Shown: one piece after another, positions 1-64,000 of the stretch | Layout: each line of letters begins with the position of its first letter | How positions within the stretch are numbered: the first letter of the stretch is position 1 | DNA from: an uncultured Rubrobacteraceae bacterium | Lineage (GTDB): Bacteria > Actinomycetota > Rubrobacteria > Rubrobacterales > Rubrobacteraceae | NCBI GenBank assembly: GCA_902806085.1 | Contig: CADCVH010000031.1 | Coordinates: 15,950 to 79,949 of the forward strand | DNA length: 64,000 bases | Reading direction: 5' to 3' | Notes under the pieces: model-generated | Seen by the model: only the letters and a program-made list of their open reading frames with translations | What the model was told of the DNA's origin: nothing | The model's database searches: none | Program-made: the position numbers and the translations under genes

Positions 1-1
1 C

Positions 2-256
2 GAGCTCCGGCTTTGAGGGCAGGAAGGCCCGGTCGAAGTCCCTGTGGCGCCCGACGCTGCCCACGATCTTGGAGACCGGCACCTCGCGCAGCCCGATGTG
101 CACCTGCTGGACGACCCCGAGCGCCCCCTTCACCTCTTCGAAAGAGAGGAGCTGGTTCGAGCCCTGGTCCCTGCGCAGGTACGCCCCGAGGCGCCGCAGG
201 AAAGCCTTCCTGCGCGCCCTGGAAAAATCCCTGTCCGACTGCTCGTTAAGATCCAT
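2..256 (-). CDS. 5' part (truncated by window edge) of a ParB/Srx-like or DUF4032-associated domain protein
   Basis: Not in the ORF track; manual translation from ATG 256 gives MDLNEQSDRDFSRARRKAFLRRL...LLSFEEVK...VPVSKIVGSVGRHRDFDRAFLP, open to the window edge. IVGSVGR..DFDR.F.P is typical of this family. Same strand as, and downstream of, the phosphoesterase. Confidence 0.65.
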   Translation of the reverse strand, partial: MDLNEQSDRDFSRARRKAFLRRLGAYLRRDQGSNQLLSFEEVKGALGVVQQVHIGLREVPVSKIVGSVGRHRDFDRAFLPSKPEL

Positions 257-324
257 ATGGCCGACCACGGTTCCAGCCTACAACCGGCCGGCCCGGGCAA
301 CAAGGGCCCAGCACCCCAAAAGCG

Positions 325-942
325 CTACACTTCCAGGATACGGTGGCCGAACACGTTGACGACCTTCGTCCCGCCCCGGCCCGTGACCCTTTGCTGATCC
401 GGGCCGTAGAGGTGGACGTGCCCGTGCAACCAGAGCGGGGGTTTGTGGCGGTCGATCAGGCCCAGGAAAGGCTCGAAACCGACGTGGGCTATGTCCTCCC
501 TGTCCCCGAGGCCCAAGGGCGGGGAGTGGGTGACGAAGACCCGCGGCGGCGGACGCCCGAGGAGCCGACCCCACCGGATCCTGGCCGACAGCGCCCACGC
601 CCGTCGGCCCATCTGGCGCCCCGTGTACTGGTTCGGGCCTCCTGAGTACAGCGGCGAGCCGGAGAGCCCGGCGAGGGTCACCCGCTCCTCGCCGCTCCCG
701 ATCTCCACCACCCTGCCGTCCAGGGGCACGCAGCCGCCCGGGTATTCCGGACTGTCGGGCGCGGGGTCGTGGTTGCCCAGGACGTAATAGACCGGGGCGC
801 CGAGGAAGGTGATGATGTACTCCAGGTAGTCGAAGGGTAGGTCCCCGCACGAGATCACGGCCTCCACCCCCCGCGCGTAGGAGTTGAGGGTCGGGCCGTG
901 GAGCACGGACTCCACCTGGTCGCTTATGCACAAAATCTTCAC
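325..942 (-). CDS. Calcineurin-like metallophosphoesterase
   Basis: Motifs SDQ(DxH-like), SCGDL, GNHD, THSPP, HGHVH; TAATCT 9 nt upstream of the GTG. Confidence 0.9.
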   Translation of the reverse strand: MKILCISDQVESVLHGPTLNSYARGVEAVISCGDLPFDYLEYIITFLGAPVYYVLGNHDPAPDSPEYPGGCVPLDGRVVEIGSGEERVTLAGLSGSPLYSGGPNQYTGRQMGRRAWALSARIRWGRLLGRPPPRVFVTHSPPLGLGDREDIAHVGFEPFLGLIDRHKPPLWLHGHVHLYGPDQQRVTGRGGTKVVNVFGHRILEV

Positions 943-1150
943 GGCCGGTACAGATTACCCTTAACCAAAGCACACCGCTTTCGGCCCCTCTCGCGCCGCC
1001 CCAGAACCCCCCGCGCCCGCGGATACCACACCATGTTGTGTCTTCTTACCCTATCGAGACGCACATGTGGACCGTATCATGCGCCCCGTGCCTTCTCGCA
1101 ACGATCGGGGCAGGCGCGCCAGATGGCAGAAGGAGGGGGACGACAGGTTC

Positions 1151-2155
1151 ATGGAACGCTTTCTTGCATCCGGCCTGGCCCTGGCATTCGCGCTGCTTGC
1201 CGTGGCCGCTTTCGCCAGGACGCCGGCGGCCCAGACGGGGCCCGAAGTACTGGAGGCCTGCGAGCCCGGCAGGCAGGAGATCGACGCCCGCGACCTGCCC
1301 CGGAGCGTAGATCCGGCCAGGTGCCCAGTCGAGGGCAGGGTTGTAGAGGACGGGCCGGTGGGCAGCGTCGTTCCCCCTCCCGGCAAGGGCGTCTACGCGG
1401 AGGTCTTGACGACGGGCGGGGCCGAAGAGCTAGGGGTGCGACGCCTCGAAAACGGGACCATAGAGTTGGAACACGTCGGCGGGGAGTCGGGCGGTGCGCG
1501 CGATGCGGGTGCCGGATCCTTCGCGCTCGCGACGAAGTCACTAGGAGAGTGTGGGGACCCCGCCTTCGACGGGTCGGGCTGGCGCGTGGAGGACACGCAC
1601 GTCTACCGCATCAACTGGCGGACGACGCCCCGGGACGTCTCGCGGCGCGCCGCCATCAGCGCCATCAGGCAGGCCGGGGGTAACGTCGCCGACACCGTCA
1701 ACGGCTGTGGCCTCGGCGACCGGGTGCCGGCCGGCGTCGCCTACAAGGGTTACACGGCCCGCCAGGCCGGCGTGGGCGGGGGCGCGTGCGCGACGGACGA
1801 CGGCCTGAGCGTCGTCTCCTTCGGTTCCCTCTCCAACCCCGGCAACCTCGCCGCGACCTGCGTCCACACCCGCACCGGGGCGTCCGGTTACGACGTCGTC
1901 ACCAGCTCCGACGCGAAGATAAACAAGACCGATTACCACTGGACGACCGAGCCCAACGACCGGCGGTGCAGCCGCCGGTGGGACATCGAAGGCGTCATGA
2001 CCCACGAGCGGGGCCACACCTTCGGCCTCGGCCACGTCGCCGAGGCCGACCACCCGAGCCTGACCATGGGACCGACGATCAACGGCGCGTGCCAGGCCTC
2101 CGAGAGGTCCCTCGGACGCGGCGACGTCCTCGGCCTCGACAAGAAGTACCCCTAA
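1151..2155 (+). CDS. Secreted matrixin-like (M10/metzincin) zinc metalloprotease
   Basis: Signal peptide MERFLASGLALAFALLAVAAFA; HERGHTFGLGH (HExxHxxGxxH) followed by Met-turn LTMGP. Start moved from 1067 to ATG 1151. Confidence 0.85.
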   Translation: MERFLASGLALAFALLAVAAFARTPAAQTGPEVLEACEPGRQEIDARDLPRSVDPARCPVEGRVVEDGPVGSVVPPPGKGVYAEVLTTGGAEELGVRRLENGTIELEHVGGESGGARDAGAGSFALATKSLGECGDPAFDGSGWRVEDTHVYRINWRTTPRDVSRRAAISAIRQAGGNVADTVNGCGLGDRVPAGVAYKGYTARQAGVGGGACATDDGLSVVSFGSLSNPGNLAATCVHTRTGASGYDVVTSSDAKINKTDYHWTTEPNDRRCSRRWDIEGVMTHERGHTFGLGHVAEADHPSLTMGPTINGACQASERSLGRGDVLGLDKKYP

Positions 2156-2227
2156 AGCGCGGTTCCCCCGCCCGCCCGGTGGGTAACTACCGCGCAAAAC
2201 TACCGCGGAACGCGGGCGAACCGGAAG

Positions 2228-2629
2228 GTGGCAGCTTTGGCGGGACCGGAGACTCCGAAGCTCATGGTAGACGTGGTGATCCCCTCGGAGGAGGGGATCG
2301 TCCTGATCCGTCGCGGCAGCGACCCCTTCGAGGGGCAGTGGGCCCTGCCGGGCGGCTTCGTCGAGGTAGGTGAGACGGTGGAGTCCGCCGCCGTCCGCGA
2401 GGCGGCCGAAGAGACCGGGCTCGCGGTGGAGCTGGCGCGCCTCGTCGGCGTCTACTCCGACCCTGAACGCGACCCCCGCGGTCACAACGTCAGCGTCGCC
2501 TTTCTGGCCCGCGTCGTCGGCGGGGATCTCGTGGCCGCCTCCGACGCCGCCGAGGTCTCGGTTCTCGACCCGCAAGCCACAGAGCTCGCCTTCGACCACC
2601 GGAGCATCATCGCCGACGCGAAGGTATAG
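2228..2629 (+). CDS. NUDIX hydrolase (ADP-ribose pyrophosphatase-like)
   Basis: Nudix box GGFVEVGETVESAAVREAAEETGL; RDPR and LAFDH motifs. Confidence 0.9.
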   Translation: MAALAGPETPKLMVDVVIPSEEGIVLIRRGSDPFEGQWALPGGFVEVGETVESAAVREAAEETGLAVELARLVGVYSDPERDPRGHNVSVAFLARVVGGDLVAASDAAEVSVLDPQATELAFDHRSIIADAKV

Positions 2630-2634
2630 GCACA

Positions 2635-2824
2635 AGGTTCTAGGTTTTGAGGTTCTAGGTTTTGAGGTTCTAGAGCGTTATGCAATGATATTGGACCCCC
2701 TGCGCGTTTCCGCGTCATGGAGAAGCGTTCCAGGAGCCCCGTACCCTCCCGGAGCTGTGCTTCGCGGCGAGCCTCGCGGGGGTGGGCCAACTCCATTGAC
2801 TACCGCTATAGAACCTAAAACCTT
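2635..2824. repeat. Intergenic element bounded by inverted AGG-7/8-mer arrays (copy 1)
   Basis: Left arm (aggttct aggttttg)x2 aggttctagagcg at 2635-2677; right arm cgctatagaacctaaaacctt ending at 2824 is its imperfect reverse complement. Confidence 0.8.
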
Positions 2825-3849
2825 CGATCCAACACCCACAGCGACGTGGCCGGCAGCCGGGCGGTCACTTCGTCGCCCACCGCGAGCCGGACGTGGGGGG
2901 GGAGTGCCGCGCGCAGGGTCGTGCCCGCGGCCCGCAGCTCGTAGTGGACCTGGGTCCCGAGGTACGAGGTTGAAGAGACCCGGGCGCGGAAGGAGTTCTC
3001 GCCCCCCTCCAGGCGGACGGCCTCGGGGCGGATGGTGAGGGTGACCTCTCCGGGAGGGGCGGTTCCCTCTAGCCTGAGGTCGCCGAGCGGGGTACGGACG
3101 GAGCCGTCGTTCGCCCGGCCGTCTATAAAGTTGGTGGCGCCGAAGAAGCGGGCGACCTCGCGGGTGGCGGGGCGGTCGTAGAAGGCCTCGGGACAGTCGT
3201 ACATCTGGAGTCGGCCGTCGAAGATGAGGGCGATGCGGTCCGCGAGGACGACGGCCTCTTCCTGGTCGTGCGTGACGAAGACGGTCGTGTGGCCGCCCTC
3301 GCGCTGGAGCCTGAGGACGAGGTCGCGCATCTCCTCCCTGAGGTTGGCGTCGAGCGCGCTGAAGGGCTCGTCGAGGAGCAGGAGCCGTGGCTCGGTGACG
3401 AGGGCGCGGGCGAGCGCGACCCTCTGCTGCTGGCCGCCGGAGAGCTCCCCGGGCGAACGGCCGGCGAAGCCCTCCATCCGCACGCGCCGGAGGGCCTCGT
3501 CCGCCTTCCTCCCGGCCTCCTCCTTGCGCGCGCCGCGCATTCTCAGGCCGAACCCGACGTTTTCGGTGACGCCCATGTGGGGGAAGAGGAGGGGCTTCTG
3601 GAAGACCATCGCCGCCTCGCGCCTCTCGGGCGGGGTGCCGACGACCGAGCGCCCGTCCACCCGCACGTCGCCGGCGGTCGGGCGCAAGAGGCCGGCGACG
3701 ACCTTGAGCGCCGTCGTCTTGCCGCACCCCGAGGGGCCGAGGAGGGCGACCAGCTCCCCCGGCTCGACGGCGAGGCTCAGCTTCTCCAGCGCGGGCGCGT
3801 CGTTGCCGTAGCGGTGGGAGACGTTCTCCAGTTCGAGGCGGGCGCTCAC
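2815..3849 (-). CDS. ABC transporter ATP-binding protein (PotA/YnjD-like, TOBE domain)
   Basis: Walker A GPSGCGKT, signature LSGGQQQR, LLLLDEP. GTG 3849 overlaps the upstream TGA (GTGA). The 588-aa ORF in the track is over-extended. Confidence 0.92.
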   Translation of the reverse strand: MSARLELENVSHRYGNDAPALEKLSLAVEPGELVALLGPSGCGKTTALKVVAGLLRPTAGDVRVDGRSVVGTPPERREAAMVFQKPLLFPHMGVTENVGFGLRMRGARKEEAGRKADEALRRVRMEGFAGRSPGELSGGQQQRVALARALVTEPRLLLLDEPFSALDANLREEMRDLVLRLQREGGHTTVFVTHDQEEAVVLADRIALIFDGRLQMYDCPEAFYDRPATREVARFFGATNFIDGRANDGSVRTPLGDLRLEGTAPPGEVTLTIRPEAVRLEGGENSFRARVSSTSYLGTQVHYELRAAGTTLRAALPPHVRLAVGDEVTARLPATSLWVLDRRF

Positions 3850-4658
3850 GAGAACTTCCCCGGTCCGACGAAGCCGCCCGCCCTCTCGCCCGGCTTCAGG
3901 ACGCGGAGGGCGAGCACGAGCGCAAGGACCGCGGGCAGGGCGAAGGCCAGGGCCAGGGCCGAGGTCACGACCGGGTCGTTGCCCGAGGCCGCCGAGAACA
4001 GGAGCATGGGCAGGGTGACGACGTTGCCGCCCCCGATCAGGAGCGTCAGCACGTACTGGCCCCAGGAGATCAGGAACGCGAACAGCCCTGCCACCGCCAC
4101 CCCCGGCAGGACACCGGGCAGCGTGACGCGCAAGAAAGCCTGCCAGGGGCTCGCGCCGAGGGTCCTGGCCGCCTCCTCCAGCTCGCCGGTCCTCTCGGCG
4201 AAGACGCCGGCCAGGATAAGGGCGGTGTAGGGCACCGTGGGGACCAGGTGGACGAGAAAGACGCCGGGAAGCGTGTCCGCGAGCCCGAGCCTGATAAAGG
4301 TGACGTGCACACCCATCGTCGAGGCCAGCGGGGGCACCAGGATCGGGAGCAAGATGAAGAAGATCACGACCCCCTTGAACCGCCACTGGTAGCCCCCTAT
4401 CGCCATCCCCGCCGGCATCCCTACGGCCACCGAGGCCGCCGCCGTCGCCGCCCCGATAAGGACGCTGTTGAGCGTCGCACCGAGCACCCCGCCGCCGGGC
4501 TCGACGAGGTGGGCCACCCCGCGCAGCGACCACGCGGTCGGCAGCAGGTCCGGGAAACGCCACTCCCCGGCGAAGGCCCACAGCGTCAGGGGCACGAAAG
4601 GCACCGCGACCAGCGCCGCCACGAGGGCGAGCCCGACGTTGCCCCCCTTCTTACCCAC
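3846..4658 (-). CDS. ABC transporter permease
   Basis: Multiple TM helices; EAA loop LEEAARTLGA; start set at GTG 4658, overlapping the previous stop. Confidence 0.9.
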   Translation of the reverse strand: MGKKGGNVGLALVAALVAVPFVPLTLWAFAGEWRFPDLLPTAWSLRGVAHLVEPGGGVLGATLNSVLIGAATAAASVAVGMPAGMAIGGYQWRFKGVVIFFILLPILVPPLASTMGVHVTFIRLGLADTLPGVFLVHLVPTVPYTALILAGVFAERTGELEEAARTLGASPWQAFLRVTLPGVLPGVAVAGLFAFLISWGQYVLTLLIGGGNVVTLPMLLFSAASGNDPVVTSALALAFALPAVLALVLALRVLKPGERAGGFVGPGKFS

Positions 4659-5508
4659 GGCGGCGCCCCAGGTCCCTGGCCAGCCGCAGGTACAGGGCCG
4701 CAATCGCGCCGGTGACGAGGGCGATGAGGATGTTGATCGCCATCGCCGTCGGCCTCGCGGCGAGGTCTATGCCCCTGTACTCGTCGTAGGCCATGACGGG
4801 CAGGATCGTCGGGTAGGACTTGCCGAGAAGGTAGGGCACCTCGAAGGCCCCGAACGTGAAGGCGAAGACCAGGAGGCTCGCCGCCACCACGGAGGGCGAG
4901 ATCACGGGGAAGACCACGTACCAGAACCGCTGCCAAGCCCCGGCCCCCAAAGTACGGGCAACGTCCTCGAGGTCCGAGGCCACCCCCCGCAACGCCGCGA
5001 GCATCACGAGCGTTATAAAAGGCACCTCCTTCCACACGTAGGTGAGGATGATGCCGACGGAGCGCTCGTCGTAGAGCAGGGCGGGGAAGTCCCCGGGCTC
5101 GCCGATCAGGCCTAGAAGGGCCGCCAGCCTCGCCCCGAGCCCCGTCTGCCCGACGACGAGCGCGATCCCGACGGCGGCGACGAGGTGGGGGATCGTGATC
5201 GGCAACTGGAACACCACCGCCGAGAGGCGACCGCTGGACCTCCTGAGCGCGAGCGCGGCGAGCACAGCCAGGACCGTGGAGACGCCCGTCGAGACCCCCG
5301 AGACGTACAGGGTGAGGACCAGCGAGTCGAAGAAGTCCTCGTCCGAGAGGATCCCGCGGTACGCGTCCAGCGTAAGCTCCGTCATGCCGATGGCCGGCAC
5401 GTAGCCCAAAGACTGCACGAACGCGATGACGAGCCCGCCCGCGAAGAGAACCCCGATCACGGCCAGGGCCGGGGCCAGAAGCAGCACGATCTTTAACCGC
5501 CCGCCCAA
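4651..5508 (-). CDS. ABC transporter permease (YnjC-like)
   Basis: Hydrophobic; EAA-like LEDVARTLGA; WKEVPF motif; operonic. Confidence 0.9.
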   Translation of the reverse strand: MGGRLKIVLLLAPALAVIGVLFAGGLVIAFVQSLGYVPAIGMTELTLDAYRGILSDEDFFDSLVLTLYVSGVSTGVSTVLAVLAALALRRSSGRLSAVVFQLPITIPHLVAAVGIALVVGQTGLGARLAALLGLIGEPGDFPALLYDERSVGIILTYVWKEVPFITLVMLAALRGVASDLEDVARTLGAGAWQRFWYVVFPVISPSVVAASLLVFAFTFGAFEVPYLLGKSYPTILPVMAYDEYRGIDLAARPTAMAINILIALVTGAIAALYLRLARDLGRRRG

Positions 5509-5511
5509 CCC

Positions 5512-6750
5512 CTAGTCCTCCAAGACCTCTTCCCGCCACCCCTCTTCGAGCCGGAGCAACCACTCCGTCCTGGCCTCGGGCACCCGGTTCTCCTGCAGGA
5601 CACGGGTCGGCAGCGTCGCTTTTCCTCGGGGCTCGGCGAACCCCCCGCGCGTCTCCTCCGGCAGCCGGTCCAGGCTCAGGGCGGTGAGGTCGCCCCAGCC
5701 TTCCGGGTCCTGCTTCTCCCTCTGGGCCTCGGGGCTCTGCAGGAAGTTCGCCGCGACCTGTGCTGCGGCCTTGTTCGGGGCGTTCGACGGGATGGCGAGG
5801 TAGTGGGTGTTGTTCAGGGTCCCGCCTTCGAGCACGTAGGAGCGGGTGCTCTTGGGGAAGAGGCCCTTGTCCACCTGGCGCTGGGCGAGCTGCGGGTTGT
5901 AGCTCATCGTGAGCCAGGTCTCCCCGTTCTGGTAGAGCTCGTCCAGCTTCGCCGAGGTCTCGGGGTAGGTCTCGCCCCCGCGCCAGAGGTTCGGCTCCAT
6001 GTCTTGCAGAAAATCGTAGAGCTTGGGGGCCTGTCCCTCGAAGACGGCCTCGTCGAACGGTTCCTGGTAGGGTTTGACCTGCCCGGTCACGTCGTAGAGG
6101 GCCTGCTCGACGAAGGCGTTGCCGGTGAAGTCCGGCGGGGCGGGGTAGGCGAAGCGGCCGGGGTTCTCCTCCGTCCACCTCTGGAGCTCGTCCATGGTTT
6201 TCGGGGGGTCATCGACCTTCGCGGAGTCGTAGATCATGACGAACTGGGCCTTGCCCCAGGGCGCCTCCCTGCCCTCGACCGGGTAGCCGAAGTCGCGGTT
6301 GATGGAGGGGCTCTCCCAGTCTATGTACTTCGCGTTCGGGAGTCCTTCCGCCCACGGGCCGAACCAGAGGCCCGCTTCCGCGCCGGTTGCGAAGTTCTCG
6401 CCGTTGATCCAGACGAGGTCTATCGTCCCCTCGTCCTTGCCGGCCTGCTTCTCGTTGAGCAGCTTGTTTACCGCGTCGGCCGTGTCGCCCAAGGGTGTGC
6501 GCGTCAGCCCTATGCCGTGCTTCTCCTCCAGTTTCGGGATGACGTAGTCGTCGACGTAGGCGTTGATCGCCCCGTCCCCGCCGTACATGGCGAGGTTGAC
6601 CTCCGTCCCCCGGGCCTGCTTCGCGAGCTGGGAGAAAGGCCGGGTTTCGCCGGAGGGCGCGTTCGCGCCGCCGGCCCCGCCGCAACCGGCGAGCGCGAGT
6701 ACCGCGAGCAGGGCGACGAGCAGAGGCTTTATGCGTCTTGAGGCAGGCAT
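5512..6750 (-). CDS. ABC substrate-binding lipoprotein (YnjB-like)
   Basis: Lipobox LAGC; DLVWINGENF, YPAPPDFTG, NTHYLAIPSNA segments resemble the YnjB family. Start set at ATG 6750. Confidence 0.8.
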   Translation of the reverse strand: MPASRRIKPLLVALLAVLALAGCGGAGGANAPSGETRPFSQLAKQARGTEVNLAMYGGDGAINAYVDDYVIPKLEEKHGIGLTRTPLGDTADAVNKLLNEKQAGKDEGTIDLVWINGENFATGAEAGLWFGPWAEGLPNAKYIDWESPSINRDFGYPVEGREAPWGKAQFVMIYDSAKVDDPPKTMDELQRWTEENPGRFAYPAPPDFTGNAFVEQALYDVTGQVKPYQEPFDEAVFEGQAPKLYDFLQDMEPNLWRGGETYPETSAKLDELYQNGETWLTMSYNPQLAQRQVDKGLFPKSTRSYVLEGGTLNNTHYLAIPSNAPNKAAAQVAANFLQSPEAQREKQDPEGWGDLTALSLDRLPEETRGGFAEPRGKATLPTRVLQENRVPEARTEWLLRLEEGWREEVLED

Positions 6751-6841
6751 GTCTATCACGATGTACCCCGCTTGGAAAGGTTTCACTATAAGAAGGCTTG
6801 CACGCCCGGATATACGCCGCGGGGTAGCGCCCGGATCAGAA

Positions 6842-7723
6842 CTACGCCCCGCCCGGCAGCCGCCCGAGCGCGTCCATGAGGCCCGAGATCACGCGCCCCT
6901 CGTCCAGGTCGGAGACCATCCCGACCTCGCGGCCGGTCTGCGAGTAGTCGTGCGAGCCGGCCGCGTCGAGCGTCGGGAGCGCCGTCCTCCGGACGGTAAC
7001 GGCCTCCGGGTCCGCGACGGCGGCGACGCAGGCTATGTCCCACAGGATCTTATCCCCCTCGGGGTCCACGTCCCCGCCGTACTCGATGACCCAGCGCTCC
7101 AGTATCTCCGCCAGGTAGGACGCGACGGGCCGCCCGAGCGCCCGCAGCTCCCCCGCGAAGGGCGCGGCCCGAACGCGCACCTTCGCCGGCGCGGGCCACC
7201 CGGGGACCAGGAGCATCTCCGTCCGGCCCTCGAAGAGGCCCCGCCAGGCGGCGATGTCCGCCCGGCCGTTCAGCTCCTGGAACTTGTGCCTCTCGTAGAC
7301 CCCCTTGCCCCCGAACCCGCCGAGCCAGACGACGCGCACGTTCTCCCGCGCCTCGGGTGCGGCGAGCAGGAGCGAGGCGGCGTCCGTCGCGGGCCCCGTC
7401 GCGACGACGGTGAGCGGGCCCCGCCGCGCCTCCTCGACCAAAAACTCCAGCCCCGCGCTCGGCACGAGGTCCTCGCGGTGCTCCATCGGCCTCTCCGCCC
7501 CCGGGATGCAAGGGACGCCGCCCCCGCACAGGCCGACGACCCTTTCGGCCTCTTCCTGGTACATGTCCCGCGAGCCGGGCCCGTGGGCGGTGGTGTTGTG
7601 CACGGAGACGACGCCGCGCACGTCGAGGGCGCCTTCGGGGAGGCCGAGGGCGTGGGCGATGGCGAACTGGTCGTCGACCTCGTTGGCCGTGTCGCAGTCG
7701 AGCACTACGCGCGTGGGTGGCAT
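6842..7723 (-). CDS. Nucleoside hydrolase (IUNH family)
   Basis: N-terminal DCDTANEVDD Ca-binding motif, TGPATD, ELN, LWD. Confidence 0.85.
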   Translation of the reverse strand: MPPTRVVLDCDTANEVDDQFAIAHALGLPEGALDVRGVVSVHNTTAHGPGSRDMYQEEAERVVGLCGGGVPCIPGAERPMEHREDLVPSAGLEFLVEEARRGPLTVVATGPATDAASLLLAAPEARENVRVVWLGGFGGKGVYERHKFQELNGRADIAAWRGLFEGRTEMLLVPGWPAPAKVRVRAAPFAGELRALGRPVASYLAEILERWVIEYGGDVDPEGDKILWDIACVAAVADPEAVTVRRTALPTLDAAGSHDYSQTGREVGMVSDLDEGRVISGLMDALGRLPGGA

Positions 7724-7830
7724 CGCTTCCTATCGTCGCGGGGATCGCGCGGATCGTAACACGGCGCCGCCGCGTGGGGTTTGTTGTGGTTCCCTTGCGG
7801 GCTGCTTGAATCCGCCCGCGACGGCCCGGG

Positions 7831-8814
7831 TCAGGAACCGAAGAGGTTCTCCAAGAACCCCGGTTCCAGATAGGTCCGGCTCCTTTTCAGCGTCTCCTCG
7901 TTGGCGATGGGCCGACCCTCCCGCGCCGTCTCCTGCAAAGCCCACGCGCACCACGAGACGGCCCGCAAGGAGACGATGGTCCTCATCGCCGCGAGCTGCT
8001 CGCCAAAACGCCTGACGTCCGCGACGGGATTCCGTTCCAGGTAAGCCCCGACAAACTCCCGCTCCTGCTCCCCGGAGAGGAGCGTCGCGGTGTCGTCGCG
8101 CCAGAGGGTCGTGGTCGGGAGGAGGAAGTGGGCGAGGTCCTGGGTGCGGGGGGCTATGCGCGCCTTCTCCCAGTCCAGGAGCTTCGCCTCGCCGTTCTCG
8201 ACGACGAAGTTGTGAGTGTTCAGGTCGTAGTTGACTATGGCGAGGCCGTCGCCGGTGAAGAGGTCACTCCTTTGGAGGAAGCCTTCTATGCGGCCGAAGC
8301 CCTTGAGGAGGGCGGCCTTGCTCTCCCCGGGGGCGCCGTCCCAGTCGAGGTAGGGTTCGGCCAGGCCGCGGGACTCTTCCAGGATGGCGGGGGCGGGGTC
8401 GGGGTGGGTCTGGAGCCGGTGCCCTTCCGGGACGCCGATGGCGTGGACGGCGGCGAGGCAGCGGGCGGCGGCGGGGAGGTCGGTGGCGTAGTCGAGGGGG
8501 CGACCCGGCAGGAACTCTTCCAGGACCAGGGGGTAGGGGAGGTCACCGGGGTCCGGGTCGACGTGGTAGGGCCTCGGGGTTACGCCGGAGGGGGCGAGGA
8601 GCGTCAGGGCGTGATGCTCGTAGGCGGCCTGCTCCCGGAGCGGGAGGCCCATCTGGGTGCCCGTCACGAGCCGGGCCACGAGGTCCGGGTCGCCCCGCAC
8701 GAGGTAGTTGAGGCTGTACTCACCGCGGGCGAGAAACTCGACGCCGCGGTGGGGCGGGTGCGGCGGGCTTTCCAGGTAGCGTTCCACGTCGGCGCTAAAG
8801 CTCTCGTCCGGCAC
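7831..8814 (-). CDS. Aminoglycoside phosphotransferase / choline-kinase-like protein
   Basis: RGEYSLNY N-lobe, Brenner-like NYDLNTHN, DWE. GTG 8814 lies 6 nt after TACAAT (leaderless-like). Confidence 0.8.
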   Translation of the reverse strand: MPDESFSADVERYLESPPHPPHRGVEFLARGEYSLNYLVRGDPDLVARLVTGTQMGLPLREQAAYEHHALTLLAPSGVTPRPYHVDPDPGDLPYPLVLEEFLPGRPLDYATDLPAAARCLAAVHAIGVPEGHRLQTHPDPAPAILEESRGLAEPYLDWDGAPGESKAALLKGFGRIEGFLQRSDLFTGDGLAIVNYDLNTHNFVVENGEAKLLDWEKARIAPRTQDLAHFLLPTTTLWRDDTATLLSGEQEREFVGAYLERNPVADVRRFGEQLAAMRTIVSLRAVSWCAWALQETAREGRPIANEETLKRSRTYLEPGFLENLFGS

Positions 8815-8894
8815 GGCCGTATTGTAAGCGGAACGGCGCGGCCCGCTTACGGGGTGGTGTAGAATCACCCAACGGGGGAGAGAGGAGCCTGGAT

Positions 8895-9350
8895 CTGGAC
8901 ATTATCTTCTGGGCGGTGCTGGCGGGGCTGGCCTTCGTGGGCGAGCTTCTCTCCGTATCTTTCTTCTTGCTTTTCTTCTCGCTCGGGGCGGTGGTGGCGC
9001 TTGCCCTGGCCTTCGCGGATTTCGGGCTCGTGGCGCAGGCCATAGGCTTTATCGTCGCCACGGTGTTGAGCATGATCGTGTTGCGCCCGGCGCTACTCAA
9101 CCGGCTCTCCTTGAGGGGCGGGGAGGAGTACGCGGGGCACCGGGGCATCACGGGGGAGAGCGCGGTGGTTACGGAGCCCATAGAGGCCGGGGGAAGGGGG
9201 ACCGTCCGGGTGGGGAGCGGCGAGTTCTGGACGGCCCGCACGATGTACTCGGGTGACGGGATAGGGAAGGGCGCAAAGGTCCGGGTGCTAGACACCGACG
9301 GGCTTACGGCGCTGGTCGAGCCGGTGGAGACCGAAGGAGGAGAGCAGTGA
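8895..9350 (+). CDS. nfeD: NfeD family membrane protein
   Basis: N-terminal TM helices, then an OB-like domain (GTVRVG..EFWTAR...KVRVLDTDGLTALVEP); upstream of an SPFH gene. Start is probably CTG 8895 (GAGGAG 7 nt upstream); the track start is 8916. Confidence 0.85.
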   Translation: MDIIFWAVLAGLAFVGELLSVSFFLLFFSLGAVVALALAFADFGLVAQAIGFIVATVLSMIVLRPALLNRLSLRGGEEYAGHRGITGESAVVTEPIEAGGRGTVRVGSGEFWTARTMYSGDGIGKGAKVRVLDTDGLTALVEPVETEGGEQ

Positions 9351-10354
9351 CGGGACTGATAGTGCTAGGGATACTGGCGTTCGTGGTGTTCCTGGTGGCA
9401 GCGAGGAGCGTCAGGATCATCCCCCAGAGCCGCGTGGCGATAGTGCAGCGGCTGGGCAGGTACCACAGGACGGCCGAGAGCGGGCTGACCTTCGTCGTGC
9501 CCGTGGTCGACCAGATGTTACCCAAGACCGACCTCAGGGAGCAGGTGATAGCGTTCCAGCCCCAGGCGGTCATCACCAACGACAACGTGGGGATGCAGAT
9601 CTCGACCGTCGTCTACTACCAGGTCGTGGACGCGAGGGCTTCGGAGTACGAGGTCGCCAACTTCCACCTCGCGCTGGAGCAGATCACCCAGACCACGCTC
9701 AGGAACGTCATAGGCAACCTCATACTGGACAAGACCCTCACCTCCCGGGACGAGATCAACGGCAAGCTCCGGACGATCCTGGACGAGGTCACGGAGAAGT
9801 GGGGCATCCGGGTCACGAGGGTCGAGCTCAAGGAGATCACGCCCCCAAGGGACATCCAGCAGGCGATGGAGAAGCAGATGCAGGCCGAGCGGACCCGCCG
9901 CGCCGCTATCCTGACCGCCGAGGGCGACAAGCGCGCCGCGATCCTGCAGGCCGAGGGCGCCAAGGAGTCGGCGATACTTAAGGCCGAGGGCGAACAGAAG
10001 TCCGCGGTCCTGCGCGCCGAGGGCGAGGCGGAGGCCTACCGCAACGTCCAGGCCGCCCAGATCGAGATGACCGGCGCCCTCTTCGAGCGCCTGGAGGACA
10101 GCGACCTCTCCCCCGAGTCGCTCCGCTACCTCTACCTAAAGGCCCTCCCCGAGATGGCCCAGGGTCCGGCCAGCAAGCTCTTCGTCGTCCCCTCCGAGAT
10201 CCAGGACCTCGCCGGCACCATCGGCGCCCTCGCCGGCGGCGCCAGCATGGCCTCCGAAGACGCCCACAAGGAAGACGAAAAGCCGCGCCGCCTCACCGCC
10301 CCGAACGGCGAGGCGGGCCGCCGGAGCCTGGAGCCCCGCCCGGCGGCCGAATAG
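9347..10354 (+). CDS. qmcA: SPFH/band 7 (stomatin/QmcA-like) protein
   Basis: DLREQV, ITNDNV, TTLRNVIG, KWGIRVTRVELK, AMEKQMQAER. Confidence 0.9.
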   Translation: MTGLIVLGILAFVVFLVAARSVRIIPQSRVAIVQRLGRYHRTAESGLTFVVPVVDQMLPKTDLREQVIAFQPQAVITNDNVGMQISTVVYYQVVDARASEYEVANFHLALEQITQTTLRNVIGNLILDKTLTSRDEINGKLRTILDEVTEKWGIRVTRVELKEITPPRDIQQAMEKQMQAERTRRAAILTAEGDKRAAILQAEGAKESAILKAEGEQKSAVLRAEGEAEAYRNVQAAQIEMTGALFERLEDSDLSPESLRYLYLKALPEMAQGPASKLFVVPSEIQDLAGTIGALAGGASMASEDAHKEDEKPRRLTAPNGEAGRRSLEPRPAAE

Positions 10355-10391
10355 AAACGCCGCAACGCCCGACGCCTGGTGCGGATGCAAC

Positions 10392-10430
10392 CGCCGCGAG
10401 GCCCCCCGTTCTCCGGGAGGCCTCGCGGCG
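10392..10430. terminator. Hairpin between convergent genes (probable bidirectional terminator)
   Basis: Perfect 12-bp inverted repeat cgccgcgaggcc / ggcctcgcggcg. Confidence 0.6.
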
Positions 10431-10462
10431 TGGTGTCTGCTTTTAGAGTGCGGCTGACGGCC

Positions 10463-11671
10463 CTATTTCGTGCGGGCGTGTTGCCCGAAGAAGCGGACCA
10501 TCTCGGCGGAGGCGTCGGGGCCCTTGGGGTCGGTGTAGGAGCCGGGGTGGCCGCCGCCGGACCACGCGTGGGCGAGGCCGTGGACGGACCAGCGCTCGAC
10601 CATCGGGCGGCCGTCCGCGTCCTTGTAGGAGATGCGGGTGAAGGCGTGGCCGTCGGGCTTTCTTCCCTGGCGGGTCGAGACTTTGAGGGACGAGCCGTCG
10701 CCGGCGGTGAGGTGGGCGAGCAGGCGGTCGCCGTTGCGCGGGTGGACGGTGCCGTCCCGGTCGCCGTGGAAGACGATGGTCGGCACGACTCCCGCCTGCC
10801 CGTTTGAACTGGCCCGCGGCATCGGGGTTCCGGGGTTGCCCTGGCGCATCGCGGAGAACGCGGAGGGCATGTCGTGGGCGGAGCCGGGGGCCAGGCCCGA
10901 ATGGACGCCGACGGCGGCGTACAGGTCCGGGTAGGTCGCGCCCATGATCGCGGCCATGGCCCCGCCGGCCGACATCCCCGCCACGTAGACCCGGCCCTCG
11001 TCGACCTCGTAGTCCTCGATCACCTGCTGCGTGATCCCGGCGATGATGGCCGGCTCACCCCGGCCGCGCTGCTGGTCGGCGGCCTGGAACCAGTTCCAGC
11101 ACTTCTGCATGTTGGCGCTGTTGGTCTGCGCGGGATAGGCCACCAGAAAGCCGTGCTCCTCTGCGAGCGCGTTCATGCGGGTGCCGGCGGCGAAGTCGTC
11201 GGGGTCCTGGGTGCACCCGTGCAGCATCACGACCAGCGGCACCGCCTCCCCGGCGTAGCCCGTCGGGACGTAGAGCTTGTAGGAACGCCCCCCGGCCGCG
11301 CCGCTGTACGACCGCGCCTCGAACCGACCACCGGCCCGCGCCCCGGTTTGCGCGCCGGCCGCGCCCCCGGCGTTCCCCGCGGAGGGGTGCCTCACGCCGC
11401 GGGAGCGCAGGTTCGGCCCCGTCCCCCTGCGCGGCGCCGGGCCCTGCGGCGTCTCCCTCAAGAGCTGGGAGGTCACGTCTATGGGACCGTTCGTCCCGCC
11501 CGCCCCGAAGTTGGGGAACGCCCCTAGATTGGGGAACGATCCCAGGCTGGGGGACGCCGCCGGGAGGGAGCTGCCGAGGGCGCTCTGGATCATGGAGGCC
11601 GCCTCGTCGAGTCGTCCCTCCTGCGTGAGGCGCGTCGCCTCCGCCATGCGTGCCTGTATGGTTTCGTTCAT
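10463..11671 (-). CDS. PHB-depolymerase family esterase (LpqC-like) with N-terminal extension
   Basis: VMLHGCTQ, GMSAGG (GxSxG), HGDRD, HAWSGG; cytoplasmic-looking N-terminus with no signal peptide. Confidence 0.88.
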   Translation of the reverse strand: MNETIQARMAEATRLTQEGRLDEAASMIQSALGSSLPAASPSLGSFPNLGAFPNFGAGGTNGPIDVTSQLLRETPQGPAPRRGTGPNLRSRGVRHPSAGNAGGAAGAQTGARAGGRFEARSYSGAAGGRSYKLYVPTGYAGEAVPLVVMLHGCTQDPDDFAAGTRMNALAEEHGFLVAYPAQTNSANMQKCWNWFQAADQQRGRGEPAIIAGITQQVIEDYEVDEGRVYVAGMSAGGAMAAIMGATYPDLYAAVGVHSGLAPGSAHDMPSAFSAMRQGNPGTPMPRASSNGQAGVVPTIVFHGDRDGTVHPRNGDRLLAHLTAGDGSSLKVSTRQGRKPDGHAFTRISYKDADGRPMVERWSVHGLAHAWSGGGHPGSYTDPKGPDASAEMVRFFGQHARTK

Positions 11672-11699
11672 CGGGTGTTGCCCCTCTCGGTTAGATAGG

Positions 11700-12092
11700 T
11701 TATGAAGATCGGATCCTGCCGGCCAGCGCCGACTTTACGGCCGGGCTCGCCCTGAGCGCCCCCAGCACGACGAGCGAGTCGATGGTCTGGAGGGCGAGCT
11801 CCGGGCTGACGTCGTCGGCGATGCTCGCCAGGCCCAGAACCTTGATCTCTAAAGTCTCCCCGGCGTCGCGGACCGCCTCGAGGTCGCGCCGGGTGTAGTT
11901 CTCCAGCCCGAGCACCAGCGTCTTGCGGGCGACCGTCTGCCTCACCACCTCCGCGTGCGTTGAGAGCTGGTTGCGTATCGCCGTCCGGATAAAGTCCGTC
12001 CGGTTCGAGTAGAACCCCTCCTGCACCAGCAGGTCCACCTGCCCCAGATCCACCAGCCCTAGATTGATCGTGATCTTTTCCGTCTCGCTCAT
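11700..12092 (-). CDS. CopG/ribbon-helix-helix transcriptional regulator with C-terminal domain
   Basis: KITINL strand, then DLLVQEGFYSNRTDFIRTAIR (RHH); directly upstream of the esterase. Confidence 0.85.
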   Translation of the reverse strand: MSETEKITINLGLVDLGQVDLLVQEGFYSNRTDFIRTAIRNQLSTHAEVVRQTVARKTLVLGLENYTRRDLEAVRDAGETLEIKVLGLASIADDVSPELALQTIDSLVVLGALRASPAVKSALAGRIRSS

Positions 12093-12127
12093 CCCAACCG
12101 ATCCCTACGCTCCAGTACTCCGTATAA

Positions 12128-12167
12128 CATCCATATGGATGGTACATGGAAGTTGTACAGATGTCAA
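12128..12167 (-). promoter_or_regulatory. Sigma70-type promoter with overlapping palindromic operator
   Basis: Minus strand TTGACA (12167-12162), 17 nt, TACCAT (12144-12139); perfect palindrome CATCCATATGGATG at 12128-12141. Confidence 0.75.
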
Positions 12168-12347
12168 TCGGAGATGGGGGGTCGCGGCGGTGCTGCGGAT
12201 CGTTGTCTTTCGTGACGCAGGCTCGTGGGGACGGGTCTGGGGTCTGCGTGGGGTGCGTGAAACTTTTGTCGGGGATACGGGTATCAGTGGTGGTGTCTGG
12301 TAGGGTCTTCGCGATGGGGGCCTTCGGTTGTTTTCTGTGGAGGGTTC

Positions 12348-12974
12348 GTGCCTGGCGACATAGGACAGTGGGTTCTGGATGTGATCGGGGCGCTCGGCTA
12401 CCTGGGGCTTGCGTTGCTCCTGATAGCCGAGAATTTGTTCCCGCCGATCCCTTCTGAGGTCGTGCTGCCGCTGGCCGGGTTCCTGGTGGGGCGGGGTGAC
12501 CTGAGCCTGTGGGGGGCGCTGGCCGCGGCCACCCTCGGGAGCGTGGCGGGGGCGCTGATCCTGTACGGGATGGGGCGGTGGGGGGGACGCCCGCTCGTTC
12601 TCCGCTACGGCAAATGGCTGCGGGTGGACGAGAAGGGGTTGCGGACTTCCGAGGGCTGGTTCAGGCGCTACGGGGACTGGGTCGTGCTCTTCGCCAGGGT
12701 CGTGCCCGTCGCCAGGAGCATCGTCTCGATCCCGGCTGGGACCATGGAGATGCCCGTCTTGCGGTTCACCCTCCTGACGACCCTGGGCTCGGCCGTCTGG
12801 AACGCGATCCTTATCGGGGCCGGCGTGTTCCTCGGGGCGAACTGGCAGGCGGTCGAGGGGTGGATGGGCTCGTACTCGAACGTGGTGCTCGTCGTGGGCG
12901 CCGTGGCCGTCGCGCTCTTCCTCGTCTGGCGGCATTTCAGAGGCGGGTACCGGAAGCAGAAGGGTCGCCCGTAG
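12348..12974 (+). CDS. dedA: DedA family membrane protein
   Basis: ENLFPPIPSEVVLP, F.RYG, ARVVPVARSIVSIPAG motifs. Confidence 0.92.
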   Translation: MPGDIGQWVLDVIGALGYLGLALLLIAENLFPPIPSEVVLPLAGFLVGRGDLSLWGALAAATLGSVAGALILYGMGRWGGRPLVLRYGKWLRVDEKGLRTSEGWFRRYGDWVVLFARVVPVARSIVSIPAGTMEMPVLRFTLLTTLGSAVWNAILIGAGVFLGANWQAVEGWMGSYSNVVLVVGAVAVALFLVWRHFRGGYRKQKGRP

Positions 12975-13064
12975 GGGCTCCGGCCGCGTGGGATGGATGA
13001 CATCCCGCGGTCCCGCGTTCACGCTACCATGTAAACAGAGGCGGCGGCTAGGCGGAGGAGAGAG

Positions 13065-13955
13065 ATGAACGTCCTGATCAGCGGCGCGACGGGCCTCATA
13101 GGGTCGGCCCTCATCCCCGAGTTGGAAGCCGGCGGCCATAAAGTTACCCGCCTGAGCAGGTCGCAGAGGGGCCACGGCACGATCCGTTGGGACCCTGAGG
13201 CCGGCACGATAGACGGGGACCTCGAAGGGACCGAAGCCGTCGTCCACCTCGCCGGCGAGAGCATCGCCCAGGGACGCTGGAACCCCGAGAAAAAGCGGCG
13301 CATCCTAAGGAGCCGGGTGAACGGAACGCGCCTGCTCGCGGAGAAGGTCGCCGCGCTCGGGACGCCGCCCAAAGTCATGGTCTCGACCTCGGCCGTCGGG
13401 TACTACGGCGACCGGGGCGACGAGGTCCTGACCGAAGAGAGCGCCTCCGGCACGGACTTTCTGGCCGGGGTGTGCCGGGAGTGGGAGGCGGCGGCCGAAC
13501 CGGCGCGGCGGGCCGGGATCCGGGTGGTGCACCCGAGGATCGGCATCGTGCTCAGCCCGAGAGGCGGCGCGCTCGGTACGACGCTCCCCATCTTCAAGCT
13601 GGGCGGGGGAGGGAAGATCGGGGACGGCAACCAGTGGTGGAGCTGGGTCGCCCTCGACGACGTCGTCGGATCCATCGTCCACGCCCTCACGCACGAGAAC
13701 GTCGAAGGCCCGGTAAACGTGGGCGCGCCCAACCCCACGACCAACGCCGGGTACACCAAGGTCCTCGGCAAGGTCCTGGGGCGGCCGACGGTTCTGCCGC
13801 TCCCGGCCCCCGCCGCCCGGGTGATGCTAGGCGAGGTGGCCGACGCCCTGCTCCTGGCGAGCCAGCGCATGCGGCCCGCAAAACTGGAAGACACGGACTA
13901 CGCTTTCCGTTACCCGCAACTCGAAGGGGCGCTCCGGCACCTGCTCGGCCGGTAG
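13065..13955 (+). CDS. TIGR01777-type NAD-dependent epimerase-like oxidoreductase
   Basis: GATGLIG, VHLAGESIA, SAVGYYG, GNQWWSWVALDD, GPVN, LLASQR; strong SD. Confidence 0.9.
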   Translation: MNVLISGATGLIGSALIPELEAGGHKVTRLSRSQRGHGTIRWDPEAGTIDGDLEGTEAVVHLAGESIAQGRWNPEKKRRILRSRVNGTRLLAEKVAALGTPPKVMVSTSAVGYYGDRGDEVLTEESASGTDFLAGVCREWEAAAEPARRAGIRVVHPRIGIVLSPRGGALGTTLPIFKLGGGGKIGDGNQWWSWVALDDVVGSIVHALTHENVEGPVNVGAPNPTTNAGYTKVLGKVLGRPTVLPLPAPAARVMLGEVADALLLASQRMRPAKLEDTDYAFRYPQLEGALRHLLGR

Positions 13956-14035
13956 CCGGTTTCGAGCGTGGTTCGCGGCGCGTATCATAAAGAGGATCGC
14001 TTGGCGAAAGGCCACCAGAGAGGCGAGGTTACCGC

Positions 14036-14599
14036 ATGACCGTGCAGCCGAAGACCGTCACGGCCGAGGAGCTCCTGAACCTGCCGGACGACGGCACGCG
14101 CCGCGAACTGGTGAGGGGGGAGTTGAGGGAGATGGCGCCGGCAGGAAGCGAGCACGGGTACGTGGCAGGGGAAATATTTGGGGAGCTTAGAAACCACGTC
14201 AAAGCCAACGGGCTCGGACGAACGTACACGGCCGAGACGGGGTTCAAGATCTCCTCCGACCCCGACACCGTGCGCGCACCGGACGCAGCTTTCGTGGGCC
14301 AGGCACGGCTCGAAAGGATGGGTGAGGTCTCGGGCTATTGGCCTGGCGTCCCGGACCTCGTGGTCGAGGTGGTATCGCCGAACGACAGGAGCTCCGAAGT
14401 GTTGGACAAGGCGCTCGACTGGTTGGAGGCCGGCTGCCGCATGGTCCTCGTGGCCCACCCGGAGAGGCGCGCCGTTACGGTGTACCGCTCTCGCGAGGAC
14501 ATCCGCGTCCTCACGGCCGATGCCGGTGACGTTGTGGACGGGGCCGACGTCGTGCCCGGCTGGAGGCTGTCCCTGGCCGAGATCTTCGCGCAAGGATAA
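14036..14599 (+). CDS. Uma2 (DUF820) PD-(D/E)xK endonuclease-like protein
   Basis: ELVRGEL..M.PAGSEHG, RAPDAAFV, PDLVVEVVSP. Confidence 0.88.
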   Translation: MTVQPKTVTAEELLNLPDDGTRRELVRGELREMAPAGSEHGYVAGEIFGELRNHVKANGLGRTYTAETGFKISSDPDTVRAPDAAFVGQARLERMGEVSGYWPGVPDLVVEVVSPNDRSSEVLDKALDWLEAGCRMVLVAHPERRAVTVYRSREDIRVLTADAGDVVDGADVVPGWRLSLAEIFAQG

Positions 14600-14608
14600 G
14601 AGGACAGC

Positions 14609-15067
14609 TTGAACCACGAGCGTTTCATGCGGCGGGCCATCGAGATCGCACGCGGCAACCCGGACGCGCCGTTCGGGTGCGTCATCGCGGACGGGGAGAC
14701 GGGTGAAATCCTGGCCGAAGGCCTCAACGACGCCCAGAAGAGCCCCATCCTGCACGGCGAGACGGCCGCCGTCATGGACCTCGTAGAGAAGCGGCCGGAC
14801 GTGGACCCGGCCGGCCTCGTCCTCTACACGACCGCCGAGCCCTGCCCGATGTGCTCCGGCGCGATCCTCTGGAGCGGCATCCCCCGGGTCGTCCTAGGCA
14901 CCCGCCTCGAGACGCTCAAAGGCCTCGGGTTTCCGCACATAGACCTGTCGAGCACCGAGGTCTCCGCCCGCTGCTCCTTCGGCGGCTTCGAGGTCGTCCA
15001 CGGCGTTCTCCAGACGGAGTGCGACGCGCTCTTCGAGGGGCTGGCGCGCCGGGCGGACGGTTCCTAG
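14609..15067 (+). CDS. Nucleoside/cytidine-deaminase family protein
   Basis: PFG.VI, HGE, EPCPMC zinc motifs. Confidence 0.85.
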   Translation: MNHERFMRRAIEIARGNPDAPFGCVIADGETGEILAEGLNDAQKSPILHGETAAVMDLVEKRPDVDPAGLVLYTTAEPCPMCSGAILWSGIPRVVLGTRLETLKGLGFPHIDLSSTEVSARCSFGGFEVVHGVLQTECDALFEGLARRADGS

Positions 15068-16110
15068 CCCTGGATCTCCGCCCCGAAGCCGGCATCCCGT
15101 AGCATCTGGCGCGCCCCGGGCGCCGCCTTCGCGTCGAGCGTCAGGACGAGGGCGGCGCGTTCGGTGTTGGAGTGGCGGACGTAGAGGTCGAGGATGTTTA
15201 TGCCGTTGGAGCCCATGAGGGTCGTGACCTCGGCGAAGACGCCGAGGCGGTTCTCGACAGGGATGGCGACGTCCACGTTCTCGCCGCTCTTCTCGACCAG
15301 GATGCCGCCGAGGGCGTCGTAGGCCTCGCGGGCGGCCAGGAAGCGGTTCTCGATGGCTTTGCGGTCCTTGATCTCGCTCCCCAACTGGGCCATCGCCCCC
15401 GCGAAGTGGGCCAACGCCTCGCCCAGGGCCGGCGCGTTCTCCGCCAGTATGTCCGACCAGAGGCCGGGGTTGGACGCCCCGACCCGCGTCAGGTCCCGGA
15501 AGGACGGCCCGGCGAAAGAGAGCGCCTCAGGCGAGATGTCCGAGGCGACCTTGAGGAGCGCCGCGGCCATGAGGTGCGGCAGGTGCGAGAGGGCCGCCAT
15601 AAGGAGGTCGTGCTTCTCGGGGTCGACAGCAGTTGGGACGGCGCCGAGCTCGCGCACGAATCCGGCTACCTCGCGGTAGTCGTTCGGGTCCGTCTTCTGC
15701 GTGGGCGTGAGGAAGTAGCGGGCGCCGTTGAAGAGGTCCGGCTTCGCGTTGGCGACGCCGGCGAGCTGGCTCCCTGCCATCGGGTGCCCGCCGACGAAGC
15801 GCAGGGCGTTCTCTTCCGCCTCGCTCACGATGGCGTTTTTGGCGCTGGCGACGTCGGTGACGAGGGCGTCGGTGGGGGCGAGGTCCGAGAGGAGGGCCGT
15901 CACCTTCGAGATGGGCGCGGCCAGCACGACGAGGTCCGCGCCCCGCGCCTCATCGAGCGTCGAGGGGCTGTCTATTGCCCCGAGCTCGACGGCCTTTTCG
16001 AGCACACCGGGGTCGTCCACGCCGACGACCTCCCAGCCGGCCATCCGGGCGGCGAGTCCTACGGAGCCCCCGATCAGGCCGACCCCGACGATACCGAGCG
16101 CGCGGCTCAG
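15064..16110 (-). CDS. tyrA: Prephenate dehydrogenase with C-terminal ACT domain
   Basis: GVGLIGGS, GGHPMAGS, SHLPH, RDLTRV, ACT region ENRLGVFAEV. Start uncertain: CTG 16110 or GTG 16170. Confidence 0.9.
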   Translation of the reverse strand: MSRALGIVGVGLIGGSVGLAARMAGWEVVGVDDPGVLEKAVELGAIDSPSTLDEARGADLVVLAAPISKVTALLSDLAPTDALVTDVASAKNAIVSEAEENALRFVGGHPMAGSQLAGVANAKPDLFNGARYFLTPTQKTDPNDYREVAGFVRELGAVPTAVDPEKHDLLMAALSHLPHLMAAALLKVASDISPEALSFAGPSFRDLTRVGASNPGLWSDILAENAPALGEALAHFAGAMAQLGSEIKDRKAIENRFLAAREAYDALGGILVEKSGENVDVAIPVENRLGVFAEVTTLMGSNGINILDLYVRHSNTERAALVLTLDAKAAPGARQMLRDAGFGAEIQG

Positions 16111-17165
16111 GAGACGGCCCCTATCACCCGGTCGTTCTCCTCGGAGCGGCCGACCGTTACCCGGCTCCACCCCGGGTACCCCAGGGCGCCGCCCTCCCTG
16201 ACCAGGATACCGGACCTCTCGAACTCATCGGCCCCGAACCGGACCATCACGAAGTTTCCCTGCGAGGGGATAAAGTCCAGGTTCGCGGCGCCGAACGCCT
16301 CCTGCAGCCTGCCGCGCTCCCGGATCGCGAACTCTGCCCGCGCCCGGACCTTCTCCCGCGCGAGCATCGAGGCCGTGGCCGCCACCTGGGCCGCCAGGTT
16401 CACGGAGACCGGGAACCTGACCCTCTCGGCGTAGTCGGCGACCCTCTCGGACGAGATCCCGTACCCCACCCTCAGCCCCGCGAGGCCGTGCGCCTTGGAG
16501 AAAGTCCTCGCCACGACGACGTTCCCGCCTTCGAGGGCGAGCGCGTGGGAGTCTTTGTAGAGCGGGTCGTCCACGAACTCCACGTAGGCTTCGTCCAGGA
16601 TCAAGAGCACATCATCGGGCAACTCGCCGGCGAAACCCCGCACCTCGGAGAGCGGGAGGTAGGTGCCGCTGGGGTTGTTGGGGTTGCACAGGATCACGGC
16701 GCGCGTCTCGTCGGTCAACGCGGAGAGCATCGCCTCCGCCGGCAGCCCATTGTCTCTGGTGAGGGGAACCGGGCGGGTCTTCATGCCAAGGACGGCGCAG
16801 AGCATCGGATAGAGGCTGAAGGACGGCCAGGGGAAGACCACCTCGCCGCCCGCCGGCAGGAGTTGCAGCGCGTTCAGCAGGACCTCGCTCGACCCGTTGC
16901 CGACCATCACGTTGGCCGTCTCGACCCCAGCGTTTGCCTCGGCGATAACCTCTCGAAGACGCGAGACGTGGCTGTCCGGGTAGCGGTTGGCGCGGGGCAG
17001 GGCTTCGGAGAGGGCGGCCTCCGCTTCGGGGAGCGGCCCGAAGGCGAGCTCGTTGGAGGTCAGCTTCGCGTAGTCGTCGGCCCGGCCCTCGGCGGCCATC
17101 CGCCAGGACTTCGGGGGGACGTAGGTTTGCAGCGAATCGAGTTCGGGGCGAAAGGTTACAGGCAT
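16107..17165 (-). CDS. hisC: Histidinol-phosphate / aromatic aminotransferase
   Basis: SNE, RYP, GNGS.E, NPNNPSG, DEAY, RTFSKAHGLAGLRVGY (PLP lysine). Confidence 0.9.
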   Translation of the reverse strand: MPVTFRPELDSLQTYVPPKSWRMAAEGRADDYAKLTSNELAFGPLPEAEAALSEALPRANRYPDSHVSRLREVIAEANAGVETANVMVGNGSSEVLLNALQLLPAGGEVVFPWPSFSLYPMLCAVLGMKTRPVPLTRDNGLPAEAMLSALTDETRAVILCNPNNPSGTYLPLSEVRGFAGELPDDVLLILDEAYVEFVDDPLYKDSHALALEGGNVVVARTFSKAHGLAGLRVGYGISSERVADYAERVRFPVSVNLAAQVAATASMLAREKVRARAEFAIRERGRLQEAFGAANLDFIPSQGNFVMVRFGADEFERSGILVREGGALGYPGWSRVTVGRSEENDRVIGAVS

Positions 17166-17166
17166 G

Positions 17167-17376
17167 AGGTTCCAAGGCTTAAGGCTTTGAGGTTTTGGGT
17201 CATCGGGCTTTAGCTTTCGGGTCGTTGTGGCAAATATTGGCCGCTAAAGACTAAGCCGGTTACGCCAAGGTTGCAAACGGGGTTCGCGCCTCAGGCGCGT
17301 CCCGATGTCCGGCACCCGTCTCCAAAACCTCAAAACCTCTAGCCTCAAAACCTCAAAGCCTTAAAACCTTGAACCT
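17167..17376. repeat. Intergenic element bounded by inverted AGG-7/8-mer arrays (copy 2)
   Basis: Left arm aggttcc aaggctt aaggctttg aggttttg ggtcatcgg; right arm caaaacct caaaacct ctagcct caaaacct caaagcct taaaacct tgaacct (7 units). Confidence 0.8.
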
Positions 17377-17398
17377 GCGCTGCTACAATCCCACACCT

Positions 17399-17695
17399 AT
17401 GACGGACGCGGAGAGACAGGCGAAGGTTCAAGAGCTTCGGGAGCGGGTCGACGAGGTGGATCTGGAGTTGATCCGCGCCTTGAGCGAGCGGGCGCAGATC
17501 GTCCAGGACCTCGCCCGGATAAAGTTCGAGGCCGGGGTACCCATCTTCGACCCCAAGCGCGAGGAAGAGATCTTGCGGAGGGTCGTCGAGCAGAACCCGG
17601 GCCCGATCTACGACTCCTCCATGCGCGAGATCTTCGAGCTGATCCTGCACCGCATCCGCGACCTTGAGATACAACGCGGGGAGTTTCAGAGGTAG
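17399..17695 (+). CDS. aroQ: Monofunctional chorismate mutase (AroQ)
   Basis: LRERVDEVD..L...L.ERA, K, P.REEE.L; ATG 9 nt after TGcTACAAT. Confidence 0.88.
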   Translation: MTDAERQAKVQELRERVDEVDLELIRALSERAQIVQDLARIKFEAGVPIFDPKREEEILRRVVEQNPGPIYDSSMREIFELILHRIRDLEIQRGEFQR

Positions 17696-17697
17696 GC

Positions 17698-18510
17698 ATG
17701 GACGTTTCTCAGACCGTAAAGACGGACGTAAAGACCACCAACGGCATGATCCGGCCCGGCACCTTCCGGGTGATCGCCGGCCCCTGCACGGTCGAGAGCT
17801 ACGACCAGTTCGTCGCCTCGGCGACGGCCGTGAAGGAAGCGGGCTTCGAGTACGTCCGCGGCGGCGCCTTCAAGCCGCGCACCTCCCCCTACTCCTTCCA
17901 GGGCCTCGGCGAGGAGGGCCTGAAGATCATGTCCGAGGTCGCCGGCGAGTTGGGCCTCAAGGTGGTCACCGAGATCATGGACCCCTACGACATCGACCTC
18001 GTGATGGAGCACGCCCAGATCCTCCAGATCGGCGCCCGCAACATGGCTAATTTCTCTCTCTTGAAGCGCGTCGGCGCCGCCATCGCCGGCACGGACCACG
18101 GCGTGCTGCTCAAGCGCGGCCTCTCGTCGACGGTGCAGGAGTGGATCCTGGCCGCCGAGTACGTGACGGCCGCGGGCGGGGACAACGTGGTGCTCTGCGA
18201 GCGGGGCATCCGCACGTTCGAGCCCGCCACCCGCTTCACGCTCGACCTCTCCGCCGTGATCGTGGCGAAGAGGCTCACGGACCTGCCCGTGATCGTGGAC
18301 CCCTCCCACGCGGCCGGCCGGCGCGACCTCGTGGTCCCCCTCAGCAAGGCCTCGGTCGCCGCGGAGGCGGACGGCCTGATGGTCGAGAGCCACCACGACC
18401 CCCAGGAGGCCCTCTGCGACGGCGAGCAGGCGCTGCCCGTCGAGGCGCTCCTTGGCTTGAAAGAGGAGCTCACCCCCTTCGCCGGCGCGATGGGCCGGGA
18501 GGTCATCTAG
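17698..18510 (+). CDS. aroF: DAHP synthase (class I-beta, catalytic domain only)
   Basis: IAGPCTVES, RGGAFKPRTSPYSFQG, QIGARNM, LLKRG, CERGIRTFE, DPSH. Confidence 0.95.
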   Translation: MDVSQTVKTDVKTTNGMIRPGTFRVIAGPCTVESYDQFVASATAVKEAGFEYVRGGAFKPRTSPYSFQGLGEEGLKIMSEVAGELGLKVVTEIMDPYDIDLVMEHAQILQIGARNMANFSLLKRVGAAIAGTDHGVLLKRGLSSTVQEWILAAEYVTAAGGDNVVLCERGIRTFEPATRFTLDLSAVIVAKRLTDLPVIVDPSHAAGRRDLVVPLSKASVAAEADGLMVESHHDPQEALCDGEQALPVEALLGLKEELTPFAGAMGREVI

Positions 18511-18533
18511 TCCCGCCGGGCCCCGGGAGCGCC

Positions 18534-20144
18534 GTGCGCCGCGTCGGCGACAGGTTCATCCTGGTGCGGGAGCTCGGGTACGGCGGAATGTCCGCCGTCT
18601 TTTTGGGCCGGGACGAGGTGCTCGACCGCCCGGTGGCGGTGAAGGTCCTGCACCCCGACCTCGACGACGAGGCGACGGGCGCCCTTTTTCGCCGCGAGGG
18701 CCGCACGGCCGCCAGGCTTTCGCACCCGAACATCGTGCAGGTCTACGACGCGGGGGAGGCTCCCCTGGACGGTCGGGAGGTCTCCTACATCGTCATGGAG
18801 TACGCGTCCGGCGGGGATTTGCAGGCGCTCATGGACCGGCGCGGCGCCTTGCCCGAGGGGATGCTCTCGCGGGTGGGCGTAGACGTCGCCGCGGCCCTCT
18901 CCCACGCCCACGAGCGCGGCGTGGTCCACCGCGACGTCAAGCCCCGCAACGTGCTCCTGGACGAGCGCGGCAACCCGAAGCTGTCGGACTTCGGGATCGC
19001 CCGCGCCCTGGACACCACCCAGGAGTCGCGCGCCGGCTCCTACCTCGGAACGGCGGCGTACTCGTCCCCGGAGCAGCTCCGGGGCGAGAAGGTCACCGCC
19101 AAGAGCGACGTATACTCCTTGGGCGCCACCCTCTACCACGCCGCGACGGGGGGACCGCCCTTCGCCGGCGCCCCGATCGAGGTGGCGAACCAGCACCTCC
19201 TCAAGGAGCCCATCCCCCCGCGCGAGCGCGGCGCCCGCATCGGCGAGGACTTCGAGGCCCTCATCCTCGACTGCCTCGCCAAAGACCCCGACGGACGCCC
19301 GGACGCCGCCCGCGTCAACGACGAACTCTGCCAGAGGGACACCGGCTCCGTGGCCCGGCGGCCCGGCGGGACTAGGAAGGTGGCCCGGACTGCGGGCTTC
19401 TCCCGCGCCGGCGGTGCCACCAGTGCGGCAGGTCCCTCGGGCGTGGGGGCCGTCCGCCAGAGGCTTGGGAGCAAAGGATCCCGCGGTGTCCCCGGCCCGC
19501 CGGACGAGACCGTAAGCCTCCCCACGCGCACCTTCCGGGCCGGCTCGCGCCAGAGGAGGACGGTGGCGGTCCTGGCTGTAGCGGTCCTGCTCCTGCTCCT
19601 CGCCGGCGCCGGGGCGTGGGCGATGCTGGGGTCCACCGACGACACGACGGGGTCCCAGGACCCCAACCCCGGCGAACGGAAGCAGGCCGCGGCCCTCGAG
19701 CAAGGGCCGGAGAAGGAACCGGCCGGCCGGGGCGGGCAAGGCTCTCCCGATGAAGCGTCGGGCGACACCGCCGCCGGCGGGGCCGAAGACCCAGGCCCCG
19801 CGCCGCCCCTGCAAGAGGCCGAGCAGGCCGTTTTCGATATGTACGTGGACCAGTCGTACGGGCGGGTCGACGCCACGTGGAACGCACTCTCCGGGCGCCT
19901 GCAGGACGAGGTGGGTTCGCCCGAGGCGTGGGCGCAGCAGGAGGACCTCTACACGTTCACCTACATGGATTACATCGCGCCGCCCGAGGCCACGGCGGCC
20001 GGAGACAGAGCGCGGGTTGCCTTCGAGGCCAGGCTGGACCACACCTGGGGTTCTGAGGTTCTTTCCGGGACCTGGGCGTGCGTGGTCGAGGACGGGGAGT
20101 GGAAGCTGGACCGCCTCGAAGACCAGAGGACCACGCCCGCCTAG
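18534..20144 (+). CDS. Hanks-type Ser/Thr protein kinase 1 (TM helix plus extracellular NTF2-like domain)
   Basis: GYGGMS, VAVK, HRDVKPRN, DFG, SPEQ; TM VAVLAVAVLLLLLAGAGAWA. Start GTG 18534 by alignment with kinase 2. Confidence 0.92.
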   Translation: MRRVGDRFILVRELGYGGMSAVFLGRDEVLDRPVAVKVLHPDLDDEATGALFRREGRTAARLSHPNIVQVYDAGEAPLDGREVSYIVMEYASGGDLQALMDRRGALPEGMLSRVGVDVAAALSHAHERGVVHRDVKPRNVLLDERGNPKLSDFGIARALDTTQESRAGSYLGTAAYSSPEQLRGEKVTAKSDVYSLGATLYHAATGGPPFAGAPIEVANQHLLKEPIPPRERGARIGEDFEALILDCLAKDPDGRPDAARVNDELCQRDTGSVARRPGGTRKVARTAGFSRAGGATSAAGPSGVGAVRQRLGSKGSRGVPGPPDETVSLPTRTFRAGSRQRRTVAVLAVAVLLLLLAGAGAWAMLGSTDDTTGSQDPNPGERKQAAALEQGPEKEPAGRGGQGSPDEASGDTAAGGAEDPGPAPPLQEAEQAVFDMYVDQSYGRVDATWNALSGRLQDEVGSPEAWAQQEDLYTFTYMDYIAPPEATAAGDRARVAFEARLDHTWGSEVLSGTWACVVEDGEWKLDRLEDQRTTPA

Positions 20145-20201
20145 CCGCGTTCCGGGCGGCGCCGTTCAACACCGGCACCGCCTTACCTTATAATCACGCG
20201 C

Positions 20202-21779
20202 GTGAGAAGGCTTGCGGACAGGTTCGTTCTGGAGCGCGAGGTCGGCTCCGGCGGCATGGCGCGCGTCTTTTTAGGCCGCGACGAGGTCCTGGACCGGCCC
20301 GTGGCCGTGAAGGTCCTAAAGCCCATGCACGGGGACACGGACATCGGGGTGCGCTTCCGGCGCGAGGGGCGCACGGCGGCCAGGCTCTCGCACCCGAACA
20401 TCGTGCAGGTCTACGACGCGGGGGAGGGGGACCTCGACGGCGACGAGGTCTCCTACATCGTCATGGAGTACCTCCCCGGCGGGGACCTCAAGGAGCTTAT
20501 AGACGCGCGGGGGAGGCTGCCCGAGGGGGATCTCGCCCGGATCGGCGAGGAGGTCTGCGCGGGGCTCGCCCACGCCCACGGGCGGGGCGTCGTCCACCGC
20601 GACATAAAGCCGCACAACATCCTGCTGGACGAGAAGGGCCGGGCGAAGGTCTCTGATTTCGGGATCGCCCGCGCCCTGGACACCACCCAGGCCACCCGCA
20701 CGGGCGCGTACCTCGGGACCGCGCTCTACTCCTCGCCCGAGCAGCTTCAGGGGCACAAGGTGACGCCCAAGAGCGACGTGTACTCCCTCGGGGCGACGCT
20801 CTACCAGGCGGCGAGGGGCGAACCGCCCTTCACCGGCATGCCCCTGGAGGTCGCAAGCCAGCACGTCTCCAAGCCGCCGCCCCCGTTGTACGTCACCGAC
20901 CTTGGGGAGGAGATGCAGGCCCTGATCCTGTCCTGCCTCGCCAAGAACGCCGAAGACCGTCCGAGCGCGGAACAGGCCCTCGAACGCTTCGCCTCCGTCG
21001 TCCCGACGGCGTCGCCCGTCCCCCCCGCGGCCGAACCCCGGGGACCGCAACGCAAGCGCCCTCGTTCGGCCCGACCTGGGGCATCTTCCGGAAGAGGGAG
21101 TGGACGCCGGTCGGGCCGCATAGGCGGCGCTCTGGCAGCCCTGGCGATCCTGGCCGTGCTCGGCGTCGTCGGGGCCTTCGCCCTGTCGACCCTCCCCGGC
21201 GGCAACACCGACACGGGCCAGAACAACGCCCGTCAGAACGAGCAGGCCAACGCCGGCGGGGCAAACGTCCGCAACGGCGGAGACGAGAACCAGGCATCTC
21301 AGCGCGAGGACAACGCCGCAGAGAATGCCCCGGAGCCGACCACCCAGAACACACCGGAGCCGACCACACAAAACGCCGAAAACTCGGGAGAGAGGCCCGC
21401 GCCTTCGGGGGACGAGCCTGGGCAGAACGGTCAGCAGGGGCAGGACGAATCCCCAGAGCAGGCCGCGGCGCAGGCGGTGGAAGAGTTCTATACGACCGCC
21501 GCTGAGGGAGATTATCAGAGGTCTTCGCAACTTCTGACCTCCGGCTACCGGGAGACCACCTGGCCTTCGCAAGCGACCTTCGCCCAAACGTTCGATACGT
21601 TGCAGAGCGTTGATTTCACTAGTGGGCCAGCGGCCGAAGTTAGCGGCGATACGGCCACCGTCTCGGCCAGCACCATCGCGTATCATTCGGATCGAACCGA
21701 CAGGCGTACCGGAACGGCCAGCCTCGTCCGGGTGGGCGACGAGTGGAAGATAAGCAACCTGAACTTCCAACCAGCATGA
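20202..21779 (+). CDS. Hanks-type Ser/Thr protein kinase 2 (TM helix plus extracellular domain)
   Basis: GSGGMA, VAVK, HRDIKPHN, DFG, SPEQ; TM helix; 24-bp tandem repeat encoding APEPTTQN/TPEPTTQN; TATAAT 7 nt before the GTG. Confidence 0.92.
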   Translation: MRRLADRFVLEREVGSGGMARVFLGRDEVLDRPVAVKVLKPMHGDTDIGVRFRREGRTAARLSHPNIVQVYDAGEGDLDGDEVSYIVMEYLPGGDLKELIDARGRLPEGDLARIGEEVCAGLAHAHGRGVVHRDIKPHNILLDEKGRAKVSDFGIARALDTTQATRTGAYLGTALYSSPEQLQGHKVTPKSDVYSLGATLYQAARGEPPFTGMPLEVASQHVSKPPPPLYVTDLGEEMQALILSCLAKNAEDRPSAEQALERFASVVPTASPVPPAAEPRGPQRKRPRSARPGASSGRGSGRRSGRIGGALAALAILAVLGVVGAFALSTLPGGNTDTGQNNARQNEQANAGGANVRNGGDENQASQREDNAAENAPEPTTQNTPEPTTQNAENSGERPAPSGDEPGQNGQQGQDESPEQAAAQAVEEFYTTAAEGDYQRSSQLLTSGYRETTWPSQATFAQTFDTLQSVDFTSGPAAEVSGDTATVSASTIAYHSDRTDRRTGTASLVRVGDEWKISNLNFQPA

Positions 21780-21798
21780 ACCACGGAAGGAACAGATC

Positions 21799-22992
21799 CT
21801 GAAGACCGCACTGACAGCATTGGTATCCGCGATCATCGGGGGGCTGGTCACCGCGCTCTTCCTGATCATCGGGCTCTGGAGCAGCCTGGACGAGGGGCTC
21901 GGGGGTGGTGACAAGCCGGAGAATGTAACGATAAAGCAGGCGCCGGCGCCGAGCGAGCCCCCCGAGACGGCGGTCGGCGACGAGGGGCTCTCCGTGGGTG
22001 ACGTTTACAGGCAGGACGCCCCGGGCGTGGTGAGCGTGGACGTCACCTCCTCGGAGTTGGGCCCCGGGGGCGGCTCGGGGTTCGTGCTGGACGAGACGGG
22101 GCACATCGTGACCAACCAGCACGTGGTGGACGGGGCCGAGGAGATCTCGGTGCGGTTCGCCGGCGGGACGAGGGAGACGGCCGAGGTCGTCGGAGAGGAT
22201 CCGTCGACGGACGTGGCCGTGATCCGGGTGGGCGCGTCCAGGGACATGCTCGAGCCGCTGACGCTCGGGGACTCGGACGCGTTGGGCGTCGGGGAGCCGG
22301 TCGTCGCCATCGGCAATCCCCTGAACTTCGGCATAAGCGTGACCACCGGGATAGTGAGCGGGTTGGGGCGTCCCATCACCGCGCCCAACGACTACACCAT
22401 AGACAACGCCGTCCAGACCGACGCGGCCATAAGCTCGGGCAACTCCGGGGGGCCCTTGTTGGACGCGCGGGGGACCGTCATCGGGATCAACTCCCAGGTA
22501 GCCTCCACGGGCTCCGAAGGCGTTGCCCAGGGCGTCGGGTTCGCCGTGCCGATCAACACCGTCAAGGACACCGTCGAGGAGCTCATAACCACGGGCGAGG
22601 TCGTCCACGGCTTTATCGGGGTGAAGATGTTCCAGTACGGGATAGACGAGATCGTCGCCCTCACCGGCCTCTCGCTCGAAGAGCTGAACGGCAGGTACGG
22701 GCTCCCGGCCAACGGCGCCCTCGTGAGCGACGTGACGGGCGGGGGGCCGGCCGACGACGCGGGCATAAGCGGTGGCGGGGATGGAGAAGAGGTCGAGGGT
22801 GTCCCCGGCGTGCCAGTGGAGGGGGACGTGATCACGGCGGTCGAGGGCGAGAAGATCGGCGCCTCAGACGACGTGATCGAGGTCGTCAACGCCAGCGATC
22901 CTGGCGACGACATCTCGCTGACGGTCGTCACCCCGAACGAGGGCGAGCGCGAGGTCGAGCTGACCGTGGCCTCCCGCCCGGAAGACACGTAG
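21799..22992 (+). CDS. htrA: HtrA/DegP-like membrane-anchored serine protease with PDZ domain
   Basis: GSGFV, TNQHVV, DVAV, QTDAAISSGNSGGPL; N-terminal TM; PDZ. Start CTG 21799 or TTG 21820. Confidence 0.9.
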   Translation: MKTALTALVSAIIGGLVTALFLIIGLWSSLDEGLGGGDKPENVTIKQAPAPSEPPETAVGDEGLSVGDVYRQDAPGVVSVDVTSSELGPGGGSGFVLDETGHIVTNQHVVDGAEEISVRFAGGTRETAEVVGEDPSTDVAVIRVGASRDMLEPLTLGDSDALGVGEPVVAIGNPLNFGISVTTGIVSGLGRPITAPNDYTIDNAVQTDAAISSGNSGGPLLDARGTVIGINSQVASTGSEGVAQGVGFAVPINTVKDTVEELITTGEVVHGFIGVKMFQYGIDEIVALTGLSLEELNGRYGLPANGALVSDVTGGGPADDAGISGGGDGEEVEGVPGVPVEGDVITAVEGEKIGASDDVIEVVNASDPGDDISLTVVTPNEGEREVELTVASRPEDT

Positions 22993-23002
22993 GCCCTCTG
23001 TA

Positions 23003-23698
23003 ATGGCCACCGACGGGCTGAAGCGCGACGCAGCGAGCGCGGCCGTGGACCGTTTCGTCGAGGACGGGGCCACGCTCGGCCTCGGCTCCGGCACCACCTC
23101 CGCCTTCGTGGTCGGCAGGATCGGCGAGAAGCTCGCCGCCGGGGAGCTCCGGAACGTGCGCGGCGTCCCGACCTCCGAGAGCACGGCCGCCCTCGCCCGG
23201 GAGGCCGGCATCACGCTCGTCGGCCTCGCGGAGGCCCGCCCCACCCTCACGCTCGACGGGGCCGACGAGATCGGGCCCCGCCTCGCCAACATCAAGGGCC
23301 TCGGCGGCGCCCTCCTGCGCGAAAAGATAGTCGCCGCCGCCTCGCGCGACGGCCTCGTCCTCGTGGCCGACGGCTCGAAGGCGGTCGACACTTTGGGTGC
23401 CCGCGGCCCGCTCCCCGTCGAGGTCGAACCCTTCGGCTGGGAGACGACCTTCGAGGCCCTCTCCTCGTTGGGCTGCACGCCGAGGCTCAGGATGGACGCC
23501 ACCGACCCCGGGCGTCCCTTCGTCACCGACGGCGGCCACTACACGGCCGATTGCGCCTTCGGCCCGATAGAGGACCCGCCCGGCCTCGAAGCCGCCATCA
23601 AGGCCATACCCGGCGCCCTCGAGTGCGGCCTCTTCGTAGGGCTGGCGCGGGCGGCCGTGATCGCCGATAGGGACGGTGTCCGGGTGGTCGAAGGGTAG
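23003..23698 (+). CDS. rpiA: Ribose-5-phosphate isomerase A
   Basis: GLGSGTT, DGADEI, KGLGGALLREK, VTDGG.Y..D. Confidence 0.95.
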   Translation: MATDGLKRDAASAAVDRFVEDGATLGLGSGTTSAFVVGRIGEKLAAGELRNVRGVPTSESTAALAREAGITLVGLAEARPTLTLDGADEIGPRLANIKGLGGALLREKIVAAASRDGLVLVADGSKAVDTLGARGPLPVEVEPFGWETTFEALSSLGCTPRLRMDATDPGRPFVTDGGHYTADCAFGPIEDPPGLEAAIKAIPGALECGLFVGLARAAVIADRDGVRVVEG

Positions 23699-23732
23699 GT
23701 TCGAGGCCCCAGGTTCGAGGCCCCAGGTTTCG
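23697..23732 (+). repeat. Solo arm of AGG-heptamer tandem array
   Basis: aggttcg aggcccc aggttcg aggcccc aggtttcg, starting inside the rpiA stop codon. Confidence 0.65.
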
Positions 23733-23782
23733 GACTTCAGCCGTCGCGGCGGGGGGCCCGGGGGGCCGATTCGACGGCGCGG

Positions 23783-24238
23783 TTAGGGGCGACGGAACGG
23801 CCTGATCCAGGCCGGAAAGAACGTGCACGCGAACGCGAGGGCGAGCATCCCGGCGAGCGTCTTGCGGTCGCGGCGGCGAGAGAAGAGGCTCCAGGAGAGC
23901 ACGATCCAGAAGAGCATGTTCCCGGAGGCAACGGCGTAGACCCAGCTTGAGAACTTGTGCTGGTCGCCGAAGAAGCCCATCTCTTCGATGGGCGGGAAGC
24001 TCGTCTCCTCGTCCATGCCCGATCTGAGCGCCACAACCGGCGCCACGTTCGCGGATATGATGCCCACGGCCCAGGCCGGCAACGTTAGCGGCCCCTCCGA
24101 GCGCCCCTTGAGAAGGTACGTCAGGCAGATGGTCAACAGGATGTTCGACGTCGCGCCTACGTAGACGGGAACCGGAAAGCGCCCCATGTCACGCAGGTCG
24201 TCCATCTCGTTCAGGCGCTTCGGTCTTGGGCTTCCCAT
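23783..24238 (-). CDS. Hypothetical membrane protein
   Basis: 151 aa with about 4 hydrophobic segments; fills the gap between genes; no motif recognised. Confidence 0.65.
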   Translation of the reverse strand: MGSPRPKRLNEMDDLRDMGRFPVPVYVGATSNILLTICLTYLLKGRSEGPLTLPAWAVGIISANVAPVVALRSGMDEETSFPPIEEMGFFGDQHKFSSWVYAVASGNMLFWIVLSWSLFSRRRDRKTLAGMLALAFACTFFPAWIRPFRRP

Positions 24239-24260
24239 AAACGGGATTATACGCCGGGCA

Positions 24261-24783
24261 TCAGCGGCCCGCGAGCAGGTCCCGCGTGGTGACGATCCGC
24301 GCGAACTCTTCGTGCAGGTGGACGAGGGCCATCTCGTGTACGTCTTCGGCGAGGTGCGTCTTGCCGTCGGGGCCCGTGCGGTCGAAGGTCGCGGTGGCGT
24401 CGGAGACGAGGCGGGTGGCGAAACCGAGGTTGGCGGCCATGCGGGCCGTCGTCGAGACGCAGTGTTCGGTGGTCAGCCCCGCCACGACGAGGGCGCCCAC
24501 GCCTCGCCCCCTGAGCCGGGCTTCGAGGTCCGTGCCGATAAAGGCGCTGTTGACGTTCTTCTCCACCACCGGATCATCGGGAAGCGGAAGCGCGGCCTCC
24601 GCGCAGGGGAGAGCCGGGGTCGGTAGAGAGGTGACGGACGTGGAAGACGGGGAGGCCGGAGCCGCGCCAGGCGGCGAGCAGGGCGCCGACGCTCTCCTCC
24701 GCCAGCGGGTTGTTGCGACGGCCCCAGCGCGGGTCGTCGAAGCCCCTCTGTACGCCCACGACGAGCAAGGCCGCGTCTTCCAA
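24261..24783 (-). pseudogene. Isochorismatase/cysteine hydrolase family pseudogene
   Basis: N-terminal half ([10 protein letters not shown]...[14 protein letters not shown]) and C-terminal half ([11 protein letters not shown]...[13 protein letters not shown]) are in different frames, with the break near 24600. Confidence 0.8.
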
Positions 24784-24796
24784 GCCGGTCCCCGGG

Positions 24797-25078
24797 CTAC
24801 CCTGCGGCGCCGAAGCCCGCGCCGAAGCCCGCGCGGGAGCCCGAGCGGCCCTTGCCGGCGCGGTCCTTCTCCACGACGAGCTTGTAGACGTGGCCGTACT
24901 CGACAAAGACCGTCGCCTTGCCGTCTTGCATCTTGACGCGCAGGTGGTCGTCGTTCGCCTGTATCTCCTTGACGTCGTCGGCCTCGACCGTGAAGGTGTC
25001 GCGGCGGTCCCAGATCACCAGGTTCGCGCCCTCTCTTTCGGCCTCTTGTATGGCTTCCTGGATCAGCTCTTTTCTCAT
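24797..25078 (-). CDS. Small hypothetical protein (93 aa)
   Basis: ATG with SD (gaggag); genome-typical codons; beta-rich core and Gly-rich tail. Confidence 0.7.
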
Positions 25079-25217
25079 CCGTGTCGCTCCTCGCTATAAG
25101 ATTTGCGTCGCCTCTGAATGCCCGTCCCATTCTACTTGAGAAAACGGAACCGGTAGGAGAGGGCCGCCCCGTCGTCTACAATGCCCACCGGACGCAAGGA
25201 CCGACGGACGGAGGATT

Positions 25218-25751
25218 TTGAAGGGCTTCGCGCGCAGCGTCAGGGACCTGGACCGGGCCGCGTTCCGGGCGATCTTCGGCCTCAAGTGGCCGCCGCTGAC
25301 GGCCGTGCTGCGCTTCTTCACCCTCATCGGTACCGCCGGCTTTCTCTGGGGCACCTTCGCCGCCGCGGCCTTCCTCGTAACGGGCTTCAGGCCCGCGAAC
25401 CTCCTCGTCCCCTGGGCGGCCGTCGCCGGCTCCTGGACGCTCGCGGAGGGCGCGAAGTACCTCTTCGACCGCGCCCGCCCCTTTATCTGGGACACCGAGA
25501 TAGCCCCCCTCATAAAGACGCCTTCCTCGAGCTCCTTCCCCTCGGGCCACTCCGCCACGGCCGCCGCGGGCGCCCTGACGCTCTCCGTCGCCTACCCCGT
25601 CTTCGCCCCGGTTCTCCTGCTGGCCGGCTTTCTCGTCGTGTTCTCCCGGGTCTACCTCGGGGTTCACTTCCCCGTGGACGTGCTTGCCGGCGTCGCCATC
25701 GGCATCGCGACCGCCGCCCTCGTGATCGCCGCCGCCGGCGCGTTGGCGTGA
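25218..25751 (+). CDS. PAP2 family phosphatase
   Basis: K....RARP, SFPSGH, SRVYLGVHFPVD. Confidence 0.92.
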   Translation: MKGFARSVRDLDRAAFRAIFGLKWPPLTAVLRFFTLIGTAGFLWGTFAAAAFLVTGFRPANLLVPWAAVAGSWTLAEGAKYLFDRARPFIWDTEIAPLIKTPSSSSFPSGHSATAAAGALTLSVAYPVFAPVLLLAGFLVVFSRVYLGVHFPVDVLAGVAIGIATAALVIAAAGALA

Positions 25752-25795
25752 ACCGGCTTACCGGCATCCCTGGAGGAACACGGTAGAAACCCGTC

Positions 25796-26338
25796 ATGGC
25801 CGTGCCGCGCTATTACACCGTTGGGGCCGTCGCCCCGGACCTGCGCCGACTCAAGGCCCTGGACGAGAGGCTCGAAGACTCGGGCATCTCCGGCGAATCA
25901 CACCTGGTGCTCACCCGCCGCCGCGACGAGCCGCTCGTCGGCGTAACCCTCCCGGGAGCGCGCGTGGAGACCGTCGAGTCCGGCCTCTCCCGCACGCAGC
26001 GGTTCGAGCTCTTCAGCACCTACCTCGGCGTGACGGCCGTGAGCGTGCTTATGGGGGCGGTCCACCTCCCCACCGGGCTCGTGGTGCAGGCCGTGATGAC
26101 CCTCGCCGTCGTGGTCGGCCTCGTCATCTACCACCGCCGCCCGCAACTAGAGAAAAAGGTCCTCCGCCTGGGCCTCCCGGAAAAGCTCGCCGAAGAGTGG
26201 CAGGGCGCCTTCGCCGGCGGCTTCGCCCTCTCCCTCGTGACCGTCCCCGCCGACCTCTTCGAAGAGGCGCAAGGGGCCTTCCTCCAAGACCCAGGCCTCA
26301 TGGCGCCGCAGGCCATAGACCGCAGGCCGGTGGTCTAG
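25796..26338 (+). CDS. Hypothetical membrane protein
   Basis: 180 aa, two central TM helices, genome-typical codon use. Confidence 0.65.
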   Translation: MAVPRYYTVGAVAPDLRRLKALDERLEDSGISGESHLVLTRRRDEPLVGVTLPGARVETVESGLSRTQRFELFSTYLGVTAVSVLMGAVHLPTGLVVQAVMTLAVVVGLVIYHRRPQLEKKVLRLGLPEKLAEEWQGAFAGGFALSLVTVPADLFEEAQGAFLQDPGLMAPQAIDRRPVV

Positions 26339-26382
26339 AGCACGCCGCGCCCCGCGTGCCGCCAAGCTGCTAAGCTTGGTCC

Positions 26383-27087
26383 GTGATCGTTCGCGAGTTG
26401 GCCGATTCTTTTGTTCTTGTCGAGCAACACGAGCACGCGCTCGTCTCGGGGGAGTTTGCCCGGCGATGGGCGGAGGGGCCGTCTCCTCGGGGTTCGACGC
26501 TGTACGCCGTGGAGAACCACGACGTTGCCTGGCGCGGGCCGGACCGGGAGGTGCTCTGGAACGAGGAGGCGGGGCGTCCATATTCTTTTCTGGATTATCC
26601 GCTGGGGCCGAAGTTGTCCGCGCAGTGGCGCGGGATCGACCTGGTGGAGGCCCACGATGCCTACGCGGCCTGCCTCTGCAGCATGCACTACGCCCGGTTC
26701 TTGTCCGGGTCGGAGGACCCCGTCGGGGTGGAGTTCCGCAAGGGGGAGGAGGCGCGGCAGGGTCGTCTTCGGGAGGGGATGACCGAAGAGGAGCTGGAGA
26801 ACCTGGAGCGCAACTTCCGGTTTTTGCGGCTCTGCGACGGGTTGTCGCTGTTCCTGTTTCTCTCCGAGCCGGGGCGGGCGGGCTACCCGCCGCCCACGCC
26901 CGACGGGTTCGAGCTCGACGGGACGAGGTACGAGCTCTCCTGGCGCAGCAGGGACCTGGTCAGCCTGGACCCCTTCCCGCTCACCGAACCGTTCGACGTC
27001 TCCGTGCCTTACCGGAGGGTCGGCAAGGACCGCCGGCCGGCCGGAGCCGGCGCCCTGGAGTTCCGGGTGTCTGGCGGGGGCCGTTGA
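26383..27087 (+). CDS. DUF3891-like protein
   Basis: MIVRE....LV.QHEHA..SG.FA..W, HD.AW, P.SF, S.HY; TAAGCT 6 nt before the GTG. Confidence 0.75.
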   Translation: MIVRELADSFVLVEQHEHALVSGEFARRWAEGPSPRGSTLYAVENHDVAWRGPDREVLWNEEAGRPYSFLDYPLGPKLSAQWRGIDLVEAHDAYAACLCSMHYARFLSGSEDPVGVEFRKGEEARQGRLREGMTEEELENLERNFRFLRLCDGLSLFLFLSEPGRAGYPPPTPDGFELDGTRYELSWRSRDLVSLDPFPLTEPFDVSVPYRRVGKDRRPAGAGALEFRVSGGGR

Positions 27088-27175
27088 TAGGGCATTCGCC
27101 CGTGTGCCGGCCGCCCCGCGGCTGATAGAGTATCCGGCAGCAACGAGCACCCAGATATCTTCTAGAGAGGAACGC

Positions 27176-28234
27176 ATGAGAGACGCATCCTACGAGTTCT
27201 TCAAGAGGCTGCTATCGACGCCGGGGCCGAGCGGCTACGAGGCGGCTGCGGCGGAGATCTGGCGGGAGGAGGCGCGGAAGTTCGCCGAGGTTCGCGGGGA
27301 CCGGATGGGAAACTCGCTCGCCACGATAGGGGCCGGCGGGGGGCCGAGGGTCATGCTCGCCGGGCACGTGGACGAGATCGGGCTGATGGTCACCCACATC
27401 GACGAGAAGGGCCTGATCCGGTTCACCGGCGTGGGCGGCTGGGACCCGCAGGTCCTCGTGGGGCAACGCGTGCGGCTGCAGACAAGGGGCGGCGAGGTCG
27501 TCGGCGTGATCGGCAAGAAGGCCATCCACCTGATGGAGGCGGAGGAGCGCAAGAAGGTCTCGCAGATCAAGAGCCTCTGGATCGACATAGGGGCCAAGGA
27601 CGCCGACGAGGCCAAGGAGAAGGTCCGCGTCGGGGACGCGGGCGTCCTCGACCAGGACCTCGTCGAGCTCCCGAACGGCCGCATCGCCTCCCGTTCGGTG
27701 GACAACCGCATGGGGGCCTTCGTGGTGCTCGAAGCGCTTCGTCTCCTATCGGAAGAAGAGAACGTCTCGGCCGAGGTCGTGGCGGTCGCCTGCGTGCAGG
27801 AGGAGATAGGCCTCTACGGGGCGCGCGGCGCGGCCTTCGGCCTCGACCCGCACGCGGCCATCGCGGTGGACGTCACCCACGCGACCGACACCCCCGGCGT
27901 CTCCAAGGACGAGAACGGCGACCACGCCCTCGGGTCTGGCCCCGTCATAGCCAGGGCCTCCAACCTTAGCCCGCTCGTCTCCAACGGCCTCATAGAGGCG
28001 GCCGAGGCGGCGGAGATCCCGTACACCCTCCAGGCCGACTCCCGCTCGACGGGCACCGACGCCGACGCGATACAGTTCCAGCGCGCGGGCATCGCGACGG
28101 GCCTGGTCTCCTGCCCGAACCGCTACATGCACTCCCCGAACGAGGTGGTCGACCTGCAGGACGTGGAGAACTGCGCCCGCGTGATCGCCGCCTACATCAA
28201 GGGCCTCGGCGCGGACGCCGACTTCGTCCGCTAG
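27176..28234 (+). CDS. M42 family metallopeptidase (TET-like aminopeptidase)
   Basis: PGPSGYE, AGHVDEIG, VDNR, QEEIG.GA, DVT, GTDA, RYMHS. Confidence 0.92.
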   Translation: MRDASYEFFKRLLSTPGPSGYEAAAAEIWREEARKFAEVRGDRMGNSLATIGAGGGPRVMLAGHVDEIGLMVTHIDEKGLIRFTGVGGWDPQVLVGQRVRLQTRGGEVVGVIGKKAIHLMEAEERKKVSQIKSLWIDIGAKDADEAKEKVRVGDAGVLDQDLVELPNGRIASRSVDNRMGAFVVLEALRLLSEEENVSAEVVAVACVQEEIGLYGARGAAFGLDPHAAIAVDVTHATDTPGVSKDENGDHALGSGPVIARASNLSPLVSNGLIEAAEAAEIPYTLQADSRSTGTDADAIQFQRAGIATGLVSCPNRYMHSPNEVVDLQDVENCARVIAAYIKGLGADADFVR

Positions 28235-28250
28235 AGAGCCCCGCGATCCT

Positions 28251-29144
28251 GTGACGGCGGCTAAGGGGGGAGAGGGACGCCGGAGCCCGGCGCTCGTGGA
28301 GGCGTCCCTGCTCCTTACGGTCTTCTTTTTCGGGACGAACTTCACGGCGGTGAAGCTCGTCGTGGCGGACGTGCCGCCCGTCCTCTTCGCCGCGGCCCGC
28401 TTCACCCTGGCCGGGCTGCTGCTGCTCGCGATCTCCCGCTTCGCCGAGCCCGGGAACCGCCTGCGGCGCGAGGACGTGCTCCCGATCCTCGGCCTCGGCG
28501 TCGTCGGCATTACCCTCACCCAGACCGTCTTCACCGTGGGCGTGAGCCTCACGACCGCCGCCAACACCGCCCTCGTCTACTCGACGAGCCCCGTGTGGGG
28601 GATGCTGCTCGGCTTCGCCCTCGGCCTGGAACGCCCGCGCCTGGCGGGCGTCCTCGGCATCGGGCTCTCGCTGGTCGGCGTCGGCTTTATCGTCTACGGC
28701 GGCCTGGAGTTCGCCGGCACCAGCCTCGCCGGGGACGCGCTGATACTCGCGGCCGCCGTGTTCTGGGGCTCTTACACCGTTCTCTCCATAGGCCTTCTCG
28801 AACGCTACCCGCCGATCTCGCTCGCGGCCTACGCCATGACCCTCGGCGGCCTCGTCGCCTTCCCGCTCGCCCTCTTCGACCCGCGTCCCCTGGACCTCGC
28901 CTCCCTCGAGGCGACGACCCTGGCCGCCGCCGCGTACTCCATGCTCTTCTCCTCGGCCTTCGGCTTCGCCGCCTGGGGCTGGGGCGTCTCCAGGGCGGGA
29001 GCCAACCGCGTCCTCATCTACCAGTACCTCGTCACCCTGATCGGGGTGAGCACCGGCATAGTCCTTCTCGGCGAAAGCTTCGGACCCCAGCAACTGATCG
29101 GCGCCGCCGTGATCGTCGCCGGCGTGTACCTCGCGAAGAGATAG
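28251..29144 (+). CDS. DMT/EamA family transporter
   Basis: 10 TM helices in two EamA repeats. Confidence 0.9.
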   Translation: MTAAKGGEGRRSPALVEASLLLTVFFFGTNFTAVKLVVADVPPVLFAAARFTLAGLLLLAISRFAEPGNRLRREDVLPILGLGVVGITLTQTVFTVGVSLTTAANTALVYSTSPVWGMLLGFALGLERPRLAGVLGIGLSLVGVGFIVYGGLEFAGTSLAGDALILAAAVFWGSYTVLSIGLLERYPPISLAAYAMTLGGLVAFPLALFDPRPLDLASLEATTLAAAAYSMLFSSAFGFAAWGWGVSRAGANRVLIYQYLVTLIGVSTGIVLLGESFGPQQLIGAAVIVAGVYLAKR

Positions 29145-29285
29145 CTTTGGGCTCCTCGGCGCAAATAAAAACCGGGATGCTGAAAGCGAAGCCCGCGGGG
29201 GCGCGGCGTACTGAAGGCGTAAGCCGAAGGCTCGAGCGTGGCGCAACGAACCAAACCCCGCGCTTGTGCAACAGAGATAATACGA

Positions 29286-29810
29286 ATGATGGGCGACGAG
29301 AGACTTGTGGGGGCCATCGCGGCCGGGGACGGGGAGGCTCTTGGGGAGCTTTTCGGTCGGCACGCGCCCTGGATAGCCGCCCGGCTGCGGCGGGCGATGC
29401 CGGCCCACGCGGTCGAGGATGCGCTGCAGGAGACCTTCATCGCGGTGTGGCGGGGGGCGAAGGGTTTTAAGGGCGAGGGGGCCGTTGGGGCCTGGATCTG
29501 GGGTATAGCCCGCCGCCAGGCCGCGCTCTGGGCGCGCAAGAACGGGCGTCCCGAGTTGAACCTCGAATCTGTCGACCCGGAAGACCCTGCCACGGCGGCA
29601 GCCGTGGGGGCGGACTTCGACCGGGCGCTGGCCGGGCTCGGGCCCGAGGGCGGGGCGCAGCGGGAGCTGGCGCGCATGATCTTCGTGGAGGACCGGTCCG
29701 TCGCCGAGGCCGCCTCGGTCCTCGGCATCCCGCCCGGTACCGTAAAGAGCCGCGTCTACAAGATACGGCGCCTCCTGCGGGCGGCGCTCGTGCAAGGAGA
29801 GTACCGATGA
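29286..29810 (+). CDS. ECF sigma-70 factor
   Basis: EDALQETF..VW, WIWGIARR, GTVKSR. Confidence 0.9.
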   Translation: MMGDERLVGAIAAGDGEALGELFGRHAPWIAARLRRAMPAHAVEDALQETFIAVWRGAKGFKGEGAVGAWIWGIARRQAALWARKNGRPELNLESVDPEDPATAAAVGADFDRALAGLGPEGGAQRELARMIFVEDRSVAEAASVLGIPPGTVKSRVYKIRRLLRAALVQGEYR

Positions 29811-30577
29811 GACACCGCCCCGACGACGCCCGCCACGTGGCGGGTTGCGACGACTGCCAGGCCCGCGCGAGCCTCGGCCACACGGGCTTGGACGTCGACC
29901 TCGAAAGGGTCTGGACCGGCGTAGCGGCCGAGGCCTGGGCCACGCCCGTCGCCTGGCCGGAGAGGGCTATGGGGCGGCTTCTGGGTTCGCCGGGCCTCGC
30001 GCGGGCGCTCGTCACCACGCCTTCGTTGTTCCTCTCCTGGATACTCGCGAGCGTCGCCGTCCTGGCCGCGGGCGTCCTTCTCGCGCCCCTCTCCGGCGAC
30101 CCGTGGGCCGCGTTGCTCGCCCCGGCGCTCGCCGGCGCCGGCATCGCCTACGCCTACGGGCCGGGCGCCGACCCGGCCTTCGAACTCTCCCGCACGATGG
30201 CGACCTCCGGCAGGATGGTACTGCTCGTCCGCGCCCTCTGCGTCTTCGGCCTCAACGCGGCTCTGGGCCTCGTCGCCTCGCTCTTCAGCGCGACGGCTGT
30301 CGGCCTGACGCTCGGCTGGCTCGTCCCGATGACCACCGTCTCGGCCCTGGCCCTCGCGGCGGCGACGCTGTCCCGCTCGGCGAACGTCGGGGTCTTCGTC
30401 GCGCTCTCGAGCTGGGGCTTCGTCGTGACGACCGTCTTTGCCCGCACCCGGGATCTGGCCGTAGCCGTCGAGTCGTGGGCGCTCATGCCGTTTTACCTGG
30501 TTGCGACCGTGGGCCTCGTCGCGCTCACGCTCTACGTCACGACTGGGAACAGGGGAAAGGATCTCACGTGGGGATGA
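29807..30577 (+). CDS. Membrane anti-sigma-like protein (zf-HC2 motif HVAGCDDC)
   Basis: HxxxCxxC near the N-terminus followed by several TM helices; overlaps the sigma stop. Confidence 0.75.
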   Translation: MRHRPDDARHVAGCDDCQARASLGHTGLDVDLERVWTGVAAEAWATPVAWPERAMGRLLGSPGLARALVTTPSLFLSWILASVAVLAAGVLLAPLSGDPWAALLAPALAGAGIAYAYGPGADPAFELSRTMATSGRMVLLVRALCVFGLNAALGLVASLFSATAVGLTLGWLVPMTTVSALALAAATLSRSANVGVFVALSSWGFVVTTVFARTRDLAVAVESWALMPFYLVATVGLVALTLYVTTGNRGKDLTWG

Positions 30578-31317
30578 ACGTCAGGGCCGCCGGGATCTCA
30601 CGCCGCTTCGGCCGGACGGAGGTGCTCGCGGACGTCAACCTGAGCGTCGGGACCGGCGTCTTCGGCCTGCTCGGCCCCAACGGCGCCGGCAAGACGACCC
30701 TCTTGCGAACCCTCGCCACCGCCATCGAGCCCTCGGCCGGTTCCCTGCGCCTACTCGGCTTTGATCCGTCCGACCCCGGCGAGCGCCGCGCCCTCCGGCG
30801 CAGCCTCGGCTACCTGCCGCAGTCTTTGGGTTATTACCCGAACTTCACCGTCTTCGAGTTCGTCGAGTACTTCGCGCTCCTCAAGGAGATGCCCAAGGGC
30901 GAGGTCGGGCCCGCCGTCGCGAGGGCCATCGATCGGGTCGGGCTCGGAGGGCGGGCGAAGAGCAAGATGAAGACGTTGTCGGGGGGCATGATCCGCCGCG
31001 TCGGCATCGCCCAGGCCATAGTGAACGAGCCGACCCTTCTCCTCCTGGACGAACCGACCGCCGGCCTCGATCCTGAGCAGAGGGTGAGCTTCCGGGCCCT
31101 CGTCCGCGACCTTGGCGAGAAGGGCACCGTCGTCGTCAGCACCCACCTCGTGGAGGACGTCGGCGCCGCCTGCACGGAGGTCGCCTTGATGGACGCCGGG
31201 GCCATCGTCTTCCGCGGCACGCCGGAGGAGCTTACGCGGCGGGGCGAGGGCCAGACCGTCGGCGACTCGCCGCTGGAGCGCGGCTACGTCTCCGTGCTCT
31301 CGGGCACGCGAACGTGA
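30574..31317 (+). CDS. ABC transporter ATP-binding protein (export type)
   Basis: GPNGAGKT, LSGGM, LLLDEPT; ATG 30574 overlaps the previous stop. Confidence 0.92.
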   Translation: MNVRAAGISRRFGRTEVLADVNLSVGTGVFGLLGPNGAGKTTLLRTLATAIEPSAGSLRLLGFDPSDPGERRALRRSLGYLPQSLGYYPNFTVFEFVEYFALLKEMPKGEVGPAVARAIDRVGLGGRAKSKMKTLSGGMIRRVGIAQAIVNEPTLLLLDEPTAGLDPEQRVSFRALVRDLGEKGTVVVSTHLVEDVGAACTEVALMDAGAIVFRGTPEELTRRGEGQTVGDSPLERGYVSVLSGTRT

Positions 31318-31340
31318 ACGTGAACGCGAACGTGAACGCG
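31305..31340 (+). repeat. Hexamer tandem repeat (aacgtg/aacgcg) at a gene junction
   Basis: cacgcg aacgtg aacgtg aacgcg aacgtg aacgcg; contains the ATPase stop and encodes NVNANVNA. Confidence 0.75.
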
Positions 31341-32762
31341 GCGGTCAAAGAGACCAGAGAGCCGCGCGCGTTCCCCGGTCTCCTCCGGATAGAGACCCGG
31401 CGCGGCGTGGCGCTGCTTCTCTCGCCCTTCATCCTCGCGGCTGCGTGGTGGATGGCCTGGTACGGGACGTACGGATCGATGATCGAGCCGGGCTTTAGCG
31501 GCGCGTACATCTGGGAGGAGACTAGCCGGGTCGTAAAGGACAGCATCCTGACGACCGGACCGTTGGCGGCGGGGATAGCGGCCTGGGTGGCGGGACGCAA
31601 CCGGCGGCGCGGCGTGGGGGACCTTCTTTCGACCACCGCCCTACCCGGGGCCCGGCGGGAACTCTTTACCTGGACCGGTGCCGCGCTGCCCTTCGTGGGG
31701 ATCTACCTGGGCCTGGTCGTGCTGCTCGGCGTGCCGACCGCCATCAACGCGACCTGGGGGACGCCCATCTTCGGCTACATCCTCGTCGGCCTCGTCGCCC
31801 TGCTGTGGGACTCGGCTTTGGGCTTCGCGGCGGGCTACTGGCTGCCGAGCCGCTTCACCGCGCCGCTCGTCGCCGTAGCCCTGTACGTGGCCCACCTCCT
31901 CCCGATGGGCGCCTCGGACTACGACAGCGGCGTCGGCCTGCTCTCCCCGGCCGCCTACAGCAACATGTCGGGCGCCGACGTCTTCCACGAGGCGCCGCCC
32001 ATCGCGGCGCAGCAGATCATGCTCTTCGGCGGCCTCGCCGCCGCGGCGCTCGCGTCCGTGGCTGTTCGGGCCGGCGCCCGGCGGGCGGGAAGGATCTCGC
32101 TCACGGTCGCGCTTCCCGTAGCCGCCGGCGGCCTCGTCGCCGCCCTCATGTCCGGTAACCCGTACGGGTTCAACGCGGCGGAGGCGGAGCCGGTACCGTT
32201 CGAGTACGTCTGCGAGGGAGGCGGGATCACGGTCTGCGTCCACCCCGCCTACTCGAAGCTGCTCCCCGAGACGACGACAGCGGTGAACCGGGTCGCCGAA
32301 CCGCTCGTCGGCGTAATCGGGGCCCCCACGCGCGCGGTGCAGATAGACCACTACATGACGCCGAAGGACTTCGAGAAAGGAACCGCCACCTTCGGATACG
32401 TCGGCGACGAGGCGAAGTTCGATGTGGCCTACAGTCTGGTTGCGGACGAAGCGACGATGGAGGAGCTCGCGTCGACCGGAAAAGAAGAAGGGTTCACCAA
32501 GGAAGACGTACGGGTATGCGGTGGTTCCCCCCCGAGGAGGTTTTTCTCTCCTTCATACGAGGCCCAGTCGGTGGTGGGCGATTGGCTTCTGGCCCGCAGC
32601 GGTGGAAAACTCCCCCCTCGGGGCTCTACCGGCGACTGTCCCAACGCTGAGGACCTCATCGAGGGGTTCGCGGCCCTGGATCCCGCCGAGCGCCGGGCGT
32701 GGCTCGACGAGAACCTGGCAGACCTGCGCGCAGGCCGCGTCTCGCTGGACGACCTACCGTGA
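31314..32762 (+). CDS. Putative ABC permease-like membrane protein with C-terminal extracytoplasmic domain
   Basis: Many TM helices, then a soluble Cys-containing domain; operonic with the ATPase. Confidence 0.7.
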   Translation: MNVNANVNAAVKETREPRAFPGLLRIETRRGVALLLSPFILAAAWWMAWYGTYGSMIEPGFSGAYIWEETSRVVKDSILTTGPLAAGIAAWVAGRNRRRGVGDLLSTTALPGARRELFTWTGAALPFVGIYLGLVVLLGVPTAINATWGTPIFGYILVGLVALLWDSALGFAAGYWLPSRFTAPLVAVALYVAHLLPMGASDYDSGVGLLSPAAYSNMSGADVFHEAPPIAAQQIMLFGGLAAAALASVAVRAGARRAGRISLTVALPVAAGGLVAALMSGNPYGFNAAEAEPVPFEYVCEGGGITVCVHPAYSKLLPETTTAVNRVAEPLVGVIGAPTRAVQIDHYMTPKDFEKGTATFGYVGDEAKFDVAYSLVADEATMEELASTGKEEGFTKEDVRVCGGSPPRRFFSPSYEAQSVVGDWLLARSGGKLPPRGSTGDCPNAEDLIEGFAALDPAERRAWLDENLADLRAGRVSLDDLP

Positions 32763-33397
32763 GGTTAGCGGCGTTGTTCCTGCGCTCCCGGCGCGCCGGG
32801 ACGGCCGTCATGATCCTCGCGGGAACGGCGGCCGTCTGCTGGGTCCTGACGTGGTGGCTCTTCTCGCAGACGCCCTACGGTGCGGCGCGCGGCGGCCTGA
32901 GCCTGACCCTAGTCTTCGGGAGCCTGGCCGCGTCCTGCGTGGTGGGCGCTGGCGCCGCATCTCCCTTTGGCGACGCCGAACGGACCTCCGCCAGGCCGCT
33001 CGCGCCGGCACGTTTCCTGCACTTCTCCGGGCTGCTTCTCCTGTCTTCGCTCGTCCTCTGCTGCGTCTTGCTGCTCATCGACCTTACCGGTGCGCGGCCG
33101 GAACACCCCCTGCTCGTGCTCGTCCGCAACGTGGCGGCCCTGGGTGGACTCGCTCTGCTCTCCGCGAGGCTGGTCGGGGCCCGACTCTCCTGGATACCCC
33201 CGTTCGTCTTCTCCATCGGCTACCTCACGGCTATGGGCACCGGCAGCGACCTCCTCTCCGCCTTCGTCAACCGGTCCCACGACGGCCTGCACGGCCCCTC
33301 CTGGATCGCGGCGCTCCTCATGCTCGTCGCGGGCCTGGGGCCGGTCTGCGCGCGGGGCGCGCGGGAGAGGGTGGGCAAGACCGAGGAAAGCCCGTAG
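32759..33397 (+). CDS. Hypothetical membrane protein (second permease-like subunit)
   Basis: About 6 TM helices; GTG 32759 overlaps the previous TGA. Confidence 0.65.
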   Translation: MRLAALFLRSRRAGTAVMILAGTAAVCWVLTWWLFSQTPYGAARGGLSLTLVFGSLAASCVVGAGAASPFGDAERTSARPLAPARFLHFSGLLLLSSLVLCCVLLLIDLTGARPEHPLLVLVRNVAALGGLALLSARLVGARLSWIPPFVFSIGYLTAMGTGSDLLSAFVNRSHDGLHGPSWIAALLMLVAGLGPVCARGARERVGKTEESP

Positions 33398-33563
33398 CCC
33401 GGCTCGAGACGAAGAGGGGAGGGTTATAAATCGAGGGGCATTGCTCCAATGCTTGAGGTCGACGTTATCCACCTCGCCGCCCACGCCTACGGGCCCGGTG
33501 GCGACCATTCGGGAGCGGGCGCCTCCATCGACGGCCCCTGGAACTTTTGTTTCTCTCTTCGAA

Positions 33564-34631
33564 CTACCCGCCCCAGGTCGCGCGCAAGACCCGCAGCCAG
33601 TTCTCGTGCGCGAGCTTCCGTAGCTCCGTTTCGCCGTAGCCGCGCCCTTCCAGGGCGGCCAGTAGCTTCGGCAACCCCGAAACGTCGCCGATGGTCTCCG
33701 GCACCTTCGCCCCGTCGAAGTCCGAGCCGAAGCCCACGCGGTCGATGCCAACCCGGTCGACGAGGTGGTCCACGTGGCGCACGAGCGTCTCGAGCGGGGT
33801 GTTTGCGTCGTCGCGGCCGTCCTCGCGCAGAAACGAGACCGCGAAGTTCAGGCCGACCATGCCGTCGGAGGCCCGGATGGCGTCTAGCTGGCGGTCGGTG
33901 AGGTTGCGCGGGGTGGGGCAGAGGGCGTGGGCGTTCGAGTGGGTCGCGACGAGCGGGGCGTCCGAGAGGCCTGCCACGTCCCAGAAACCCCTCTGGTTGA
34001 GGTGGGAGAGGTCGATCAGAACGCCAAGCCGGTTGCACTCCCGGACGAGGCTACGTCCCGCTTCGGTCAGGCCGGGGCCCGTATCGGGGGAGCCCGGAAA
34101 CCGGAACGGGACGCCGTACGCGTAGGCGTTGGGCCGGCTCCACACGAGCCCGAGAGAGCGCAGGCCGAGACCGTAGTGTTCTTCGAGCGCACCAGGGTCG
34201 GGACCCAGGTTCTCCGCGCCTTCGAAGTGGAGGATGGCGGCCACGACGCCCTCGTCCAGGCAATCCCGAATCTCCGCCGCCGTCCTGACGACCTTGAGCC
34301 GGCCCCCGGACTCGCCTTCGAGCCGGAAGAGCAGGGACGCCATCGCGTCCGCAAAACCGCGGGCGTATTCGGGGTCGAGCGGCGGGGAACCCGCGACCTC
34401 GTAACCGTCTTCCGTTATCTTGAGCGCCGACTCCTCCGTCCAGCCGGCCTTCGGGTTCGGGGGCGCGAAGCAGGCGAAGAACCCCCCGCCGAAGCCGCCT
34501 TCGAGGGCGCGAGGAAGGTCCACGTGGCCGACATCGCCCTTCTCGAAGAAATCGCGGCCTCTGCCACGGTTGCGGAGCAGGAGGTTCAGCAGCGTGTCGT
34601 TGTGGCCGTCGAAGACGGGTACGCGGTCCAT
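33564..34631 (-). CDS. Membrane dipeptidase (M19) family
   Basis: DGHND, HFEGAE, DLSH, SHS-like ATHSNA, RNLTD, GSDFDG; ATG 7 nt after TATGAT. Confidence 0.92.
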   Translation of the reverse strand: MDRVPVFDGHNDTLLNLLLRNRGRGRDFFEKGDVGHVDLPRALEGGFGGGFFACFAPPNPKAGWTEESALKITEDGYEVAGSPPLDPEYARGFADAMASLLFRLEGESGGRLKVVRTAAEIRDCLDEGVVAAILHFEGAENLGPDPGALEEHYGLGLRSLGLVWSRPNAYAYGVPFRFPGSPDTGPGLTEAGRSLVRECNRLGVLIDLSHLNQRGFWDVAGLSDAPLVATHSNAHALCPTPRNLTDRQLDAIRASDGMVGLNFAVSFLREDGRDDANTPLETLVRHVDHLVDRVGIDRVGFGSDFDGAKVPETIGDVSGLPKLLAALEGRGYGETELRKLAHENWLRVLRATWGG

Positions 34632-34672
34632 TCGCCCGATCATACAGAACTACCCGTTGGGCGCCACGAGAG

Positions 34673-34698
34673 GGCGGGGCCGCCGAAGCGGCCCCGCC
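34673..34698 (-). terminator. 11-bp hairpin with UUCG tetraloop after moeZ
   Basis: ggcggggccgc-ttcg-gcggccccgcc on the minus strand. Confidence 0.65.
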
Positions 34699-34717
34699 AA
34701 CAACATCTGAAACCTCT

Positions 34718-35902
34718 CTAGTACTTCGGGACGCTCGGGTCGATCTCCTCGCTCCAGGCGGTGATGCCGCCCTTGACGTTGTAGACGTTCGTAAAGCCGG
34801 CGTCCTGCAGGAGCTTGACGGCCTTGGCGCTCCGCCCGCCGGTCTTGCAGTGGATGGCGAAGTTCTCGCTCTGGTCGAACTCCGCGAGGCGCTGCGGCAA
34901 TTCGCCCAGGGGCACGAGCTTCACGCCGATGTTCGCGACCTCGTACTCGTGCGGCTCGCGCACGTCGAGCACGTTGATGTCCTCGCCGTTGTCCAGCTTG
35001 CCCTTGAGGTCCTTGACCGTGATCTCCGGCACGCCGTTGTTCTCTTCGGCGGCGTTGGCCTGCGGGATGCCGCAGAACTCCTCGTAGTCGATGAGCCCGG
35101 TGACGGTCGGGTTCTCGCCGCAGATGGGGCAGTTCGGGTCCTTGCGCAGCTTCATCTCGCGGAAGCTCATCCCGAGGGCGTCGTAGAGCATCAAGCGGCC
35201 GATGAGCGGCTCGCCTATGCCCAGGATCAGCTTGACGGCCTCCGTCGCCTGGATCACCCCTATCGCGCCGGGGAGGATGCCAAGGACCCCGCCCTCGGCG
35301 CAGGAGGGAACCAGGCCGGGCGGCGGGGGCTCGGGGTAGAGGCAGCGGTAGCAGGGGCCTTCCTCGGCCCAGAAGACGCTCGCCTGGCCCTCGAAGCGGA
35401 AGATCGAGCCGTAGACGTTCGGCTTGCCGAGCAGGACGCAGGCGTCGTTCACGAGGTACCGCGTCGGGAAGTTGTCCGTGCCGTCCACGATCACGTCGTA
35501 GTCGCGGAAGATCTCGAGCGCGTTCTCGCTGGTCAGCGCCTCCTCGTGGACCACAACCTCGACGTTGGGGTTGATGTCCTTGATCTTGTCGCGGGCGCTC
35601 TCGACCTTCGGGCGCCCAACGTCCGAGGTGCCGTGGATGATCTGGCGCTGCAGGTTCGACTCGTCGACGACGTCGAAATCGACGATCCCGATGGTCCCGA
35701 CCCCGGCCGCCGCCAGGTACAGCGCGAGCGGGCTGCCGAGGCCGCCCGTGCCGACGGTGAGGACCCTGGCGGCCTTGAGCTTCTTCTGCCCGTCGAGGGC
35801 GACCTCGGGCATGATGAGGTGGCGGCTGTAGCGGGCTATCTCTTCGTTGGAGAGATCGACAGCCCCGTTGGGCGACTGCACTAACGGTTCGCGCGTCTGC
35901 AT
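34718..35902 (-). CDS. moeZ: ThiF/MoeB adenylyltransferase-rhodanese fusion
   Basis: RYSRH, GTGGLG, SNLQRQ, CYRC, PSCAEGGVLG, CPIC, rhodanese HCKTGGRS. Confidence 0.93.
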   Translation of the reverse strand: MQTREPLVQSPNGAVDLSNEEIARYSRHLIMPEVALDGQKKLKAARVLTVGTGGLGSPLALYLAAAGVGTIGIVDFDVVDESNLQRQIIHGTSDVGRPKVESARDKIKDINPNVEVVVHEEALTSENALEIFRDYDVIVDGTDNFPTRYLVNDACVLLGKPNVYGSIFRFEGQASVFWAEEGPCYRCLYPEPPPPGLVPSCAEGGVLGILPGAIGVIQATEAVKLILGIGEPLIGRLMLYDALGMSFREMKLRKDPNCPICGENPTVTGLIDYEEFCGIPQANAAEENNGVPEITVKDLKGKLDNGEDINVLDVREPHEYEVANIGVKLVPLGELPQRLAEFDQSENFAIHCKTGGRSAKAVKLLQDAGFTNVYNVKGGITAWSEEIDPSVPKY

Positions 35903-35953
35903 GTTATGAAAACCTCTTTGTAGGGAGTTACGGGTGAAAGACGGGGCGCGGGC

Positions 35954-36247
35954 CTAGAGACATCGCCCTTCGGACACACCACCGGCTATGGATGGAATTA
36001 TGGAGAGCTCGTCCGCGTCGGCGACCTCGGTGTCGGGGCCGTCGAGGTAACGGATGTCCTCGTCGCCCTTGTACACGTTGACGAACGAGCGCAGCTTGCC
36101 GTCGCCGGTGTAGAGGTGTTGCTTGAGGTCCGGGTACTCGGTGGCGAGGTTGCCGAGGGCGTCGCCCGCGGTGCCGCCGCCGACCTCGACCTGCGACTCC
36201 CCGCCGGTGTACTGCCTCAAGGGCGTTGGGATCTTGACCTTCGGCAT
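35954..36247 (-). CDS. cysO: MoaD/ThiS/CysO ubiquitin-like sulfur carrier with C-terminal extension
   Basis: IPTPLRQYT, FVNVY....DIRYL.G, IIPSIAGG followed by VSEGRCL. Confidence 0.85.
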   Translation of the reverse strand: MPKVKIPTPLRQYTGGESQVEVGGGTAGDALGNLATEYPDLKQHLYTGDGKLRSFVNVYKGDEDIRYLDGPDTEVADADELSIIPSIAGGVSEGRCL

Positions 36248-36265
36248 AATATTCTCCTCTTTCTC

Positions 36266-36685
36266 TTAACCTACGATGGTCTCTTCGTCGTAACCGGAAC
36301 GGTCATCCTGGAGCAGCCACGAGCGCATGTCTTGCACGCTCTCCTTGCCGACGGAGGCTATCACGTAAGAGTAGCCGGGCCAGGCGTGGTCCCGGTCGTA
36401 CTCGGACGGCTCCGCCGGGTGGTCCGGGTGGGAGTGGTAGAAACCGAGCACGCCCATCTCCCGCTCCTCGGCCCGGTCTTCGTACTCCTTGATCTTCGAA
36501 GGCTCGATCAAAAAGCGCCTGGACCGCTCCTCCTCGTGGGTGTTCTCCGCCCGCCACACGTCGACGACGACCTTCGTCCCGCCCGCGTCTATGCCCACGA
36601 GCGCCCCGGCGCACTCCTCTGGGTACGCCTCGAGCGCGTGCTCGTGGATCCTCTCGACGTCCCCCGCGCCTATCTTGAGGGCCAC
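36266..36685 (-). CDS. mec: JAMM/MPN+ (M67) metallopeptidase
   Basis: YPEEC.G and HSHPDHPAEPSEYD (HxH-x7-S-x2-D); GTG 36685 with GGAGG SD. Confidence 0.92.
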   Translation of the reverse strand: MALKIGAGDVERIHEHALEAYPEECAGALVGIDAGGTKVVVDVWRAENTHEEERSRRFLIEPSKIKEYEDRAEEREMGVLGFYHSHPDHPAEPSEYDRDHAWPGYSYVIASVGKESVQDMRSWLLQDDRSGYDEETIVG

Positions 36686-36686
36686 G

Positions 36687-37610
36687 CTAGTCCTCCCAGA
36701 AGCTCTCTGAGAGGTACTTGTCTGCCCCATCGCACAGGATGGTGACGACCGTGCCGGACTCTATCTCCCGGGCGACCTGCAGCGCCGTCGCGACGGCCGC
36801 GCCCGCCGAGATGCCGATGAGGACGCCCTCCTCGCGCGCGACGCGCTTGACCATCTCGTAGGCGTCCTCGGTGGCGGTGGCGCGGTTTTCATCGGCGACG
36901 GTGGGGTCGTAGATGGTGGGCACGATGGCGCTCCCCATGTGCTTCATCCCCTCCAACCCGTGAAACGCCCCGTCCGGCTCGAACGAGACGACCCGTATCT
37001 CCGGGTTGAACTCTTTGAGCCGCGTCGAAGTACCGACGAACGTCCCGCTGGTGCCGAGGCCCGCGACGAAGTGCGTGACCTCGCCGCCGGTCTCTTCCCA
37101 AATCTCGGGCGCCGTGCTCTCGTAGTGGGCCCTCGGGTTGGCCGGGTTGGAGTACTGGTCGGGGTAGAAGTACCGCTCCGGGTCCTCGGCGTAGAGCCGC
37201 CGCGCCTCCCTGATGGCCCCGTCGGAGCCCTCGCCCGGGTCCGTGAGCACGAAGTCCACGCCGTACGCCCTGAGGATCTTCTTGCGCTCCTCGCTGGCGT
37301 TCTTGGGCATGCACAGCTTGACCTTGTAGCCTAAAGCGGCCCCGATCCAGGCGTAGGCGATCCCGGTGTTCCCGCTCGTGGCGTCGAGGATGGTCTTCTG
37401 CGGCGTGAGCGCGCCGCTCCTCTCGCCGTCCCGGATCATCCACAAAGCGGGCCGGTCCTTGACGGAACCCCCCGGGTTGTACCACTCGGCCTTGCCCAGT
37501 ATCCGCACCCCGGGCGTCTCCGCCGCGATGGCAGGCAACTCCAAAAGCGGGGTGTTGCCCACGAGATCCGTCACGTTCTTCCCGACCTGTTTGTTAATCC
37601 GAGTAATCAT
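36687..37610 (-). CDS. cysM: PLP-dependent cysteine synthase (CysM type)
   Basis: GNTPL, NPGGSVKDR, ATSGNTG, GLGTSGT, GISAGA. Confidence 0.9.
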   Translation of the reverse strand: MITRINKQVGKNVTDLVGNTPLLELPAIAAETPGVRILGKAEWYNPGGSVKDRPALWMIRDGERSGALTPQKTILDATSGNTGIAYAWIGAALGYKVKLCMPKNASEERKKILRAYGVDFVLTDPGEGSDGAIREARRLYAEDPERYFYPDQYSNPANPRAHYESTAPEIWEETGGEVTHFVAGLGTSGTFVGTSTRLKEFNPEIRVVSFEPDGAFHGLEGMKHMGSAIVPTIYDPTVADENRATATEDAYEMVKRVAREEGVLIGISAGAAVATALQVAREIESGTVVTILCDGADKYLSESFWED

Positions 37611-37774
37611 GTCGGGATTGATTATACAGTGTGATGAAGGGGCGTCCAGAGAGGGCGAGAACCAACAAACAAAAATAGCCGGGCGGCCAAAATAACGGCC
37701 TCCCGGCTGTGGTTGGTGCGTTGTCCGGAATTGTACCGGAGGCCCCCTTTACAAATCTACAGCGAAATCGCGAA

Positions 37775-38497
37775 TTATCCCAAAGCGTCCAGAATTTCCC
37801 CCAGGGTTCGGCGCCGGCAGGTAAAGATGGGGGTGTCGAGCTCGGTGTAGGAGGAGGCCTCGCTCTCCCGAAGCTCCATCATCAGGTCCTGGAACTTCTC
37901 GGGGCTCTCCGCCTCGAACGACAGTATGAACTCCCAGTCGTCTATCCCGAAGCAGTAGGCGGTGTTGTTCTTCACCGGGTAGTGCTTGCGCCCTATCCTC
38001 ATGTGCTCGTCCATCATCCTTTGGCGCTCGTCCAGCGGCAGGCGGTACCAGGCCCGCGTCTTGACGAACGGGTAGACGAAGATGAACTCCCCCTCCCCGG
38101 GCACTATGTAGCGGCGGTTCTCCCAGCCCGGCGTGTGCTCCCCGACGTAGATGGAACGCCTGCTCAGGCCGAAGTAGGAGTGGGAGACCGTCAGGTACTT
38201 GCCCAGGCCGCTTCGCATCAGGGCGCTTTGCAGGCCCTCGAAGGCGTCGAGGTCGTAGCCTATCTTCCAGATCATGAAGTCCGCGTCGGCCCTGAGCCCC
38301 ATCAGGGAGAACGAGCGCAGGAGCATCTCCCCGCCGTGCTCCTCGGCGGCCGCGAGGAACTCCCCCTTGCCCCGCTCGCGCTCCTCCTCCGGCAGGCGGC
38401 GCCAGAGGGGGTCGAGCTTGAAGAAGGCGTAGTTGACGTACTGGGCGGGAAGCTTGTCTTCTTGCGCCTCCTGCTGGCGTGGCCTCGTTTCGGTCAT
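37775..38497 (-). CDS. Chlorite dismutase / coproheme decarboxylase (ChdC/HemQ) family heme protein
   Basis: YPFVK...WY.L...R..M..H, then GIDDWEF, L...L...E, TPIF. Confidence 0.8.
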   Translation of the reverse strand: MTETRPRQQEAQEDKLPAQYVNYAFFKLDPLWRRLPEEERERGKGEFLAAAEEHGGEMLLRSFSLMGLRADADFMIWKIGYDLDAFEGLQSALMRSGLGKYLTVSHSYFGLSRRSIYVGEHTPGWENRRYIVPGEGEFIFVYPFVKTRAWYRLPLDERQRMMDEHMRIGRKHYPVKNNTAYCFGIDDWEFILSFEAESPEKFQDLMMELRESEASSYTELDTPIFTCRRRTLGEILDALG

Positions 38498-38516
38498 CGT
38501 CTCTCCCTTCGTCGAA

Positions 38517-38696
38517 AGGCTCTGAGGTTTTAGGTTCTAGGTGGTTCTAGGTACAAGGTTTTGGGTCGTCGGTGAGAACCACGCGCGCCCGCGCTACCTG
38601 CCTTGCGGCTCGTGCCAGGCTACCGTTGCTCCTGTTTCTCATCTTTTCCCTTGAGCCTAGAACCTTAAAGCCCCAAAACCTCAAGCCTTGAGGCCT
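38517..38696. repeat. Intergenic element bounded by inverted AGG-7/8-mer arrays (copy 3)
   Basis: Left arm aggctctg aggtttt aggttct aggt ggttct aggtaca aggttttg ggtcgtcgg; right arm tgagcct agaacct taaagccc caaaacct caagcct tgaggcct. Confidence 0.8.
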
Positions 38697-39673
38697 GCTG
38701 CCTCCAGCCCAAAGTTATCCTCGTAGAGCTTTGCGACGCGGGAGATCTCCTCCGGGGAGAGGTCCGGCGTCTCCGACGTTGCGGCGAACTCTTCTATCTG
38801 TTGCTCGCCGTAGATGTTGGGGAGGGTCGAGATGACCTCGGGGGAGGCGAGGACGAACTTGAGGGCGGCCTGGCCGAGGGTGCGTTCGCCAGACTCGGTG
38901 AGGAAAGAGAGCCTCTCGACCTTTTTGAGCCCGGTGGTGAGCCACTCCTTCGGGCGGTGGCGTCGGTGGTCGTTTTGGCCGAAGGTGGTGTTCTCGTCGT
39001 ACTTGCCCTCCAGCATCCCCGAGGAGTGGGGGACGCGGACGACGAGGGAGGTGTTCGTGTCCCGGGCGGTTTCGATGAGGTCGCGGCCCGGGTCCTGTTC
39101 GAGGATGTTGTAGATCATCTGCACGCCGGCGAGGTCGCGCTCGCGCATCATCTTCGCGCCCTCGTCGCGCCAGCCGATCTTCGGGCCGAGGGCCGCCCCG
39201 TAGGCCCGGATCTTGCCCTCCTCCTTGAAGGACTCCATGAGGGCGAAGAGCTCGTCGTTCTCGGCGGCGTCCATCTTGGTGTTGTGCAGTTGGAGGAAGT
39301 CTATGTAGTCCGTATCGAGCCTCTTCAGGCTCTGTTCGAGGGCGAAGCGGAGGAAGTCCTCGGACCAGTCCTGGGGGCGTTCCTGCTGGCCGCGGCGGGC
39401 GGTGTGGTTGTAGAAGTCGTAGCCTATCTTCGTCGAGATCACGACCCTGTCGCGCATGTGGCCGAAGGCGTCGGCGAGGAGCGTCTCGCCCTTGCCGGAG
39501 CCGTAGGTGTCGGCCGTGTCGAAGTAGTTGATGCCGCGCTCGTGGGCCTGGCGCAGGAGCCGGACGGAGCGGTCCTCGACGACCTCGCCCCACCAGCCCG
39601 TGGAGACCGTCCACACCCCGAAGCCGACCTCCGAGACGGAAATGTCGGTGCCGCCAAGGTTACGGTATTTCAT
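38681..39673 (-). CDS. Aldo/keto reductase
   Basis: MKYRNLG, DTADTYG.G..E, STK, EQSLKRLDTDYIDFLQLH, EGKIR; start ATG 39673. Confidence 0.92.
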   Translation of the reverse strand: MKYRNLGGTDISVSEVGFGVWTVSTGWWGEVVEDRSVRLLRQAHERGINYFDTADTYGSGKGETLLADAFGHMRDRVVISTKIGYDFYNHTARRGQQERPQDWSEDFLRFALEQSLKRLDTDYIDFLQLHNTKMDAAENDELFALMESFKEEGKIRAYGAALGPKIGWRDEGAKMMRERDLAGVQMIYNILEQDPGRDLIETARDTNTSLVVRVPHSSGMLEGKYDENTTFGQNDHRRHRPKEWLTTGLKKVERLSFLTESGERTLGQAALKFVLASPEVISTLPNIYGEQQIEEFAATSETPDLSPEEISRVAKLYEDNFGLEAAGLKA

Positions 39674-39812
39674 CTCTGCCTCCCGTGCTCGTGCCACGCT
39701 ACGCGCCTGGACCCATATAAACCACATTCTATCCGTCCCCACCGTGGCCTTTCTCTCAACCGTCCGGTCTATATAATCCCCGCGTGCGAGTAGAACTCCC
39801 ATCCCCGTCCTC

Positions 39813-40553
39813 TTGATCGCGCGCTACGCGGGCGGGGAGACCGGGGCGCGGGCGGCGGCCCGGGCCGGGTCGGTAGTGGTCGTGGTCGACGCCTTTCGGG
39901 CGAGCACCACGATCGCGGTCCTCGTCTCCAGGGGCGCGCGCGTGATCCCCGTCGCCTCCATCGAAGAGGCCGCCTCCGCGGCGGCGGACCTGCGCATCGG
40001 GGAGCGGGGCAGCGCCAAGGTGGCCGGCTTCGACTTCGGCAACTCGCCGACGGAGGTCCTGGCGGCGGAGGTGCCGCCCGGCGTCACGGTGGCCCTCTCC
40101 ACGACGAACGGCACCAGGGTCCTCGAGGCCGCTGCCGGATCCCCGGCCATCTACGCCGCCGCCTTCGTCAACGCCGGGGCGATGGCGGAGGAGCTGGCCG
40201 GCGCCCGGGACGTCACGGTCGTCGGCTGCGGCTGGGAGGGCGGCCGCGCCTCGGAGGACGAGGACGCGGCCGGGGCCATCCTGCGCCGCCTGCAAGATCG
40301 GGGCGCCGCGCTGGACGCGCGGGCCCGGCGCGTCGTGGAGGCCTACCTGCGCCGTCCCGCCGGGGCGCTGCGCGACAACAGCGCGGCGCGGCGGCTCAAG
40401 CGCCTCTCGTACGAGAAAGACCTGGAATTCTGCCTCTCCGAAGACACCGTGCCGGTCGCGCCGCGGCTCGTGGAAGGCAGCTTTGTAAGAGGACAGACAG
40501 GAAGCCGGATCTCTGGCCCCGGGGCCAAACAAAAACGCGAAATTCGTCCTTGA
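39813..40553 (+). CDS. comB: 2-phosphosulfolactate phosphatase (ComB) family
   Basis: VVVDAFRASTT, GER, DFGNSP, TTNGT, EDE.AAG. Confidence 0.88.
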   Translation: MIARYAGGETGARAAARAGSVVVVVDAFRASTTIAVLVSRGARVIPVASIEEAASAAADLRIGERGSAKVAGFDFGNSPTEVLAAEVPPGVTVALSTTNGTRVLEAAAGSPAIYAAAFVNAGAMAEELAGARDVTVVGCGWEGGRASEDEDAAGAILRRLQDRGAALDARARRVVEAYLRRPAGALRDNSAARRLKRLSYEKDLEFCLSEDTVPVAPRLVEGSFVRGQTGSRISGPGAKQKREIRP

Positions 40554-40578
40554 CACGGAAGTGGTACGGCTTTACTCT
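40550..40578 (+). promoter_or_regulatory. Near-consensus sigma70 promoter with A-rich UP region
   Basis: TTGACA (40550-40555), 17 nt, TACTCT (40573-40578); aaacaaaaacgcgaaatt upstream. Confidence 0.8.
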
Positions 40579-40647
40579 GCAGTTAGCCAGGGCGGATCAA
40601 ACGTTACAAGCTCCGTCCAACCCGAAACGAAAAGGAGGTGAAAATAA

Positions 40648-40848
40648 ATGACGATGATGATCTCTCACGAGAAGACTCGCGAGGTCACCCGCGAAGACGT
40701 GGACCGGGCCATCGACGTGATCGAGCGCCACCTCGAGAAGGAGGCCAGGACCCGCAACCTGCTCGACGAGCAGGCGATCATGCGCCCCAAGGACTTGTGC
40801 AAGCAGCAGGGCCTCGACATGGTCGCGGAGCTCCGCGGCATGGTGTAG
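40648..40848 (+). CDS. Small orphan protein (66 aa)
   Basis: SD AAGGAGGTG just upstream, own promoter and terminator, genome-typical codons. Confidence 0.8.
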   Translation: MTMMISHEKTREVTREDVDRAIDVIERHLEKEARTRNLLDEQAIMRPKDLCKQQGLDMVAELRGMV

Positions 40849-40947
40849 GACGCGCCACTTCAAGCTTATGAACGGGAATGCACAGTAAGGTCCCGGGCCT
40901 CCCAACGAGGCATCTAGGGGCTGTCCATCCCCCTTCACGAGGCTGAG

Positions 40948-40977
40948 AGAGGGCCGGGTTTTCCCGGCCCTCTTTTC
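40948..40977 (+). terminator. Rho-independent terminator
   Basis: agagggccggg-tttt-cccggccctct followed by a T-rich tail. Confidence 0.85.
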
Positions 40978-41044
40978 TCGTGCACGCAGACGCCGAAGTC
41001 CCACGGAAAGTCACGAGAGCAACGCGTATGCCTCCGGGCTCGGG

Positions 41045-41070
41045 CGGGTACACCCGTGGGCGTGTACCCG
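41045..41070. promoter_or_regulatory. 9-bp inverted repeat upstream of the cupin gene (operator or leader hairpin)
   Basis: cgggtacac-N8-gtgtacccg. Confidence 0.5.
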
Positions 41071-41091
41071 AACCGCAGGAGGCGACGAAGC

Positions 41092-41487
41092 ATGGACCGT
41101 GGGCCGATCGTGAGCCGAGAGGGGGATCAAGAGTGGGAGACCTGGAGCGAGGAGGAGATACCCGAAAGGGGGCTGGTCTACTGGAAGACGCTGATCAGCA
41201 GGGGCGTCACCCGTAGCGAGAACCTCACTTTGGGCGTTGCGAAGCTCCCTCCCGGCGGGGCGCTGCGCGAGCACCGGCACGAACAGGACGAGATCTACCT
41301 GGTGCTGGAAGGGAGCGGGCTGGTCAGGGTCGGCCCCGGGGAGTCGAGGGTAGAGGCCGGGTCGGCGGTCTTCATACCGGGCGACGCGCCCCACTCTTGC
41401 GTGAACACGGGGACGTCGGACCTGCTGGTAGCCTACGTCTTCCCCGCGGATTCCTTCGACGAGGTGGAGTACGTCTTCGAAGGCTGA
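41092..41487 (+). CDS. Cupin protein resembling DddW/DddK DMSP lyases
   Basis: Cupin motifs EHRHEQDEIYLVLEGSG and FIPGDAPH; W.TLI at the N-terminus and FDEVEY at the C-terminus; AGGAGG SD before ATG 41092. Confidence 0.8.
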   Translation: MDRGPIVSREGDQEWETWSEEEIPERGLVYWKTLISRGVTRSENLTLGVAKLPPGGALREHRHEQDEIYLVLEGSGLVRVGPGESRVEAGSAVFIPGDAPHSCVNTGTSDLLVAYVFPADSFDEVEYVFEG

Positions 41488-41526
41488 ACGCGAAGGCGGA
41501 GCGCTTACGGCGGCCGAAGGGGGGAG

Positions 41527-41617
41527 CGGAGGAGGAGGGATTCGAACCCTCGATACCCCGTTAGAGAGGTATAACACCTTAGCAGGGTGCCGCCTTCAAC
41601 CACTCGGCCACTCCTCC
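41527..41617 (-). tRNA. tRNA-Ser(GCT), CCA not encoded
   Basis: GGAGGAG acceptor stem, D-loop TGGCCGAGTGGTTGAAGG, anticodon loop CT-GCT-AA, long variable arm, GGTTCGAATCC, discriminator G. Confidence 0.95.
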
Positions 41618-41671
41618 GAACGGGGCCAGTATACCAAAGACGTTCCGCGCGTTCGATACGCGGGGAAGGGG

Positions 41672-42697
41672 TTACTTTCCGGCGTCCTGGATGCCCTCGA
41701 TGGCCCCTTCGTCTAGGATGTCGGGCTTCTCGTTGGCGGGTTCGGCGTCCAGGATCCTCTCGCCGGAGATCTCCTCTTTCATCCTCACGAGCGTGGCGTT
41801 CAGGGTCGCGCCGAAGAGGATGGTGAGGGAGGAGATGTAGAGGTAGAGTAGCAGGACGATGACCGTGCCGATGGAGCCGTAGGTCGCGTTGTAGGTGTTG
41901 AAGTCGCTGCCAAGGTAGAGGTTGAAGGCGACGCTCGCCAGCACCCAGAGGGCGATGCCCACGAAGCCCCCCGGCGTGATCCAGCGAAACGGCTGCCCGG
42001 CGTCCGGGGCGAAGTAGAAGAGCAGGGCGACCGTCGCCACCATGAACAAGAGCGCCGACGGCCAGCGCGCGATGCCCCAGACGAGCATGAACTCGTCGTC
42101 CAGGGTGAACACCTCGGCTATCGTCCGGCCGATGGAGGGCCCGGCGACCAGGAGCAGCACCCCGACTATGACCAGCACGGAGAGCCCGAGCGTCATGAGG
42201 ATGGCGATGAGCTTTACCTTCCAAAAAGGCCGCGTCTCCTGCACGTCGTAGGCGCGGTTGAGGGCGTTTATGAGGGCGGAGAAGGCGCCGGAGGCCGCCC
42301 AGATCGTGCCCAGGATGCCGACCGAGAGCAGGCCCGGCGCCGTGTCCTCGTTGCGCAGGGTCCGCTCGGTGTAGGTCTGTATGAGGTCGAAGACCTGGGC
42401 CGGCATGACGCGACGGAGGTAGTCGAAGAGCTCGTTGACGAACTGGGGGCTGGAGCTGGAGAAGGCGTCAACGACCGCGACCAGGAACAAGATAAAGGGG
42501 AAGAGGGCCAGGATCAGGTAGTAGGCGAGCTGCGCCGCGAGCCCCAACGCATCGTCGCGCTGGAACTCCTGCACGGTCGCCTTCAGCGTCTCGTAGCGCA
42601 GCAGATCTCGCAGGTCGCCGAAAAAGTTCTTGAGCGGACCCCGCGCGGGCCGCGTGGCGACAGCCCGGAGTTCCGCCCGTGGTATGTCGGGTTCCAC
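41672..42697 (-). CDS. YihY/BrkB family membrane protein
   Basis: AAQLAYY..LALFP, ALNRAY, YG.IG..I.LLLYLY. Confidence 0.9.
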   Translation of the reverse strand: MEPDIPRAELRAVATRPARGPLKNFFGDLRDLLRYETLKATVQEFQRDDALGLAAQLAYYLILALFPFILFLVAVVDAFSSSSPQFVNELFDYLRRVMPAQVFDLIQTYTERTLRNEDTAPGLLSVGILGTIWAASGAFSALINALNRAYDVQETRPFWKVKLIAILMTLGLSVLVIVGVLLLVAGPSIGRTIAEVFTLDDEFMLVWGIARWPSALLFMVATVALLFYFAPDAGQPFRWITPGGFVGIALWVLASVAFNLYLGSDFNTYNATYGSIGTVIVLLLYLYISSLTILFGATLNATLVRMKEEISGERILDAEPANEKPDILDEGAIEGIQDAGK

Positions 42698-42941
42698 GGG
42701 GCCGCACCTCCCTTCCGCTACGCGCCTTATTCTAGCGCCTTCGCCAGGACGCCCGCGCCCGCGGGTCGGATAATCCGCCGGGGGTGGCGCGGTCGTATAA
42801 CCCCTCAGATGGAAAGAGGATCACACAGAGACGGTCGCCCCGCGCCACGCTTCCGGTGTCCCGGATGGGAACGGGCTATCATCCCCTGCGTGGATGGCGG
42901 GGTCGGACGGTACGTCTCCGCCGGTAGACGGAAGGTTCCGG

Positions 42942-43496
42942 ATGGTCGATGTGGAGGACGAGATCCTGGTGCGGCGCGTCGCCGCCGGGGACGAGCGGGC
43001 CCTGGGCTCGCTCTACGACCGTTACGCGAGGCTGGTCTACGGGGCCGGGGTCCGCTACCTCGGGGACCGGGGGCTCGCCGAGGATCTGGTGCAGGACGTG
43101 TTCACGTCCGTCTGGAGGAACGCGGCGGGCTTCGATCCCTCGCGGGCGGGCTTCTCGACCTGGGTCTACCGCATAACCCGCAACCGGGCGACCGACCTGA
43201 TCCGGCGCCGCAAGGCCCGCGTGCGGACGGTCGGCGGGGACTCCCTGCCGGAGCCGGGGGAGCCGGATCCGGCGGGCGAACTCTCGCGCGGCTTCGACGT
43301 CGCCTCGGCCCTCTCGCGGCTCACCCCGGCCCACCGGGAGTTGCTCGTCCTCGCGTACTTCGACGGCCTCTCGCAGAGGGAGATCTCCGCCCGCACCGAT
43401 ACGCCTCTGGGCACGGTCAAGAGCCGCACAACCGCCGCCATGCGGGCCCTCCGCGACATCCTCGCCGACACGGACGGGGGCCCCGCCGATGAGTGA
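42942..43496 (+). CDS. ECF sigma factor (SigK-like)
   Basis: AEDLVQDVF..VW..A..FDP.R, LAYFDGLSQREI, PLGTVKSR. Confidence 0.9.
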   Translation: MVDVEDEILVRRVAAGDERALGSLYDRYARLVYGAGVRYLGDRGLAEDLVQDVFTSVWRNAAGFDPSRAGFSTWVYRITRNRATDLIRRRKARVRTVGGDSLPEPGEPDPAGELSRGFDVASALSRLTPAHRELLVLAYFDGLSQREISARTDTPLGTVKSRTTAAMRALRDILADTDGGPADE

Positions 43497-44163
43497 GCAC
43501 CCAAGGACGCGCGACCTCCTTGGCCCGTTCGTCATGGGCGACCTCTCCGCCGACGAAGAGCGGACGGTCAGGGAACATCTGGAAGGCTGCGACCCTTGCA
43601 GGGAAGGGGTGGAATCCCTGCGGCTCACCCACGAGCGCCTGGTCGAGTTCGCGGCCGTGGCCGAGCCGCCCCCATCGCGCCTCAAGGACCGGGCCGTGGG
43701 AGGGATGCCGCGGCCCGCCGCGCGGAGGGCCGTACCACCGTCCTGGCTTGTCGCGGCGGCCGCCGCGCTGCTCGTGGCGCTCGGCGTGGCCTACGGGGCG
43801 TCCCTCCTCGGGGGCGGGGAGGTGGCCGCCAACCTCGAGCCGACGGGCCGGGCGCCGGAGGCCGGCGGGGAACTGAGTGTCCAGAGCCCGGCGGCAAACA
43901 CGCAGGCCAGGCTCGAAGTCTGGGGCCTGCCGCGGTCGAAAGAAGGCGAATACTACGAGCTGTGGTTCGGCAAGGGCGACGGGCGGATCAGCGCCGGCAC
44001 CTTCACGGTGGGCGAGGAGGGAGAACTGACGTGCTACATGCACGTCACGCAGGAGACCGTCGGTGACTACCAGCGGGTCGGCATAACCCTGGAGAGGTTT
44101 CCCGAAGAACCGCGCATGGACGACGCAAGGGTCGTGCTCGGCGGCGAGCTGCGCGAGTCCTAG
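43489..44163 (+). CDS. Anti-sigma factor (zf-HC2, TM, RskA-like domain)
   Basis: HLEGCDPC, PP..LK.R, TM helix, YELW, GITLE. Confidence 0.85.
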   Translation: MSEHPRTRDLLGPFVMGDLSADEERTVREHLEGCDPCREGVESLRLTHERLVEFAAVAEPPPSRLKDRAVGGMPRPAARRAVPPSWLVAAAAALLVALGVAYGASLLGGGEVAANLEPTGRAPEAGGELSVQSPAANTQARLEVWGLPRSKEGEYYELWFGKGDGRISAGTFTVGEEGELTCYMHVTQETVGDYQRVGITLERFPEEPRMDDARVVLGGELRES

Positions 44164-44221
44164 AGGGGATCAGGGTAGACTCGCGGGAAGAGGTCCTACA
44201 GGGCGACGGGGAGGTCGAGGA

Positions 44222-44464
44222 ATGGCGAGGCCGGTGATCTTTAGCACGTCCACGTGCTCGTGGTGCCGTCGGGCGAAGCGCTACTTCCGCGAAAAGGGGG
44301 TTTCGTTCAAGGAGATCAACGTCGAGAGGGACCCGGACGCCGCCCGCGACCTCGTCAAGAAGACCGGGCAGAGCGGGGTGCCGGTCATCAAGATCGGGGG
44401 CGCCTGGATCGTCGGCTTCGACAAGGAGCGCATAGAAAAGGAACTCGCCCGCCGGTCTTCCTGA
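44222..44464 (+). CDS. Glutaredoxin / NrdH-like redoxin
   Basis: CSWC, GVPVI, GFD. Confidence 0.9.
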   Translation: MARPVIFSTSTCSWCRRAKRYFREKGVSFKEINVERDPDAARDLVKKTGQSGVPVIKIGGAWIVGFDKERIEKELARRSS

Positions 44465-44532
44465 GAAGCCTGCGGACGGGGCCGGCCGGATACGGCGCTG
44501 TCGCGGCGGCTCTCTTCCGTATACTTCTTTGC

Positions 44533-46641
44533 ATGAGGCTCATAGTCGCGGAGAAACCGTCGGTGGGACGGGACATAGCGGGGGCGCTTGGCGGGGGACG
44601 CAAGGGCAAGGGCGCCGTCAAGGGCGATGGGTGGACGGTCACGTGGGCGCTCGGGCACCTGGCCGAGCTCGCGCCGCCGGACGCCTACGGCGAGCAGTAC
44701 AAGAGGTGGCGGATGGAGACGCTGCCCATCCTGCCCGAGAGGTTCAAGGTCAAGGTGAGCCCGAAGACGCGGGAGCAGTTCGACGTCGTCAAGGGCCTCA
44801 TGCGGGACCCCTCCGTCACCGAGGTCGTCAACGCGTGCGACGCGGGGAGGGAGGGCGAGCTCATCTTCGCCTACCTGTACGGCCTCAGCGGGTGCCGCAA
44901 GCCCGTGCGCAGGCTCTGGATCTCCTCTCTTACCCACGAGGCGATCCGGTCCGGCTTCGACGCCTTGCGCGACGGGAGCCGCATGAAGCCCCTCGAAGAC
45001 GCCGCGCGCAGCCGCGGGGAGGCGGACTGGGTGGTCGGCATGAACGCGACCCGCGCCTACTCCGTCCGCTTCGGCCGCCCCGGCAACGTCCTCTCCGTCG
45101 GCCGCGTCCAGACCCCGACCCTCAAGCTCCTCGTCGACCGCGAGGCCGAGATAGAGGCCTTCAAGCCCGAGAAGTTCTGGACCGTCCACGCCCGCTTCAA
45201 CCGCGAGGCAGAGACCTACGACGGCGCCTGGTTCAAGGGCAAGCAGAACCGCCTGGACAACCGGGAGGCCGCCGAGGAGATAGCGGAGAGGGTCCGCGGC
45301 GGCACGGGCGTCGTAAAGAAGGCGGAGAAAAAGACCGCCACCGAGAAGCCGCCGCTCCTCTACGACCTGACGGAGGTCCAGCGCCACGCTAATTCTCGCT
45401 ACGGCTTCACCGCCGAGCGGACGCTGCGGGCCGCGCAATCGCTCTACGAGGGGAAGAAGCTCATAACCTACCCCCGCACCTCCAGCCGCTACCTCTCGGG
45501 GGACATGATCGGCGGCCTCAAGAAGCGGGTCGAGGCGGCCGGCGGGCTGCCGGAGCTCTCCCCGTTCGCGGAGAAGCTGCTGGAGAAGCCGAAGCTCCCC
45601 GTCACCCCGCGCATCGTGAACGACTCGAAGGTCACGGACCACCACGCCATAGTACCCACGAACAGGAAGCCCTCGGGCAACCTGCCGCCGGATGAGGCGA
45701 AGGTCTACGACCTCGTCGCCCGGCGCTTCCTGGCCGTCTTCTTCCCGGCGGCCCGCTTCGAGAACACGACCGTGGTGACGGAGGTCCGCGGGGAGACCTT
45801 CTTGAGCAAGGGTCGGGTGGTGCTCGAGGCCGGGTGGCGGGCGCTCTACCCCGAAGGTGTGGGCGGGAAGAAGGAGAAAGAGCCGCCCGTCCTGCCCCCG
45901 GTAGAGGCCGGGCAGGAGTGGGCCGTCGCGAAGACCGGCGTCAAGGAGGGGGAGACCAAGCCGCCGCCCCGGTACTCCGAGTCCGCGCTGCTCGGGGCCA
46001 TGGAGACCGCGGGCAAGCTCGTCGAGGACGAGGAACTGCGGCAGCAGATGAAGGACTCCGGGCTCGGAACACCGGCGACGCGGGCGGCGACCATCGAGCG
46101 CCTCATAAGGGTCGGCTACATAGAGCGCGAGAAAAAGTCCCTGGTACCCACGCAGAAGGGACGGTCCCTCATATCTCTGCTCGGCGACAGCCCGCTCGGC
46201 TCGCCGGAGCTCACCGCACGGTGGGAGGAGAGGCTCGCGAGGATGGAGAAGGGCGCGGAGAGGCGCCCGGACTTTATGGCCGACATAACCGGCTTCGCGA
46301 CCTCGCTCGTGGACGAGGTCCGCGGGATGCAGGGCGAGAAGGTCTCCGCCCCCTCCCGCGGGGACCGCGAGCCGCTCGGTACCTGCCCAAAGTGCGGCTC
46401 GCCCGTGATCGAGACGAAGAAATCCTACGGTTGTTCGGCGTGGAAAACAAACCGCTGCGACTTCGCGATCTGGAAGCAGGTCTCCGGCAAACGCCTGAGC
46501 CAGTCCCAGGCCAAGCAGCTCCTGACCAGCCGCCGCACCCCGCAGCTCAAAGGCTTCCGGAGCAAGGCCGGCAAGCCCTACGCCGCCGCCCTCAAGCTCG
46601 ACGAGGACCACAAGGTCAGGCTCGACTTCGAGAACCGGTAA
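44533..46641 (+). CDS. topB: Type IA DNA topoisomerase III
   Basis: Toprim IVAEKPS, NACDAGREGE, GRVQTPT, catalytic ITYPRT, GLGTPATRA; C-terminal Cys ribbon; TATACT 7 nt before ATG 44533. Confidence 0.9.
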   Translation: MRLIVAEKPSVGRDIAGALGGGRKGKGAVKGDGWTVTWALGHLAELAPPDAYGEQYKRWRMETLPILPERFKVKVSPKTREQFDVVKGLMRDPSVTEVVNACDAGREGELIFAYLYGLSGCRKPVRRLWISSLTHEAIRSGFDALRDGSRMKPLEDAARSRGEADWVVGMNATRAYSVRFGRPGNVLSVGRVQTPTLKLLVDREAEIEAFKPEKFWTVHARFNREAETYDGAWFKGKQNRLDNREAAEEIAERVRGGTGVVKKAEKKTATEKPPLLYDLTEVQRHANSRYGFTAERTLRAAQSLYEGKKLITYPRTSSRYLSGDMIGGLKKRVEAAGGLPELSPFAEKLLEKPKLPVTPRIVNDSKVTDHHAIVPTNRKPSGNLPPDEAKVYDLVARRFLAVFFPAARFENTTVVTEVRGETFLSKGRVVLEAGWRALYPEGVGGKKEKEPPVLPPVEAGQEWAVAKTGVKEGETKPPPRYSESALLGAMETAGKLVEDEELRQQMKDSGLGTPATRAATIERLIRVGYIEREKKSLVPTQKGRSLISLLGDSPLGSPELTARWEERLARMEKGAERRPDFMADITGFATSLVDEVRGMQGEKVSAPSRGDREPLGTCPKCGSPVIETKKSYGCSAWKTNRCDFAIWKQVSGKRLSQSQAKQLLTSRRTPQLKGFRSKAGKPYAAALKLDEDHKVRLDFENR

Positions 46642-46717
46642 TTTTCGACGCCGTTCGGGCGTGCCACGTCAAAGCCTTAACGGTCCTTTGCCGCCGGTGC
46701 GTTAAACTCTTGCGTCT

Positions 46718-47959
46718 ATGAAGGTTATCGTTGTCGGGGCCGGGCTTGCCGGGCTCACTTGCGCAAAAGTGTTGAGAGAACGTGGGGCCGAGGTCTCCGC
46801 CTTCGAGGCGTCGGACGGCGTCGGCGGTCGCGTGCGCACGGACGAGAGGGACGGGTTCCTGCTCGACCGGGGCTTTCAGGTGTACTTCACCTCCTACCCG
46901 GTCTCCAGGCGGCACCTGGACCACGGGGCGCTGGATTTTCGCCAATTCGACCCCGGCGCCGTGGTGCATCGGGGCCGCGGGCGGAGCGTGCTCTCCGACC
47001 CCGTGCGCGACCCGAAGGCGTTCTTGCCGACGCTGCTCTCCGGGGAGGCCACGTTCGGGGACAAGCTGCGCACCGTCGGGGTGGCGGCGAAGACGCTGCC
47101 GGGGACCGCGACGAGCGCTGGGCGCGAGAACGGGCGGGCCGACGTCTCGACGCTGGAGTACCTCAGGTCCTCCGGGCTCTCGGAGCGGTACATAGACGCG
47201 TTTTTCAGGCCGTTTTATGGCGGGATCACCCTGAACCGCGCGCTCACGACGAGCTCGCGCGTTCTGCGGTTCACCTTCAGGATGCTCGCCACCGGCCGGA
47301 CGGTCGTGCCGGCGCTGGGGATGGGCGAGATCTCCAACCAGCTCGCCTCCCACCTGCCCGAGAACGCCGTCCACCTGAACAGCCCGGTCGAGTCCCTGCT
47401 GCGCGAGGACGGCCGGGTGCGGGGAATAAGCGCGGCCGGACGGGAGCACGAGGCAGACGCGGTGGTCGTCGCGACGGACGCGCCGACGGCCGGGCGGCTC
47501 ACCGGGGAGAGGGTGCCGGAGGACTCCGTCGGCGAAGTGTGCCTGTACTACGAGACGAGCGGGCTGGACGATGGAAGGAAGATCCTGCTGAACGCCGACG
47601 ACGCGCCCTTCGTGAACAACGCCTCCGAGATGAGCAACGTCTCGGAACGCTACGCCCCGGAGGGCCGCCACCTCCTCTACGCCGTGACCCTGGCCGGGTT
47701 GGACCTGCCGGACGAGGAGCTCCTGCGGCGGGGTGTGGAGGACGTGAGCCGGTGGTATCCCGATGCCGAGTTCCGGCCGCTGGGGTTGCGCCGCATACCC
47801 TACGGCCAGTTCGCCCAGCCGCCCGGCGTCCACGAGGGTTTGCCGCAGAACAAGACTGGCACGCCGGGGCTGTTCCTGGCGGGCGAGTATACGGAAGACT
47901 CCTCCATCAACGGGTCCATGTTGTCCGGGGAGAAGGCCGCGGCGGAGGTGCTCGGATGA
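46718..47959 (+). CDS. FAD-dependent oxidoreductase (amine oxidase / protoporphyrinogen oxidase-like)
   Basis: GAGLAGL, GGRVRT, LDRGFQV, AGEY...SINGSMLSG. Confidence 0.85.
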   Translation: MKVIVVGAGLAGLTCAKVLRERGAEVSAFEASDGVGGRVRTDERDGFLLDRGFQVYFTSYPVSRRHLDHGALDFRQFDPGAVVHRGRGRSVLSDPVRDPKAFLPTLLSGEATFGDKLRTVGVAAKTLPGTATSAGRENGRADVSTLEYLRSSGLSERYIDAFFRPFYGGITLNRALTTSSRVLRFTFRMLATGRTVVPALGMGEISNQLASHLPENAVHLNSPVESLLREDGRVRGISAAGREHEADAVVVATDAPTAGRLTGERVPEDSVGEVCLYYETSGLDDGRKILLNADDAPFVNNASEMSNVSERYAPEGRHLLYAVTLAGLDLPDEELLRRGVEDVSRWYPDAEFRPLGLRRIPYGQFAQPPGVHEGLPQNKTGTPGLFLAGEYTEDSSINGSMLSGEKAAAEVLG

Positions 47960-48714
47960 GCGGCGTCCCCCACAACGGGGTTCCGGCGCTCAAGATAGAG
48001 AAGCTCAAGAAGACCTACAAGAACGGGCTGGAGGCGCTCGGCGGGGTCTCTTTGGAGGTCGCGGGCGGGAAGTTCTTCGGGCTGCTCGGGCCAAACGGGG
48101 CGGGGAAGACGACGCTCATCAACAGCGTGGTCAGCCTGGCGCGTCCGGATTCCGGCACCGTCGAGGTATATGGCAAGGACGCGTTCGAGGAGTTTCGGGA
48201 GGCGCGGCGCATGATCGGGGTCTCGCCGCAGGAGATCAACCTGGACAAGTTCCTGACCGTCGAGGAGGTTTTGATCTTCCACGCCGGCTACTACGGCGTC
48301 CCGAAGAAGAAGGCGAAGGACAAGGCCGCGGAGCTGCTCGAACGCTTCGGCCTCGTCGAGAAGCGCGCCCAGAGGACGAACACGCTATCCGGCGGTATGA
48401 AGCGGCGCGTGATGTTCGCCCGCGCCCTCATGCACGACCCGAAGGTGCTCTTCCTGGACGAGCCGACCGCGGGTGTTGACGTCGAGCTGCGCTACAGCCT
48501 CTGGGGTTACGTCCGGGAGCTCAACCGCGGCGGGATGACCATCTTGCTGACGACGCACTACCTGGAGGAGGCGGAGGCGCTTTGTGAGGAGATCGCGCTC
48601 ATCGACGGCGGCAGGATCTCCGCCCAGGGCACGAGCGTCGAGCTCAAAGAGCGTTACGACGCCAGGAACGTCGAAGAGGTCTACATGAAGGTTATAGGCG
48701 ATGCTTCTAACTGA
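47956..48714 (+). CDS. ABC transporter ATP-binding protein (YadG-like)
   Basis: GPNGAGKT, LSGGMKRR, LDEPTAGVD. Confidence 0.92.
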   Translation: MSGVPHNGVPALKIEKLKKTYKNGLEALGGVSLEVAGGKFFGLLGPNGAGKTTLINSVVSLARPDSGTVEVYGKDAFEEFREARRMIGVSPQEINLDKFLTVEEVLIFHAGYYGVPKKKAKDKAAELLERFGLVEKRAQRTNTLSGGMKRRVMFARALMHDPKVLFLDEPTAGVDVELRYSLWGYVRELNRGGMTILLTTHYLEEAEALCEEIALIDGGRISAQGTSVELKERYDARNVEEVYMKVIGDASN

Positions 48715-49468
48715 CCGGACCTTCCGCACGCTGCTCTCGCGCGAGGTTTTGCGCTTCACGCGCGTCTGGATGCAGACGATCCTGCCCCAGATCCTGACCT
48801 CTCTCCTGTACCTGGTCGTCTTCGGCATCGCCTTGGGCACCCGCATCCGGGAGATCGAAGGCGTCCCCTACCTCGAGTACATCCTGCCGGGCATAGCGCT
48901 CATGAGCCTCGTCACCAACTCGCAGATGAACTCCTCCTGGTCGGTCTTCGACGCCAAGCGCGAGCGCTACATAGACGAGATCCTCATCAGCCCCATGAGC
49001 AACCTCCAGATCGCCCTCGCCTACTCTTTGGGCGGCACGCTGCGGGGCGTGGTGATGGGGGCCTGCACCTTCCTCGTCGGCATCCCGTTCGTAGGTATTA
49101 CCGTCCAGCACCCGCTCTTGCTCGCCCTGATCGGGGTCCTCGCCGCCTTCGCCTTCTCAGCCATAGGCACGATGGTGGGGGCTCTCGCGACAAAGATAGA
49201 GCACATCTCGTTTCTGACCAGCATCGTCATCCAGCCGCTCACGTTCCTCGGCGGGGTCTTCTACTCCGTCGGGATGCTGCCGGACACCCTGAGGCTGGCG
49301 ACGTTCTTCAACCCTATCTTCTACACCGTGGACGCCGCCCGCTTCGCCACTTTGGGCATCTCCGACCTCAACCCCTACCCGACGCTCGGAGTGGTGTTCC
49401 TGATCTCCGTCCTCGCCTTCTGCGGCGCCTGGTTGGCGATAAGCCGTGGCCCGAACCTGCGCTACTGA
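48701..49468 (+). CDS. ABC-2 type permease (YadH-like)
   Basis: RE..RF, Y..YI.PG, PLTFLGGVFYS, NPIFY.VD..R. Confidence 0.9.
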   Translation: MLLTDRTFRTLLSREVLRFTRVWMQTILPQILTSLLYLVVFGIALGTRIREIEGVPYLEYILPGIALMSLVTNSQMNSSWSVFDAKRERYIDEILISPMSNLQIALAYSLGGTLRGVVMGACTFLVGIPFVGITVQHPLLLALIGVLAAFAFSAIGTMVGALATKIEHISFLTSIVIQPLTFLGGVFYSVGMLPDTLRLATFFNPIFYTVDAARFATLGISDLNPYPTLGVVFLISVLAFCGAWLAISRGPNLRY

Positions 49469-49469
49469 G

Positions 49470-49787
49470 GGTGGCCGCCTACCAGCGCGGTCAGAAGAAG
49501 CAAAGGACGAGCACGGGGTCCGCCGCTGGACCTCCCGGCACCGCTGGGTCACCCTTGCCATGCTCGCCCACGCCTTCCTGGCCGTCGCCGCCGAGCGCCG
49601 GGACCACCCCGCACCCGATGGCCTGGCCCCGCTTACCTGCAATGAGATCCAGCACCCGTTCACCACACCGATCGCGCGCCCGGCCCACGACGCGCCCCAC
49701 CGGCTCCGCTGGTCGCGGTGGCGATGCCGAGGCCAAGCCCGGGCCCGCAGTTGCCGCTACCGGCGGCAGGCGACCGAGCTGTTGTGA
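49470..49787 (+). mobile_element. Degraded IS701-family transposase C-terminal remnant
   Basis: EEAKDEHGVRRW...RWVTLAMLAHAFLAV...PLTCNEI...WSRWR...QARAR..YRR resembles IS701-type C-termini; no intact N-terminus. Confidence 0.7.
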
Positions 49788-49839
49788 CCGGGTGCTTCGG
49801 TTCGCCGGCAGGGTGGCGACCGGTCCGCGGGACCGGAGC

Positions 49840-50256
49840 TCACCGCCCGCGAGGCTGGCTGAAGCGCAGCATGTTGCCGGAGGGATCTCGGAAGGCGCAG
49901 TCGCGGACGCCGTATGGCTGGTCGATCGGCTCCTGCAGCACCTCGCCACCCGCGGCGCGAACGCGCTCGAAGGTGGCGTCGCAGTCGTCGGTCCTGAAGA
50001 TGACACCGCGCAGCAGGCCCTTCGCCAGCAGTCTCGCCGCGGCCTCCTTGTCGGCGGGCGAGGCGTTCGGGTCCGCGACGGGCGGCTCGAGGACGATGTC
50101 CACGTCGGGCTGCGACGGCGCGCCGACGGTCACCCAGCGCATCCCCTCGAACCCGACGTCGTTGCGCACCTCCAGGCCGAGAACGTCCCGGTAGAAGGCG
50201 AGCGCCCCGTCGTGGTCGTCGACGGCGATGAAGCACTGCGAGAGCTTGACGTCCAT
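49840..50256 (-). CDS. VOC/glyoxalase family protein
   Basis: ALAFYRDVLG.E, WVTVG, EPIDQPYGVRDCAFRDPSGN. Confidence 0.9.
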   Translation of the reverse strand: MDVKLSQCFIAVDDHDGALAFYRDVLGLEVRNDVGFEGMRWVTVGAPSQPDVDIVLEPPVADPNASPADKEAAARLLAKGLLRGVIFRTDDCDATFERVRAAGGEVLQEPIDQPYGVRDCAFRDPSGNMLRFSQPRGR

Positions 50257-50334
50257 GCGTCTCTCCCTTCGTCTATTGCCGGGGAGCGGCCCCCGCTTCC
50301 GGCCCCCCGTTCCGTTCGGGAAGCTGGGAGTAGG

Positions 50335-50790
50335 CTACAGGCGGCGGGCAGGTTTCCCTTCTCCATTCCTGACCGGTCGCGTGTAAATCTTGGCGACGCA
50401 GGCCGGGATGGCGGCGCCCTCGTCGTGGCGGCGGGCCCGGTATGAGCTCGGGCTCTCGCCTACCAGCTCGGTGAACCGCGAGCTGAACGACCCCAGCGAT
50501 GTCCAGCCGACCGCGAAGCAGACCTCCGTCACCGTCAGGTCACCCCGCCGCAGCAGCGCCTTGGCCCGCTCGATCCGGCGCGTCATCAGGTAGCCGTGCG
50601 GCGTCTCCCCGAAGGCAGCGCGAAAGCTGCGGGAGAAATGGCCCGGCGACATGAGGGCCACGCGCGCCAGCGCCGGAACGTCGAGCGGCTTCGCGTAGTC
50701 GCGGTCCATCTGGTCACGGGCCCGGCGCAGCCGGACGAGGTCGCGCAGGTGCTGCGCCGCGGCGGGTCTGCTGGTCGCCTGCGCGATCAT
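50335..50790 (-). CDS. Short AraC-family HTH regulator
   Basis: LRRARDQMDRDY, MSPGHFSRSF, RRIERAKALL, SLGSFSSRFTELVG.SP; start ATG 50790. Confidence 0.88.
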   Translation of the reverse strand: MIAQATSRPAAAQHLRDLVRLRRARDQMDRDYAKPLDVPALARVALMSPGHFSRSFRAAFGETPHGYLMTRRIERAKALLRRGDLTVTEVCFAVGWTSLGSFSSRFTELVGESPSSYRARRHDEGAAIPACVAKIYTRPVRNGEGKPARRL

Positions 50791-50987
50791 GCCACTGCGC
50801 CCTCCGCGCTCGCCCGCCCGTCCCTCACGCCCACCGTCCGAGCGGTGCTCTCCGGACGGAAACCGGCCCCGTACACGTGGGCGCCCGCTTCCTCGATCTC
50901 CGCATCCGGGGCGGGCAAGTCGCTGACCTCGCCTTTCGCAGGACCTGCCTGGGCGGGATCGTAGAAGTGCATGAGCGCGAACTTCAT
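50787..50987 (-). pseudogene. Truncated YciI-like protein (66 aa)
   Basis: MKFALM...G....P.STARTV.VRDG matches the YciI N-terminal half; it stops before the usual DGPF.E.KE half. Confidence 0.6.
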
Positions 50988-51235
50988 CGGTCCTCCTCGA
51001 AGTCGTTAAGTCGTCCACTGAGTCTACGCACCGGCGGCCCCGGAACAACGCAGGATCCACCAAGTATCGACAGGGGTCGTTCCCCGAAGTCCGCGCTCGC
51101 GCTCGCGGGGGCCGCGATCGGCTACTCCGCGTTGGTCCTGGTGCCCGGCGTAGCTCGCCGGATCCAGACGCCTGGCGGTGGCGTGTACGGGGCCTCCTAT
51201 TCGCGGCGACGTTTGTCGGCCACGAACCGGCCGCG

Positions 51236-51751
51236 CTAGGGGCGCTCCACCCTCTCGCAGTCGGCGGCCACTACGTCGCCAGGGCTGGCCTCGACGAAGT
51301 CCTCCCCCTCGCCGCAGCGGATGACGTCTATGGCGCCGGGCCCGGGGTCGCCGATCTGGTCGTCGCCGGCCCCACCGAGGAGGAGGTCGCCCCCCGCCGC
51401 GCCGACCAGGAAGTCGTCGCCGCCGTTGCCCTCGATGCGGTCGGCGCCGGGGCCGCCGTTTAGGCCCCTCTTGCCCCCCGGGCCGACGTCGAAGCCGGGG
51501 TTGTCGCCGCCGGGCCCGCCGCGGATCAGGTCCCTGCCGTCGTCGCCCAACACGCTGTCGTTGCCGCCCAGCCCGTCGAGCGTGTCAGCGCCGCCCAGGC
51601 CCCGGATCGTGTCTCGCGCGTCCGTGCCCACGATGGTGTCCGGGTCCTCGGTCCCCACGAAGCTGGCGGCGAGGGCCGCCCCCGCCGCCAGGGCCAAGAT
51701 CAACGCCGCCGCCGCCACGACAGAACCCGTTCGCCTGACCGTCGTCCTCAT
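51236..51751 (-). CDS. Secreted protein with hemolysin-type Ca-binding (GGxGxD) repeats
   Basis: Signal peptide ending ALA-A; repeats GLGGAD, GLGGND, GGPGGD, GNGGDD, GGAGDD. Confidence 0.85.
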   Translation of the reverse strand: MRTTVRRTGSVVAAAALILALAAGAALAASFVGTEDPDTIVGTDARDTIRGLGGADTLDGLGGNDSVLGDDGRDLIRGGPGGDNPGFDVGPGGKRGLNGGPGADRIEGNGGDDFLVGAAGGDLLLGGAGDDQIGDPGPGAIDVIRCGEGEDFVEASPGDVVAADCERVERP

Positions 51752-52021
51752 CTTTGCCCCCTGTTCTTCCGTTCGGGCATCCACGCTTACCATCTTAGGG
51801 CGGCGGCCCGGCCGCGGTCAAACCCGGCTTCGAGGCAGGTGGCGTACACAGTCCGTGGTGCCTGGAGTGTGCTGTCGACCTGAATTCCGTGGGCCGGCCC
51901 CAAAACGTTACAATCTGGCCGTGAGAGCTCTTGCCTTCCGGATTGGTGGATGCCCGACATTTGATCTCAATCAATCGATCCGGCCCGCCGCACGTTTTGG
52001 TCGGAAACGGGCGAGTTCTCG

Positions 52022-53233
52022 GTGCGGAGTGGTGCCCCACTGAGACGAAGCCAGGCTACTAAAGCCGCGCCGGCCCGGTCCGTCTGGGCCTTTGTTCTCG
52101 TGGTATTCGCGTCGTCGAGGTTGCTGTTCATGGGCGCCGGTGCCCTCGCCGTGCTGGTTCTGCCGCAGGCGGATCCTGCCGGGGACCCGTTGGGGCCGGC
52201 CGGCCCCTTGGGCTACTGGGCGCGCTGGGACGGGGCGTGGTACTCGGAGATCGCGACGGGGGGGTACGGGGAACGCGAGCCGGCCTCCACGGCCTTCTTC
52301 CCGCTCTACCCGATGCTGGTCAAGCTCGGGACCGTTGTCGGGGGCGGGCCGGCGTTGTGGGGGGTTGGGATCTCTCTGGCCGCCACGATCCTCGCGCTGT
52401 TTTTCGTCTACCGGATAGCGGAGAAGCTCTACGATGCCCGCGCCGCCCGCGGCGCCGCCCTCTGCCTGGCGTTCTTCCCCACGGCCTTTTTCCTGAACGC
52501 CGTCTACACGGAGGCGCTCTTCCTGGTCCTGACGACGGGTACTTTGTGGGCCGCGCTCGTGCGGCGGGACTTCCTGGCCGCCGGGGTCCTGGGGGCGCTC
52601 GCGGCGGCGACGCGCAACCTGGGCGTCCTGCTGCTGATACCGCTGTTTTTGGAGTGGGTGCGGCACCGGCGGGAACTGGGGCCGCGCGGCGTATTCGGGA
52701 TGGCCCTGGTGCCGGCGGGGCTTGCGTCGTACGCGGCCTATCTGTGGGCGCGTTTTGGGGAGCCGCTCGTCTTCGCGCGGCAGCAGGGGGAGTACTGGAA
52801 CCGGGAGGTCTCCGGACCCCTCGCGGCGCTCGGCGACGCCTGGAAGGCGGCGGGGGTCGGTGTGGAGTACGTGTTGGACCCGGAGACGCTCTTCCTCGGG
52901 ACCGACGCCACGCCGGCGCTTGAGGCTTCGAACGTGCTCAACCTGGCGTTCCTGGTCTTCTTTCTCGCCGGGGCGCTTGCGGGGCTTTTCGTGCTGCCGG
53001 CCGGGCTCTCGGTCTACGCCGCCGCCCTCGTGCTGCTGCCGGTGCTTACGCCCTCGCCCCGGTTCCCGCTCATGAGCCTGCCGAGGTTCGTGCTTGGGGC
53101 TTTTCCGGTGTTTCTGGTGCTCGGCTACTTTCTCTCGCGTTCCAGGTGGACCCTCGCGGTGTGGCTGGTGTTCTCGGGGGGCCTCGGGGCGGCGCTGACG
53201 GCCTTGTTCGTCACCTGGCGGTGGGTGGCTTAG
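52022..53233 (+). CDS. GT-C membrane mannosyltransferase-like protein
   Basis: WARWDGAWY..IA..GY, AFFPLYP, FPTAFF...YTEALF, R..G; many TM helices. Confidence 0.85.
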   Translation: MRSGAPLRRSQATKAAPARSVWAFVLVVFASSRLLFMGAGALAVLVLPQADPAGDPLGPAGPLGYWARWDGAWYSEIATGGYGEREPASTAFFPLYPMLVKLGTVVGGGPALWGVGISLAATILALFFVYRIAEKLYDARAARGAALCLAFFPTAFFLNAVYTEALFLVLTTGTLWAALVRRDFLAAGVLGALAAATRNLGVLLLIPLFLEWVRHRRELGPRGVFGMALVPAGLASYAAYLWARFGEPLVFARQQGEYWNREVSGPLAALGDAWKAAGVGVEYVLDPETLFLGTDATPALEASNVLNLAFLVFFLAGALAGLFVLPAGLSVYAAALVLLPVLTPSPRFPLMSLPRFVLGAFPVFLVLGYFLSRSRWTLAVWLVFSGGLGAALTALFVTWRWVA

Positions 53234-53259
53234 GCCGTCGGCCCGCGCCGGGGCTCTCC

Positions 53260-53604
53260 CTAGCGGCTTCCGCGGGCCTCCGACACCAGCAGGGCGATCA
53301 GGAGCAGTTCGACGATCTTGTCTATGTAGCCCGTGACGGTGCTGCTGCCGCCCGTAATGACGAGCCAGAGGACGATGGTCAGGGCCGTGTACCCGACGAA
53401 GACCCACCTTACGGCATTGCGGTGCGGGACCAGTTGGGGGATGGGCAGGTAGAGGGCGACTAGGAGCGTGAGGTAGCCGAGGCCGTTGAGGACGAAGAGC
53501 GGGAGACCCTGAAAACCCAGGTACAGGTGGACTATCGCCGTCACCACCGTCAGCACGATTATGCTGATCCTGAGCGTCAGTGCCGACGAGGCCGTGGTGG
53601 TCAT
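53260..53604 (-). CDS. Small hypothetical membrane protein
   Basis: Four TM helices (TAIVHL, LNGLGY, YIDKIVE); SD GGAGG before ATG 53604. Confidence 0.75.
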   Translation of the reverse strand: MTTTASSALTLRISIIVLTVVTAIVHLYLGFQGLPLFVLNGLGYLTLLVALYLPIPQLVPHRNAVRWVFVGYTALTIVLWLVITGGSSTVTGYIDKIVELLLIALLVSEARGSR

Positions 53605-53620
53605 GGTGAACCTCCTTTGC

Positions 53621-54856
53621 TCAAGTTTTCTCCGGGACGCCCGAGCCCGCGGGGGTCCCGAAGCCTCCCACATCTCCGCCGGGCGCGGCGCGCCCCTTGG
53701 GCAGGGACAGGGCCACGGCCGGCAGGGCCAGGGCCGCGAGGATCGCACCTATAAAGTACGGCGCCGGGACGCCGAGGTCGTCGAAGGCCGCCCCGGCCAT
53801 CAACGGACCCGCGATGAGGGCGAGGCTCAGGACGGCCTGCACGCCCCCCATGAGACGGCCCTGCTCCTCCGCGGGAGCCCGCCGCGAGAGGAGCGCCGTC
53901 AGGGCCGGTATGGCGAGCCCCGCCCCGACCGCCAAAGCGCCGACGACCGGGTAGAGAGACCACCCTGAGGGGGAGGCGCCGACGAGCGCGAGGCAGAGCG
54001 CCGTGAGCGCGAGCCCGCCGAAGGCCAGCTTCTCTTCGCCGAAGCGTCCCTGCAGCCGCCCGACTAGCAGGCCCTGCGTCAGCACGGCGCACGCGCCGAC
54101 AAAGACGAAAAAGAACGCGTTCTCCGACGCCCCCCAGCCGAAGCGTGCGCCGGAGAAGAGCGGGAAGTTGGTCAGAAGGCCGGCGAAGGAGAGGTTCAGG
54201 AGAAAGACGGCGAGGAGGAGCGTGCCCGTGCCGCCCATCCGGACCGTCCTGACGAGCCCGGAGAAGGGGTCGAGGCGTAGGACCGGCGTGCGGGAACGCC
54301 TCCCTTCGGGCAGCGACTCCGGCAAGACGAAGAGGCCGAAGGCCGCGTTGAAGAGCGCGAGGCCGGAGGCGGCGAGGGCGGGGGCGTGGAGGGAGTGGAG
54401 GCTGAGGAGGCCGCCGAGCAGGGGACCCGTCATCAGCCCGAGCCCGAAGGCCGCCCCGAGGAGGCCGAGCCCCTTGGCCCGGTCTTCCGGCGGGGTGCTG
54501 TCCGCGATAAACGCCTGGGCGGTCGCCTGCGTCCCGCCCGCCGCCCCGGCGAGCGCCACGGCCACGACGACGAGGGCGAGGGTCCCGGCGAGCCCGAGCA
54601 GCGCGTAGGCCAGCGAGGCGCCGAGCAGGCAGATCACGAGCACGGGGCGGCGCCCGACGCGGTCGGAGAGGCCGGCCAGGAACGGGCCGCCGAAGAACTG
54701 CATCGCGGCGTAGAGGGAGCCCAGGGCCCCGACGAGTAATGCCCCGCCCGCGAGCCCCCCGGCGTAGAAGGGCAGGAGCGGGACGACGAGGCCGTAGCCG
54801 AGCATGTCCACGAAGACCGTGACGAACAGGAACGTCGCCGCGGCCTGGCGCCGCAT
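53621..54856 (-). CDS. MFS transporter (TetA/DHA1-like)
   Basis: VFVDMLG.G...P.LP, LSDRVGRRPVL, AFIAD, RAKG.G..GAAFG.G...GP..GG. Confidence 0.92.
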   Translation of the reverse strand: MRRQAAATFLFVTVFVDMLGYGLVVPLLPFYAGGLAGGALLVGALGSLYAAMQFFGGPFLAGLSDRVGRRPVLVICLLGASLAYALLGLAGTLALVVVAVALAGAAGGTQATAQAFIADSTPPEDRAKGLGLLGAAFGLGLMTGPLLGGLLSLHSLHAPALAASGLALFNAAFGLFVLPESLPEGRRSRTPVLRLDPFSGLVRTVRMGGTGTLLLAVFLLNLSFAGLLTNFPLFSGARFGWGASENAFFFVFVGACAVLTQGLLVGRLQGRFGEEKLAFGGLALTALCLALVGASPSGWSLYPVVGALAVGAGLAIPALTALLSRRAPAEEQGRLMGGVQAVLSLALIAGPLMAGAAFDDLGVPAPYFIGAILAALALPAVALSLPKGRAAPGGDVGGFGTPAGSGVPEKT

Positions 54857-54858
54857 CG

Positions 54859-55812
54859 CTAGCGCGCCCCGAGGCGTTCGAGGATGCGCCGCGCCTCTTC
54901 GACGGTCCTGCGGCTCACGGGTCCTTCGTCCGCGGCCCCGAGGGGCGGGCCGAACTCGACCCGGGTCGTCACGCCCCTCAGGGCCGGCACGAGCATCTGG
55001 AGGGTGGCGGAGAGCCACGCCCGGTCGCGGGGGTCGCGGCGGAGAAGGGCAACGGGATTGCGGAGGGCGGCGCGCGAGATCACGCCGCTCACCACCGCCG
55101 GGACGACGGTCAGGCCAGGGACGAGCCGGGCGAAGAGGTCGACGCTCCCCGACCACGCCCCGAGCGCCTCCGCGGCCCCCGGCAGCACGGCCGGGTCCGG
55201 CTCTATCCTGCCGCCGGGGAAGGTGATGACGGCGCCGCCCCCTCTCAGGTGGCGGGCGGCGGCCCTGATGGCGCCCGGGCGGCCCTTGGGGGTGACCGTG
55301 ATCAGGGCGCGCGCGGTGTTCGGGAGCGCGGAGAGGAAGGGCCGCTCCGCGGCGATCACCCTCAAGTCTTCCCTGGGCATCGCGGCGAAGAGTGCTACGG
55401 CGTCGGCCAGGCCGGGGTGGTTGGAGACGACGAGCAGCGGCCCCTCCCGGGGCACGCGCTCCCTCCCTTCCACCACGACGTCGCGGGACATCTGATCGAG
55501 CGCCCAGGCGCCGCCAGCGGGGAGGCCGGCCTCGCCCACGATGTCGTCGTAGGTCGAGATCTGGCCCGCCAGCCGCCGCGCCGGCACGGAGGCGAGAAGC
55601 TCCAGGAAAGACCTGACGGCGCCGGGGCCCAGATCTCCCAGCCCGAAAGCGGAGATCAAATCCCCCGAGCAGAGCTTCGCCAGCGCCTCGACCCGCTCGT
55701 CGCGCGCCGGTGCCCGCGCCGCGACGGGAAACGTGTTCGTGTTCTCCAGAGCGCCTCTCCCTGTTGCGTGGTCCGCCAACCCTGGTATGGACCCGGGCGG
55801 GCGCGGACCCAT
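54859..55812 (-). CDS. Lysophospholipid acyltransferase (PlsC-like) family protein
   Basis: SNHPGLAD (HxxxxD), FPGG, VVP; start uncertain. Confidence 0.75.
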   Translation of the reverse strand: MGPRPPGSIPGLADHATGRGALENTNTFPVAARAPARDERVEALAKLCSGDLISAFGLGDLGPGAVRSFLELLASVPARRLAGQISTYDDIVGEAGLPAGGAWALDQMSRDVVVEGRERVPREGPLLVVSNHPGLADAVALFAAMPREDLRVIAAERPFLSALPNTARALITVTPKGRPGAIRAAARHLRGGGAVITFPGGRIEPDPAVLPGAAEALGAWSGSVDLFARLVPGLTVVPAVVSGVISRAALRNPVALLRRDPRDRAWLSATLQMLVPALRGVTTRVEFGPPLGAADEGPVSRRTVEEARRILERLGAR

Positions 55813-55914
55813 CCCGCAAATGGGCTATCTTATCGCCCCCGGCTCCCCGCACGGCCCGCCGCGCGGGTGACTCTCAGGAGTAGATACGCAGCGGCGGCGC
55901 GGGCGGTTCCGGGT

Positions 55915-56295
55915 TCAGGGCCTGCGGCGCAGGATCTGCACGGCCGAGCCCGAGAGGACGGTGTCGCCGAGCCGGACGTTGGGCTTCTTGACCTTTACCC
56001 GCACGGCCTCGACGAGCGGGTGCTCCTCCAGGGTCGCGTTCGCTATGCGCTCCGCGACGGTCTCCGTGAGGCCGGCGGGATCCCCCTCCACTACCTGCTT
56101 CGCCAGGCGGTGGACCTCGCCGTAATCCACGGTCTTTGTCAGGTCGTCGGAGAGGCCGGCGGGCCGCAGGTCCAGGCGCAGCTCGACGTCCACGACGAAG
56201 GGCTGCCCGAGCTCGCGTTCGGCGGGCAGGATACCGTGGCAGCCGTAGAAGACCATGCCTTCCAGGAGGATGCGGTCGTGGCTCTCGCCGTTCAT
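55915..56295 (-). CDS. folB: Dihydroneopterin aldolase
   Basis: DRI.L.G..F.G.HG....E...GQ.F.VD, TVDY, L.ET.AE.IA, VKKP; ATG 7 nt after TATACT. Confidence 0.92.
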   Translation of the reverse strand: MNGESHDRILLEGMVFYGCHGILPAERELGQPFVVDVELRLDLRPAGLSDDLTKTVDYGEVHRLAKQVVEGDPAGLTETVAERIANATLEEHPLVEAVRVKVKKPNVRLGDTVLSGSAVQILRRRP

Positions 56296-56372
56296 CCGGT
56301 GCAGTATACGTGTGCGTAAGGTCGTGTGCGCGGCGCTCGTGGCCCGTGCTAACCTTTGGGGCAAGGAAGGAG

Positions 56373-57074
56373 GTGGAGAGCATCGAGCGTCCGGCCGTCA
56401 CCGTAAGCTACGCCCAGACCCTTGACGGCCGCCTGGCGACCCTGGACGGGAGCTCGCAGTGGATCAGCGCCCCCGACACGCTCTGCTTCTCCCACGAGCT
56501 GCGCGCCTCCCACGACGCCGTCATGGTCGGCGCGGGCACGGTCGCCCGGGACGACCCGCGCCTCACCGTCCGCCTCGCCCCCGGCAAGAACCCCTTGCGG
56601 GTGGTCGTCGACAGCTCCCTGCGGACCCCGATGGACGCCGCCGTCCTCGCCGGCGGCGCGGCCCGGGGCACCATCCTCGCCGTCAACGGCCGCGCCCCCG
56701 AAGGGCGCCGCAGGGAGGCCGAGTCACTTGGCGCTACGGTCCTGCGGCTGCCCCCCGCCCCGGACGGCGGGGTCGACCTCGGGGCCCTGCTCGGGCGCCT
56801 GGGCGGCCTCGGGGTGCGCTCCGTGATGGTCGAGGGAGGGGCCGCCCTCATAACCGCCCTCCTGCGCGAGAGGCTAGTGGACCGGCTGGCGGTCTGCGTG
56901 GCACCAAAGATACTCGGCGCCGGCATAGAGGCCGTCGGCGACCTCGGCGTCCGGGATCTTGCGAGATCCATCTCCTTGACGGACGTGACCTTTACGCCGC
57001 GCGGCGGGGACCTGCTCCTCGACGGCCGCGTCGAGTACCCAACCTACCGCGATGCCGTCAGCCGCGCCGGGTAA
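56373..57074 (+). CDS. Stand-alone RibD C-terminal (pyrimidine reductase) domain protein
   Basis: YAQTLDG, SQWIS, DAVMVGAGTV..DDPRLTVR, VEGG, APK.LG; no deaminase domain. Confidence 0.85.
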   Translation: MESIERPAVTVSYAQTLDGRLATLDGSSQWISAPDTLCFSHELRASHDAVMVGAGTVARDDPRLTVRLAPGKNPLRVVVDSSLRTPMDAAVLAGGAARGTILAVNGRAPEGRRREAESLGATVLRLPPAPDGGVDLGALLGRLGGLGVRSVMVEGGAALITALLRERLVDRLAVCVAPKILGAGIEAVGDLGVRDLARSISLTDVTFTPRGGDLLLDGRVEYPTYRDAVSRAG

Positions 57075-58095
57075 CTTGAGGGCGAGGGCCCTATGGTTCT
57101 CGGGCCGGCGCGTCGCGGAGCTGCGGCCGGAGGACGCGCCCGCCCCCGGCCCCGGCGAGGTGCGCATCGAGGCCGCCCTCTCGGCCGTGAGCCACGGCAC
57201 CGAGATGCTCGTCTACCGGGGCGAGGTTCCGGAGGACCTTCCGCTGGATCTCCCGACCTTCGCCGGGGGTTTCTCGTTCCCGATAAAGCACGGCTACGCC
57301 TCCACGGGCCGCGTCCTGGACACCGGCCCCGGGGTCGAAATCCTCTCGCCGGGTGACCCCGTCTTCGTCCACCACCCTCACCAGGACGTCTTTACCGTCC
57401 CGGCCGGGTTCCCCGTGCGCCTGCCCGAAGCCCTCGATCCCCTCCGCGCCGTCTTCTTCGCCAACATGGAGACGGCCCTGAACGTCGTCCACGACGCCCC
57501 CGCGCGCCTCGGGGAGGCGGCGGTGGTCTTCGGCGGGGGCGTCGTGGGGCTGCTGGTAACCCGGCTGCTGAAGATGTCCGGGCTCTCACCGGTCCTCGCG
57601 GTCGAGCCCATACCCGAACGCCGAAAGCTAGCCCTGGAGATGGGCGCGGACGCGGCTTTCGGGCCGGACGAAGATCTGAAGGGGCGGGTGTACGGGGCGA
57701 CGGGCGGGCGCGGGGCGGACGTCGCGGTGGAGGCGAGCGGGTCGGGCGCGGCGCTGGCGGCGGCGGTCGAGTGCGTGGCGGTCGAGGGGACGGTCGTGGC
57801 CGCGTCCTGGTACGGGACGAAGCCCGTCGGCCTCCCCCTGGGCGGGCGGTTTCACCGGGGGAGGGTCAGGGTGAGGTCGTCGCAGGTGGGGATGGTCGCG
57901 CCGGAGCTTGCGGCGCGCTGGGACGGGGAGCGGAGGAGGGGGGCCGTGATCTCGCTTCTAGGAGACCCGCGGATACCGCTGGGTTCGCTCCCCGCCCATA
58001 GGGTGCCGTTCGGGGAGGCGCCGCACGCCTACCGGATGCTCGACGCGGGCAGAAACGGGGCCGTGCAGGTCGTTTTCGATTACGGGGGGATGTGA
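57052..58095 (+). CDS. MDR-superfamily dehydrogenase
   Basis: SAVSHGTE (no usual Zn Cys), GY, HPHQ, ETALN, GGGVVG, EASG, SWYG, FH..R. Confidence 0.85.
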   Translation: MPSAAPGNLRARALWFSGRRVAELRPEDAPAPGPGEVRIEAALSAVSHGTEMLVYRGEVPEDLPLDLPTFAGGFSFPIKHGYASTGRVLDTGPGVEILSPGDPVFVHHPHQDVFTVPAGFPVRLPEALDPLRAVFFANMETALNVVHDAPARLGEAAVVFGGGVVGLLVTRLLKMSGLSPVLAVEPIPERRKLALEMGADAAFGPDEDLKGRVYGATGGRGADVAVEASGSGAALAAAVECVAVEGTVVAASWYGTKPVGLPLGGRFHRGRVRVRSSQVGMVAPELAARWDGERRRGAVISLLGDPRIPLGSLPAHRVPFGEAPHAYRMLDAGRNGAVQVVFDYGGM

Positions 58096-58472
58096 TGTAC
58101 GAGGTATACGTCGCGGCGGCGTTCGAGGCGGCCCACCGCCTCGAAGGAGACTTCGGGCCGGCGACCCGCACCCACGGGCACACGTACAGGCTGGAGGCCG
58201 TCGTGCGCGGCGAGGGGCTCGCGCAGGACGGCACGCTCCTGGACATAGGCGAGCTGCGCGGGGCGGTTGACGGGGTTGCCGCCTCGCTGCACTACCGGGA
58301 TCTCGACGAGGTTCCGGGCCTGGCGGGCAAGAACACCACGGCCGAGGTCGTGGCGGGGTTTTGTTGGGATGAGATCTCACCCTCACTCCAGGGCCGCGGC
58401 CTCGCCTCGCTCACGGTGCGGGTCTGGGAGTCGCCGCAGGTCTACGCCGCCCGCGAGGAAGCCCTCGGCTGA
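58092..58472 (+). CDS. 6-pyruvoyl-tetrahydropterin synthase (COG0720) paralog, Cys-less FGPA type
   Basis: F.AAH.L, FGPATRTHGHTY, NTTAE, V.ES. Confidence 0.85.
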   Translation: MMYEVYVAAAFEAAHRLEGDFGPATRTHGHTYRLEAVVRGEGLAQDGTLLDIGELRGAVDGVAASLHYRDLDEVPGLAGKNTTAEVVAGFCWDEISPSLQGRGLASLTVRVWESPQVYAAREEALG

Positions 58473-58474
58473 CC

Positions 58475-59518
58475 TTGCGCGTCGCCTTCATAACGGTGGG
58501 GGACACCGACCGCCTCACCGGCGGCTACCTGTACAACAGGCGCGTCCTCGAAGGACTGGAGGAGAAGGACGTGAAGATGGAGGCCTTCGTCCCCTGCGGC
58601 GCGGTCCCGGGGGACCAGGCCGCGGCGGCGCCGGCCTTCGGCGACGGCTTCGACCCAGACCGTTTCGACGCCGTGGTGTTGGACGCGCTCGCGCGCATCG
58701 TCGCCGCCCCACACCTGGACCGCTGGAGATCCGGCCGCCCCGTCGTGGCGCTGGTCCACGAGCTTCCCGGCGTCGCCGAACCCTCCGCCGCCGACCGGGA
58801 GCGCCCGTTCGAGAGGGCCCTTCTCCGCTCGGACCGGCTCGTCGCCGTGAGCCGGCACGGAAGGGGGGTCTTGCTGGGCAAAGGTGTCGCCCCCTGGCGG
58901 GTCCACGTCGTCCCCCCCGGCTTCGACGGGCTGGGGCGACGTCCGGAAGGGAAGCCTCGCGACGGAGAAGCCCTGCGCGTCCTGTGCGTGGCGCAGTGGA
59001 TACCGCGCAAAGGCGTGCTCGACCTCGTCCGGGCCTGGAAGTCTGAGGGCAGGCCCGGGGCCGTCCTCGACCTCGTCGGCGAGACGGACGCCGACGCGGG
59101 TTACGCGGCGAAGGTGCGGGAGGCCGCGTCCGAAGATCCAGCCATCCTCGTTCACGGCCCGGTCGACGACGCGACCCTGGCCTGCCTCTACGCCTCCGCG
59201 GACGCTTTCGCGCTGCCCTCCCGCTACGAGGGCTACGGCATCGTCTACGCAGAGGCGCTCTCTTTCGGGCTGCCCGTCGTCGCCTGCCCCGTCGGGCCCG
59301 TTCCCGAGGTCGTCGGCGGGGAGGCCGCCCTGCTCGTCCCGCCGGGGGACGTGGACGCGCTCTCCGGGGCGCTGAACCGGGTCCTCTCGGATGCCGGGCT
59401 CAGGAGGAAGATGTCCGCCGCCGCGCTACGCCGGGTTGCCGGCCTCCCGCGTTGGGGGGACACGGTGGAAGGGTTCTTGACGGTGTTACGGGACTTGGTT
59501 GCGGAGCGGAGAAGATGA
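58475..59518 (+). CDS. GT4 family glycosyltransferase
   Basis: TGGYLYN, RKG, PSRYEGYGIV.AEA...G.PVV. Confidence 0.9.
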   Translation: MRVAFITVGDTDRLTGGYLYNRRVLEGLEEKDVKMEAFVPCGAVPGDQAAAAPAFGDGFDPDRFDAVVLDALARIVAAPHLDRWRSGRPVVALVHELPGVAEPSAADRERPFERALLRSDRLVAVSRHGRGVLLGKGVAPWRVHVVPPGFDGLGRRPEGKPRDGEALRVLCVAQWIPRKGVLDLVRAWKSEGRPGAVLDLVGETDADAGYAAKVREAASEDPAILVHGPVDDATLACLYASADAFALPSRYEGYGIVYAEALSFGLPVVACPVGPVPEVVGGEAALLVPPGDVDALSGALNRVLSDAGLRRKMSAAALRRVAGLPRWGDTVEGFLTVLRDLVAERRR

Positions 59519-60393
59519 GCGGGCCGGACCCCGACGGAATGCGCGACCAGAACCGCCGCTCGTGGAACGCGGTCGTGGGGGCGCACGACAGCCACCGCGG
59601 GGACCTCGCCGGTTTCCTCGAGGCCGGCGGCTCCACGCTCTTCCCCGAAGAGCTAAGGCTCCTCGGAGACCTGTCGGGCAAGACCGTGGCGCACCTGCAA
59701 TGCAACTCCGGGGGCGACTCGCTCAGCCTCGCCCGCCGCGGGGCGGAGGTGACGGGGGTGGACCTCAGCGACGGGGCGGTGCGCTCGGCCCGCCGCCTCT
59801 CGGAGGGGAGCGGCATCCCGGCCCGGTTCGTCCGCGCCGACGTGTACGACTGGCTGGCGGAGACCGCGAAGGATGGGGGTCGCTTCGACGCCGTCTTCGC
59901 CTCCTACGGGGTCGTCTGCTGGCTGCCGGACCTCGCCTCCTGGGCCGGCGGAATAGCCTGCGTCCTGGTGCCCGGCGGGCGCTTCGTGCTCGTGGACTTT
60001 CATCCGGCCGCCGAGGTCCTCGACGAGGACTGGAACCCCGCCCGCGACTACCCCTCCGGCGGGGAGCGGCTGCTCCTCCAAGAGGGCGTCGGAGACTACG
60101 TGGCGGCCTCGGGAGGCGGGCTCACGCCGGCCGGCTTCGCGCGGGGCGTCGGCGGGTTCGAGAACCCCGAACCCTGCCACCTGTTCCGGTGGGGTCTCGG
60201 CGAGGTCGTCACGGCGCTGGCCGGGGTCAAGCTAGAGATAACCGCCCTCGAAGAGTACCCGCACTCCAACGGCGAGCGGCACTTCGCCCGCATGCGCGAG
60301 TTGCCCGGACGCCGGATGGTCCCGCCGGAAGACGTGCCCGCCCTGCCCCTCATGTACGGTGTTCGGGCCGAAAAGTCGGTGGCTGAAGCCTGA
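59515..60393 (+). CDS. Class I SAM-dependent methyltransferase
   Basis: HLQCNSGGD, GVDLS, FD.VF.SYG...WLPDL..W, GG.F...DFHP. Confidence 0.88.
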   Translation: MSGPDPDGMRDQNRRSWNAVVGAHDSHRGDLAGFLEAGGSTLFPEELRLLGDLSGKTVAHLQCNSGGDSLSLARRGAEVTGVDLSDGAVRSARRLSEGSGIPARFVRADVYDWLAETAKDGGRFDAVFASYGVVCWLPDLASWAGGIACVLVPGGRFVLVDFHPAAEVLDEDWNPARDYPSGGERLLLQEGVGDYVAASGGGLTPAGFARGVGGFENPEPCHLFRWGLGEVVTALAGVKLEITALEEYPHSNGERHFARMRELPGRRMVPPEDVPALPLMYGVRAEKSVAEA

Positions 60394-60401
60394 GGCCTTC
60401 T

Positions 60402-61433
60402 TCACGTGAAGAAGAACGCCAGGGCGGAGATTATGTAGACGCCCAGGAGCATGGCGCCTTCGAGCCAGTTGGACCTGCCGTCCAGGGCGACGAAGCCGGT
60501 GATGATGACGGCGGCGGCCAGGGCCCCGAGCTCCAGCGGGGTGAAGACGAGCCGGAGGGGTTCGCCGATGATGGCGCCGAAGAAGACCAGGATCGGGGTG
60601 ACGAGCAGGGCGACCTGGATGGAGGAGCCGACGGAGATGCCCATGGAGAAGTCCATCTGGTTCTTGTAGGCGATCTGGACGCCCACGATGTGCTCGGCGA
60701 TGTTGCCCACGATCGGCACGATGATGATGCCGACGAAGAGCTCGGAGAGCCCGAACTCCTCCGTGAGCGGCTCCAGGGCGCCAACGAAGGCCTCGGAGAC
60801 GTAGGCGACCGCCGCCGTCGCCACGACCAGCAGCACGAGCGAGGCCGTCCTCGCGAACTGCGGGTCGTGGGGCTCGCCGGCCGCCTGGCCCTCCGGGGAG
60901 CGGAAGTAGAAGATCAGGTACAGGATGTAGATGACGAACATCACCACGGCCACCTCGACGCTGAGGGAGGTCGGGGGCGTCCCCGGGGTGGTCGCGGCGT
61001 AGATCGTGGGCAAGGAGAGGGCGACGGCGACGATGGCGAGCATCGAGGCGTTGACGCCGGCGATGGTGGAGGAGAAGGTCTGGGTGCCGTTCTTCAGGCC
61101 GCCGAGAAGCAGGCTCGCGCCCAACACGAAGAGCACGTTGCCGATGATCGAGCCGATAATGGAGGCCTTCACGACCGTCGTCAGGCCCGCCGAGAGGGCG
61201 AAGATGGTGATGATGAGCTCGGCGGCGTTCCCGAACGTGGCGTTGAGGATGCCGCCGACGCGGGGGCCGGCGTGGACGGCGAGGCTCTCGGTGGCCTGGC
61301 CGAGGACCCAGGCGAGCCCTATCAGGGCGAGCGCCGTGAGCGCGAAGATGAGCAGCGTCGCCCCGTGCAAAAGCTCCACTACCACGACCGCCGCCGTCAA
61401 CGCCGCCGTCACGCCGTAAGCGATGTTCCTCAT
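60402..61433 (-). CDS. chaA: Ca2+/H+ antiporter (CaCA family)
   Basis: NATFGNAAE, GSIIGN, GNIAEH, GSSIQVAL, NWLEG. Confidence 0.92.
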   Translation of the reverse strand: MRNIAYGVTAALTAAVVVVELLHGATLLIFALTALALIGLAWVLGQATESLAVHAGPRVGGILNATFGNAAELIITIFALSAGLTTVVKASIIGSIIGNVLFVLGASLLLGGLKNGTQTFSSTIAGVNASMLAIVAVALSLPTIYAATTPGTPPTSLSVEVAVVMFVIYILYLIFYFRSPEGQAAGEPHDPQFARTASLVLLVVATAAVAYVSEAFVGALEPLTEEFGLSELFVGIIIVPIVGNIAEHIVGVQIAYKNQMDFSMGISVGSSIQVALLVTPILVFFGAIIGEPLRLVFTPLELGALAAAVIITGFVALDGRSNWLEGAMLLGVYIISALAFFFT

Positions 61434-61529
61434 CGACCACCCCTCCCTACCGACCGGATAAATGACCCGACCATCATATAAGATAAGCCCGAACCGCCTT
61501 GTACCCTCAAATCCCCGGAGTGAGACCCC

Positions 61530-62288
61530 TTGATCGACTACCACCTGCACGTCATAGCCCACGACGACCGCCCGATGACGGTCGGGAACATCTTGAGCTA
61601 CTGCGAGGTGGCGAAGAGCAGGGGCGTGCGCCAGATGGGGATCACGGAGCACGACCGCTACCTGGACAAGATAGACGTCGCCGCCTTCCAGGAGGCGAGG
61701 GAGAAGAGCGAGGACGTGGTGCTGCGCCTCGGCATAGAGATAGACTTCGTGCCGGGTCAGGAGGAGCGCATGGAGGCCGACGCGACGGCGCTTCCCTACG
61801 ATTACGTCATAGGCTCCGTCCACCGCGTGGACGGCGACGAGGTCGACCGGGAAACGGACCAGAGCGTCTACGAGCGCTACGAGGCCTACGAGCTCTACGC
61901 CGCCTACTACCGCAACGTCCGCGAGGCCGCCCTCTCGGGGCGCTTCGAGGTCATAGGTCACCCGGACCTCATCAAGATCTTCCGCCGTTATCCCGAGAGG
62001 GACATCACCCCGCTTCTCGAAGAGACGGCCGACGCCGTGGCCGAGTCGGGTGTGGTCGTGGACGTGAACGCCGCGGGCCTGCGCAAGCCGGTGGGCGAGA
62101 TCTACCCCTCCCGCCCGTTTCTGGAGATGTTCCACCGCCGCGGCGTCCCCATCATCCTCTCCTCCGACGCCCACGCCCCCGACGAGGTCGCCGCCGGCTA
62201 CGACCGGAGCCTGAAGCTCGTCCACGACGTCGGCTACCGCGAGGTCGCCACCTTCGAGAACCGCGAACAGGGCTCCCTCCCCCTGTGA
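61530..62288 (+). CDS. HisJ-family PHP phosphatase (histidinol-phosphatase-like)
   Basis: DYHLH, TEH, GIE.D, DYVIGSVH, GHPDL, SSDAH.P. Confidence 0.88.
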   Translation: MIDYHLHVIAHDDRPMTVGNILSYCEVAKSRGVRQMGITEHDRYLDKIDVAAFQEAREKSEDVVLRLGIEIDFVPGQEERMEADATALPYDYVIGSVHRVDGDEVDRETDQSVYERYEAYELYAAYYRNVREAALSGRFEVIGHPDLIKIFRRYPERDITPLLEETADAVAESGVVVDVNAAGLRKPVGEIYPSRPFLEMFHRRGVPIILSSDAHAPDEVAAGYDRSLKLVHDVGYREVATFENREQGSLPL

Positions 62289-62995
62289 CGACGGAGCTCT
62301 TCCTCGAGGACTCTTACCTTAAAGAGTTCCGGGCCGACGTGGAAAAGATCGACGGCCGGGAGGTCGTCCTTGGCGGGACCGCGTTCTACCCCGGCGGCGG
62401 CGGGCAGCCGGCGGACAAGGGCACCATAGGCATAGGCCCCGTGAACGCGGCCGTGGTGGACGTCCGCCGGGAGGGGCGTGGGATCGTCCACGTCCTCGAC
62501 CGGGCCATCCCGGACACCGTGAGGGAGTTGAAGGGGGCGCTCGACTGGGCGCGTCGGTACGCGCACATGCGCTACCACACGGCGCTGCACGTCCTCTCCG
62601 GCGTGATCTGGAAAGGGTTCGACGCCAGGGTAACCGGCGGCCAGATGCGCGCGGACCGGGCCAGGATGGACTTCTCCTTCCCCGGCGAGTGGACGGCGCA
62701 GGTCGTCGGCGAGATAGAGCGCCTGACCAACGAGGCCCTCGCCGGGAACCGCCCGGTAAAAGTCTACGGGCTGCCCCGCGAGGAGGCTCTGAAGAACCCC
62801 GACCTGATCCGGACCCAAGCCAACCTCGTACCCGAACGCGTGGAGATCGTCAGGATAGTGGAGATAGAGGACCTGGATACCCAGGCCGACGGCGGCACCC
62901 ACGTCGCCAACACGAGAGAGGTGGGAGAGATCGGGATTACCGCCCACAAGAGCAAGGGCCGCCACAACAAGCGCGTAGAGTTCGTGCTGCGATGA
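62285..62995 (+). CDS. alaX: AlaX-type tRNA editing protein
   Basis: T.FYPGGGGQP.D.G, MRYHTALH, DGGTHV; Ala replaces the usual Cys in the Cxx.H site (QADGGTH). Confidence 0.85.
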   Translation: MTTELFLEDSYLKEFRADVEKIDGREVVLGGTAFYPGGGGQPADKGTIGIGPVNAAVVDVRREGRGIVHVLDRAIPDTVRELKGALDWARRYAHMRYHTALHVLSGVIWKGFDARVTGGQMRADRARMDFSFPGEWTAQVVGEIERLTNEALAGNRPVKVYGLPREEALKNPDLIRTQANLVPERVEIVRIVEIEDLDTQADGGTHVANTREVGEIGITAHKSKGRHNKRVEFVLR

Positions 62996-63555
62996 GGTGG
63001 GCGATCGTTCTGCTGATAACGTCTCTGCTGATCGCCGGCTGCGGCCAGAATGCCGGGGAGCCGGATGCTTCGAACACGGGCGGGAACGCTTCGTCCCCCA
63101 AAAACGCACAAGACGGCACCTCGAAGCCGGCGACGTCCGGCCCGTGCAAGGGCGTACCGGTCGAGAGGTGCGACATCGTAGATCCGTCGCGGACGGTGAC
63201 GATAGATGCCGATGATGGCGACGTGCGGGTGCGGGTCGAGGTGGCCGACGATATGGACGAGATGCAGAAGGGGCTCATGGGGCGCACGGCGCTGGCCGAA
63301 GACGCCGGGATGCTCTTCGTCTACCCCGAGGAGCGGGAGCTGTCGTTCTGGATGAAGGACACCCTGATCCCGCTCTCCATAGCCTTTATGGACTCCGAGG
63401 GGCGAATCGTGGACATCCAGGAGATGAAGGCGTTAGACGACACGCCGCCCCACTACACCTCGGCCGAGCCCGCGCGGTACGCCCTTGAGGCCAACAAGGG
63501 CTTCTTCGCGCAGCGCGGCGTCGGGGTGGGGGACAGGGCCGAGCTGCCCGTCTAG
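62992..63555 (+). CDS. DUF192 family lipoprotein
   Basis: Lipobox LIAGC; VEVAD, GLM.R, GMLF, FWMKDT.IPLSIAF, YALE. Confidence 0.88.
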   Translation: MRWAIVLLITSLLIAGCGQNAGEPDASNTGGNASSPKNAQDGTSKPATSGPCKGVPVERCDIVDPSRTVTIDADDGDVRVRVEVADDMDEMQKGLMGRTALAEDAGMLFVYPEERELSFWMKDTLIPLSIAFMDSEGRIVDIQEMKALDDTPPHYTSAEPARYALEANKGFFAQRGVGVGDRAELPV

Positions 63556-63660
63556 GCGTCGGGCCGGGGGCCGGTTTCCCACGCGCCGTCGTGCGTTTTT
63601 TCGTTCGATCCGGCCTTCCTGATAACCTTGGGGCGTTGGCCGGAGACTAATCGGAGGACG

Positions 63661-64000
63661 GTGGTATCGCGGGTGGTTGACGTGGCGGTCGTTGGGACCG
63701 GGTACGTGGGGCTCGTGACGGGGGCGAGCCTGGCCCGGGTCGGGCACAGGGTGACGTGCGTGGATAGGGACCGGGAACGCGTCGCGGGGCTGCGGGAGGG
63801 CAGGATGCCGTTCTACGAGCCGGGCCTGGAGGAGCTGGTCGCGCGCGAGGTGGGCTCGGGAAAGCTCTCCTTTGCCGAGGAGCTCGATGCCGCCGTGGGC
63901 CGGGCCGACGTCGTCTTTATCGCCGTCGGCACGCCGCAGGGGGAGGGCGGGGCGGCCGACCTCTCCAACGTCTCGCACGTCGCCCGGGGGATCGGGCGGG
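63661..64000 (+). CDS. ugd: UDP-glucose/GDP-mannose dehydrogenase, 5' part (runs off window)
   Basis: Manual translation: VAVVGTGYVGL.TG...A..GH.V.CVD...MPFYEPGL..L...FIAVGTP; GGAGGA SD. Confidence 0.9.
   Translation, partial: MVSRVVDVAVVGTGYVGLVTGASLARVGHRVTCVDRDRERVAGLREGRMPFYEPGLEELVAREVGSGKLSFAEELDAAVGRADVVFIAVGTPQGEGGAADLSNVSHVARGIGR

Follow-up and report, generated by a model that had tools for sequence, protein, structure and literature searches.

The DNA considered here raises the question of what three short elements (E1, E2 and E3; Table 1), each bounded by inverted arrays of AGG-initiated 7-8-mers, may be. They lie in a window of 64 kb (the whole stretch of DNA analysed) from a biocrust Rubrobacteraceae MAG. 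The original prediction was essentially right, as the results support, and all three elements were confirmed where it had placed them. They are the sole clusters of AGG-Y-T-Y-T(G) units within the 64 kb. The motif AGGYTYTNAGG matched eight times versus 0.29 expected, all eight matches fell within E1-E3, and eight or more were reached in 0 of 100 shuffles, which puts the similarity of the arms beyond chance. In a looser unit scan, + strand clusters occurred only at 2635-2671, 17175-17196 and 38517-38538, and - strand clusters only at 2810-2823, 17324-17376 and 38652-38665; in each of the three elements the + strand cluster lies to the left of the - strand one. The repeat periods are 7, 8 and 15 (TRF). 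Two finer details had also been described correctly, i.e., the extension aggttcta(g/t)agcg on both arms of E1 and the inner boundary aggttttgggtc(a/g)tcgg common to E2 (17190) and E3 (38556).

Table 1. Features of the three elements and their borders
Feature	Position	Strand	Sequence or content
E1 left arm	2635-2677	+	AGGTTCT AGGTTTTG AGGTTCT AGGTTTTG AGGTTCT AGAGCG
E1 core	2678-2805	.	outer parts extend the palindrome (56-nt arms, 71%)
E1 right arm	2806-2830	-	AGGTTTT AGGTTCT ATAGCGG (- strand reading)
E2 left arm	17167-17198	+	AGGTTCCA AGGCTTA AGGCTTTG AGGTTTTGG
E2 core	17199-17321	.	holds motifs kept in relatives
Conserved motif in E2 core	17245-17257		taaagactaagcc
Conserved motif in E2 core	17270-17282		gttgcaaacgggg
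E2 right arm	17322-17376	-	seven units: AGGTTCA AGGTTTTA AGGCTTTG AGGTTTTG AGGCTAG AGGTTTTG AGGTTTTGG
Promoter-like site	17361-17389	+	TTAAAA (within E2 right arm), 17 nt, TG-TACAAT
Shine-Dalgarno motif	38503-38514	-	CGACGAAGGGAG, between arm and HemQ ATG (38497)
E3 left arm	38517-38565	+	AGGCTCTG AGGTTTT AGGTTCT AGGTGGTTCT AGGTACA AGGTTTTGG
E3 core	38566-38651	.	homologous to the core of a relative (L126)
E3 right arm	38652-38696	-	AGGCCTCA AGGCTTG AGGTTTTG GGGCTTTA AGGTTCT AGGCTCA AGG

The cores had been described as unrelated, of lower GC and without a clear ORF. Neither similarity among the three cores nor similarity with the four-helix-bundle cassettes treated below was found; they gave no match to Pfam and none to Rfam at the gathering threshold, and the ORF of 31-45 aa in the E3 core has no family match. 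However, the GC content is 31-51% in the arms, 59-63% in the cores and 68.8% in the window, and the cores are therefore just mildly GC-poor. When the RNA of E1, E2 and E3 was folded, a check that had been proposed, arm paired with arm in long stems (z = -3.3, -5.1 and -5.0, respectively, versus dinucleotide shuffles). The inverted symmetry covers 56 nt per arm in E1 (71%), 31-34 nt in E2 (82-87%) and three segments of 12-16 nt in E3 (88-93%).

The elements do occupy gaps between genes, but they are not cleanly intergenic as had been stated, because two stop codons lie inside arms and one start codon abuts an arm. The left arm of E1 begins 6 nt past the NUDIX stop codon (2627-2629), and the right arm includes the stop codon (2815-2817) of an ABC-transporter ATPase gene that is convergent; in the E1 core there was no ORF with a Pfam match and neither a terminator-like nor a promoter-like site. 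E2 fills the gap between a hisC-like aminotransferase, whose ATG (17165, - strand) is 1 nt from the left arm, and chorismate mutase. Since the predicted promoter ends 10 nt 5' of the chorismate mutase ATG (17399), the right arm would supply the -35 hexamer of this gene, whose mRNA would have almost no leader. The sequence CTACAATCC is conserved in relatives, which supports this promoter-like site. The E2 core is probably a native divergent promoter/operator region rather than cargo. RNA coverage of E2 is 0 beside a gene at a depth of 150-1400, and no RNA contig covers its core. At the same site in four relatives (L204-L207) arms of differing unit types flank a conserved core, and in another (L208) the arrays are absent with an ordinary Shine-Dalgarno in their place.

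E3 lies at the junction of the aldo-keto reductase (AKR) and HemQ genes. The reductase stop codon (38681-38683) is inside the right arm, which thus encodes the C-terminus of the reductase (AGLKA*), and the left arm is the promoter-distal one within the AKR-HemQ mRNA. The element was spanned without joints by RNA contigs (the RNA evidence being contigs, not reads) in four metatranscriptomes and is therefore co-transcribed with its flanking genes; one RNA contig, from one run, also spans E1. The orthologous junction is empty in 15 relatives and occupied in about 40, and this, like the absence of the E2 arrays from L208, agrees with the expected presence/absence among relatives. Empty junctions measure 24-36 nt and end in LEPARR*, occupied ones measure 69-215 nt, and for the folded inserts z reaches values as low as -10. 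The units of the inserts differ by lineage (AGGTTYT, AGGCTTC, AGCCGTC, AGCAGTC or AGCNGTT), each type being matched by complementary units in the partner arm. In DNA, the flanking genes are covered at depths of hundreds or thousands and the interior of E3 at 11-109; the element is thus strain-specific. The target duplications that had been suggested were not seen, nor was any other insertion footprint found, so the change at the E3 site may have been an insertion or a deletion.

The orientation of the arrays is the same elsewhere. In 707 kb of Rubrobacteraceae DNA, 32 AGG-inward pairs were found versus two reversed ones (shuffles gave 0-3 of each), many of the 32 being orthologous copies of one site and not independent, and unrelated genomes of many phyla held 13 AGG-inward loci (cores of 24-128 nt) versus one reverse. 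Additional copies of these arms, bordered by other sequence, were seen as loose ends of DNA and RNA contigs, as would be expected of the STRR-like dispersed family originally proposed. An AGGTTYT scan gave many cyanobacterial matches, including Chamaesiphon, Moorena and Trichodesmium.

The suggested link of heptamer arrays to four-helix-bundle genes in other bacteria proved correct. PF05635 is a four-helix-bundle family named for the ORFs of 23S rRNA intervening sequences (IVS) and is related to the DGR protein Avd. Genes of this family stood between AGG-inward arrays at seven loci (L047, L090, L124, L210, L218, L229 and L233), and all five actinobacterial genes among them (L124, L210, L218, L229 and L233), which were picked by protein similarity alone, had inverted arrays on both sides. 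A PF05635 gene is flanked by AGGTTTT/AGGCTTT arrays in a Prevotellaceae MAG and by AGGTTCT arrays in Pseudoalteromonas. In actinobacterial relatives and at least two other phyla, the cassette is about 0.45-0.7 kb long and bounded by arrays, with PF05635 as its sole gene. Two cassettes at unrelated loci of one MAG (L210 and L218/L225) are about 87% identical over the aligned region, with no similarity beyond the outer arm ends. In the L124 cassette the arms have a depth of 3000-6800 versus 200-900 in the flanks, ORF-less joins of left to right cassette arm were present in the DNA of four of four runs with many flanks, and an empty tRNA site was present. Several loci have a strong Shine-Dalgarno after the right arm; the 13-mer CGACCGAAGGGAG of the E3 Shine-Dalgarno region also occurs 3' of the right arm in the cassettes at the unrelated loci L229 and L124.

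On balance, E1, E2 and E3 are likely to be ORF-less members of a dispersed fold-back family resembling the cyanobacterial STRR and the Xanthomonas heptamer repeats. Each consists of two convergent arrays of 7-8-nt units (AGG-Y-T-Y-T, sometimes plus G), so that either strand reads 5'-(AGGNNNN)n ... (NNNNCCT)n-3', a layout that allows an imperfect 20-35-bp stem to form. The arrays would grow and shrink via slipped-strand mispairing. It may be chiefly processes acting on DNA (intramolecular template switching, or conversion within the hairpin) that maintain the likeness of the arms, because the arms of E2 co-vary though they flank an untranscribed promoter. The ORF-less hairpins could be relics of PF05635 cassettes or homologous landing pads for them, with exchange by recombination within the arms. 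In an operon the stem may be tolerated or even useful, acting like an rRNA intervening sequence; as a long dsRNA hairpin it would insulate or stabilise both cistrons and might be cut by RNase III, with the upstream ORF ending within the first arm and the second arm followed by a strong Shine-Dalgarno (CGACSGAAGGGAG). Some observations speak against this account. The window, including the three cores, holds no PF05635 gene or remnant; we know of no recombinase or nuclease activity of PF05635; single arrays without a partner occur, e.g., downstream of ThiF in five relatives; and two PF05635 genes of other phyla obtained by chance (L109 and L025) had no convincing array pair. With native promoter DNA as the core of E2, a single hairpin insertion is not an easy explanation there.

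That the pattern is an artefact or some ordinary feature misread (chance similarity, assembly chimera, CRISPR remnant or intrinsic terminator) is extremely improbable. The sequence does come from a metagenome assembly, in which repeats can cause breaks, as in a sibling assembly whose contig L004 terminates within an arm. However, this reading is refuted by the same element sequence in independent assemblies and samples, by exact contigs across E3 (four DNA and four RNA runs) and E2 (one DNA run), by the shuffles and by the repeat structure: with units of 7-8 nt, no spacers and no 25-40-nt repeat/spacer structure the elements are not CRISPRs, and there is no terminator-like site (stem plus T-run) in E1 or E2, both as originally argued. 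It is also rather unlikely that heptamer arrays simply arise and lengthen locally at gene borders through polymerase slippage, the pairs being a by-product with nothing mobile and PF05635 merely residing in repeat-rich intergenic DNA. Heptamer repeats are indeed over-represented and hypervariable in bacteria (PMC4692102; Xanthomonas MLVA loci, PMC6459536), and the partnerless arrays, the native promoter DNA between the E2 arms and the arrays beside ordinary genes (LysR regulator, dnaJ, glycosyltransferase) in cyanobacteria, Selenomonadaceae and Sangeribacter would fit. But slippage alone predicts neither the AGG-inward polarity (32:2 and 13:1) nor complementarity of two arms across unit changes, and it leaves unexplained why, at two unrelated loci in a single MAG, the homology of the cassettes stops precisely with the arrays and why the same arms are joined without an ORF at many flanks.

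Selection by the host for function, as RNA hairpins that process or stabilise mRNA (RNase III sites resembling those in rRNA intervening sequences), protein-bound DNA arrays or quadruplex DNA tuning promoters or translation starts, is a somewhat doubtful but possible alternative to persistence as selfish or neutral DNA. The position of E3 within a transcript in four metatranscriptomes, the close bordering of start and stop codons, the -35-like hexamer from the E2 right arm, the strong Shine-Dalgarno after right arms and stems far stabler than those of shuffled sequence all point this way, and TAACTGA heptamers just 5' of start codons in Beggiatoaceae were likewise proposed to be regulatory (PMC4679880). 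On the other hand, the E3 element is missing from 15 relatives and the E2 arrays from L208, orthologues differ in unit sequence, a point against binding by a sequence-specific protein, units with two consecutive G at most make a canonical quadruplex impossible, the E2 arms are complementary though untranscribed, and no processing joints appeared in the RNA contigs.

The fold-back family may be compared with several known systems. Like REP/BIME and MITEs, the window elements are small, dispersed, intergenic and hairpin-forming, such sequences often being co-transcribed with their flanks; however, a REP is one GC-rich palindrome of 20-40 nt with a link to RAYT transposases and the arms here are AT-richer tandem heptamers, whereas MITEs share a body that is conserved and carry terminal inverted repeats as well as target duplications, and here the cores are unrelated and no duplication was seen. 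Drosophila Foldback (FB) transposons share inverted arms of tandem short repeats in variable number, a loop that is absent or gene-bearing and copies of greatly differing length, but the likeness is architectural only, FB being eukaryotic, with much longer arms, repeats of 10-31 bp and its own transposase-linked biology. The 23S rRNA IVS, reportedly found with a PF05635 ORF in Leptospira and Coxiella by Ralph and McClelland in 1993, have a long stem formed by terminal inverted sequence around a loop in which a PF05635 gene (about 120 aa) may lie, and are tolerated since cells can deal with the stem in the RNA. The fold-back stem in a transcribed region is alike; unlike IVS, the window elements are ORF-less and lie between protein genes, with RNase III cleavage putative. 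No rRNA IVS whose stem is described as an array of heptamers is known to us. Cyanobacterial STRR (short tandemly repeated repetitive heptamers), reportedly described by Mazel et al. in 1990 and said to have been found inside the RNase P RNA gene by Vioque in 1997, are reported to be characteristic of heterocystous cyanobacteria, not Actinomycetota. They are likewise dispersed tandem heptamers, intergenic and transcribed, with several unit sequences per lineage, but usually form direct arrays, and the inverted-pair rule is outside their definition.

The heptamer repeats of Xanthomonas, GGGAATC/(GGGANTN)n, number about 185 per genome, are 89-93% intergenic and near gene ends, and include 70-75 convergent pairs (one per strand) that are potential stem-loops or cruciforms; sister species differ in the length and sequence of the repeats but agree in their type, single array or pair (Rehm et al. 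2015, PMC4692102). Tandem heptamers with some positions fixed, the location near gene ends and the convergent pairs are common to both, but the unit and the host phylum are different, and with no GGG run here the quadruplex formation on which that study focused does not apply; it also contains neither a PF05635 link nor a comparison of empty and occupied sites. The TAACTGA repeats of Beggiatoaceae and cyanobacteria form intergenic arrays ending a few nt from start codons, comparable to the E2 left arm at hisC, but unlike the pairs here are nearly all direct, in one orientation to the downstream gene, with one inverted case (MacGregor 2015, PMC4679880). The proposal of empty copies of an undescribed element therefore holds as to the lack of an ORF but not wholly as to novelty, because heptamer repeats of this kind are already described in Xanthomonas and as STRR; the family is little-studied and occurs in many phyla, the window elements look like gene-less copies, and the link of heptamer-array pairs to a PF05635 cassette appears to be new.

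E1, E2 and E3, three intergenic elements each made of a left arm, a core and a right arm, were found in the window sequence at exactly the positions first described, all of them at gene boundaries. The arms are tandem arrays of AGG-Y-T-Y-T units, sometimes plus G (AGGTTYT/AGGCTTT), which are 7 nt and in some cases 8 nt long with a few fixed positions, and TRF returned periods of 7, 8 and 15. Clusters of AGG-Y-T-Y-T/A units occur only in these elements in the 64 kb. In each (3/3), the plus-strand cluster lies on the left and the minus-strand cluster on the right, i.e., the arrays are on opposite strands and face each other. The pattern AGGYTYTNAGG has eight matches in the window, all within E1-E3, against a chance expectation of 0.29 (0/100 shuffles reach eight). 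As inverted repeats, the E1 arms match at 71% over 56 nt each, those of E2 at 82-87% over 31-34 nt, and those of E3 at 88-93% in three segments. Folding, a check proposed with the original prediction, gave predicted RNA structures in which the arms pair (z = -3.3, -5.1 and -5.0 for E1, E2 and E3, respectively). GC content is 31-51% in the arms, 59-63% in the cores and 68.8% in the window. The three cores are unrelated to one another and, as first described, lack a clear ORF, holding small ORFs of 33-45 aa with no Pfam match. The one in the E3 core (31-45 aa, no family match, only putatively translated) has AAGGGAAAAG ahead of its start, and its N-terminal half is partly kept in one relative (MRNRSNGSLARAARQVARAR vs VKNRSHGRSTEAARQVSRAR in L126). 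Elsewhere in the window, a perfect 14-nt tandem repeat (AGGTTCGAGGCCCC x2.4) also begins with an AGGTTC unit, but it is probably unrelated to E1-E3 because it is GC-rich and unpaired.

Positions and settings of the elements, arrays and neighbouring features (window coordinates, except where a fetched locus or contig of a relative or other bacterium, L, is named; AKR, aldo-keto reductase)
Feature	Position	Setting or carrier
E1	2635-2830	between convergent genes, NUDIX hydrolase (stop 2629) and ABC ATPase
ABC ATPase stop codon	2815-2817	within E1 right arm
E2	17167-17376	between divergent hisC-like aminotransferase (ATG 17165, 1 nt from arm) and chorismate mutase (ATG 17399)
Chorismate mutase start region	17384-17401	appears nearly leaderless
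14-nt tandem repeat	23697-23729	at ORF end
E3	38517-38696	between AKR and HemQ (ATG 38497), both genes minus strand
E3-core ORF	38547-38684	minus strand
AKR stop codon	38681-38683	last codons and stop encoded by E3 arm sequence
Homologue of L124:1845-2235	about 40905-40985	and downstream on same side
Possible cassette remnant	41470-41526	minus strand, 3' of tRNA-Ser
tRNA-Ser	41526-41617	
E3-site unit AGGTTYT		window and L126
E3-site unit AGGCTTC		L129, L136 and L193
E3-site unit AGCCGTC/AGCGGTC		L125, L133, L143 and L185
E3-site unit AGCAGTC/AGCATGTC		L127, L128 and L131
E3-site unit AGCNGTT		L124
E3-site unit TCAGTTN		L175
Cassettes in four loci picked by protein similarity		NlpC/P60-sortase; hypothetical-TenA; STAS-STAS; beside T2SSE ATPase
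Cassette in L229	L229:360-830	between two STAS-domain genes
Solo arrays at ThiF site	L128:8007-8028, L136:7470-7490, L139:3778-3799, L144:5976-5997, L157:4912-4932	downstream of ThiF/MoeB-rhodanese gene
Arrays around ordinary genes	L023:3303-4507, L032:5786-7186, L077:2703-4321, L085:2137-3966	

Orthologous loci of relatives, named Rubrobacteraceae or Rubrobacter, bore out the expectation of presence/absence differences at both E3 and E2. Among 79 metagenome loci with HemQ relatives at 77-92% identity, counting those with AKR upstream, the E3 site is empty in 15, with an AKR-HemQ gap of 24-36 nt, an AKR end …NFGLEPARR before the stop and an overlapping Shine-Dalgarno AGGAGG. It is filled in about 40 by an insert of 69-215 nt, always in the fold-back layout, and two relatives have a spacer without a clear array. 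The unit differs among genomes (see table), and in each genome the right arm complements its own left arm. Some inserts are nearly loop-free (that of L127 is a 100-nt hairpin, z = -8.8). The AKR frame of filled relatives continues into the left arm until a stop, and no target-site duplication was found when filled and empty junctions at the E3 site were compared. At the E2 site, four relatives (L204-L207, HisC 82-88% identity) have arms, AGG-type in three and AGC-type in L204, around a core with the conserved motifs CCCCGTTTGCAAC and GGCTTAGTCTTTA, and L208 (HisC 79% identity) is array-free, with an ordinary Shine-Dalgarno ahead of hisC. The hisC-like gene lacks a Shine-Dalgarno in the array-bearing genomes and has AAGGAG...GGAG in L208. 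Homogenisation of the unit type across a genome was considered and rejected, as L128, L144 and L164 combine AGC-type units at one site with AGG-type units at a different site.

The elements differ in their transcription. Contigs with 0-1 mismatches span AKR-E3-HemQ in four biocrust metatranscriptomes, with no joints in these contigs. E2 and its immediate flanks had zero RNA coverage in any metatranscriptome run, while chorismate mutase/DAHP synthase, just downstream, reached depths of 150-1400, which speaks against DNA carry-over as the source of the E3 signal. E1 is spanned by one RNA contig; in addition, short, deep RNA contigs match its left arm and then run into unrelated sequence, and therefore other copies are expressed. 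In DNA runs, the genes flanking E3 had depths in the hundreds to thousands owing to the many related strains, compared with 11-109 for the exact E3 contig; E3 is thus strain-specific. A promoter-like TTAAAA-17-TG-TACAAT ends 10 nt ahead of the chorismate mutase ATG with its -35 hexamer inside the E2 arm, and CTACAATCC at the start region of this gene is kept in relatives. The TTAAAA/TACAAT site was the only one given by the promoter scan; by-eye inspection of the cores for sigma-54 or other promoter motifs was unconvincing.

The proposal of a dispersed mobile family was followed by searches for further copies, and copies with other flanks were found in both DNA and RNA contigs. Exact protein matches put the window in ENA biocrust assemblies, in which sibling contigs show no difference across E2 and E3; one of the contigs breaks off within an arm. 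Arrays and pairs were counted by unit chains, since a tandem-repeat/inverted-pair detector was too strict and a k-mer stem finder too noisy at 69% GC. About 56 arrays were present in 621 kb of relatives vs 0.6 in shuffles, and 707 kb of the lineage held 32 pairs with AGG pointing inward, many of them orthologous copies of one site, vs 2 reversed (shuffles 0-3 of each). When one genome per species was scanned for runs of three AGGTTYT-type units, at least 119 loci were returned, with Bacteroidota, Cyanobacteria, Gammaproteobacteria, Acidobacteriota, Hyphomicrobiaceae, Patescibacteria and others among the matches listed. Those matches listed include 13 AGG-inward pairs (core 24-128 nt) vs 1 in reverse order, e.g., Pyrinomonadaceae and Hyphomicrobiaceae loci with cores of 54 and 40 nt. 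What stays constant is an inward-pointing AGG (or AGC) every 7 nt, not one particular heptamer. One idea for this polarity is that a C-rich arm, if transcribed ahead of the other arm, would expose a Rho loading site. Solo arrays also exist: a single AGG-type array (AGGCTAC AGGTTTC AGGCATC AGG), without a reverse arm and followed by a GC-rich terminator hairpin, is conserved at the ThiF site of five relatives. AGG-inward arrays further flank ordinary genes (LysR regulator, dnaJ, glycosyltransferase, esterase plus metallo-beta-lactamase-fold gene) in Chamaesiphon, a Selenomonadaceae MAG and a Sangeribacter MAG, with a small hairpin on each side of the flanked gene at least in L077.

It had also been suggested that such arrays flank four-helix-bundle genes in other bacteria, and this proved correct. 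In a Prevotellaceae MAG (L047), AGGTTTT/AGGCTTT arrays, with units as in the window arms, surround a 132-aa ORF scoring 130 bits on PF05635, the 23S-rRNA-IVS/Avd-like four-helix-bundle family; in Pseudoalteromonas shioyasakiensis the order is about 24 AGGTTCT units, a PF05635 gene and a CCTAGCN/CCTATNA array. A PF05635 gene lies between arms in L047, L090, L124, L210, L218, L229 and L233. The actinobacterial cassettes have AGC-type units, a kind that also occupies E2 and E3 in relatives, and the window arms match cassette-bounding arms in type and polarity. Four loci besides L124, picked by protein similarity only, have the PF05635 gene between AGC-type arrays of the same polarity (4/4). Two of these cassettes, the NlpC/P60-sortase and hypothetical-TenA ones of a single MAG (GCA_013816955.1), are ~87% identical over the aligned region, roughly 445 nt spanning from one arm to the other, and are unrelated outside it. 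No PF05635-like ORF is present in the window, and two PF05635 genes from other phyla, met by chance in fetched loci, had no convincing array pair; the association is therefore not universal.

One such cassette is that of L124 (HemQ 91% identical), where a 122-aa PF05635 gene (118 bits) lies directly 3' of a tRNA-Ser syntenic with that of the window. Its arms consist of GCTGAAAG/GCTGACAAG units with small GC hairpins interspersed, and its outermost inverted repeat is GCTCCTCCCTTCGGTCGTCGC / GCGACGACCAAAGGGAGGAGC. Relatives of its protein are almost always on contigs <4 kb, as expected because repeats break assemblies. Biocrust contigs on this cassette had depths of 3000-6800 on the arms, 200-900 on the flanks and 0 on the ORF; joins of the left arm to the right arm without the ORF in between occurred in 4/4 DNA runs, and tRNA-to-downstream joins, i.e., an empty site, were also present. 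At the syntenic tRNA of the window, CTCCCCCCTTCGGCCGCCG...GTTCAGCC is similar to the left end of the L124 cassette (CTCCTCCCTTCGGTCGTCGC) and may be a cassette remnant. Beyond the L124 cassette (L124:1845-2235) are a conserved terminator-like hairpin (AAAAGAGGGCCGG...CCCTCTC) and an opposite-strand ORF of ~66 aa (MTMMIQHEKTREVTRED...); this region has no Rfam match and, in biocrust metatranscriptomes, an RNA contig depth of up to 88,000, exceeding that of its neighbours by a factor of hundreds. This hairpin, with CTCGTGAAGGGGGATGGACAGCCC, also stands 3' of single arrays in L127, L162 and L164. In L229, where the cassette is beside a HATPase_c_2 gene (Pfam-domain call only), the upstream STAS ORF enters the left arm, and the right arm is followed by CCGACCGAAGGGAGG and the ATG of the next STAS gene. 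CGACCGAAGGGAG occurs 3' of the right arm at HemQ sites and at the L229 and L124 cassettes. It was rejected as a general element terminus and may be partly locus-specific, because it also stands ahead of HemQ in the array-free L158. Similarly, CGACSGAAGGGAG 3' of the right arm would serve the downstream cistron at HemQ sites and L229, and may be partly native to the locus, because it is ahead of HemQ also where arrays are absent.

We interpret E1-E3 as fold-backs without an ORF, belonging to a family that has the PF05635 cassettes as its ORF-bearing members. The arrays would change length by slippage, and it would be mostly at the DNA level that the arms are kept complementary, given that those of E2 co-vary although untranscribed. 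Cassettes and hairpins would exchange through recombination in the arms; cassette homology ends within the arms, with no target duplication. Inside operons, the stem is probably dealt with as an rRNA intervening sequence would be. A wider reading, which we hold only tentatively and think rather doubtful, is that inverted heptamer arrays and PF05635 genes are halves of one cross-phylum mobile system, in which the arms would be both a recombination/recognition substrate and an RNA-level insulator, the Avd-like protein would bind the arrays, and hairpins like E1-E3 would be non-autonomous copies or landing pads. Among the long simple-sequence repeats of bacteria, heptamers show the strongest over-representation, and few unexplained small genes are as common as those for PF05635 'four helix bundle' proteins (at least 7991 relatives for one query); to our knowledge, neither has an accepted function. 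Such a system, if true, would explain the STRR/heptamer SSR pairs of bacteria, the rRNA intervening sequences and what the proteins of a very large family do. Arrays as cassette boundaries, together with gene-less hairpins, would turn three puzzles, i.e., the first two of these and the non-DGR relatives of Avd, into one testable system. In practice, the elements break short-read assemblies, add arm-encoded tails to upstream proteins and can give neighbouring genes -35 boxes and ribosome-binding sites.

Several known classes were weighed against this interpretation. As originally predicted, the elements are neither CRISPRs, being contiguous 7-8-mers in inverted arrays without 25-40-nt direct repeats and unique spacers, nor ordinary terminators, as E1 and E2 have no terminator-like site and E3 is read through in RNA. 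A known RNA family was rejected because the Rfam gathering scan of the whole window gave the tRNA-Ser only; the L124 cassette region likewise gave a tRNA only. An rRNA intervening sequence sits in a 23S helix and is excised by RNase III, whereas the window elements lie between protein genes, and the single Rfam match, a tRNA, leaves the window without rRNA. A MITE has a conserved body, terminal inverted repeats and a target-site duplication, whereas the cores of E1-E3 are unrelated and no duplication was seen. REP/BIME elements, to which the family had first been likened, are single GC-rich imperfect palindromes of 20-40 nt with a RAYT transposase, unlike the tandem heptamers of the low-GC window arms. 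The Avd context would suggest a diversity-generating retroelement, in which a reverse transcriptase and template/variable repeats stand beside the four-helix-bundle gene; the cassette neighbours are NlpC/P60, sortase, TenA and STAS genes and a tRNA, with no reverse transcriptase called. The cores were also considered as decayed four-helix-bundle genes, and this was rejected, as blastn-short and an unfiltered six-frame hmmsearch matched the arms only.

The original suggestion of an undescribed element holds in part: its kind is known, though poorly understood (Xanthomonas pairs, STRR), but the link of arrays to a PF05635 cassette may be new. Literature searches on the unit sequences, PF05635 and STRR found no paper joining arrays to a PF05635 gene. 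The STRR heptamers of cyanobacteria are a related phenomenon. The TAACTGA heptamer repeats are another (PMC4679880). In Xanthomonas, (GGGANTN)n heptamers form 70-75 convergent pairs per genome and differ in length and sequence between species; they are treated as quadruplex formers, with PF05635 unmentioned (Rehm et al. 2015, PMC4692102). The quadruplex model is not applicable to the window arms, because these have no GGG run. The described heptamer families compared here are built on GGGAATC or on CCCCAGT, TTGGTCA and CAACAGT, whereas the AGGTTYT/AGGCTTT units of the window and the AGCNNTC types of its relatives are different units.

What the first reader, a model, noticed from the sequence alone, without database searches (positions are those of the whole stretch)
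41045..41487. Stand-alone cupin resembling DddW/DddK DMSP lyases in a probable actinobacterium
Seen: WKTLIS...LTLGVAKLPPGGALREHRHEQDEIYLVLEGSG...AVFIPGDAPH...AYVFPADSFDEVEYVF. Recalled from memory and not aligned here: DddW and DddK share this layout, including the upstream W..LI strand, HxH...E-x-Y metal and catalytic motif, IPG.A.H, and the C-terminal F..[VI]EY. The match extends beyond the generic cupin core. These lyases are known mainly from marine Alphaproteobacteria, so a functional copy here would widen the known DMS producers. A 9-bp inverted repeat upstream suggests dedicated regulation.
Basis: partly seen in the sequence, partly recalled or inferred. Interest (0 to 1): 0.75.

Follow-up and report, generated by a model that had tools for sequence, protein, structure and literature searches.

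The report
DddK-like cupin in desert Rubrobacter
A small metal-binding enzyme gene in a desert-soil Rubrobacter has the fold and every catalytic residue of DddK, the marine SAR11 enzyme that splits DMSP into dimethyl sulfide. It belongs to a large untested family found mostly outside the sea, is lost in sister strains, and has no DMSP-related neighbours, so a real DMSP role is unproven.

Summary
Window 41092..41487 (+) encodes a 131-aa single-domain cupin. Its best solved relative is DddK, the Pelagibacter DMSP lyase: phmmer E 5e-18, 39% identity over 115 aa, and an AlphaFold model matching DddK at TM 0.86-0.91. All four metal ligands, the catalytic Tyr, the C-terminal lid Tyr and the N-terminal Trp are present. 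Three of DddK's five cage aromatics are kept.

It is not a DddK orthologue. DddK sits inside a star-like family of 340 50%-identity clusters at E<=1e-10, and at least 150 of them are closer to this protein than DddK is. The organism is a Rubrobacter relative from biocrust, rock and soil. Members of this clade at 78-79% identity are already auto-named 'DMSP lyase family protein'.

No DMSP or acrylate gene lies nearby or anywhere in the surveyed window. The gene is under purifying selection (dN/dS 0.22-0.31), yet it is decayed or deleted at the same slot in sister lineages. Its RNA signal in biocrust is weak.

Most likely it is a DddK-type, metal- and tyrosine-dependent beta-elimination lyase with an unknown native substrate, possibly with side activity on DMSP. 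The 9-bp inverted repeat is real and partly conserved, but its function is unknown. I rate it a new member of a known kind, of moderate interest.

The parts
41092..41487 (+). Cupin CDS, 131 aa plus stop. It is a DddK-like member of the cupin-DLL superfamily.
   Evidence: ORF and translation. Pfam Cupin_2 3e-15, and DMSP_lyase PF16867 25.5 bits, below the cut-off of 27. PDB best hit DddK, 5e-18. AlphaFold2 pLDDT 92.9. Foldseek top hit DddK, TM 0.86-0.91. dN/dS 0.22-0.31.
41078..41083 (+). Ribosome-binding site AGGAGG, 8 nt before the ATG.
   Evidence: Read from the sequence. Invariant in relatives.
41045..41053 (.). Left arm of the 9-bp inverted repeat, CGGGTACAC.
   Evidence: The GGGTACA core is invariant in three distinct relatives. 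Any such repeat is rare in shuffles, 46 of 2000.
41062..41070 (.). Right arm of the inverted repeat, GTGTACCCG. It ends 21 nt before the ATG.
   Evidence: The TACCCGA core is invariant in relatives. The inner bases vary without clean compensatory change.
41272..41298 (+). First cupin motif, H61-R-H63-E-Q-D-E67-I-Y69. It supplies three metal ligands and the catalytic Tyr, matching DddK H56, H58, E62 and Y64.
   Evidence: Alignment to DddK. Invariant in 118 family members and in 115 clade members. Residue roles are from PMC10686828.
41392..41394 (+). H101, the fourth metal ligand (DddK H96).
41470..41472 (+). Y127 in the C-terminal F-D-E-V-E-Y. It corresponds to DddK Y122, the lid residue that binds the substrate carboxylate.
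41182..41184 (+). W31 in V-Y-W-K-T-L-I. It corresponds to DddK W26, part of the cation-pi cage.
40948..40978 (+). Intrinsic terminator of the upstream 66-aa gene: an 11-bp stem, a 4-nt loop and a T-run. It separates that gene's transcription unit from the cupin.
   Evidence: RNA depth falls about 10,000-fold across it.
41526..41617 (-). tRNA-Ser(GCT). It marks the far boundary of the variable slot that holds the cupin.

Best explanation
The gene encodes a cytoplasmic, single-domain cupin metalloenzyme of the DddK/DddW-like branch of the cupin-DLL superfamily (DMSP lyases and lyase-like proteins).

Inferred mechanism, by analogy with DddK:
- H61, H63, E67 and H101 hold one divalent metal (Mn, Fe, Ni or Zn).
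- A small carboxylate substrate binds the metal through its carboxylate and displaces water.
- Y127, on the C-terminal lid, hydrogen-bonds that carboxylate and closes the site.
- Deprotonated Y69 removes the C-alpha proton.
- A positively charged leaving group on C-beta, held by W31, Y115 and F122, is eliminated, giving an enoate such as acrylate.

Shown here: an intact, conserved, selected gene; the DddK fold; all six metal and catalytic residues; and three of the five cage aromatics. Inferred: metal binding, lyase chemistry and the class of substrate.

I think the native substrate is probably not DMSP. It is more likely another 3-substituted propionate-type or onium carboxylate met by soil Rubrobacter. 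DMSP or DMSOP cleavage is plausible as a moderate or side activity in vitro. The gene is a dispensable accessory, sitting in a variable slot between a conserved 66-aa gene and tRNA-Ser.
For: - PDB sequence search: DddK is the best hit, E 5e-18 over the full length, and generic cupins are at 1e-9 or worse. Identity to DddK is 39% over 115 aa.
- AlphaFold2 model with pLDDT 92.9. By Foldseek, DddK is top at TM 0.86-0.91 and rmsd 1.6-2.3 A, against 0.76 for TM1459.
- DddK H56, H58, E62, Y64, H96, Y122 and W26 map to H61, H63, E67, Y69, H101, Y127 and W31. The six metal and catalytic residues are invariant or nearly so across 118 family members; W31 is Trp in 100 of the 118. All seven are invariant in 115 clade members. 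Their roles come from crystallography and mutagenesis in PMC10686828 and PMC12582016.
- Purifying selection, dN/dS 0.22-0.31.
- Weak RNA signal over the gene, depth 10-30, where the flanking ComB region reads 0 and YihY 0-4.
- Evidence for an unknown native substrate: the family has 340 50%-identity clusters at E<=1e-10, and DddK is nested inside it. Members come from Rubrobacteraceae, Anaerolineae, Thermoflexaceae, Tabrizicola and Aureimonas. The habitat is terrestrial.
- No DMSP or acrylate genes nearby, and contexts are not conserved.
- Tawfik-lab work concluded that most cupin-DLL proteins are not DMSP lyases, and that DddK and DddW may be bifunctional enzymes retaining an unknown ancestral activity.
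Against: - No enzyme assay exists for any member of this clade.
- The cation-pi cage differs from DddK: F108 becomes V113, and Y21 becomes a non-aromatic residue, I23 or R26 depending on the alignment.
- Cupins with 3His-1Glu sites also act as dioxygenases, decarboxylases and isomerases.
- The RNA signal may be read-through from the extremely abundant upstream transcript.
- DMSP is not excluded in biocrusts, which contain phototrophs. No source consulted here reports DMSP in biocrusts, and the one biocrust paper searched for the term does not mention it.
Confidence: 0.55

Rival explanations
1. It is a genuine physiological DMSP lyase. Rubrobacter in biocrusts takes up DMSP made by phototrophs and cleaves it to DMS and acrylate.
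For: - All DddK catalytic and metal residues are present, with the DddK fold.
- Every characterised cupin carrying HxHxxxExY and studied as a Ddd enzyme cleaves DMSP.
- NCBI already names clade members at 78-79% identity 'dimethylsulfonioproprionate lyase family protein'.
- Some Actinobacteria release DMS from DMSP with no known ddd gene (PMC6309047).
Against: - The habitat is desert biocrust, rock, soil, lichen and hot spring.
- No BCCT or ABC betaine importer, acuI, prpE, acuNK or dmdA is adjacent or among the ORFs surveyed in the 64-kb window. The only Zn-dehydrogenase is not AcuI-like.
- Two cage aromatics are replaced.
- The gene is eroded or absent in sister lineages, including one in the same sample, and in R. 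tropicus at this slot.
- The family is spread over many non-marine taxa.
- The automatic name rests on a sub-threshold Pfam hit, and true DddK scores even lower on that model.
Confidence: 0.2
2. It is a cupin with unrelated chemistry (dioxygenase, decarboxylase or isomerase) or a non-catalytic metal or ligand-binding protein. The DddK-like residues would then reflect shared ancestry only.
For: - The profile search also hits gentisate and quercetin dioxygenases and oxalate decarboxylase at 1e-13 to 1e-17.
- TM1459-type Mn cupins are the next structural neighbours.
- Lei et al. state that the native function of nearly all cupin-DLL members is unknown.
Against: - The two tyrosines, Y69 in E-x-Y and Y127 on the C-terminal lid, and W31 are outside the generic cupin signature. 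The tyrosines are invariant or nearly so across the family and W31 is a Trp in 100 of 118 members, and all three are the residues DddK uses for elimination.
- The gap to the next PDB family is 9 orders of magnitude with the single sequence and 20 with the profile.
Confidence: 0.2
3. It is a decaying or non-functional ORF, or a chance ORF in high-GC DNA.
For: Sister lineages carry pseudogene remnants at the same slot. RNA depth is low.
Against: - The reading frame is intact and has a consensus RBS.
- More than 100 90%-identity clusters of 131-aa orthologues exist, with invariant active-site residues.
- dN/dS is 0.22-0.31.
- The fold is predicted with confidence.
Confidence: 0.03

Closest known systems
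DddK, DMSP/DMSOP lyase of Candidatus Pelagibacter ubique HTCC1062 (PDB 5TFZ, 5TG0, 6A53-6A55)
   Same: A cupin of about 130 aa with a single domain. 39% identity over 115 aa. Predicted fold matches at TM 0.86-0.91. Same 3His-1Glu metal site, the same catalytic Tyr in E-x-Y, the same C-terminal lid Tyr in V-E-Y, the same N-terminal Trp, and the cage residues W110 (here Tyr) and F117 (here Phe).
   Different: Not an orthologue: at least 150 50%-identity clusters are closer to the query than DddK is, and DddK's nearest family member is a different branch. F108 becomes Val and Y21 becomes a non-aromatic residue. The query has a 5-residue longer acidic N-terminal segment. The host is a terrestrial Gram-positive, whereas DddK is reported only from SAR11 (PMC11497337). 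Activity is untested.
DddW, Fe-dependent DMSP lyase of Ruegeria pomeroyi DSS-3
   Same: According to Lei et al. (10.1101/161257), DddW shares a clade with DddK inside cupin-DLL, so it is presumably in the same broad family as this protein.
   Different: Not compared here, because no DddW sequence or structure was obtainable. A search seeded with Rhodobacterales homologues returned only proteins named 'cupin domain-containing protein'.
Cupin-DLL superfamily (DddQ, DddL, DddY, DddU and many uncharacterised members)
   Same: Shares the two cupin motifs, including HxHxxxExY and the second-motif His.
   Different: DddQ structures (4B29, 5CU1) match only weakly by sequence (E about 0.015 with the single sequence) and at TM 0.73. 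No chain named DddY or DddL appears among the 60 hits listed at E<=1 (81 matched). Those enzymes are larger and have extra domains or different localisation.
TM1459 / TTHA0104 / TM1287-type small Mn cupins
   Same: Similar size, jelly-roll core and metal site (TM about 0.75).
   Different: They match only the cupin core of the query (about residues 38-115), not its N-terminal Trp strand or C-terminal lid Tyr. Identity is 22-27%.

Membership tests
DddK (sensu stricto, SAR11 DMSP lyase) | Single-domain cupin of about 130 aa with the DddK fold | tested here: met
   131 aa. AlphaFold2 pLDDT 92.9. Foldseek top hits are all DddK chains, TM 0.86-0.91.
DddK (sensu stricto, SAR11 DMSP lyase) | Metal ligands His56, His58, Glu62 and His96 | tested here: met
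   H61, H63, E67 and H101 align to them and are invariant in the clade.
DddK (sensu stricto, SAR11 DMSP lyase) | Catalytic Tyr64 and lid Tyr122 | tested here: met
   Y69 and Y127 align to them. Both are invariant in 115 clade members, and in 118 and 111 of 118 family members respectively.
DddK (sensu stricto, SAR11 DMSP lyase) | Cation-pi cage for the sulfonium: Tyr21, Trp26, Phe108, Trp110, Phe117 | tested here: inconclusive
   W26 is kept as W31, W110 becomes Y115, and F117 is kept as F122. F108 becomes V113, and Y21 becomes I23 or R26.
DddK (sensu stricto, SAR11 DMSP lyase) | Orthology: groups with SAR11 DddK to the exclusion of other cupins, at high identity | tested here: not met
   39% identity. 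All 150 listed 50%-identity clusters score above DddK's 69 bits. In the NJ tree DddK lies on another branch of a star-like family. Published screens require about 68% identity or HMM E<1e-30.
DddK (sensu stricto, SAR11 DMSP lyase) | DMSP-dependent DMS and acrylate production | not testable with these tools
   Needs expression and GC/HPLC assay.
DddW | Sequence grouping with R. pomeroyi DddW | not tested
   No DddW sequence was retrievable: none among the PDB hits listed, and none named in three homologue searches.
Cupin-DLL superfamily (Lei, Alcolombri & Tawfik) | Motif 1 HxHxxxxExY-type (His, His, Glu, Tyr), the motif 2 His, and a Trp/Tyr active-site residue after motif 2 | tested here: met
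   H61-x-H63-x3-E67-x-Y69, H101 and Y115.
Pfam PF16867 DMSP_lyase | Score at or above the gathering threshold (27 bits) | tested here: inconclusive
   The query scores 25.5 bits, below the cut-off. The authentic DddK fragment scores only 21.2 bits, so the model does not recognise the DddK type. NCBIfam gave no Ddd-family hit for either protein.
DMSP catabolic locus | Linkage to DMSP import or acrylate detoxification genes (BCCT/ABC importer, acuI, prpE, acuNK, dddR-type regulator) | tested here: not met
   The neighbours are an aldo-keto reductase (AKR), ComB, a 66-aa protein, tRNA-Ser, YihY/BrkB and an ECF sigma factor. The window survey found none. Loci of distant homologues also have none.

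The most novel reading that the evidence does not exclude
The Rubrobacteraceae clade, and perhaps much of this large non-marine family, are bona fide lyases for DMSP or a related onium-propionate osmolyte. Candidates include DMSOP and beta-alanine betaine. That would make abundant desert-crust Actinomycetota an unrecognised terrestrial source of DMS or trimethylamine. It would also be the first ddd-type gene with a physiological role in a Gram-positive bacterium.
Probability: 0.17. Interest if true: 0.7.

Novelty: new member of a known kind. Interest (0 to 1): 0.35.

Why it matters
DMSP lyases are counted in metagenomes to model DMS emission. DddK is described as confined to SAR11, and Actinobacteria are described as having no known ddd gene.

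This locus shows that proteins keeping DddK's fold and all its metal and catalytic residues are common in terrestrial bacteria. Two things follow:
- Motif-based or Pfam-based calls of 'DMSP lyase', including the current NCBI names for this clade, over-reach until a member is assayed.
- This family is the natural place to look for the unknown ancestral activity that Tawfik's group proposed for DddK and DddW.

If a member does cleave DMSP in vivo, the set of DMS producers would widen to desert crust Actinobacteria. A single expression and assay experiment would settle the in-vitro question.

Tried and rejected
- Pfam DMSP_lyase and NCBIfam as membership tests. Rejected because authentic DddK itself scores below threshold on PF16867 and hit no Ddd-family model in NCBIfam.
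No supplements were held, no DddW chain appeared among the PDB hits listed, and a profile search seeded from Rhodobacterales homologues returned no named DddW. Only DddK could be placed. The other families were judged from PDB scores.
Taxonomy and synteny were recovered through the look-up of encoding contigs and cluster look-ups instead.
- A riboswitch or known sRNA between the small gene and the cupin. Rfam gave nothing above noise.
- The plasmid collection gave only weak partial cupin hits in haloarchaea, Acuticoccus and Nonomuraea.
- The Zn-dehydrogenase at 57052-58095 as a possible AcuI. Its closest NCBIfam models are IolM, BchC and Tdh, not an acrylyl-CoA reductase.
- The sigma-70 scan found no promoter for the cupin. 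RNA contig ends at 41069 and 41075 hint at a start just after the repeat, but Logan contigs break for many reasons, so I draw no conclusion.
- Literature searches for Rubrobacter with DMSP, and for soil DddK/DddW homologues, found nothing relevant.

Full report
**1. What is in the sequence**

The + strand carries an ORF ending at 41487. The biologically supported start is the ATG at 41092, 8 nt downstream of AGGAGG. Nearly all of the 120 listed homologues are 131 aa, and those inspected begin at the equivalent M-x-x-x-P.

Only 46 of 2000 shuffles of the 252-nt intergenic region contain any such repeat. In three distinct relatives the outer GGGTAC...GTACCC half-sites are invariant, while the inner bases change without clean compensation. 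The repeat is real and probably functional, as an operator or a 5'-leader hairpin. Nothing here says which.

**2. Whose genome, and where it lives**

The window is 68.8% G+C. The closest cupin homologues (76-86% identity, more than 100 clusters at 90% identity) come from metagenomes. Where they carry names, these are 'uncultured Rubrobacteraceae', 'Rubrobacteraceae bacterium' or 'Actinomycetota bacterium'. The adjacent 66-aa protein falls in one 90%-identity cluster with Rubrobacter tropicus and several Rubrobacter MAGs.

Sequencing runs that contain this stretch are from biocrust, rock, soil, lichen and hot-spring metagenomes. None of the 22 runs listed is marine.

**3. The resemblance to DddK is genuine and specific**

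- phmmer against all PDB sequences puts DddK of Pelagibacter first (5tfz/6a53, E 5e-18, query residues 13-127).
- The next hits are generic small cupins at 1.5e-9 or worse, and they cover only the core.
- DddQ structures score E about 0.015. No chain named DddY or DddL appears among the 60 hits listed at E<=1 (81 matched).
- BLASTP gives 39% identity over 115 residues.
- An AlphaFold2 model built on 50 homologues has mean pLDDT 92.9. Its six best Foldseek matches in the PDB are all DddK chains (TM 0.86-0.91, rmsd 1.6-2.3 A). TM1459 follows at about 0.76, and DddQ (4b29) is at 0.73.
- A family profile hits DddK at 6e-37 against 1e-16 for the next family. That profile contained the DddK fragment as 1 of 54 rows, so it is mildly circular.

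The residues that crystallography and mutagenesis identify in DddK (PMC10686828, PMC12582016) map as follows.

| Role in DddK | DddK residue | This protein |
|---|---|---|
| Metal ligand | H56 | H61 |
| Metal ligand | H58 | H63 |
| Metal ligand | E62 | E67 |
| Metal ligand | H96 | H101 |
| Catalytic base | Y64 | Y69 |
| Lid, binds carboxylate | Y122 | Y127 |
| Cation-pi cage | W26 | W31 |
| Cation-pi cage | W110 | Y115 |
| Cation-pi cage | F117 | F122 |
| Cation-pi cage | F108 | V113 |
| Cation-pi cage | Y21 | I23 or R26 (depends on alignment) |

The metal and catalytic residues are invariant in 115 full-length representatives of the Rubrobacter clade and in essentially all of 118 wider family members. 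The catalytic apparatus is therefore complete. The pocket that holds the sulfonium is similar but not identical.

**4. It is not a DddK orthologue, and the family is large and mostly non-marine**

An exhaustive HMMER search of 1.84 billion cluster representatives found 2603 clusters at E<=1e-3 and 340 at E<=1e-10. All 150 listed score above 76 bits, whereas DddK scored 69 bits in the separate PDB search. A neighbour-joining tree of 118 members is star-like. DddK sits inside it on a different branch, with its nearest member at 45% identity. The Rubrobacter clade's nearest neighbours are other metagenomic proteins at 50-57%. This tree has low resolution and no support values.

Named members include Anaerolineae, Thermoflexaceae, Rhodobacterales and Paracoccaceae MAGs, Tabrizicola thermarum, Aureimonas spp. 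and Aliigemmobacter. Nearly all are annotated only as 'cupin domain-containing protein'. Two clade members at 78-79% identity carry the automatic NCBI name 'dimethylsulfonioproprionate lyase family protein'.

That name seems to rest on Pfam PF16867. The query scores 25.5 bits there, below the cut-off of 27. Authentic DddK scores only 21.2. NCBIfam returned no Ddd-family hit for either protein. These libraries therefore cannot decide membership.

The literature says dddK occurs only in SAR11 (PMC11497337). It says no functional ddd gene is known in Actinobacteria (PMC6309047). It says most cupin-DLL proteins are 'obviously not DMSP lyases', and that DddK and DddW may be bifunctional enzymes retaining an unknown ancestral activity (10.1101/161257 and 10.1101/168930).

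**5. Context gives no DMSP signal**

The local order, conserved in relatives, is as follows:
- MoeZ-CysO-Mec-CysM (minus strand)
- HemQ (minus)
- aldo-keto reductase (AKR, minus)
- ComB-like 2-phosphosulfolactate phosphatase (plus; absent in some relatives)
- 66-aa gene (plus)
- cupin (plus)
- tRNA-Ser(GCT) (minus)
- YihY/BrkB (minus)
- ECF sigma and anti-sigma factors

A Pfam survey of about 45 likely genes across the window found housekeeping functions. There was no BCCT or betaine importer, no AMP-ligase (PrpE), no GcvT-type DmdA and no AcuI. The single Zn-dehydrogenase, at 57052-58095, is closest to IolM, BchC and Tdh models. Loci of homologues at 50-65% identity have unrelated, non-conserved neighbours. 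The nearby sulfur-carrier cysteine genes and ComB are a weak thematic link to sulfur metabolism, possibly coincidental.

**6. The gene is selected, but dispensable**

Between the window and two relatives, dN/dS is 0.22-0.31. Among contigs that carry the same 66-aa protein, however, the slot between that gene and tRNA-Ser varies:

| State of the slot | Loci |
|---|---|
| Intact cupin | window, L014 |
| Intact cupin plus a 142-aa membrane ORF | L012 |
| Decayed remnant: repeat, RBS and the first ~130 nt, with ATG changed to ACG and frameshifts | L026, L027 |
| Stub: repeat, RBS and the first 21 nt of the CDS | L023, L024, L031 |
| Nothing detectable | L022, L025, L029 |
| Only a 144-aa membrane ORF | L032 (R. 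tropicus CP045119) |

L025, which lacks the cupin, comes from the same assembly as the window's own contig. The cupin was therefore ancestral at this slot and is being eroded in one sublineage. This is what one expects of a conditionally useful accessory enzyme.

**7. Expression**

In four biocrust metatranscriptomes, held as Logan contigs, depth over the cupin is 10-30. It is 0 over the stretch of ComB that was laid (its 3' end) and 0-4 over the YihY stretch laid. The gene is therefore transcribed weakly. One contig runs continuously from 40955 to 41504, so part of this signal may be read-through of the upstream terminator.

**8. Interpretation**

- Most likely (about 0.55): a DddK-type, metal- and tyrosine-dependent beta-elimination lyase. 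Its native substrate in soil Rubrobacter is unknown and probably not DMSP. Some DMSP or DMSOP cleavage in vitro is plausible.
- A true physiological DMSP lyase: about 0.2.
- Unrelated cupin chemistry or a binding role: about 0.2.
- A dead ORF is effectively excluded.

**9. Novelty and score**

This is a new, uncharacterised clade of a known superfamily. Its near-identical relatives already carry an automatic 'DMSP lyase family' label, so the novelty class is 'new member of a known kind'. Interest is moderate (0.35). The resemblance is real and cheap to test, and the result would calibrate how ddd genes are called in metagenomes. The evidence does not favour a surprising biological role.

**10. 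Seen in passing**

The upstream 66-aa gene is more striking than the cupin. It is an extremely conserved and very abundantly transcribed unit. Details are in the separate list of things noticed in passing.

Noticed in passing
window 40550-40978 (+): promoter-like TTGACA 40550-40555 and TACTCT 40573-40578; CDS 40648-40848; 3' UTR and terminator 40849-40978: A 66-aa protein of unknown function (MTMMISHEKTREV...AELRGMV). It has no Pfam, NCBIfam or PDB match and is predicted to be a two-helix hairpin. Its whole transcription unit is nearly invariant at the DNA level among relatives whose cupin is only about 80% identical. dN/dS is 0.034 and dS is also low. The 90%-identity cluster has 82 members, including R. 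tropicus, nearly all annotated as hypothetical. In four biocrust metatranscriptomes its contig depth is 1e5-5e5, against 10-30 for the cupin. The 5' end lies near 40594. It looks like one of the most abundant Rubrobacter transcripts in desert crust.
   Followed up: partly
window 40849-40983 (+): The 3' UTR of the 66-aa gene is about 135 nt. It is almost invariant across relatives and strongly structured (MFE -64.7 kcal/mol, z -3.7). It ends in an 11-bp-stem terminator and contains a C-rich stretch (CCATCCCCCTTCAC). One hairpin shows an indel or covarying replacement in L012. Rfam has no match. It could be a conserved 3'-UTR element or a 3'-derived small RNA.
   Followed up: partly
window 41488-41671 and the equivalent slot in L012, L022-L032: The interval between the 66-aa gene and tRNA-Ser(GCT) is a variable slot in Rubrobacter genomes. 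It holds the cupin, the cupin plus a 142-aa multi-pass membrane ORF, that membrane ORF alone (R. tropicus), cupin pseudogene stubs of three lengths, or nothing.
   Followed up: yes
window 34718-37610 (-): A complete sulfur-carrier cysteine biosynthesis set of the mycobacterial type: MoeZ-like ThiF+rhodanese, CysO (ThiS-like), Mec (JAB) and CysM (PALP). It is followed by HemQ (chlorite-dismutase-like) and an aldo-keto reductase, and is syntenic in all relatives examined.
   Followed up: no
window 39813-40553 (+): A ComB-like 2-phosphosulfolactate phosphatase gene lies just upstream of the 66-aa gene. It is present in some relatives (L014, L029, L030, R. tropicus) and absent in others (L012, L022, L024), so it is a second presence/absence polymorphism at this locus.
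   Followed up: no
window 40945 joined to 41524, in RNA runs X1 and X3: One RNA contig in each of two runs joins 40945 directly to 41524, skipping 578 nt: the terminator, the cupin and its flanks. This is most simply explained by transcripts or DNA from co-occurring cupin-less strains rather than by RNA processing.
   Followed up: no

Follow-up and report, generated by a model that had tools for sequence, protein, structure and literature searches.

An operon of the PTPS-IV (SCO6650-type) cluster in Rubrobacteraceae and a proposed orphan pathway from the GTP cyclohydrolase II product

Five genes in a stretch of 64,000 nucleotides from an uncultured Rubrobacteraceae bacterium (the window) form the Rubrobacteraceae version of the widespread PTPS-IV (SCO6650-type) cluster, which was already known, as was its orphan status. 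We propose, with a probability of roughly 0.55, that the operon serves an orphan pathway that would convert the product of GTP cyclohydrolase II to a methylated compound that carries a sugar and probably resides in the membrane. As the initial annotation had held, no product of a PTPS-IV-type cluster is named in the searchable literature or NCBIfam, and a 2026 review still calls the function of the third RibA new and unrelated to flavins.

Coupling and neighbourhood of the operon

Coordinates, gene junctions and public gene calls agreed with an earlier description of five tightly coupled genes (Table 1) and confirmed a real, translationally coupled and transcribed operon. An AAGGAGG ribosome-binding site lies upstream of the GTG that opens the reductase gene. 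The RibD_C and MDR reading frames overlap by 23 nt, MDR and PTPS by 1 nt (TGATG), and GT4 and the methyltransferase by 4 nt (ATGA), and a 2-nt gap separates PTPS from GT4. The boundaries of all five genes were identical in the public gene calls of three ENA contigs. Four biocrust metatranscriptomes cover the operon through assembled low-depth contigs, strandless and possibly containing DNA, that bridge the RibD_C/MDR, PTPS/GT4 and GT4/methyltransferase junctions, three of the four in the operon. The DNA that separates folB from the operon was searched, and neither a sigma-70-like site nor a riboswitch was found.

Table 1 Features of the operon and its neighbourhood (positions in the window)
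Feature	Position	Strand	Description
GT-C-type (PMT_2 / PIG-V-like) membrane glycosyltransferase	52131..53233	+	PF13231, PF04188; operon link weak
Membrane protein	53260..53604	-	114 aa; no Pfam match; operon link weak
MFS transporter	53621..54856	-	411 aa; PF07690; possible exporter, operon link weak
PlsC-type acyltransferase	54859..55812	-	317 aa; PF01553; HX4D = NHPGLAD; probable accessory gene
FolB dihydroneopterin aldolase	55915..56295	-	126 aa; PF02152; divergent neighbour, operon link uncertain
Divergent intergenic region, folB/operon	56296..56372	.	77 bp; presumed promoters
RibD_C-only reductase	56373..57074	+	233 aa; GTG start
MDR-superfamily dehydrogenase	57052..58095	+	347 aa; no zinc sites; GxGxxG nucleotide fold
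PTPS-IV-type T-fold protein	58095..58472	+	125 aa; Cys-less
GT4 (GT-B) glycosyltransferase	58475..59518	+	347 aa; TTG start
Class I SAM-dependent methyltransferase	59515..60393	+	292 aa

The functional unit probably extends beyond these five genes to the acyltransferase and perhaps to FolB. The acyltransferase is present in 9/9 Rubrobacter loci, and in a betaproteobacterium (L056) the cluster begins with a homologue that is 44% identical to it; the link of this gene to the operon is based on that one independent lineage plus a Rubrobacter-wide synteny that covers unrelated neighbours too. FolB exceeds the cut-off of the TIGR00525 equivalog model (102 bits against 72) and adjoins the operon in all Rubrobacter-type loci and in no other lineage; neither folP nor folK occurs within 10 kb of it. 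The MFS transporter is found in seven of the nine Rubrobacter loci and is missing from L004-L006, the small membrane protein is kept in Rubrobacter loci only, and the GT-C-type glycosyltransferase is conserved only in the Rubrobacter lineage, where synteny is general.

A core gene order in 74 loci

The MDR-PTPS-GT4 arrangement is far beyond chance, because the three genes are collinear in at least 70 of the 74 loci of our census, which spans 10 taxon groups. MDR was present in 70 loci and PTPS and GT4 in 73 each, with MDR directly upstream of PTPS in 70 and GT4 directly downstream of it in 73. Of the 74 loci, 47 have a GTP cyclohydrolase II gene close by, 51 have RibD_C and 59 have some methyltransferase; wherever a GTP cyclohydrolase clusters with the core it is type II, never type I. 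The initial annotation had stated that relatives cluster with ribA/ribD paralogs, dehydrogenase, glycosyltransferase and methyltransferase genes, which the census bears out. Five unrelated functions that merely sit side by side are therefore almost negligible as an explanation. The unrelated flanking genes (a Ca/H exchanger and PHP) are also syntenic across Rubrobacteraceae, but the operon's reading frames overlap or abut, and the core order is common to 10 taxon groups despite differing flanks, so that the census contradicts this reading.

The fullest arrangement was seen in a Rubrobacter MAG (L013), in which ribA-ribD_C-MDR-PTPS-GT4-methyltransferase run as a single string with ribA first, and ribA and folB flank one shared divergent promoter region. 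A Chloroflexia locus (L018) has the matching gene set, and a luciferase-like oxidoreductase gene adjoins its ribA. RibD_C is missing from 15 of the 19 Streptomyces loci, and the reduction step is therefore not shared by all clusters. Many sister clusters, including 19/19 Streptomyces loci, contain creatininase-family genes, whose product is nearer MftE and creatininase than ArfB. In all 19 Streptomyces loci, moreover, the RibA residue that matches Tyr105 of the E. coli enzyme is Met or Leu, a change that Spoonamore's work of 2006 reportedly links to production of a formyl intermediate. If so, the two Streptomyces features would fit a formyl intermediate that is then deformylated to the same diaminopyrimidine.

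A new observation is the recurrence of membrane or lipid genes around the PTPS-IV core, with at least one in 64/74 loci: a CDP-alcohol phosphatidyltransferase, a flippase-like gene, a sulfatase-like gene or, as in the window, a PlsC-type acyltransferase. The first three kinds are missing from the Rubrobacter form. This recurrence, together with the divergent acyltransferase in the window, suggests a membrane-associated product, where the initial annotation had named a cofactor, pigment or UV/oxidative protectant. Soluble phosphodiesters are another possible product of CDP-alcohol phosphatidyltransferases, which counts against this reading.

Enzyme families, precursor and proposed pathway

The PTPS protein matches PF01242 (9e-29) and scores 53.7 bits against the QueD equivalog model, under the cut-off of 89. 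Judged by its FGPA signature (FGPATRTHGH) and by SCO6650 (3d7j, 40% identical) as its best PDB match, it is a member of PTPS-IV, the COG0720 subfamily with signature FGPAQ (PMC5445326, PMC5041015), which upholds the subgroup first proposed for it. The earlier description of an FGPA..THGH protein without the CxxxHGH Cys was correct as to the Cys: Ala23 aligns opposite Cys27 of E. coli QueD, as does an Ala in the best-scoring QueD entry (4ntk), and His-Tyr stands in place of the Asp-His pair of PTPS/QueD. It needs amending in that all three zinc-ligand histidines (His14, His27 and His29) are kept, unlike in SCO6650; residues aligning with the ring-binding site of QueD are kept as well. Across 87 family sequences, 21 read FGPA[TS]R[TL]HGHT and 66 read FGPAQR[LT]HGAT, with the third His lost. 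Also new is the HGH of the window's PTPS, in a family where HGA is the majority form, SCO6650 included.

The reductase has PF01872 (2.2e-48) as its sole Pfam domain, which bears out the claim that it lacks a deaminase domain, and exceeds the TIGR00227 cut-off (170 bits against 150). Among solved structures it is closest to the archaeal 2,5-diamino-6-ribosylamino-4(3H)-pyrimidinone 5'-phosphate reductases 6p8c (7e-33) and 2azn (8e-32), and bacterial RibD ranks behind both. The dehydrogenase (PF00107) contains one Cys in the entire protein; alignment to butanediol dehydrogenase 6ie0 places Ser47, Tyr82 and Ala83 where that enzyme has the Cys and His-Glu that bind zinc, so the catalytic zinc Cys is absent, as first noted. 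Among 61 family members, Ser47, Lys79, Tyr82 and His110 are each conserved in 90% or more. GT4 (PF13692 and PF00534) has an intact E252-x7-E260 motif, and its best solved relatives are MshA (7qsg, 2e-20), PimB', PimA and BshA; its scores against equivalog models of MshA/BshA-type systems fall far under the cut-offs. The methyltransferase (PF13649, PF08241, PF08242) belongs to a family confined to the Rubrobacter lineage, and non-orthologous methyltransferases occupy the equivalent place elsewhere.

The window itself appears to encode no GTP cyclohydrolase, as had been claimed: a tblastn search with 36 RibA sequences from the clusters as queries had no match at E<=1e-3, and Pfam scans of most of the 59 called genes (approximate gene calls) found none of GCH I, IB, II or III. 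The most probable starting point of the pathway is the product of GTP cyclohydrolase II rather than an existing pterin or flavin, because ribA is near the core in 47 loci and is the first gene of the L013 operon. The initial annotation had envisaged a GTP-derived product reached by pterin or flavin modification. The GTP origin stands, but type II partner cyclohydrolases and a reductase closest to archaeal pyrimidinone reductases argue for de novo synthesis instead of modification.

These features bear on a classical pterin glycoside pathway, which we consider unlikely. Here GTP cyclohydrolase I would supply dihydroneopterin triphosphate as the substrate of PTPS, with a sepiapterin-reductase-like MDR and RibD_C as a DHFR-like pterin reductase; FolB would yield 6-hydroxymethylpterin, and GT4 and the methyltransferase would finish a soluble UV-A absorber resembling cyanopterin or biopterin glucoside. 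Cyanobacteria and Chlorobium offer known examples of pterin glycosides and of the glycosyltransferases for them, the bacterium comes from a sun-exposed biocrust, the divergent neighbour is a FolB equivalog, and the zinc histidines and ring-binding-aligned residues of PTPS are kept. Yet the catalytic Cys and Asp-His pair are replaced, the clustered cyclohydrolase is never type I, FolB adjacency is confined to the Rubrobacter lineage, and the reductase's score is 117 bits against ribosylamino-pyrimidine reductases but 35 bits against the DHFR-like Rv2671. The similarity of GT4 to the tetrahydrobiopterin glucosyltransferase BGluT (5zer) is marginal (E=5.5e-4, 22.5 bits).

Supply of a riboflavin or F420 precursor in the archaeal order is quite unlikely. 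GTP cyclohydrolase II and the RibD_C reductase would make the ribityl-diaminopyrimidine, and a zinc-bearing PTPS-IV would carry out the 2-deamination that is still lacking, or some other step on the way to 5-amino-6-ribitylamino-uracil for FO/F420. Loss of the third His in 66/87 family members means that a zinc-dependent deaminase cannot be the general PTPS-IV function, although the window's PTPS keeps the three-His site and the reductase is of archaeal type. Neither FO nor riboflavin synthesis has a place for the invariant GT4 and MDR partners, the methyltransferases or the membrane genes, and a riboswitch search returned no FMN riboswitch at the operon. In favour, the L018 oxidoreductase adjoins ribA, the literature had no test of an archaeal pyrimidine deaminase as of 2017, and an archaeal F420 role of PTPS-IV has been stated on the basis of unpublished work (PMC5041015).

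A folate pterin route that dispenses with GTP cyclohydrolase I is very unlikely. RibA, RibD_C, MDR and PTPS-IV would produce dihydroneopterin phosphate for cleavage by FolB, with GT4 and the methyltransferase acting on a side product. The RibA product can be converted to dihydroneopterin phosphate through an Amadori-type step, and Chlamydia sets a precedent with RibA and TrpF (PMC4161248). The solitary FolB beside the operon and the promoter region shared by ribA and folB in L013 point the same way. Against it, FolB is unlinked to the cluster outside Rubrobacter, and GT4 is as conserved as PTPS. The core cluster also occurs in Streptomyces and Halomonadaceae, which would be expected to have normal folate genes.

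The make-up, coupling and conservation of the genes, their family assignments and their transcription are shown, whereas every chemical step of the orphan pathway is inferred. GTP cyclohydrolase II, encoded outside the window, would open GTP to 2,5-diamino-6-ribosylamino-4(3H)-pyrimidinone 5'-phosphate, and the RibD_C reductase would convert ribosyl to ribityl without prior deamination, the archaeal step order. The zinc-less NAD-type MDR and Cys-less PTPS-IV would then remodel the ribityl-diaminopyrimidine, possibly by C2' oxidation and ring closure to a dihydroneopterin-phosphate-like pterin. The Amadori-type conversion of a RibA product to dihydroneopterin phosphate (PMC4161248) speaks for this pathway too. 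GT4 may glycosylate a hydroxyl of the side chain, in the way that MshA glycosylates inositol phosphate, before tailoring by the methyltransferase. Acylation by the divergent PlsC-type enzyme would probably place the product in the membrane; in its stead, other lineages carry a CDP-alcohol phosphatidyltransferase, a flippase-like protein or a sulfatase-like transferase. The apparent lack of a GTP cyclohydrolase gene in the window, the Streptomyces loci without RibD_C, the absence of these other membrane or lipid genes from the Rubrobacter form and the published statement on archaeal F420 count against the orphan pathway.

Comparison with known systems

Among the closest known systems is SCO6650-SCO6655 of Streptomyces coelicolor, which includes the RibA paralog SCO6655. 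It shares with the window a Cys-less FGPA PTPS and collinear MDR-PTPS-GT4, and clusters of this type are found alongside GTP cyclohydrolase II and methyltransferase genes. Unlike the Streptomyces cluster, the window has no creatininase, CDP-alcohol phosphatidyltransferase or flippase-like gene; its operon includes RibD_C, its methyltransferase is of a different family, and a PlsC-type acyltransferase and FolB adjoin it.

QueD (PTPS-I, 6-carboxytetrahydropterin synthase) belongs to the same Pfam family and differs in the catalytic residues described above; queC and queE were not found by Pfam scans of most of the called genes in the window. The stand-alone reductase is closest to the ArfC type of the archaeal ArfA/ArfB/ArfC route, with the same reduce-before-deaminate logic, and creatininase-family genes of sister clusters provide a second parallel, albeit to a homologue nearer MftE/creatininase than ArfB. 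That route uses a type III cyclohydrolase, whereas PTPS-IV clusters have type II and no linked lumazine, riboflavin or FO synthase genes.

In the BGluT/PGT pteridine glycoside systems of cyanobacteria and Chlorobium, a GT-B enzyme likewise adjoins pterin-type enzymes in a sun-exposed habitat, but BGluT and the window's GT4 are not orthologues, and the window's type differs in a PTPS without catalytic residues and a linked type II cyclohydrolase. GT4 is nearest to the MshA, BshA, PimA and PimB' systems, and its pairing with a CDP-alcohol phosphatidyltransferase or acyltransferase presumably recalls the PI/PIM operon (pgsA1-acyltransferase-pimA); the partner genes RibA, RibD_C and PTPS indicate that the acceptor is a pyrimidine or a pterin rather than inositol. 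The Chlamydia RibA and TrpF bypass (PMC4161248) likewise puts the GTP cyclohydrolase II product to non-flavin use and offers a possible pterin route, but the pathway proposed for the window need not serve folate, and there the place of the TrpF-like isomerase is occupied by the RibD_C reductase, the MDR dehydrogenase and the T-fold PTPS protein.

The operon and its transcripts

The window (about 69% G+C) has its closest protein relatives, among the matches listed, in Rubrobacter and Rubrobacteraceae metagenome-assembled genomes, and the same DNA is present in biocrust, rock, lichen and soil metagenomes. The initial annotation had proposed five tightly coupled genes at 56373-60393, and their boundaries are identical to those of the public gene calls on three ENA contigs. 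The reading frames overlap by 23, 1 and 4 nt, with one 2-nt gap, and an AAGGAGG site precedes the GTG start of the first gene. Promoter and terminator scans of 55.7-60.7 kb returned nothing above shuffled expectation, and the only hits in scans of the window and seven loci for riboswitches and RNA families were a tRNA and a TPP element. The TPP riboswitch, at 937-1088 (-) of a Vreelandella locus (L021), is about 9 kb from the PTPS-IV cluster there and is probably unrelated to it.

Contigs from four biocrust metatranscriptome runs matched the operon and the neighbouring folB and acyltransferase genes at 95-100% identity. These contigs bridge the RibD_C/MDR, PTPS/GT4 and GT4/methyltransferase junctions, at low depth, without strand information and with possible DNA carry-over. 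Across 53000-62500 the runs (X5, X6, X12 and X13) cover folB, the acyltransferase gene and the operon, and coverage is lowest around the MDR/PTPS junction (57.75-58.4 kb). One X13 contig omits 185 nt within the MDR gene (57510-57696), probably as an assembly or strain variant.

Positions in the window of the operon genes and of other features observed there
Feature	Position	Strand	Remarks
RibD_C-only protein, 233 aa	56373-57074	+	single RibD_C domain
MDR-superfamily dehydrogenase	57052-58095	+	
PTPS-family protein, 125 aa	58095-58472	+	FGPATRTHGH
GT4 glycosyltransferase	58475-59518	+	
Class I SAM methyltransferase	59515-60393	+	
Stand-alone 152-aa cytidine/deoxycytidylate-type zinc deaminase (PF00383)	14609-15067	+	41 kb from the operon; candidate pyrimidine deaminase to check; nothing ties it to the cluster
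Two consecutive Ser/Thr protein kinases	18141-21779	+	
HtrA-like trypsin-PDZ protease	21820-22992		follows the kinases
Adjacent PLP-dependent CysM-like enzyme (PALP), JAB/Mec+-type protease, ThiS/CysO-like sulfur carrier and ThiF-rhodanese (MoeZ-like) activator	34718-37610	-	resemble a CysO-type cluster of mycobacteria, in which cysteine synthesis depends on a protein thiocarboxylate
2-phosphosulfolactate phosphatase (ComB) family, PF04029	39813-40553	+	no obvious coenzyme M context; adjoins an aldo/keto reductase and a chlorite-dismutase-like (HemQ-type) protein
185-aa protein with RTX calcium-binding nonapeptide repeats	51236-51793	-	upstream of a GT-C glycosyltransferase

Family assignment of the encoded enzymes

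The PTPS-family protein covers 118 of the 121 positions of the PF01242 profile (9.3e-29), and its closest solved structure is SCO6650 of Streptomyces coelicolor (3d7j), which ranked above QueD. It is Cys-less, as had been read from the sequence: in the alignment its Ala23 takes the place of the catalytic Cys27 of E. coli QueD, and a His-Tyr stands where QueD has an Asp-His pair. The top-scoring E. coli QueD entry, 4ntk, carries Ala where wild-type entries carry Cys27, and it out-scores those entries because the window protein too has Ala there, an incidental confirmation of the alignment. Identity with QueD (PTPS-I) is excluded by the missing Cys of the CxxxHGH motif and by a score of 53.7 bits against the QueD equivalog TIGR03367, below its cut-off of 89.25. 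Identity with PTPS-II or PTPS-III, which carry the motifs CxxxxxHGH and ExxHGH, respectively (PMC5041015), is likewise excluded, because the window sequence GPATRTHGH has no Cys or Glu at the motif positions. The FGPA signature is that of PTPS-IV, an FGPAQ-bearing group in which this stretch replaces the Cys region of CxxxHGH and which has PF00925 (GTP cyclohydrolase II) in its neighbourhood (PMC5445326). The initial annotation had pointed to the same subgroup, and the loci of relatives do contain dehydrogenase, glycosyltransferase, methyltransferase and GTP cyclohydrolase II genes.

Alignment of 87 PTPS sequences showed that FGPA is invariant (87/87), with Thr replacing Gln (FGPAT) in the window protein and others (19/87). 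The HGA type, FGPAQR[LT]HGAT, accounts for 66 of the 87, including SCO6650, and has lost the third zinc-ligand His. The HGH type, FGPA[TS]R[TL]HGHT, accounts for the other 21, from the window, Rubrobacter, Chloroflexia, a Clostridia MAG and Candidatus Onstottus, and keeps all three of the His residues that align with QueD ligands (His14, His27 and His29 in the window protein). Loss of the zinc site in SCO6650 was reportedly described by Spoonamore in 2008, and the window PTPS does not share it. With the third His lost from most PTPS-IV members, zinc-dependent deamination cannot be what the family does in general. Judged by its sequence, a PTPS with a metal site in a compact, transcribed variant of the cluster should ease enzymology.

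The reductase scored above the cut-off of TIGR00227 (170.3 versus 150.15 bits), at 165 bits against PF01872, and under the cut-off of TIGR01508, the archaeal ArfC equivalog (142.6 versus 186.45 bits). Its closest solved relatives are archaeal 2,5-diamino-6-ribosylamino-4(3H)-pyrimidinone 5'-phosphate reductases (117 and 114 bits); B. subtilis RibG scored 84 bits and the DHFR-like Rv2671 scored 35 bits. A bifunctional bacterial RibD was rejected, because the protein covers just positions 140-340 of TIGR00326 and lacks the N-terminal deaminase domain, an absence that the initial annotation had already pointed out.

The dehydrogenase contains one Cys in total. As annotated, it lacks the catalytic zinc Cys: Ser47, Tyr82 and Ala83 occupy the zinc-ligand (Cys, His, Glu) positions of butanediol dehydrogenase. 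Together with the missing structural Cys4 site, the lack of catalytic zinc ligands rules out a zinc-dependent MDR alcohol or polyol dehydrogenase. The family conserves Ser47, Lys79, Tyr82 and His110 where the zinc ligands once were, and its Rossmann domain (PF00107, 1.4e-19) retains G161, G163 and G166 of GxGxxG.

The glycosyltransferase has a GT-B fold, with PF13692 and PF00534 matches and an intact EX7E motif; at least 90% of 61 sequences share its E252 and E260. Its nearest relatives are MshA (76.7 bits), PimB', PimA and BshA, whose acceptors are a polyol phosphate, lipids and malate. A known pteridine glycosyltransferase (BGluT/PGT) was rejected, as the tetrahydrobiopterin glucosyltransferase 5zer matched at only 22.5 bits (E=5.5e-4).

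Conservation of the cluster and its cyclohydrolase

At least 592 PTPS-IV relatives emerged from a pattern scan in which each species was represented by one genome; we studied 80 of these loci and six more from metagenome contigs. Neighbour-derived family HMMs were compared with all ORFs, in place of a codon-position GC filter against the antisense ORFs of high-GC DNA. The resulting counts cover 74 loci in 10 taxon groups, and the Pfam identities of neighbours were checked on representatives. PTPS and GT4 were each found in 73/74 loci, MDR in 70/74, a methyltransferase of any of three non-orthologous families in 59/74 and RibD_C in 51/74. The membrane and lipid families were LPG_synthase_TM (flippase-like; 43/74), CDP-alcohol phosphatidyltransferase (42/74), a sulfatase-like membrane protein (22/74) and a PlsC-type acyltransferase (10/74), and 64 of the 74 loci carry at least one of these four. 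A creatininase-family gene occurred in only 27/74 loci and was rejected as a constant companion.

The initial annotation had named conservation as a unit as a point to check. MDR, PTPS and GT4 lie in the same order on one strand nearly always, and MDR-PTPS-GT4 is the invariant core of the cluster. The conserved order across 10 taxon groups excludes chance adjacency of the five genes. As had been noted from the sequence, tblastn with cluster-associated RibA and Pfam scans of most of the 59 called genes turned up no GTP cyclohydrolase, whatever its type, in the 64-kb window. In the 74-locus count, GTP cyclohydrolase II is present in 47/74 loci. In a Rubrobacter MAG (L013), ribA lies directly upstream, giving the string ribA-ribD_C-MDR-PTPS-GT4-MT, and a Chloroflexia locus (L018), whose PTPS is 69% identical, carries genes for all six of these functions. 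Together with the conserved core order, these two strings indicate that the five genes are a functional unit into which GTP cyclohydrolase II usually feeds; the presence of ribA within the operon of sister loci settles where the pathway begins. A classical pterin glycoside pathway is weakened as an alternative, because the cyclohydrolase partner is of type II, the catalytic residues of PTPS are absent and the GT4 is non-orthologous.

In Streptomyces, Met or Leu stands in place of E. coli Tyr105 in the RibA of all 19 loci, and all 19 carry a creatininase-family gene. Spoonamore reportedly found in 2006 that this substitution halts RibA at a formylated intermediate. If RibA stops there, a deformylase step would lead back to the same diaminopyrimidine. 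The perfect match between non-Tyr RibA and creatininase is confined to Streptomyces and may reflect a single event.

None of the phosphatidyltransferase, flippase-like, sulfatase-like or creatininase genes is present in the Rubrobacter form, which has a methyltransferase family of its own. Genes divergent from its operon encode FolB, a PlsC-type acyltransferase (HX4D motif) and a membrane protein of 114 aa, and usually an MFS transporter as well. The acyltransferase is the only divergent neighbour with support from an independent lineage: its loci are all nine from Rubrobacter and one from a betaproteobacterium, where it is the leading gene of the cluster. The other neighbours (FolB, MFS and the 114-aa protein) may be adjacent through lineage-wide synteny. 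The FolB neighbour scored 102.2 bits against TIGR00525, above the cut-off of 72.15, and a folate bypass through this adjacent enzyme is a possible alternative for the Rubrobacter lineage only.

A possible route from GTP and its relation to known systems

Family assignments, coupling and conservation were observed, and from them we infer the chemical steps. The type II cyclohydrolase would open GTP to a diaminopyrimidine ribotide, which would be reduced to its ribityl form with no deamination. MDR and PTPS-IV would then remodel the ribityl-diaminopyrimidine, PTPS-IV presumably using the Glu and Thr/Glu positions that it has in common with QueD to hold the 2-amino-4-oxo ring. In a chemically economical variant, MDR would oxidise C2' of the ribityl chain to the same keto-amine as in the Amadori step of GTP cyclohydrolase I, which would close to dihydroneopterin phosphate. 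In Chlamydia, the RibA product can feed a pterin through a keto-amine route (PMC4161248). The product would be glycosylated, methylated and, in the Rubrobacter lineage, acylated.

Our proposal leaves the initial annotation largely intact in its overall reading of a glycosylated, methylated, GTP-derived metabolite. It differs in taking the GTP cyclohydrolase II product as the entry, the membrane as the likely fate and the zinc site as retained. The recurrent membrane and lipid gene context suggests that the wrong fraction may have been examined in earlier hunts for a soluble pterin or flavin.

To a further reading we give a probability of roughly one in five. RibA, RibD_C, the zinc-less MDR and PTPS-IV would form an unrecognised route that bypasses GTP cyclohydrolase I and leads from GTP to a head group, either a 2-amino-4-oxo pteridine or a ribityl-pyrimidine. 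This head group would be glycosylated, methylated and membrane-anchored, through acylation in the Rubrobacter lineage and through phosphatidyl transfer and flipping in other phyla. Hundreds of soil, crust and halophilic bacteria would then carry an envelope lipid or glycoconjugate of a new class. The HGH-type PTPS of Rubrobacter and Chloroflexia would mark an evolutionary stage between QueD and the SCO6650 type, which is metal-free. If the product is a new component of the envelope in crust bacteria that tolerate desiccation and radiation, it would bear on stress biology and on the diversification of GTP-derived metabolism.

A link of PTPS-IV to archaeal F420 has been mentioned as unpublished (PMC5041015). 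Supply of F420 or riboflavin precursors would leave the invariant GT4, the MDR and the membrane genes unexplained. A luciferase-like, possibly F420-dependent oxidoreductase gene adjoins the cluster ribA in the Chloroflexia locus (L018, 14421-15344, -), an observation to set beside that remark. A 2026 riboflavin review assigns the clustered third RibA of S. coelicolor to a new function unrelated to flavins. The initial annotation had described the subgroup as lacking a defined product; the literature searched on SCO6650/6655 and the cluster enzymes names none, and NCBIfam has no specific model for the core or accessory proteins. The PTPS-IV cluster occurs in at least 592 species-level genomes and has a solved structure and one characterised enzyme. 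The operon described here is real, conserved and transcribed, and it is a variant form of this cluster.
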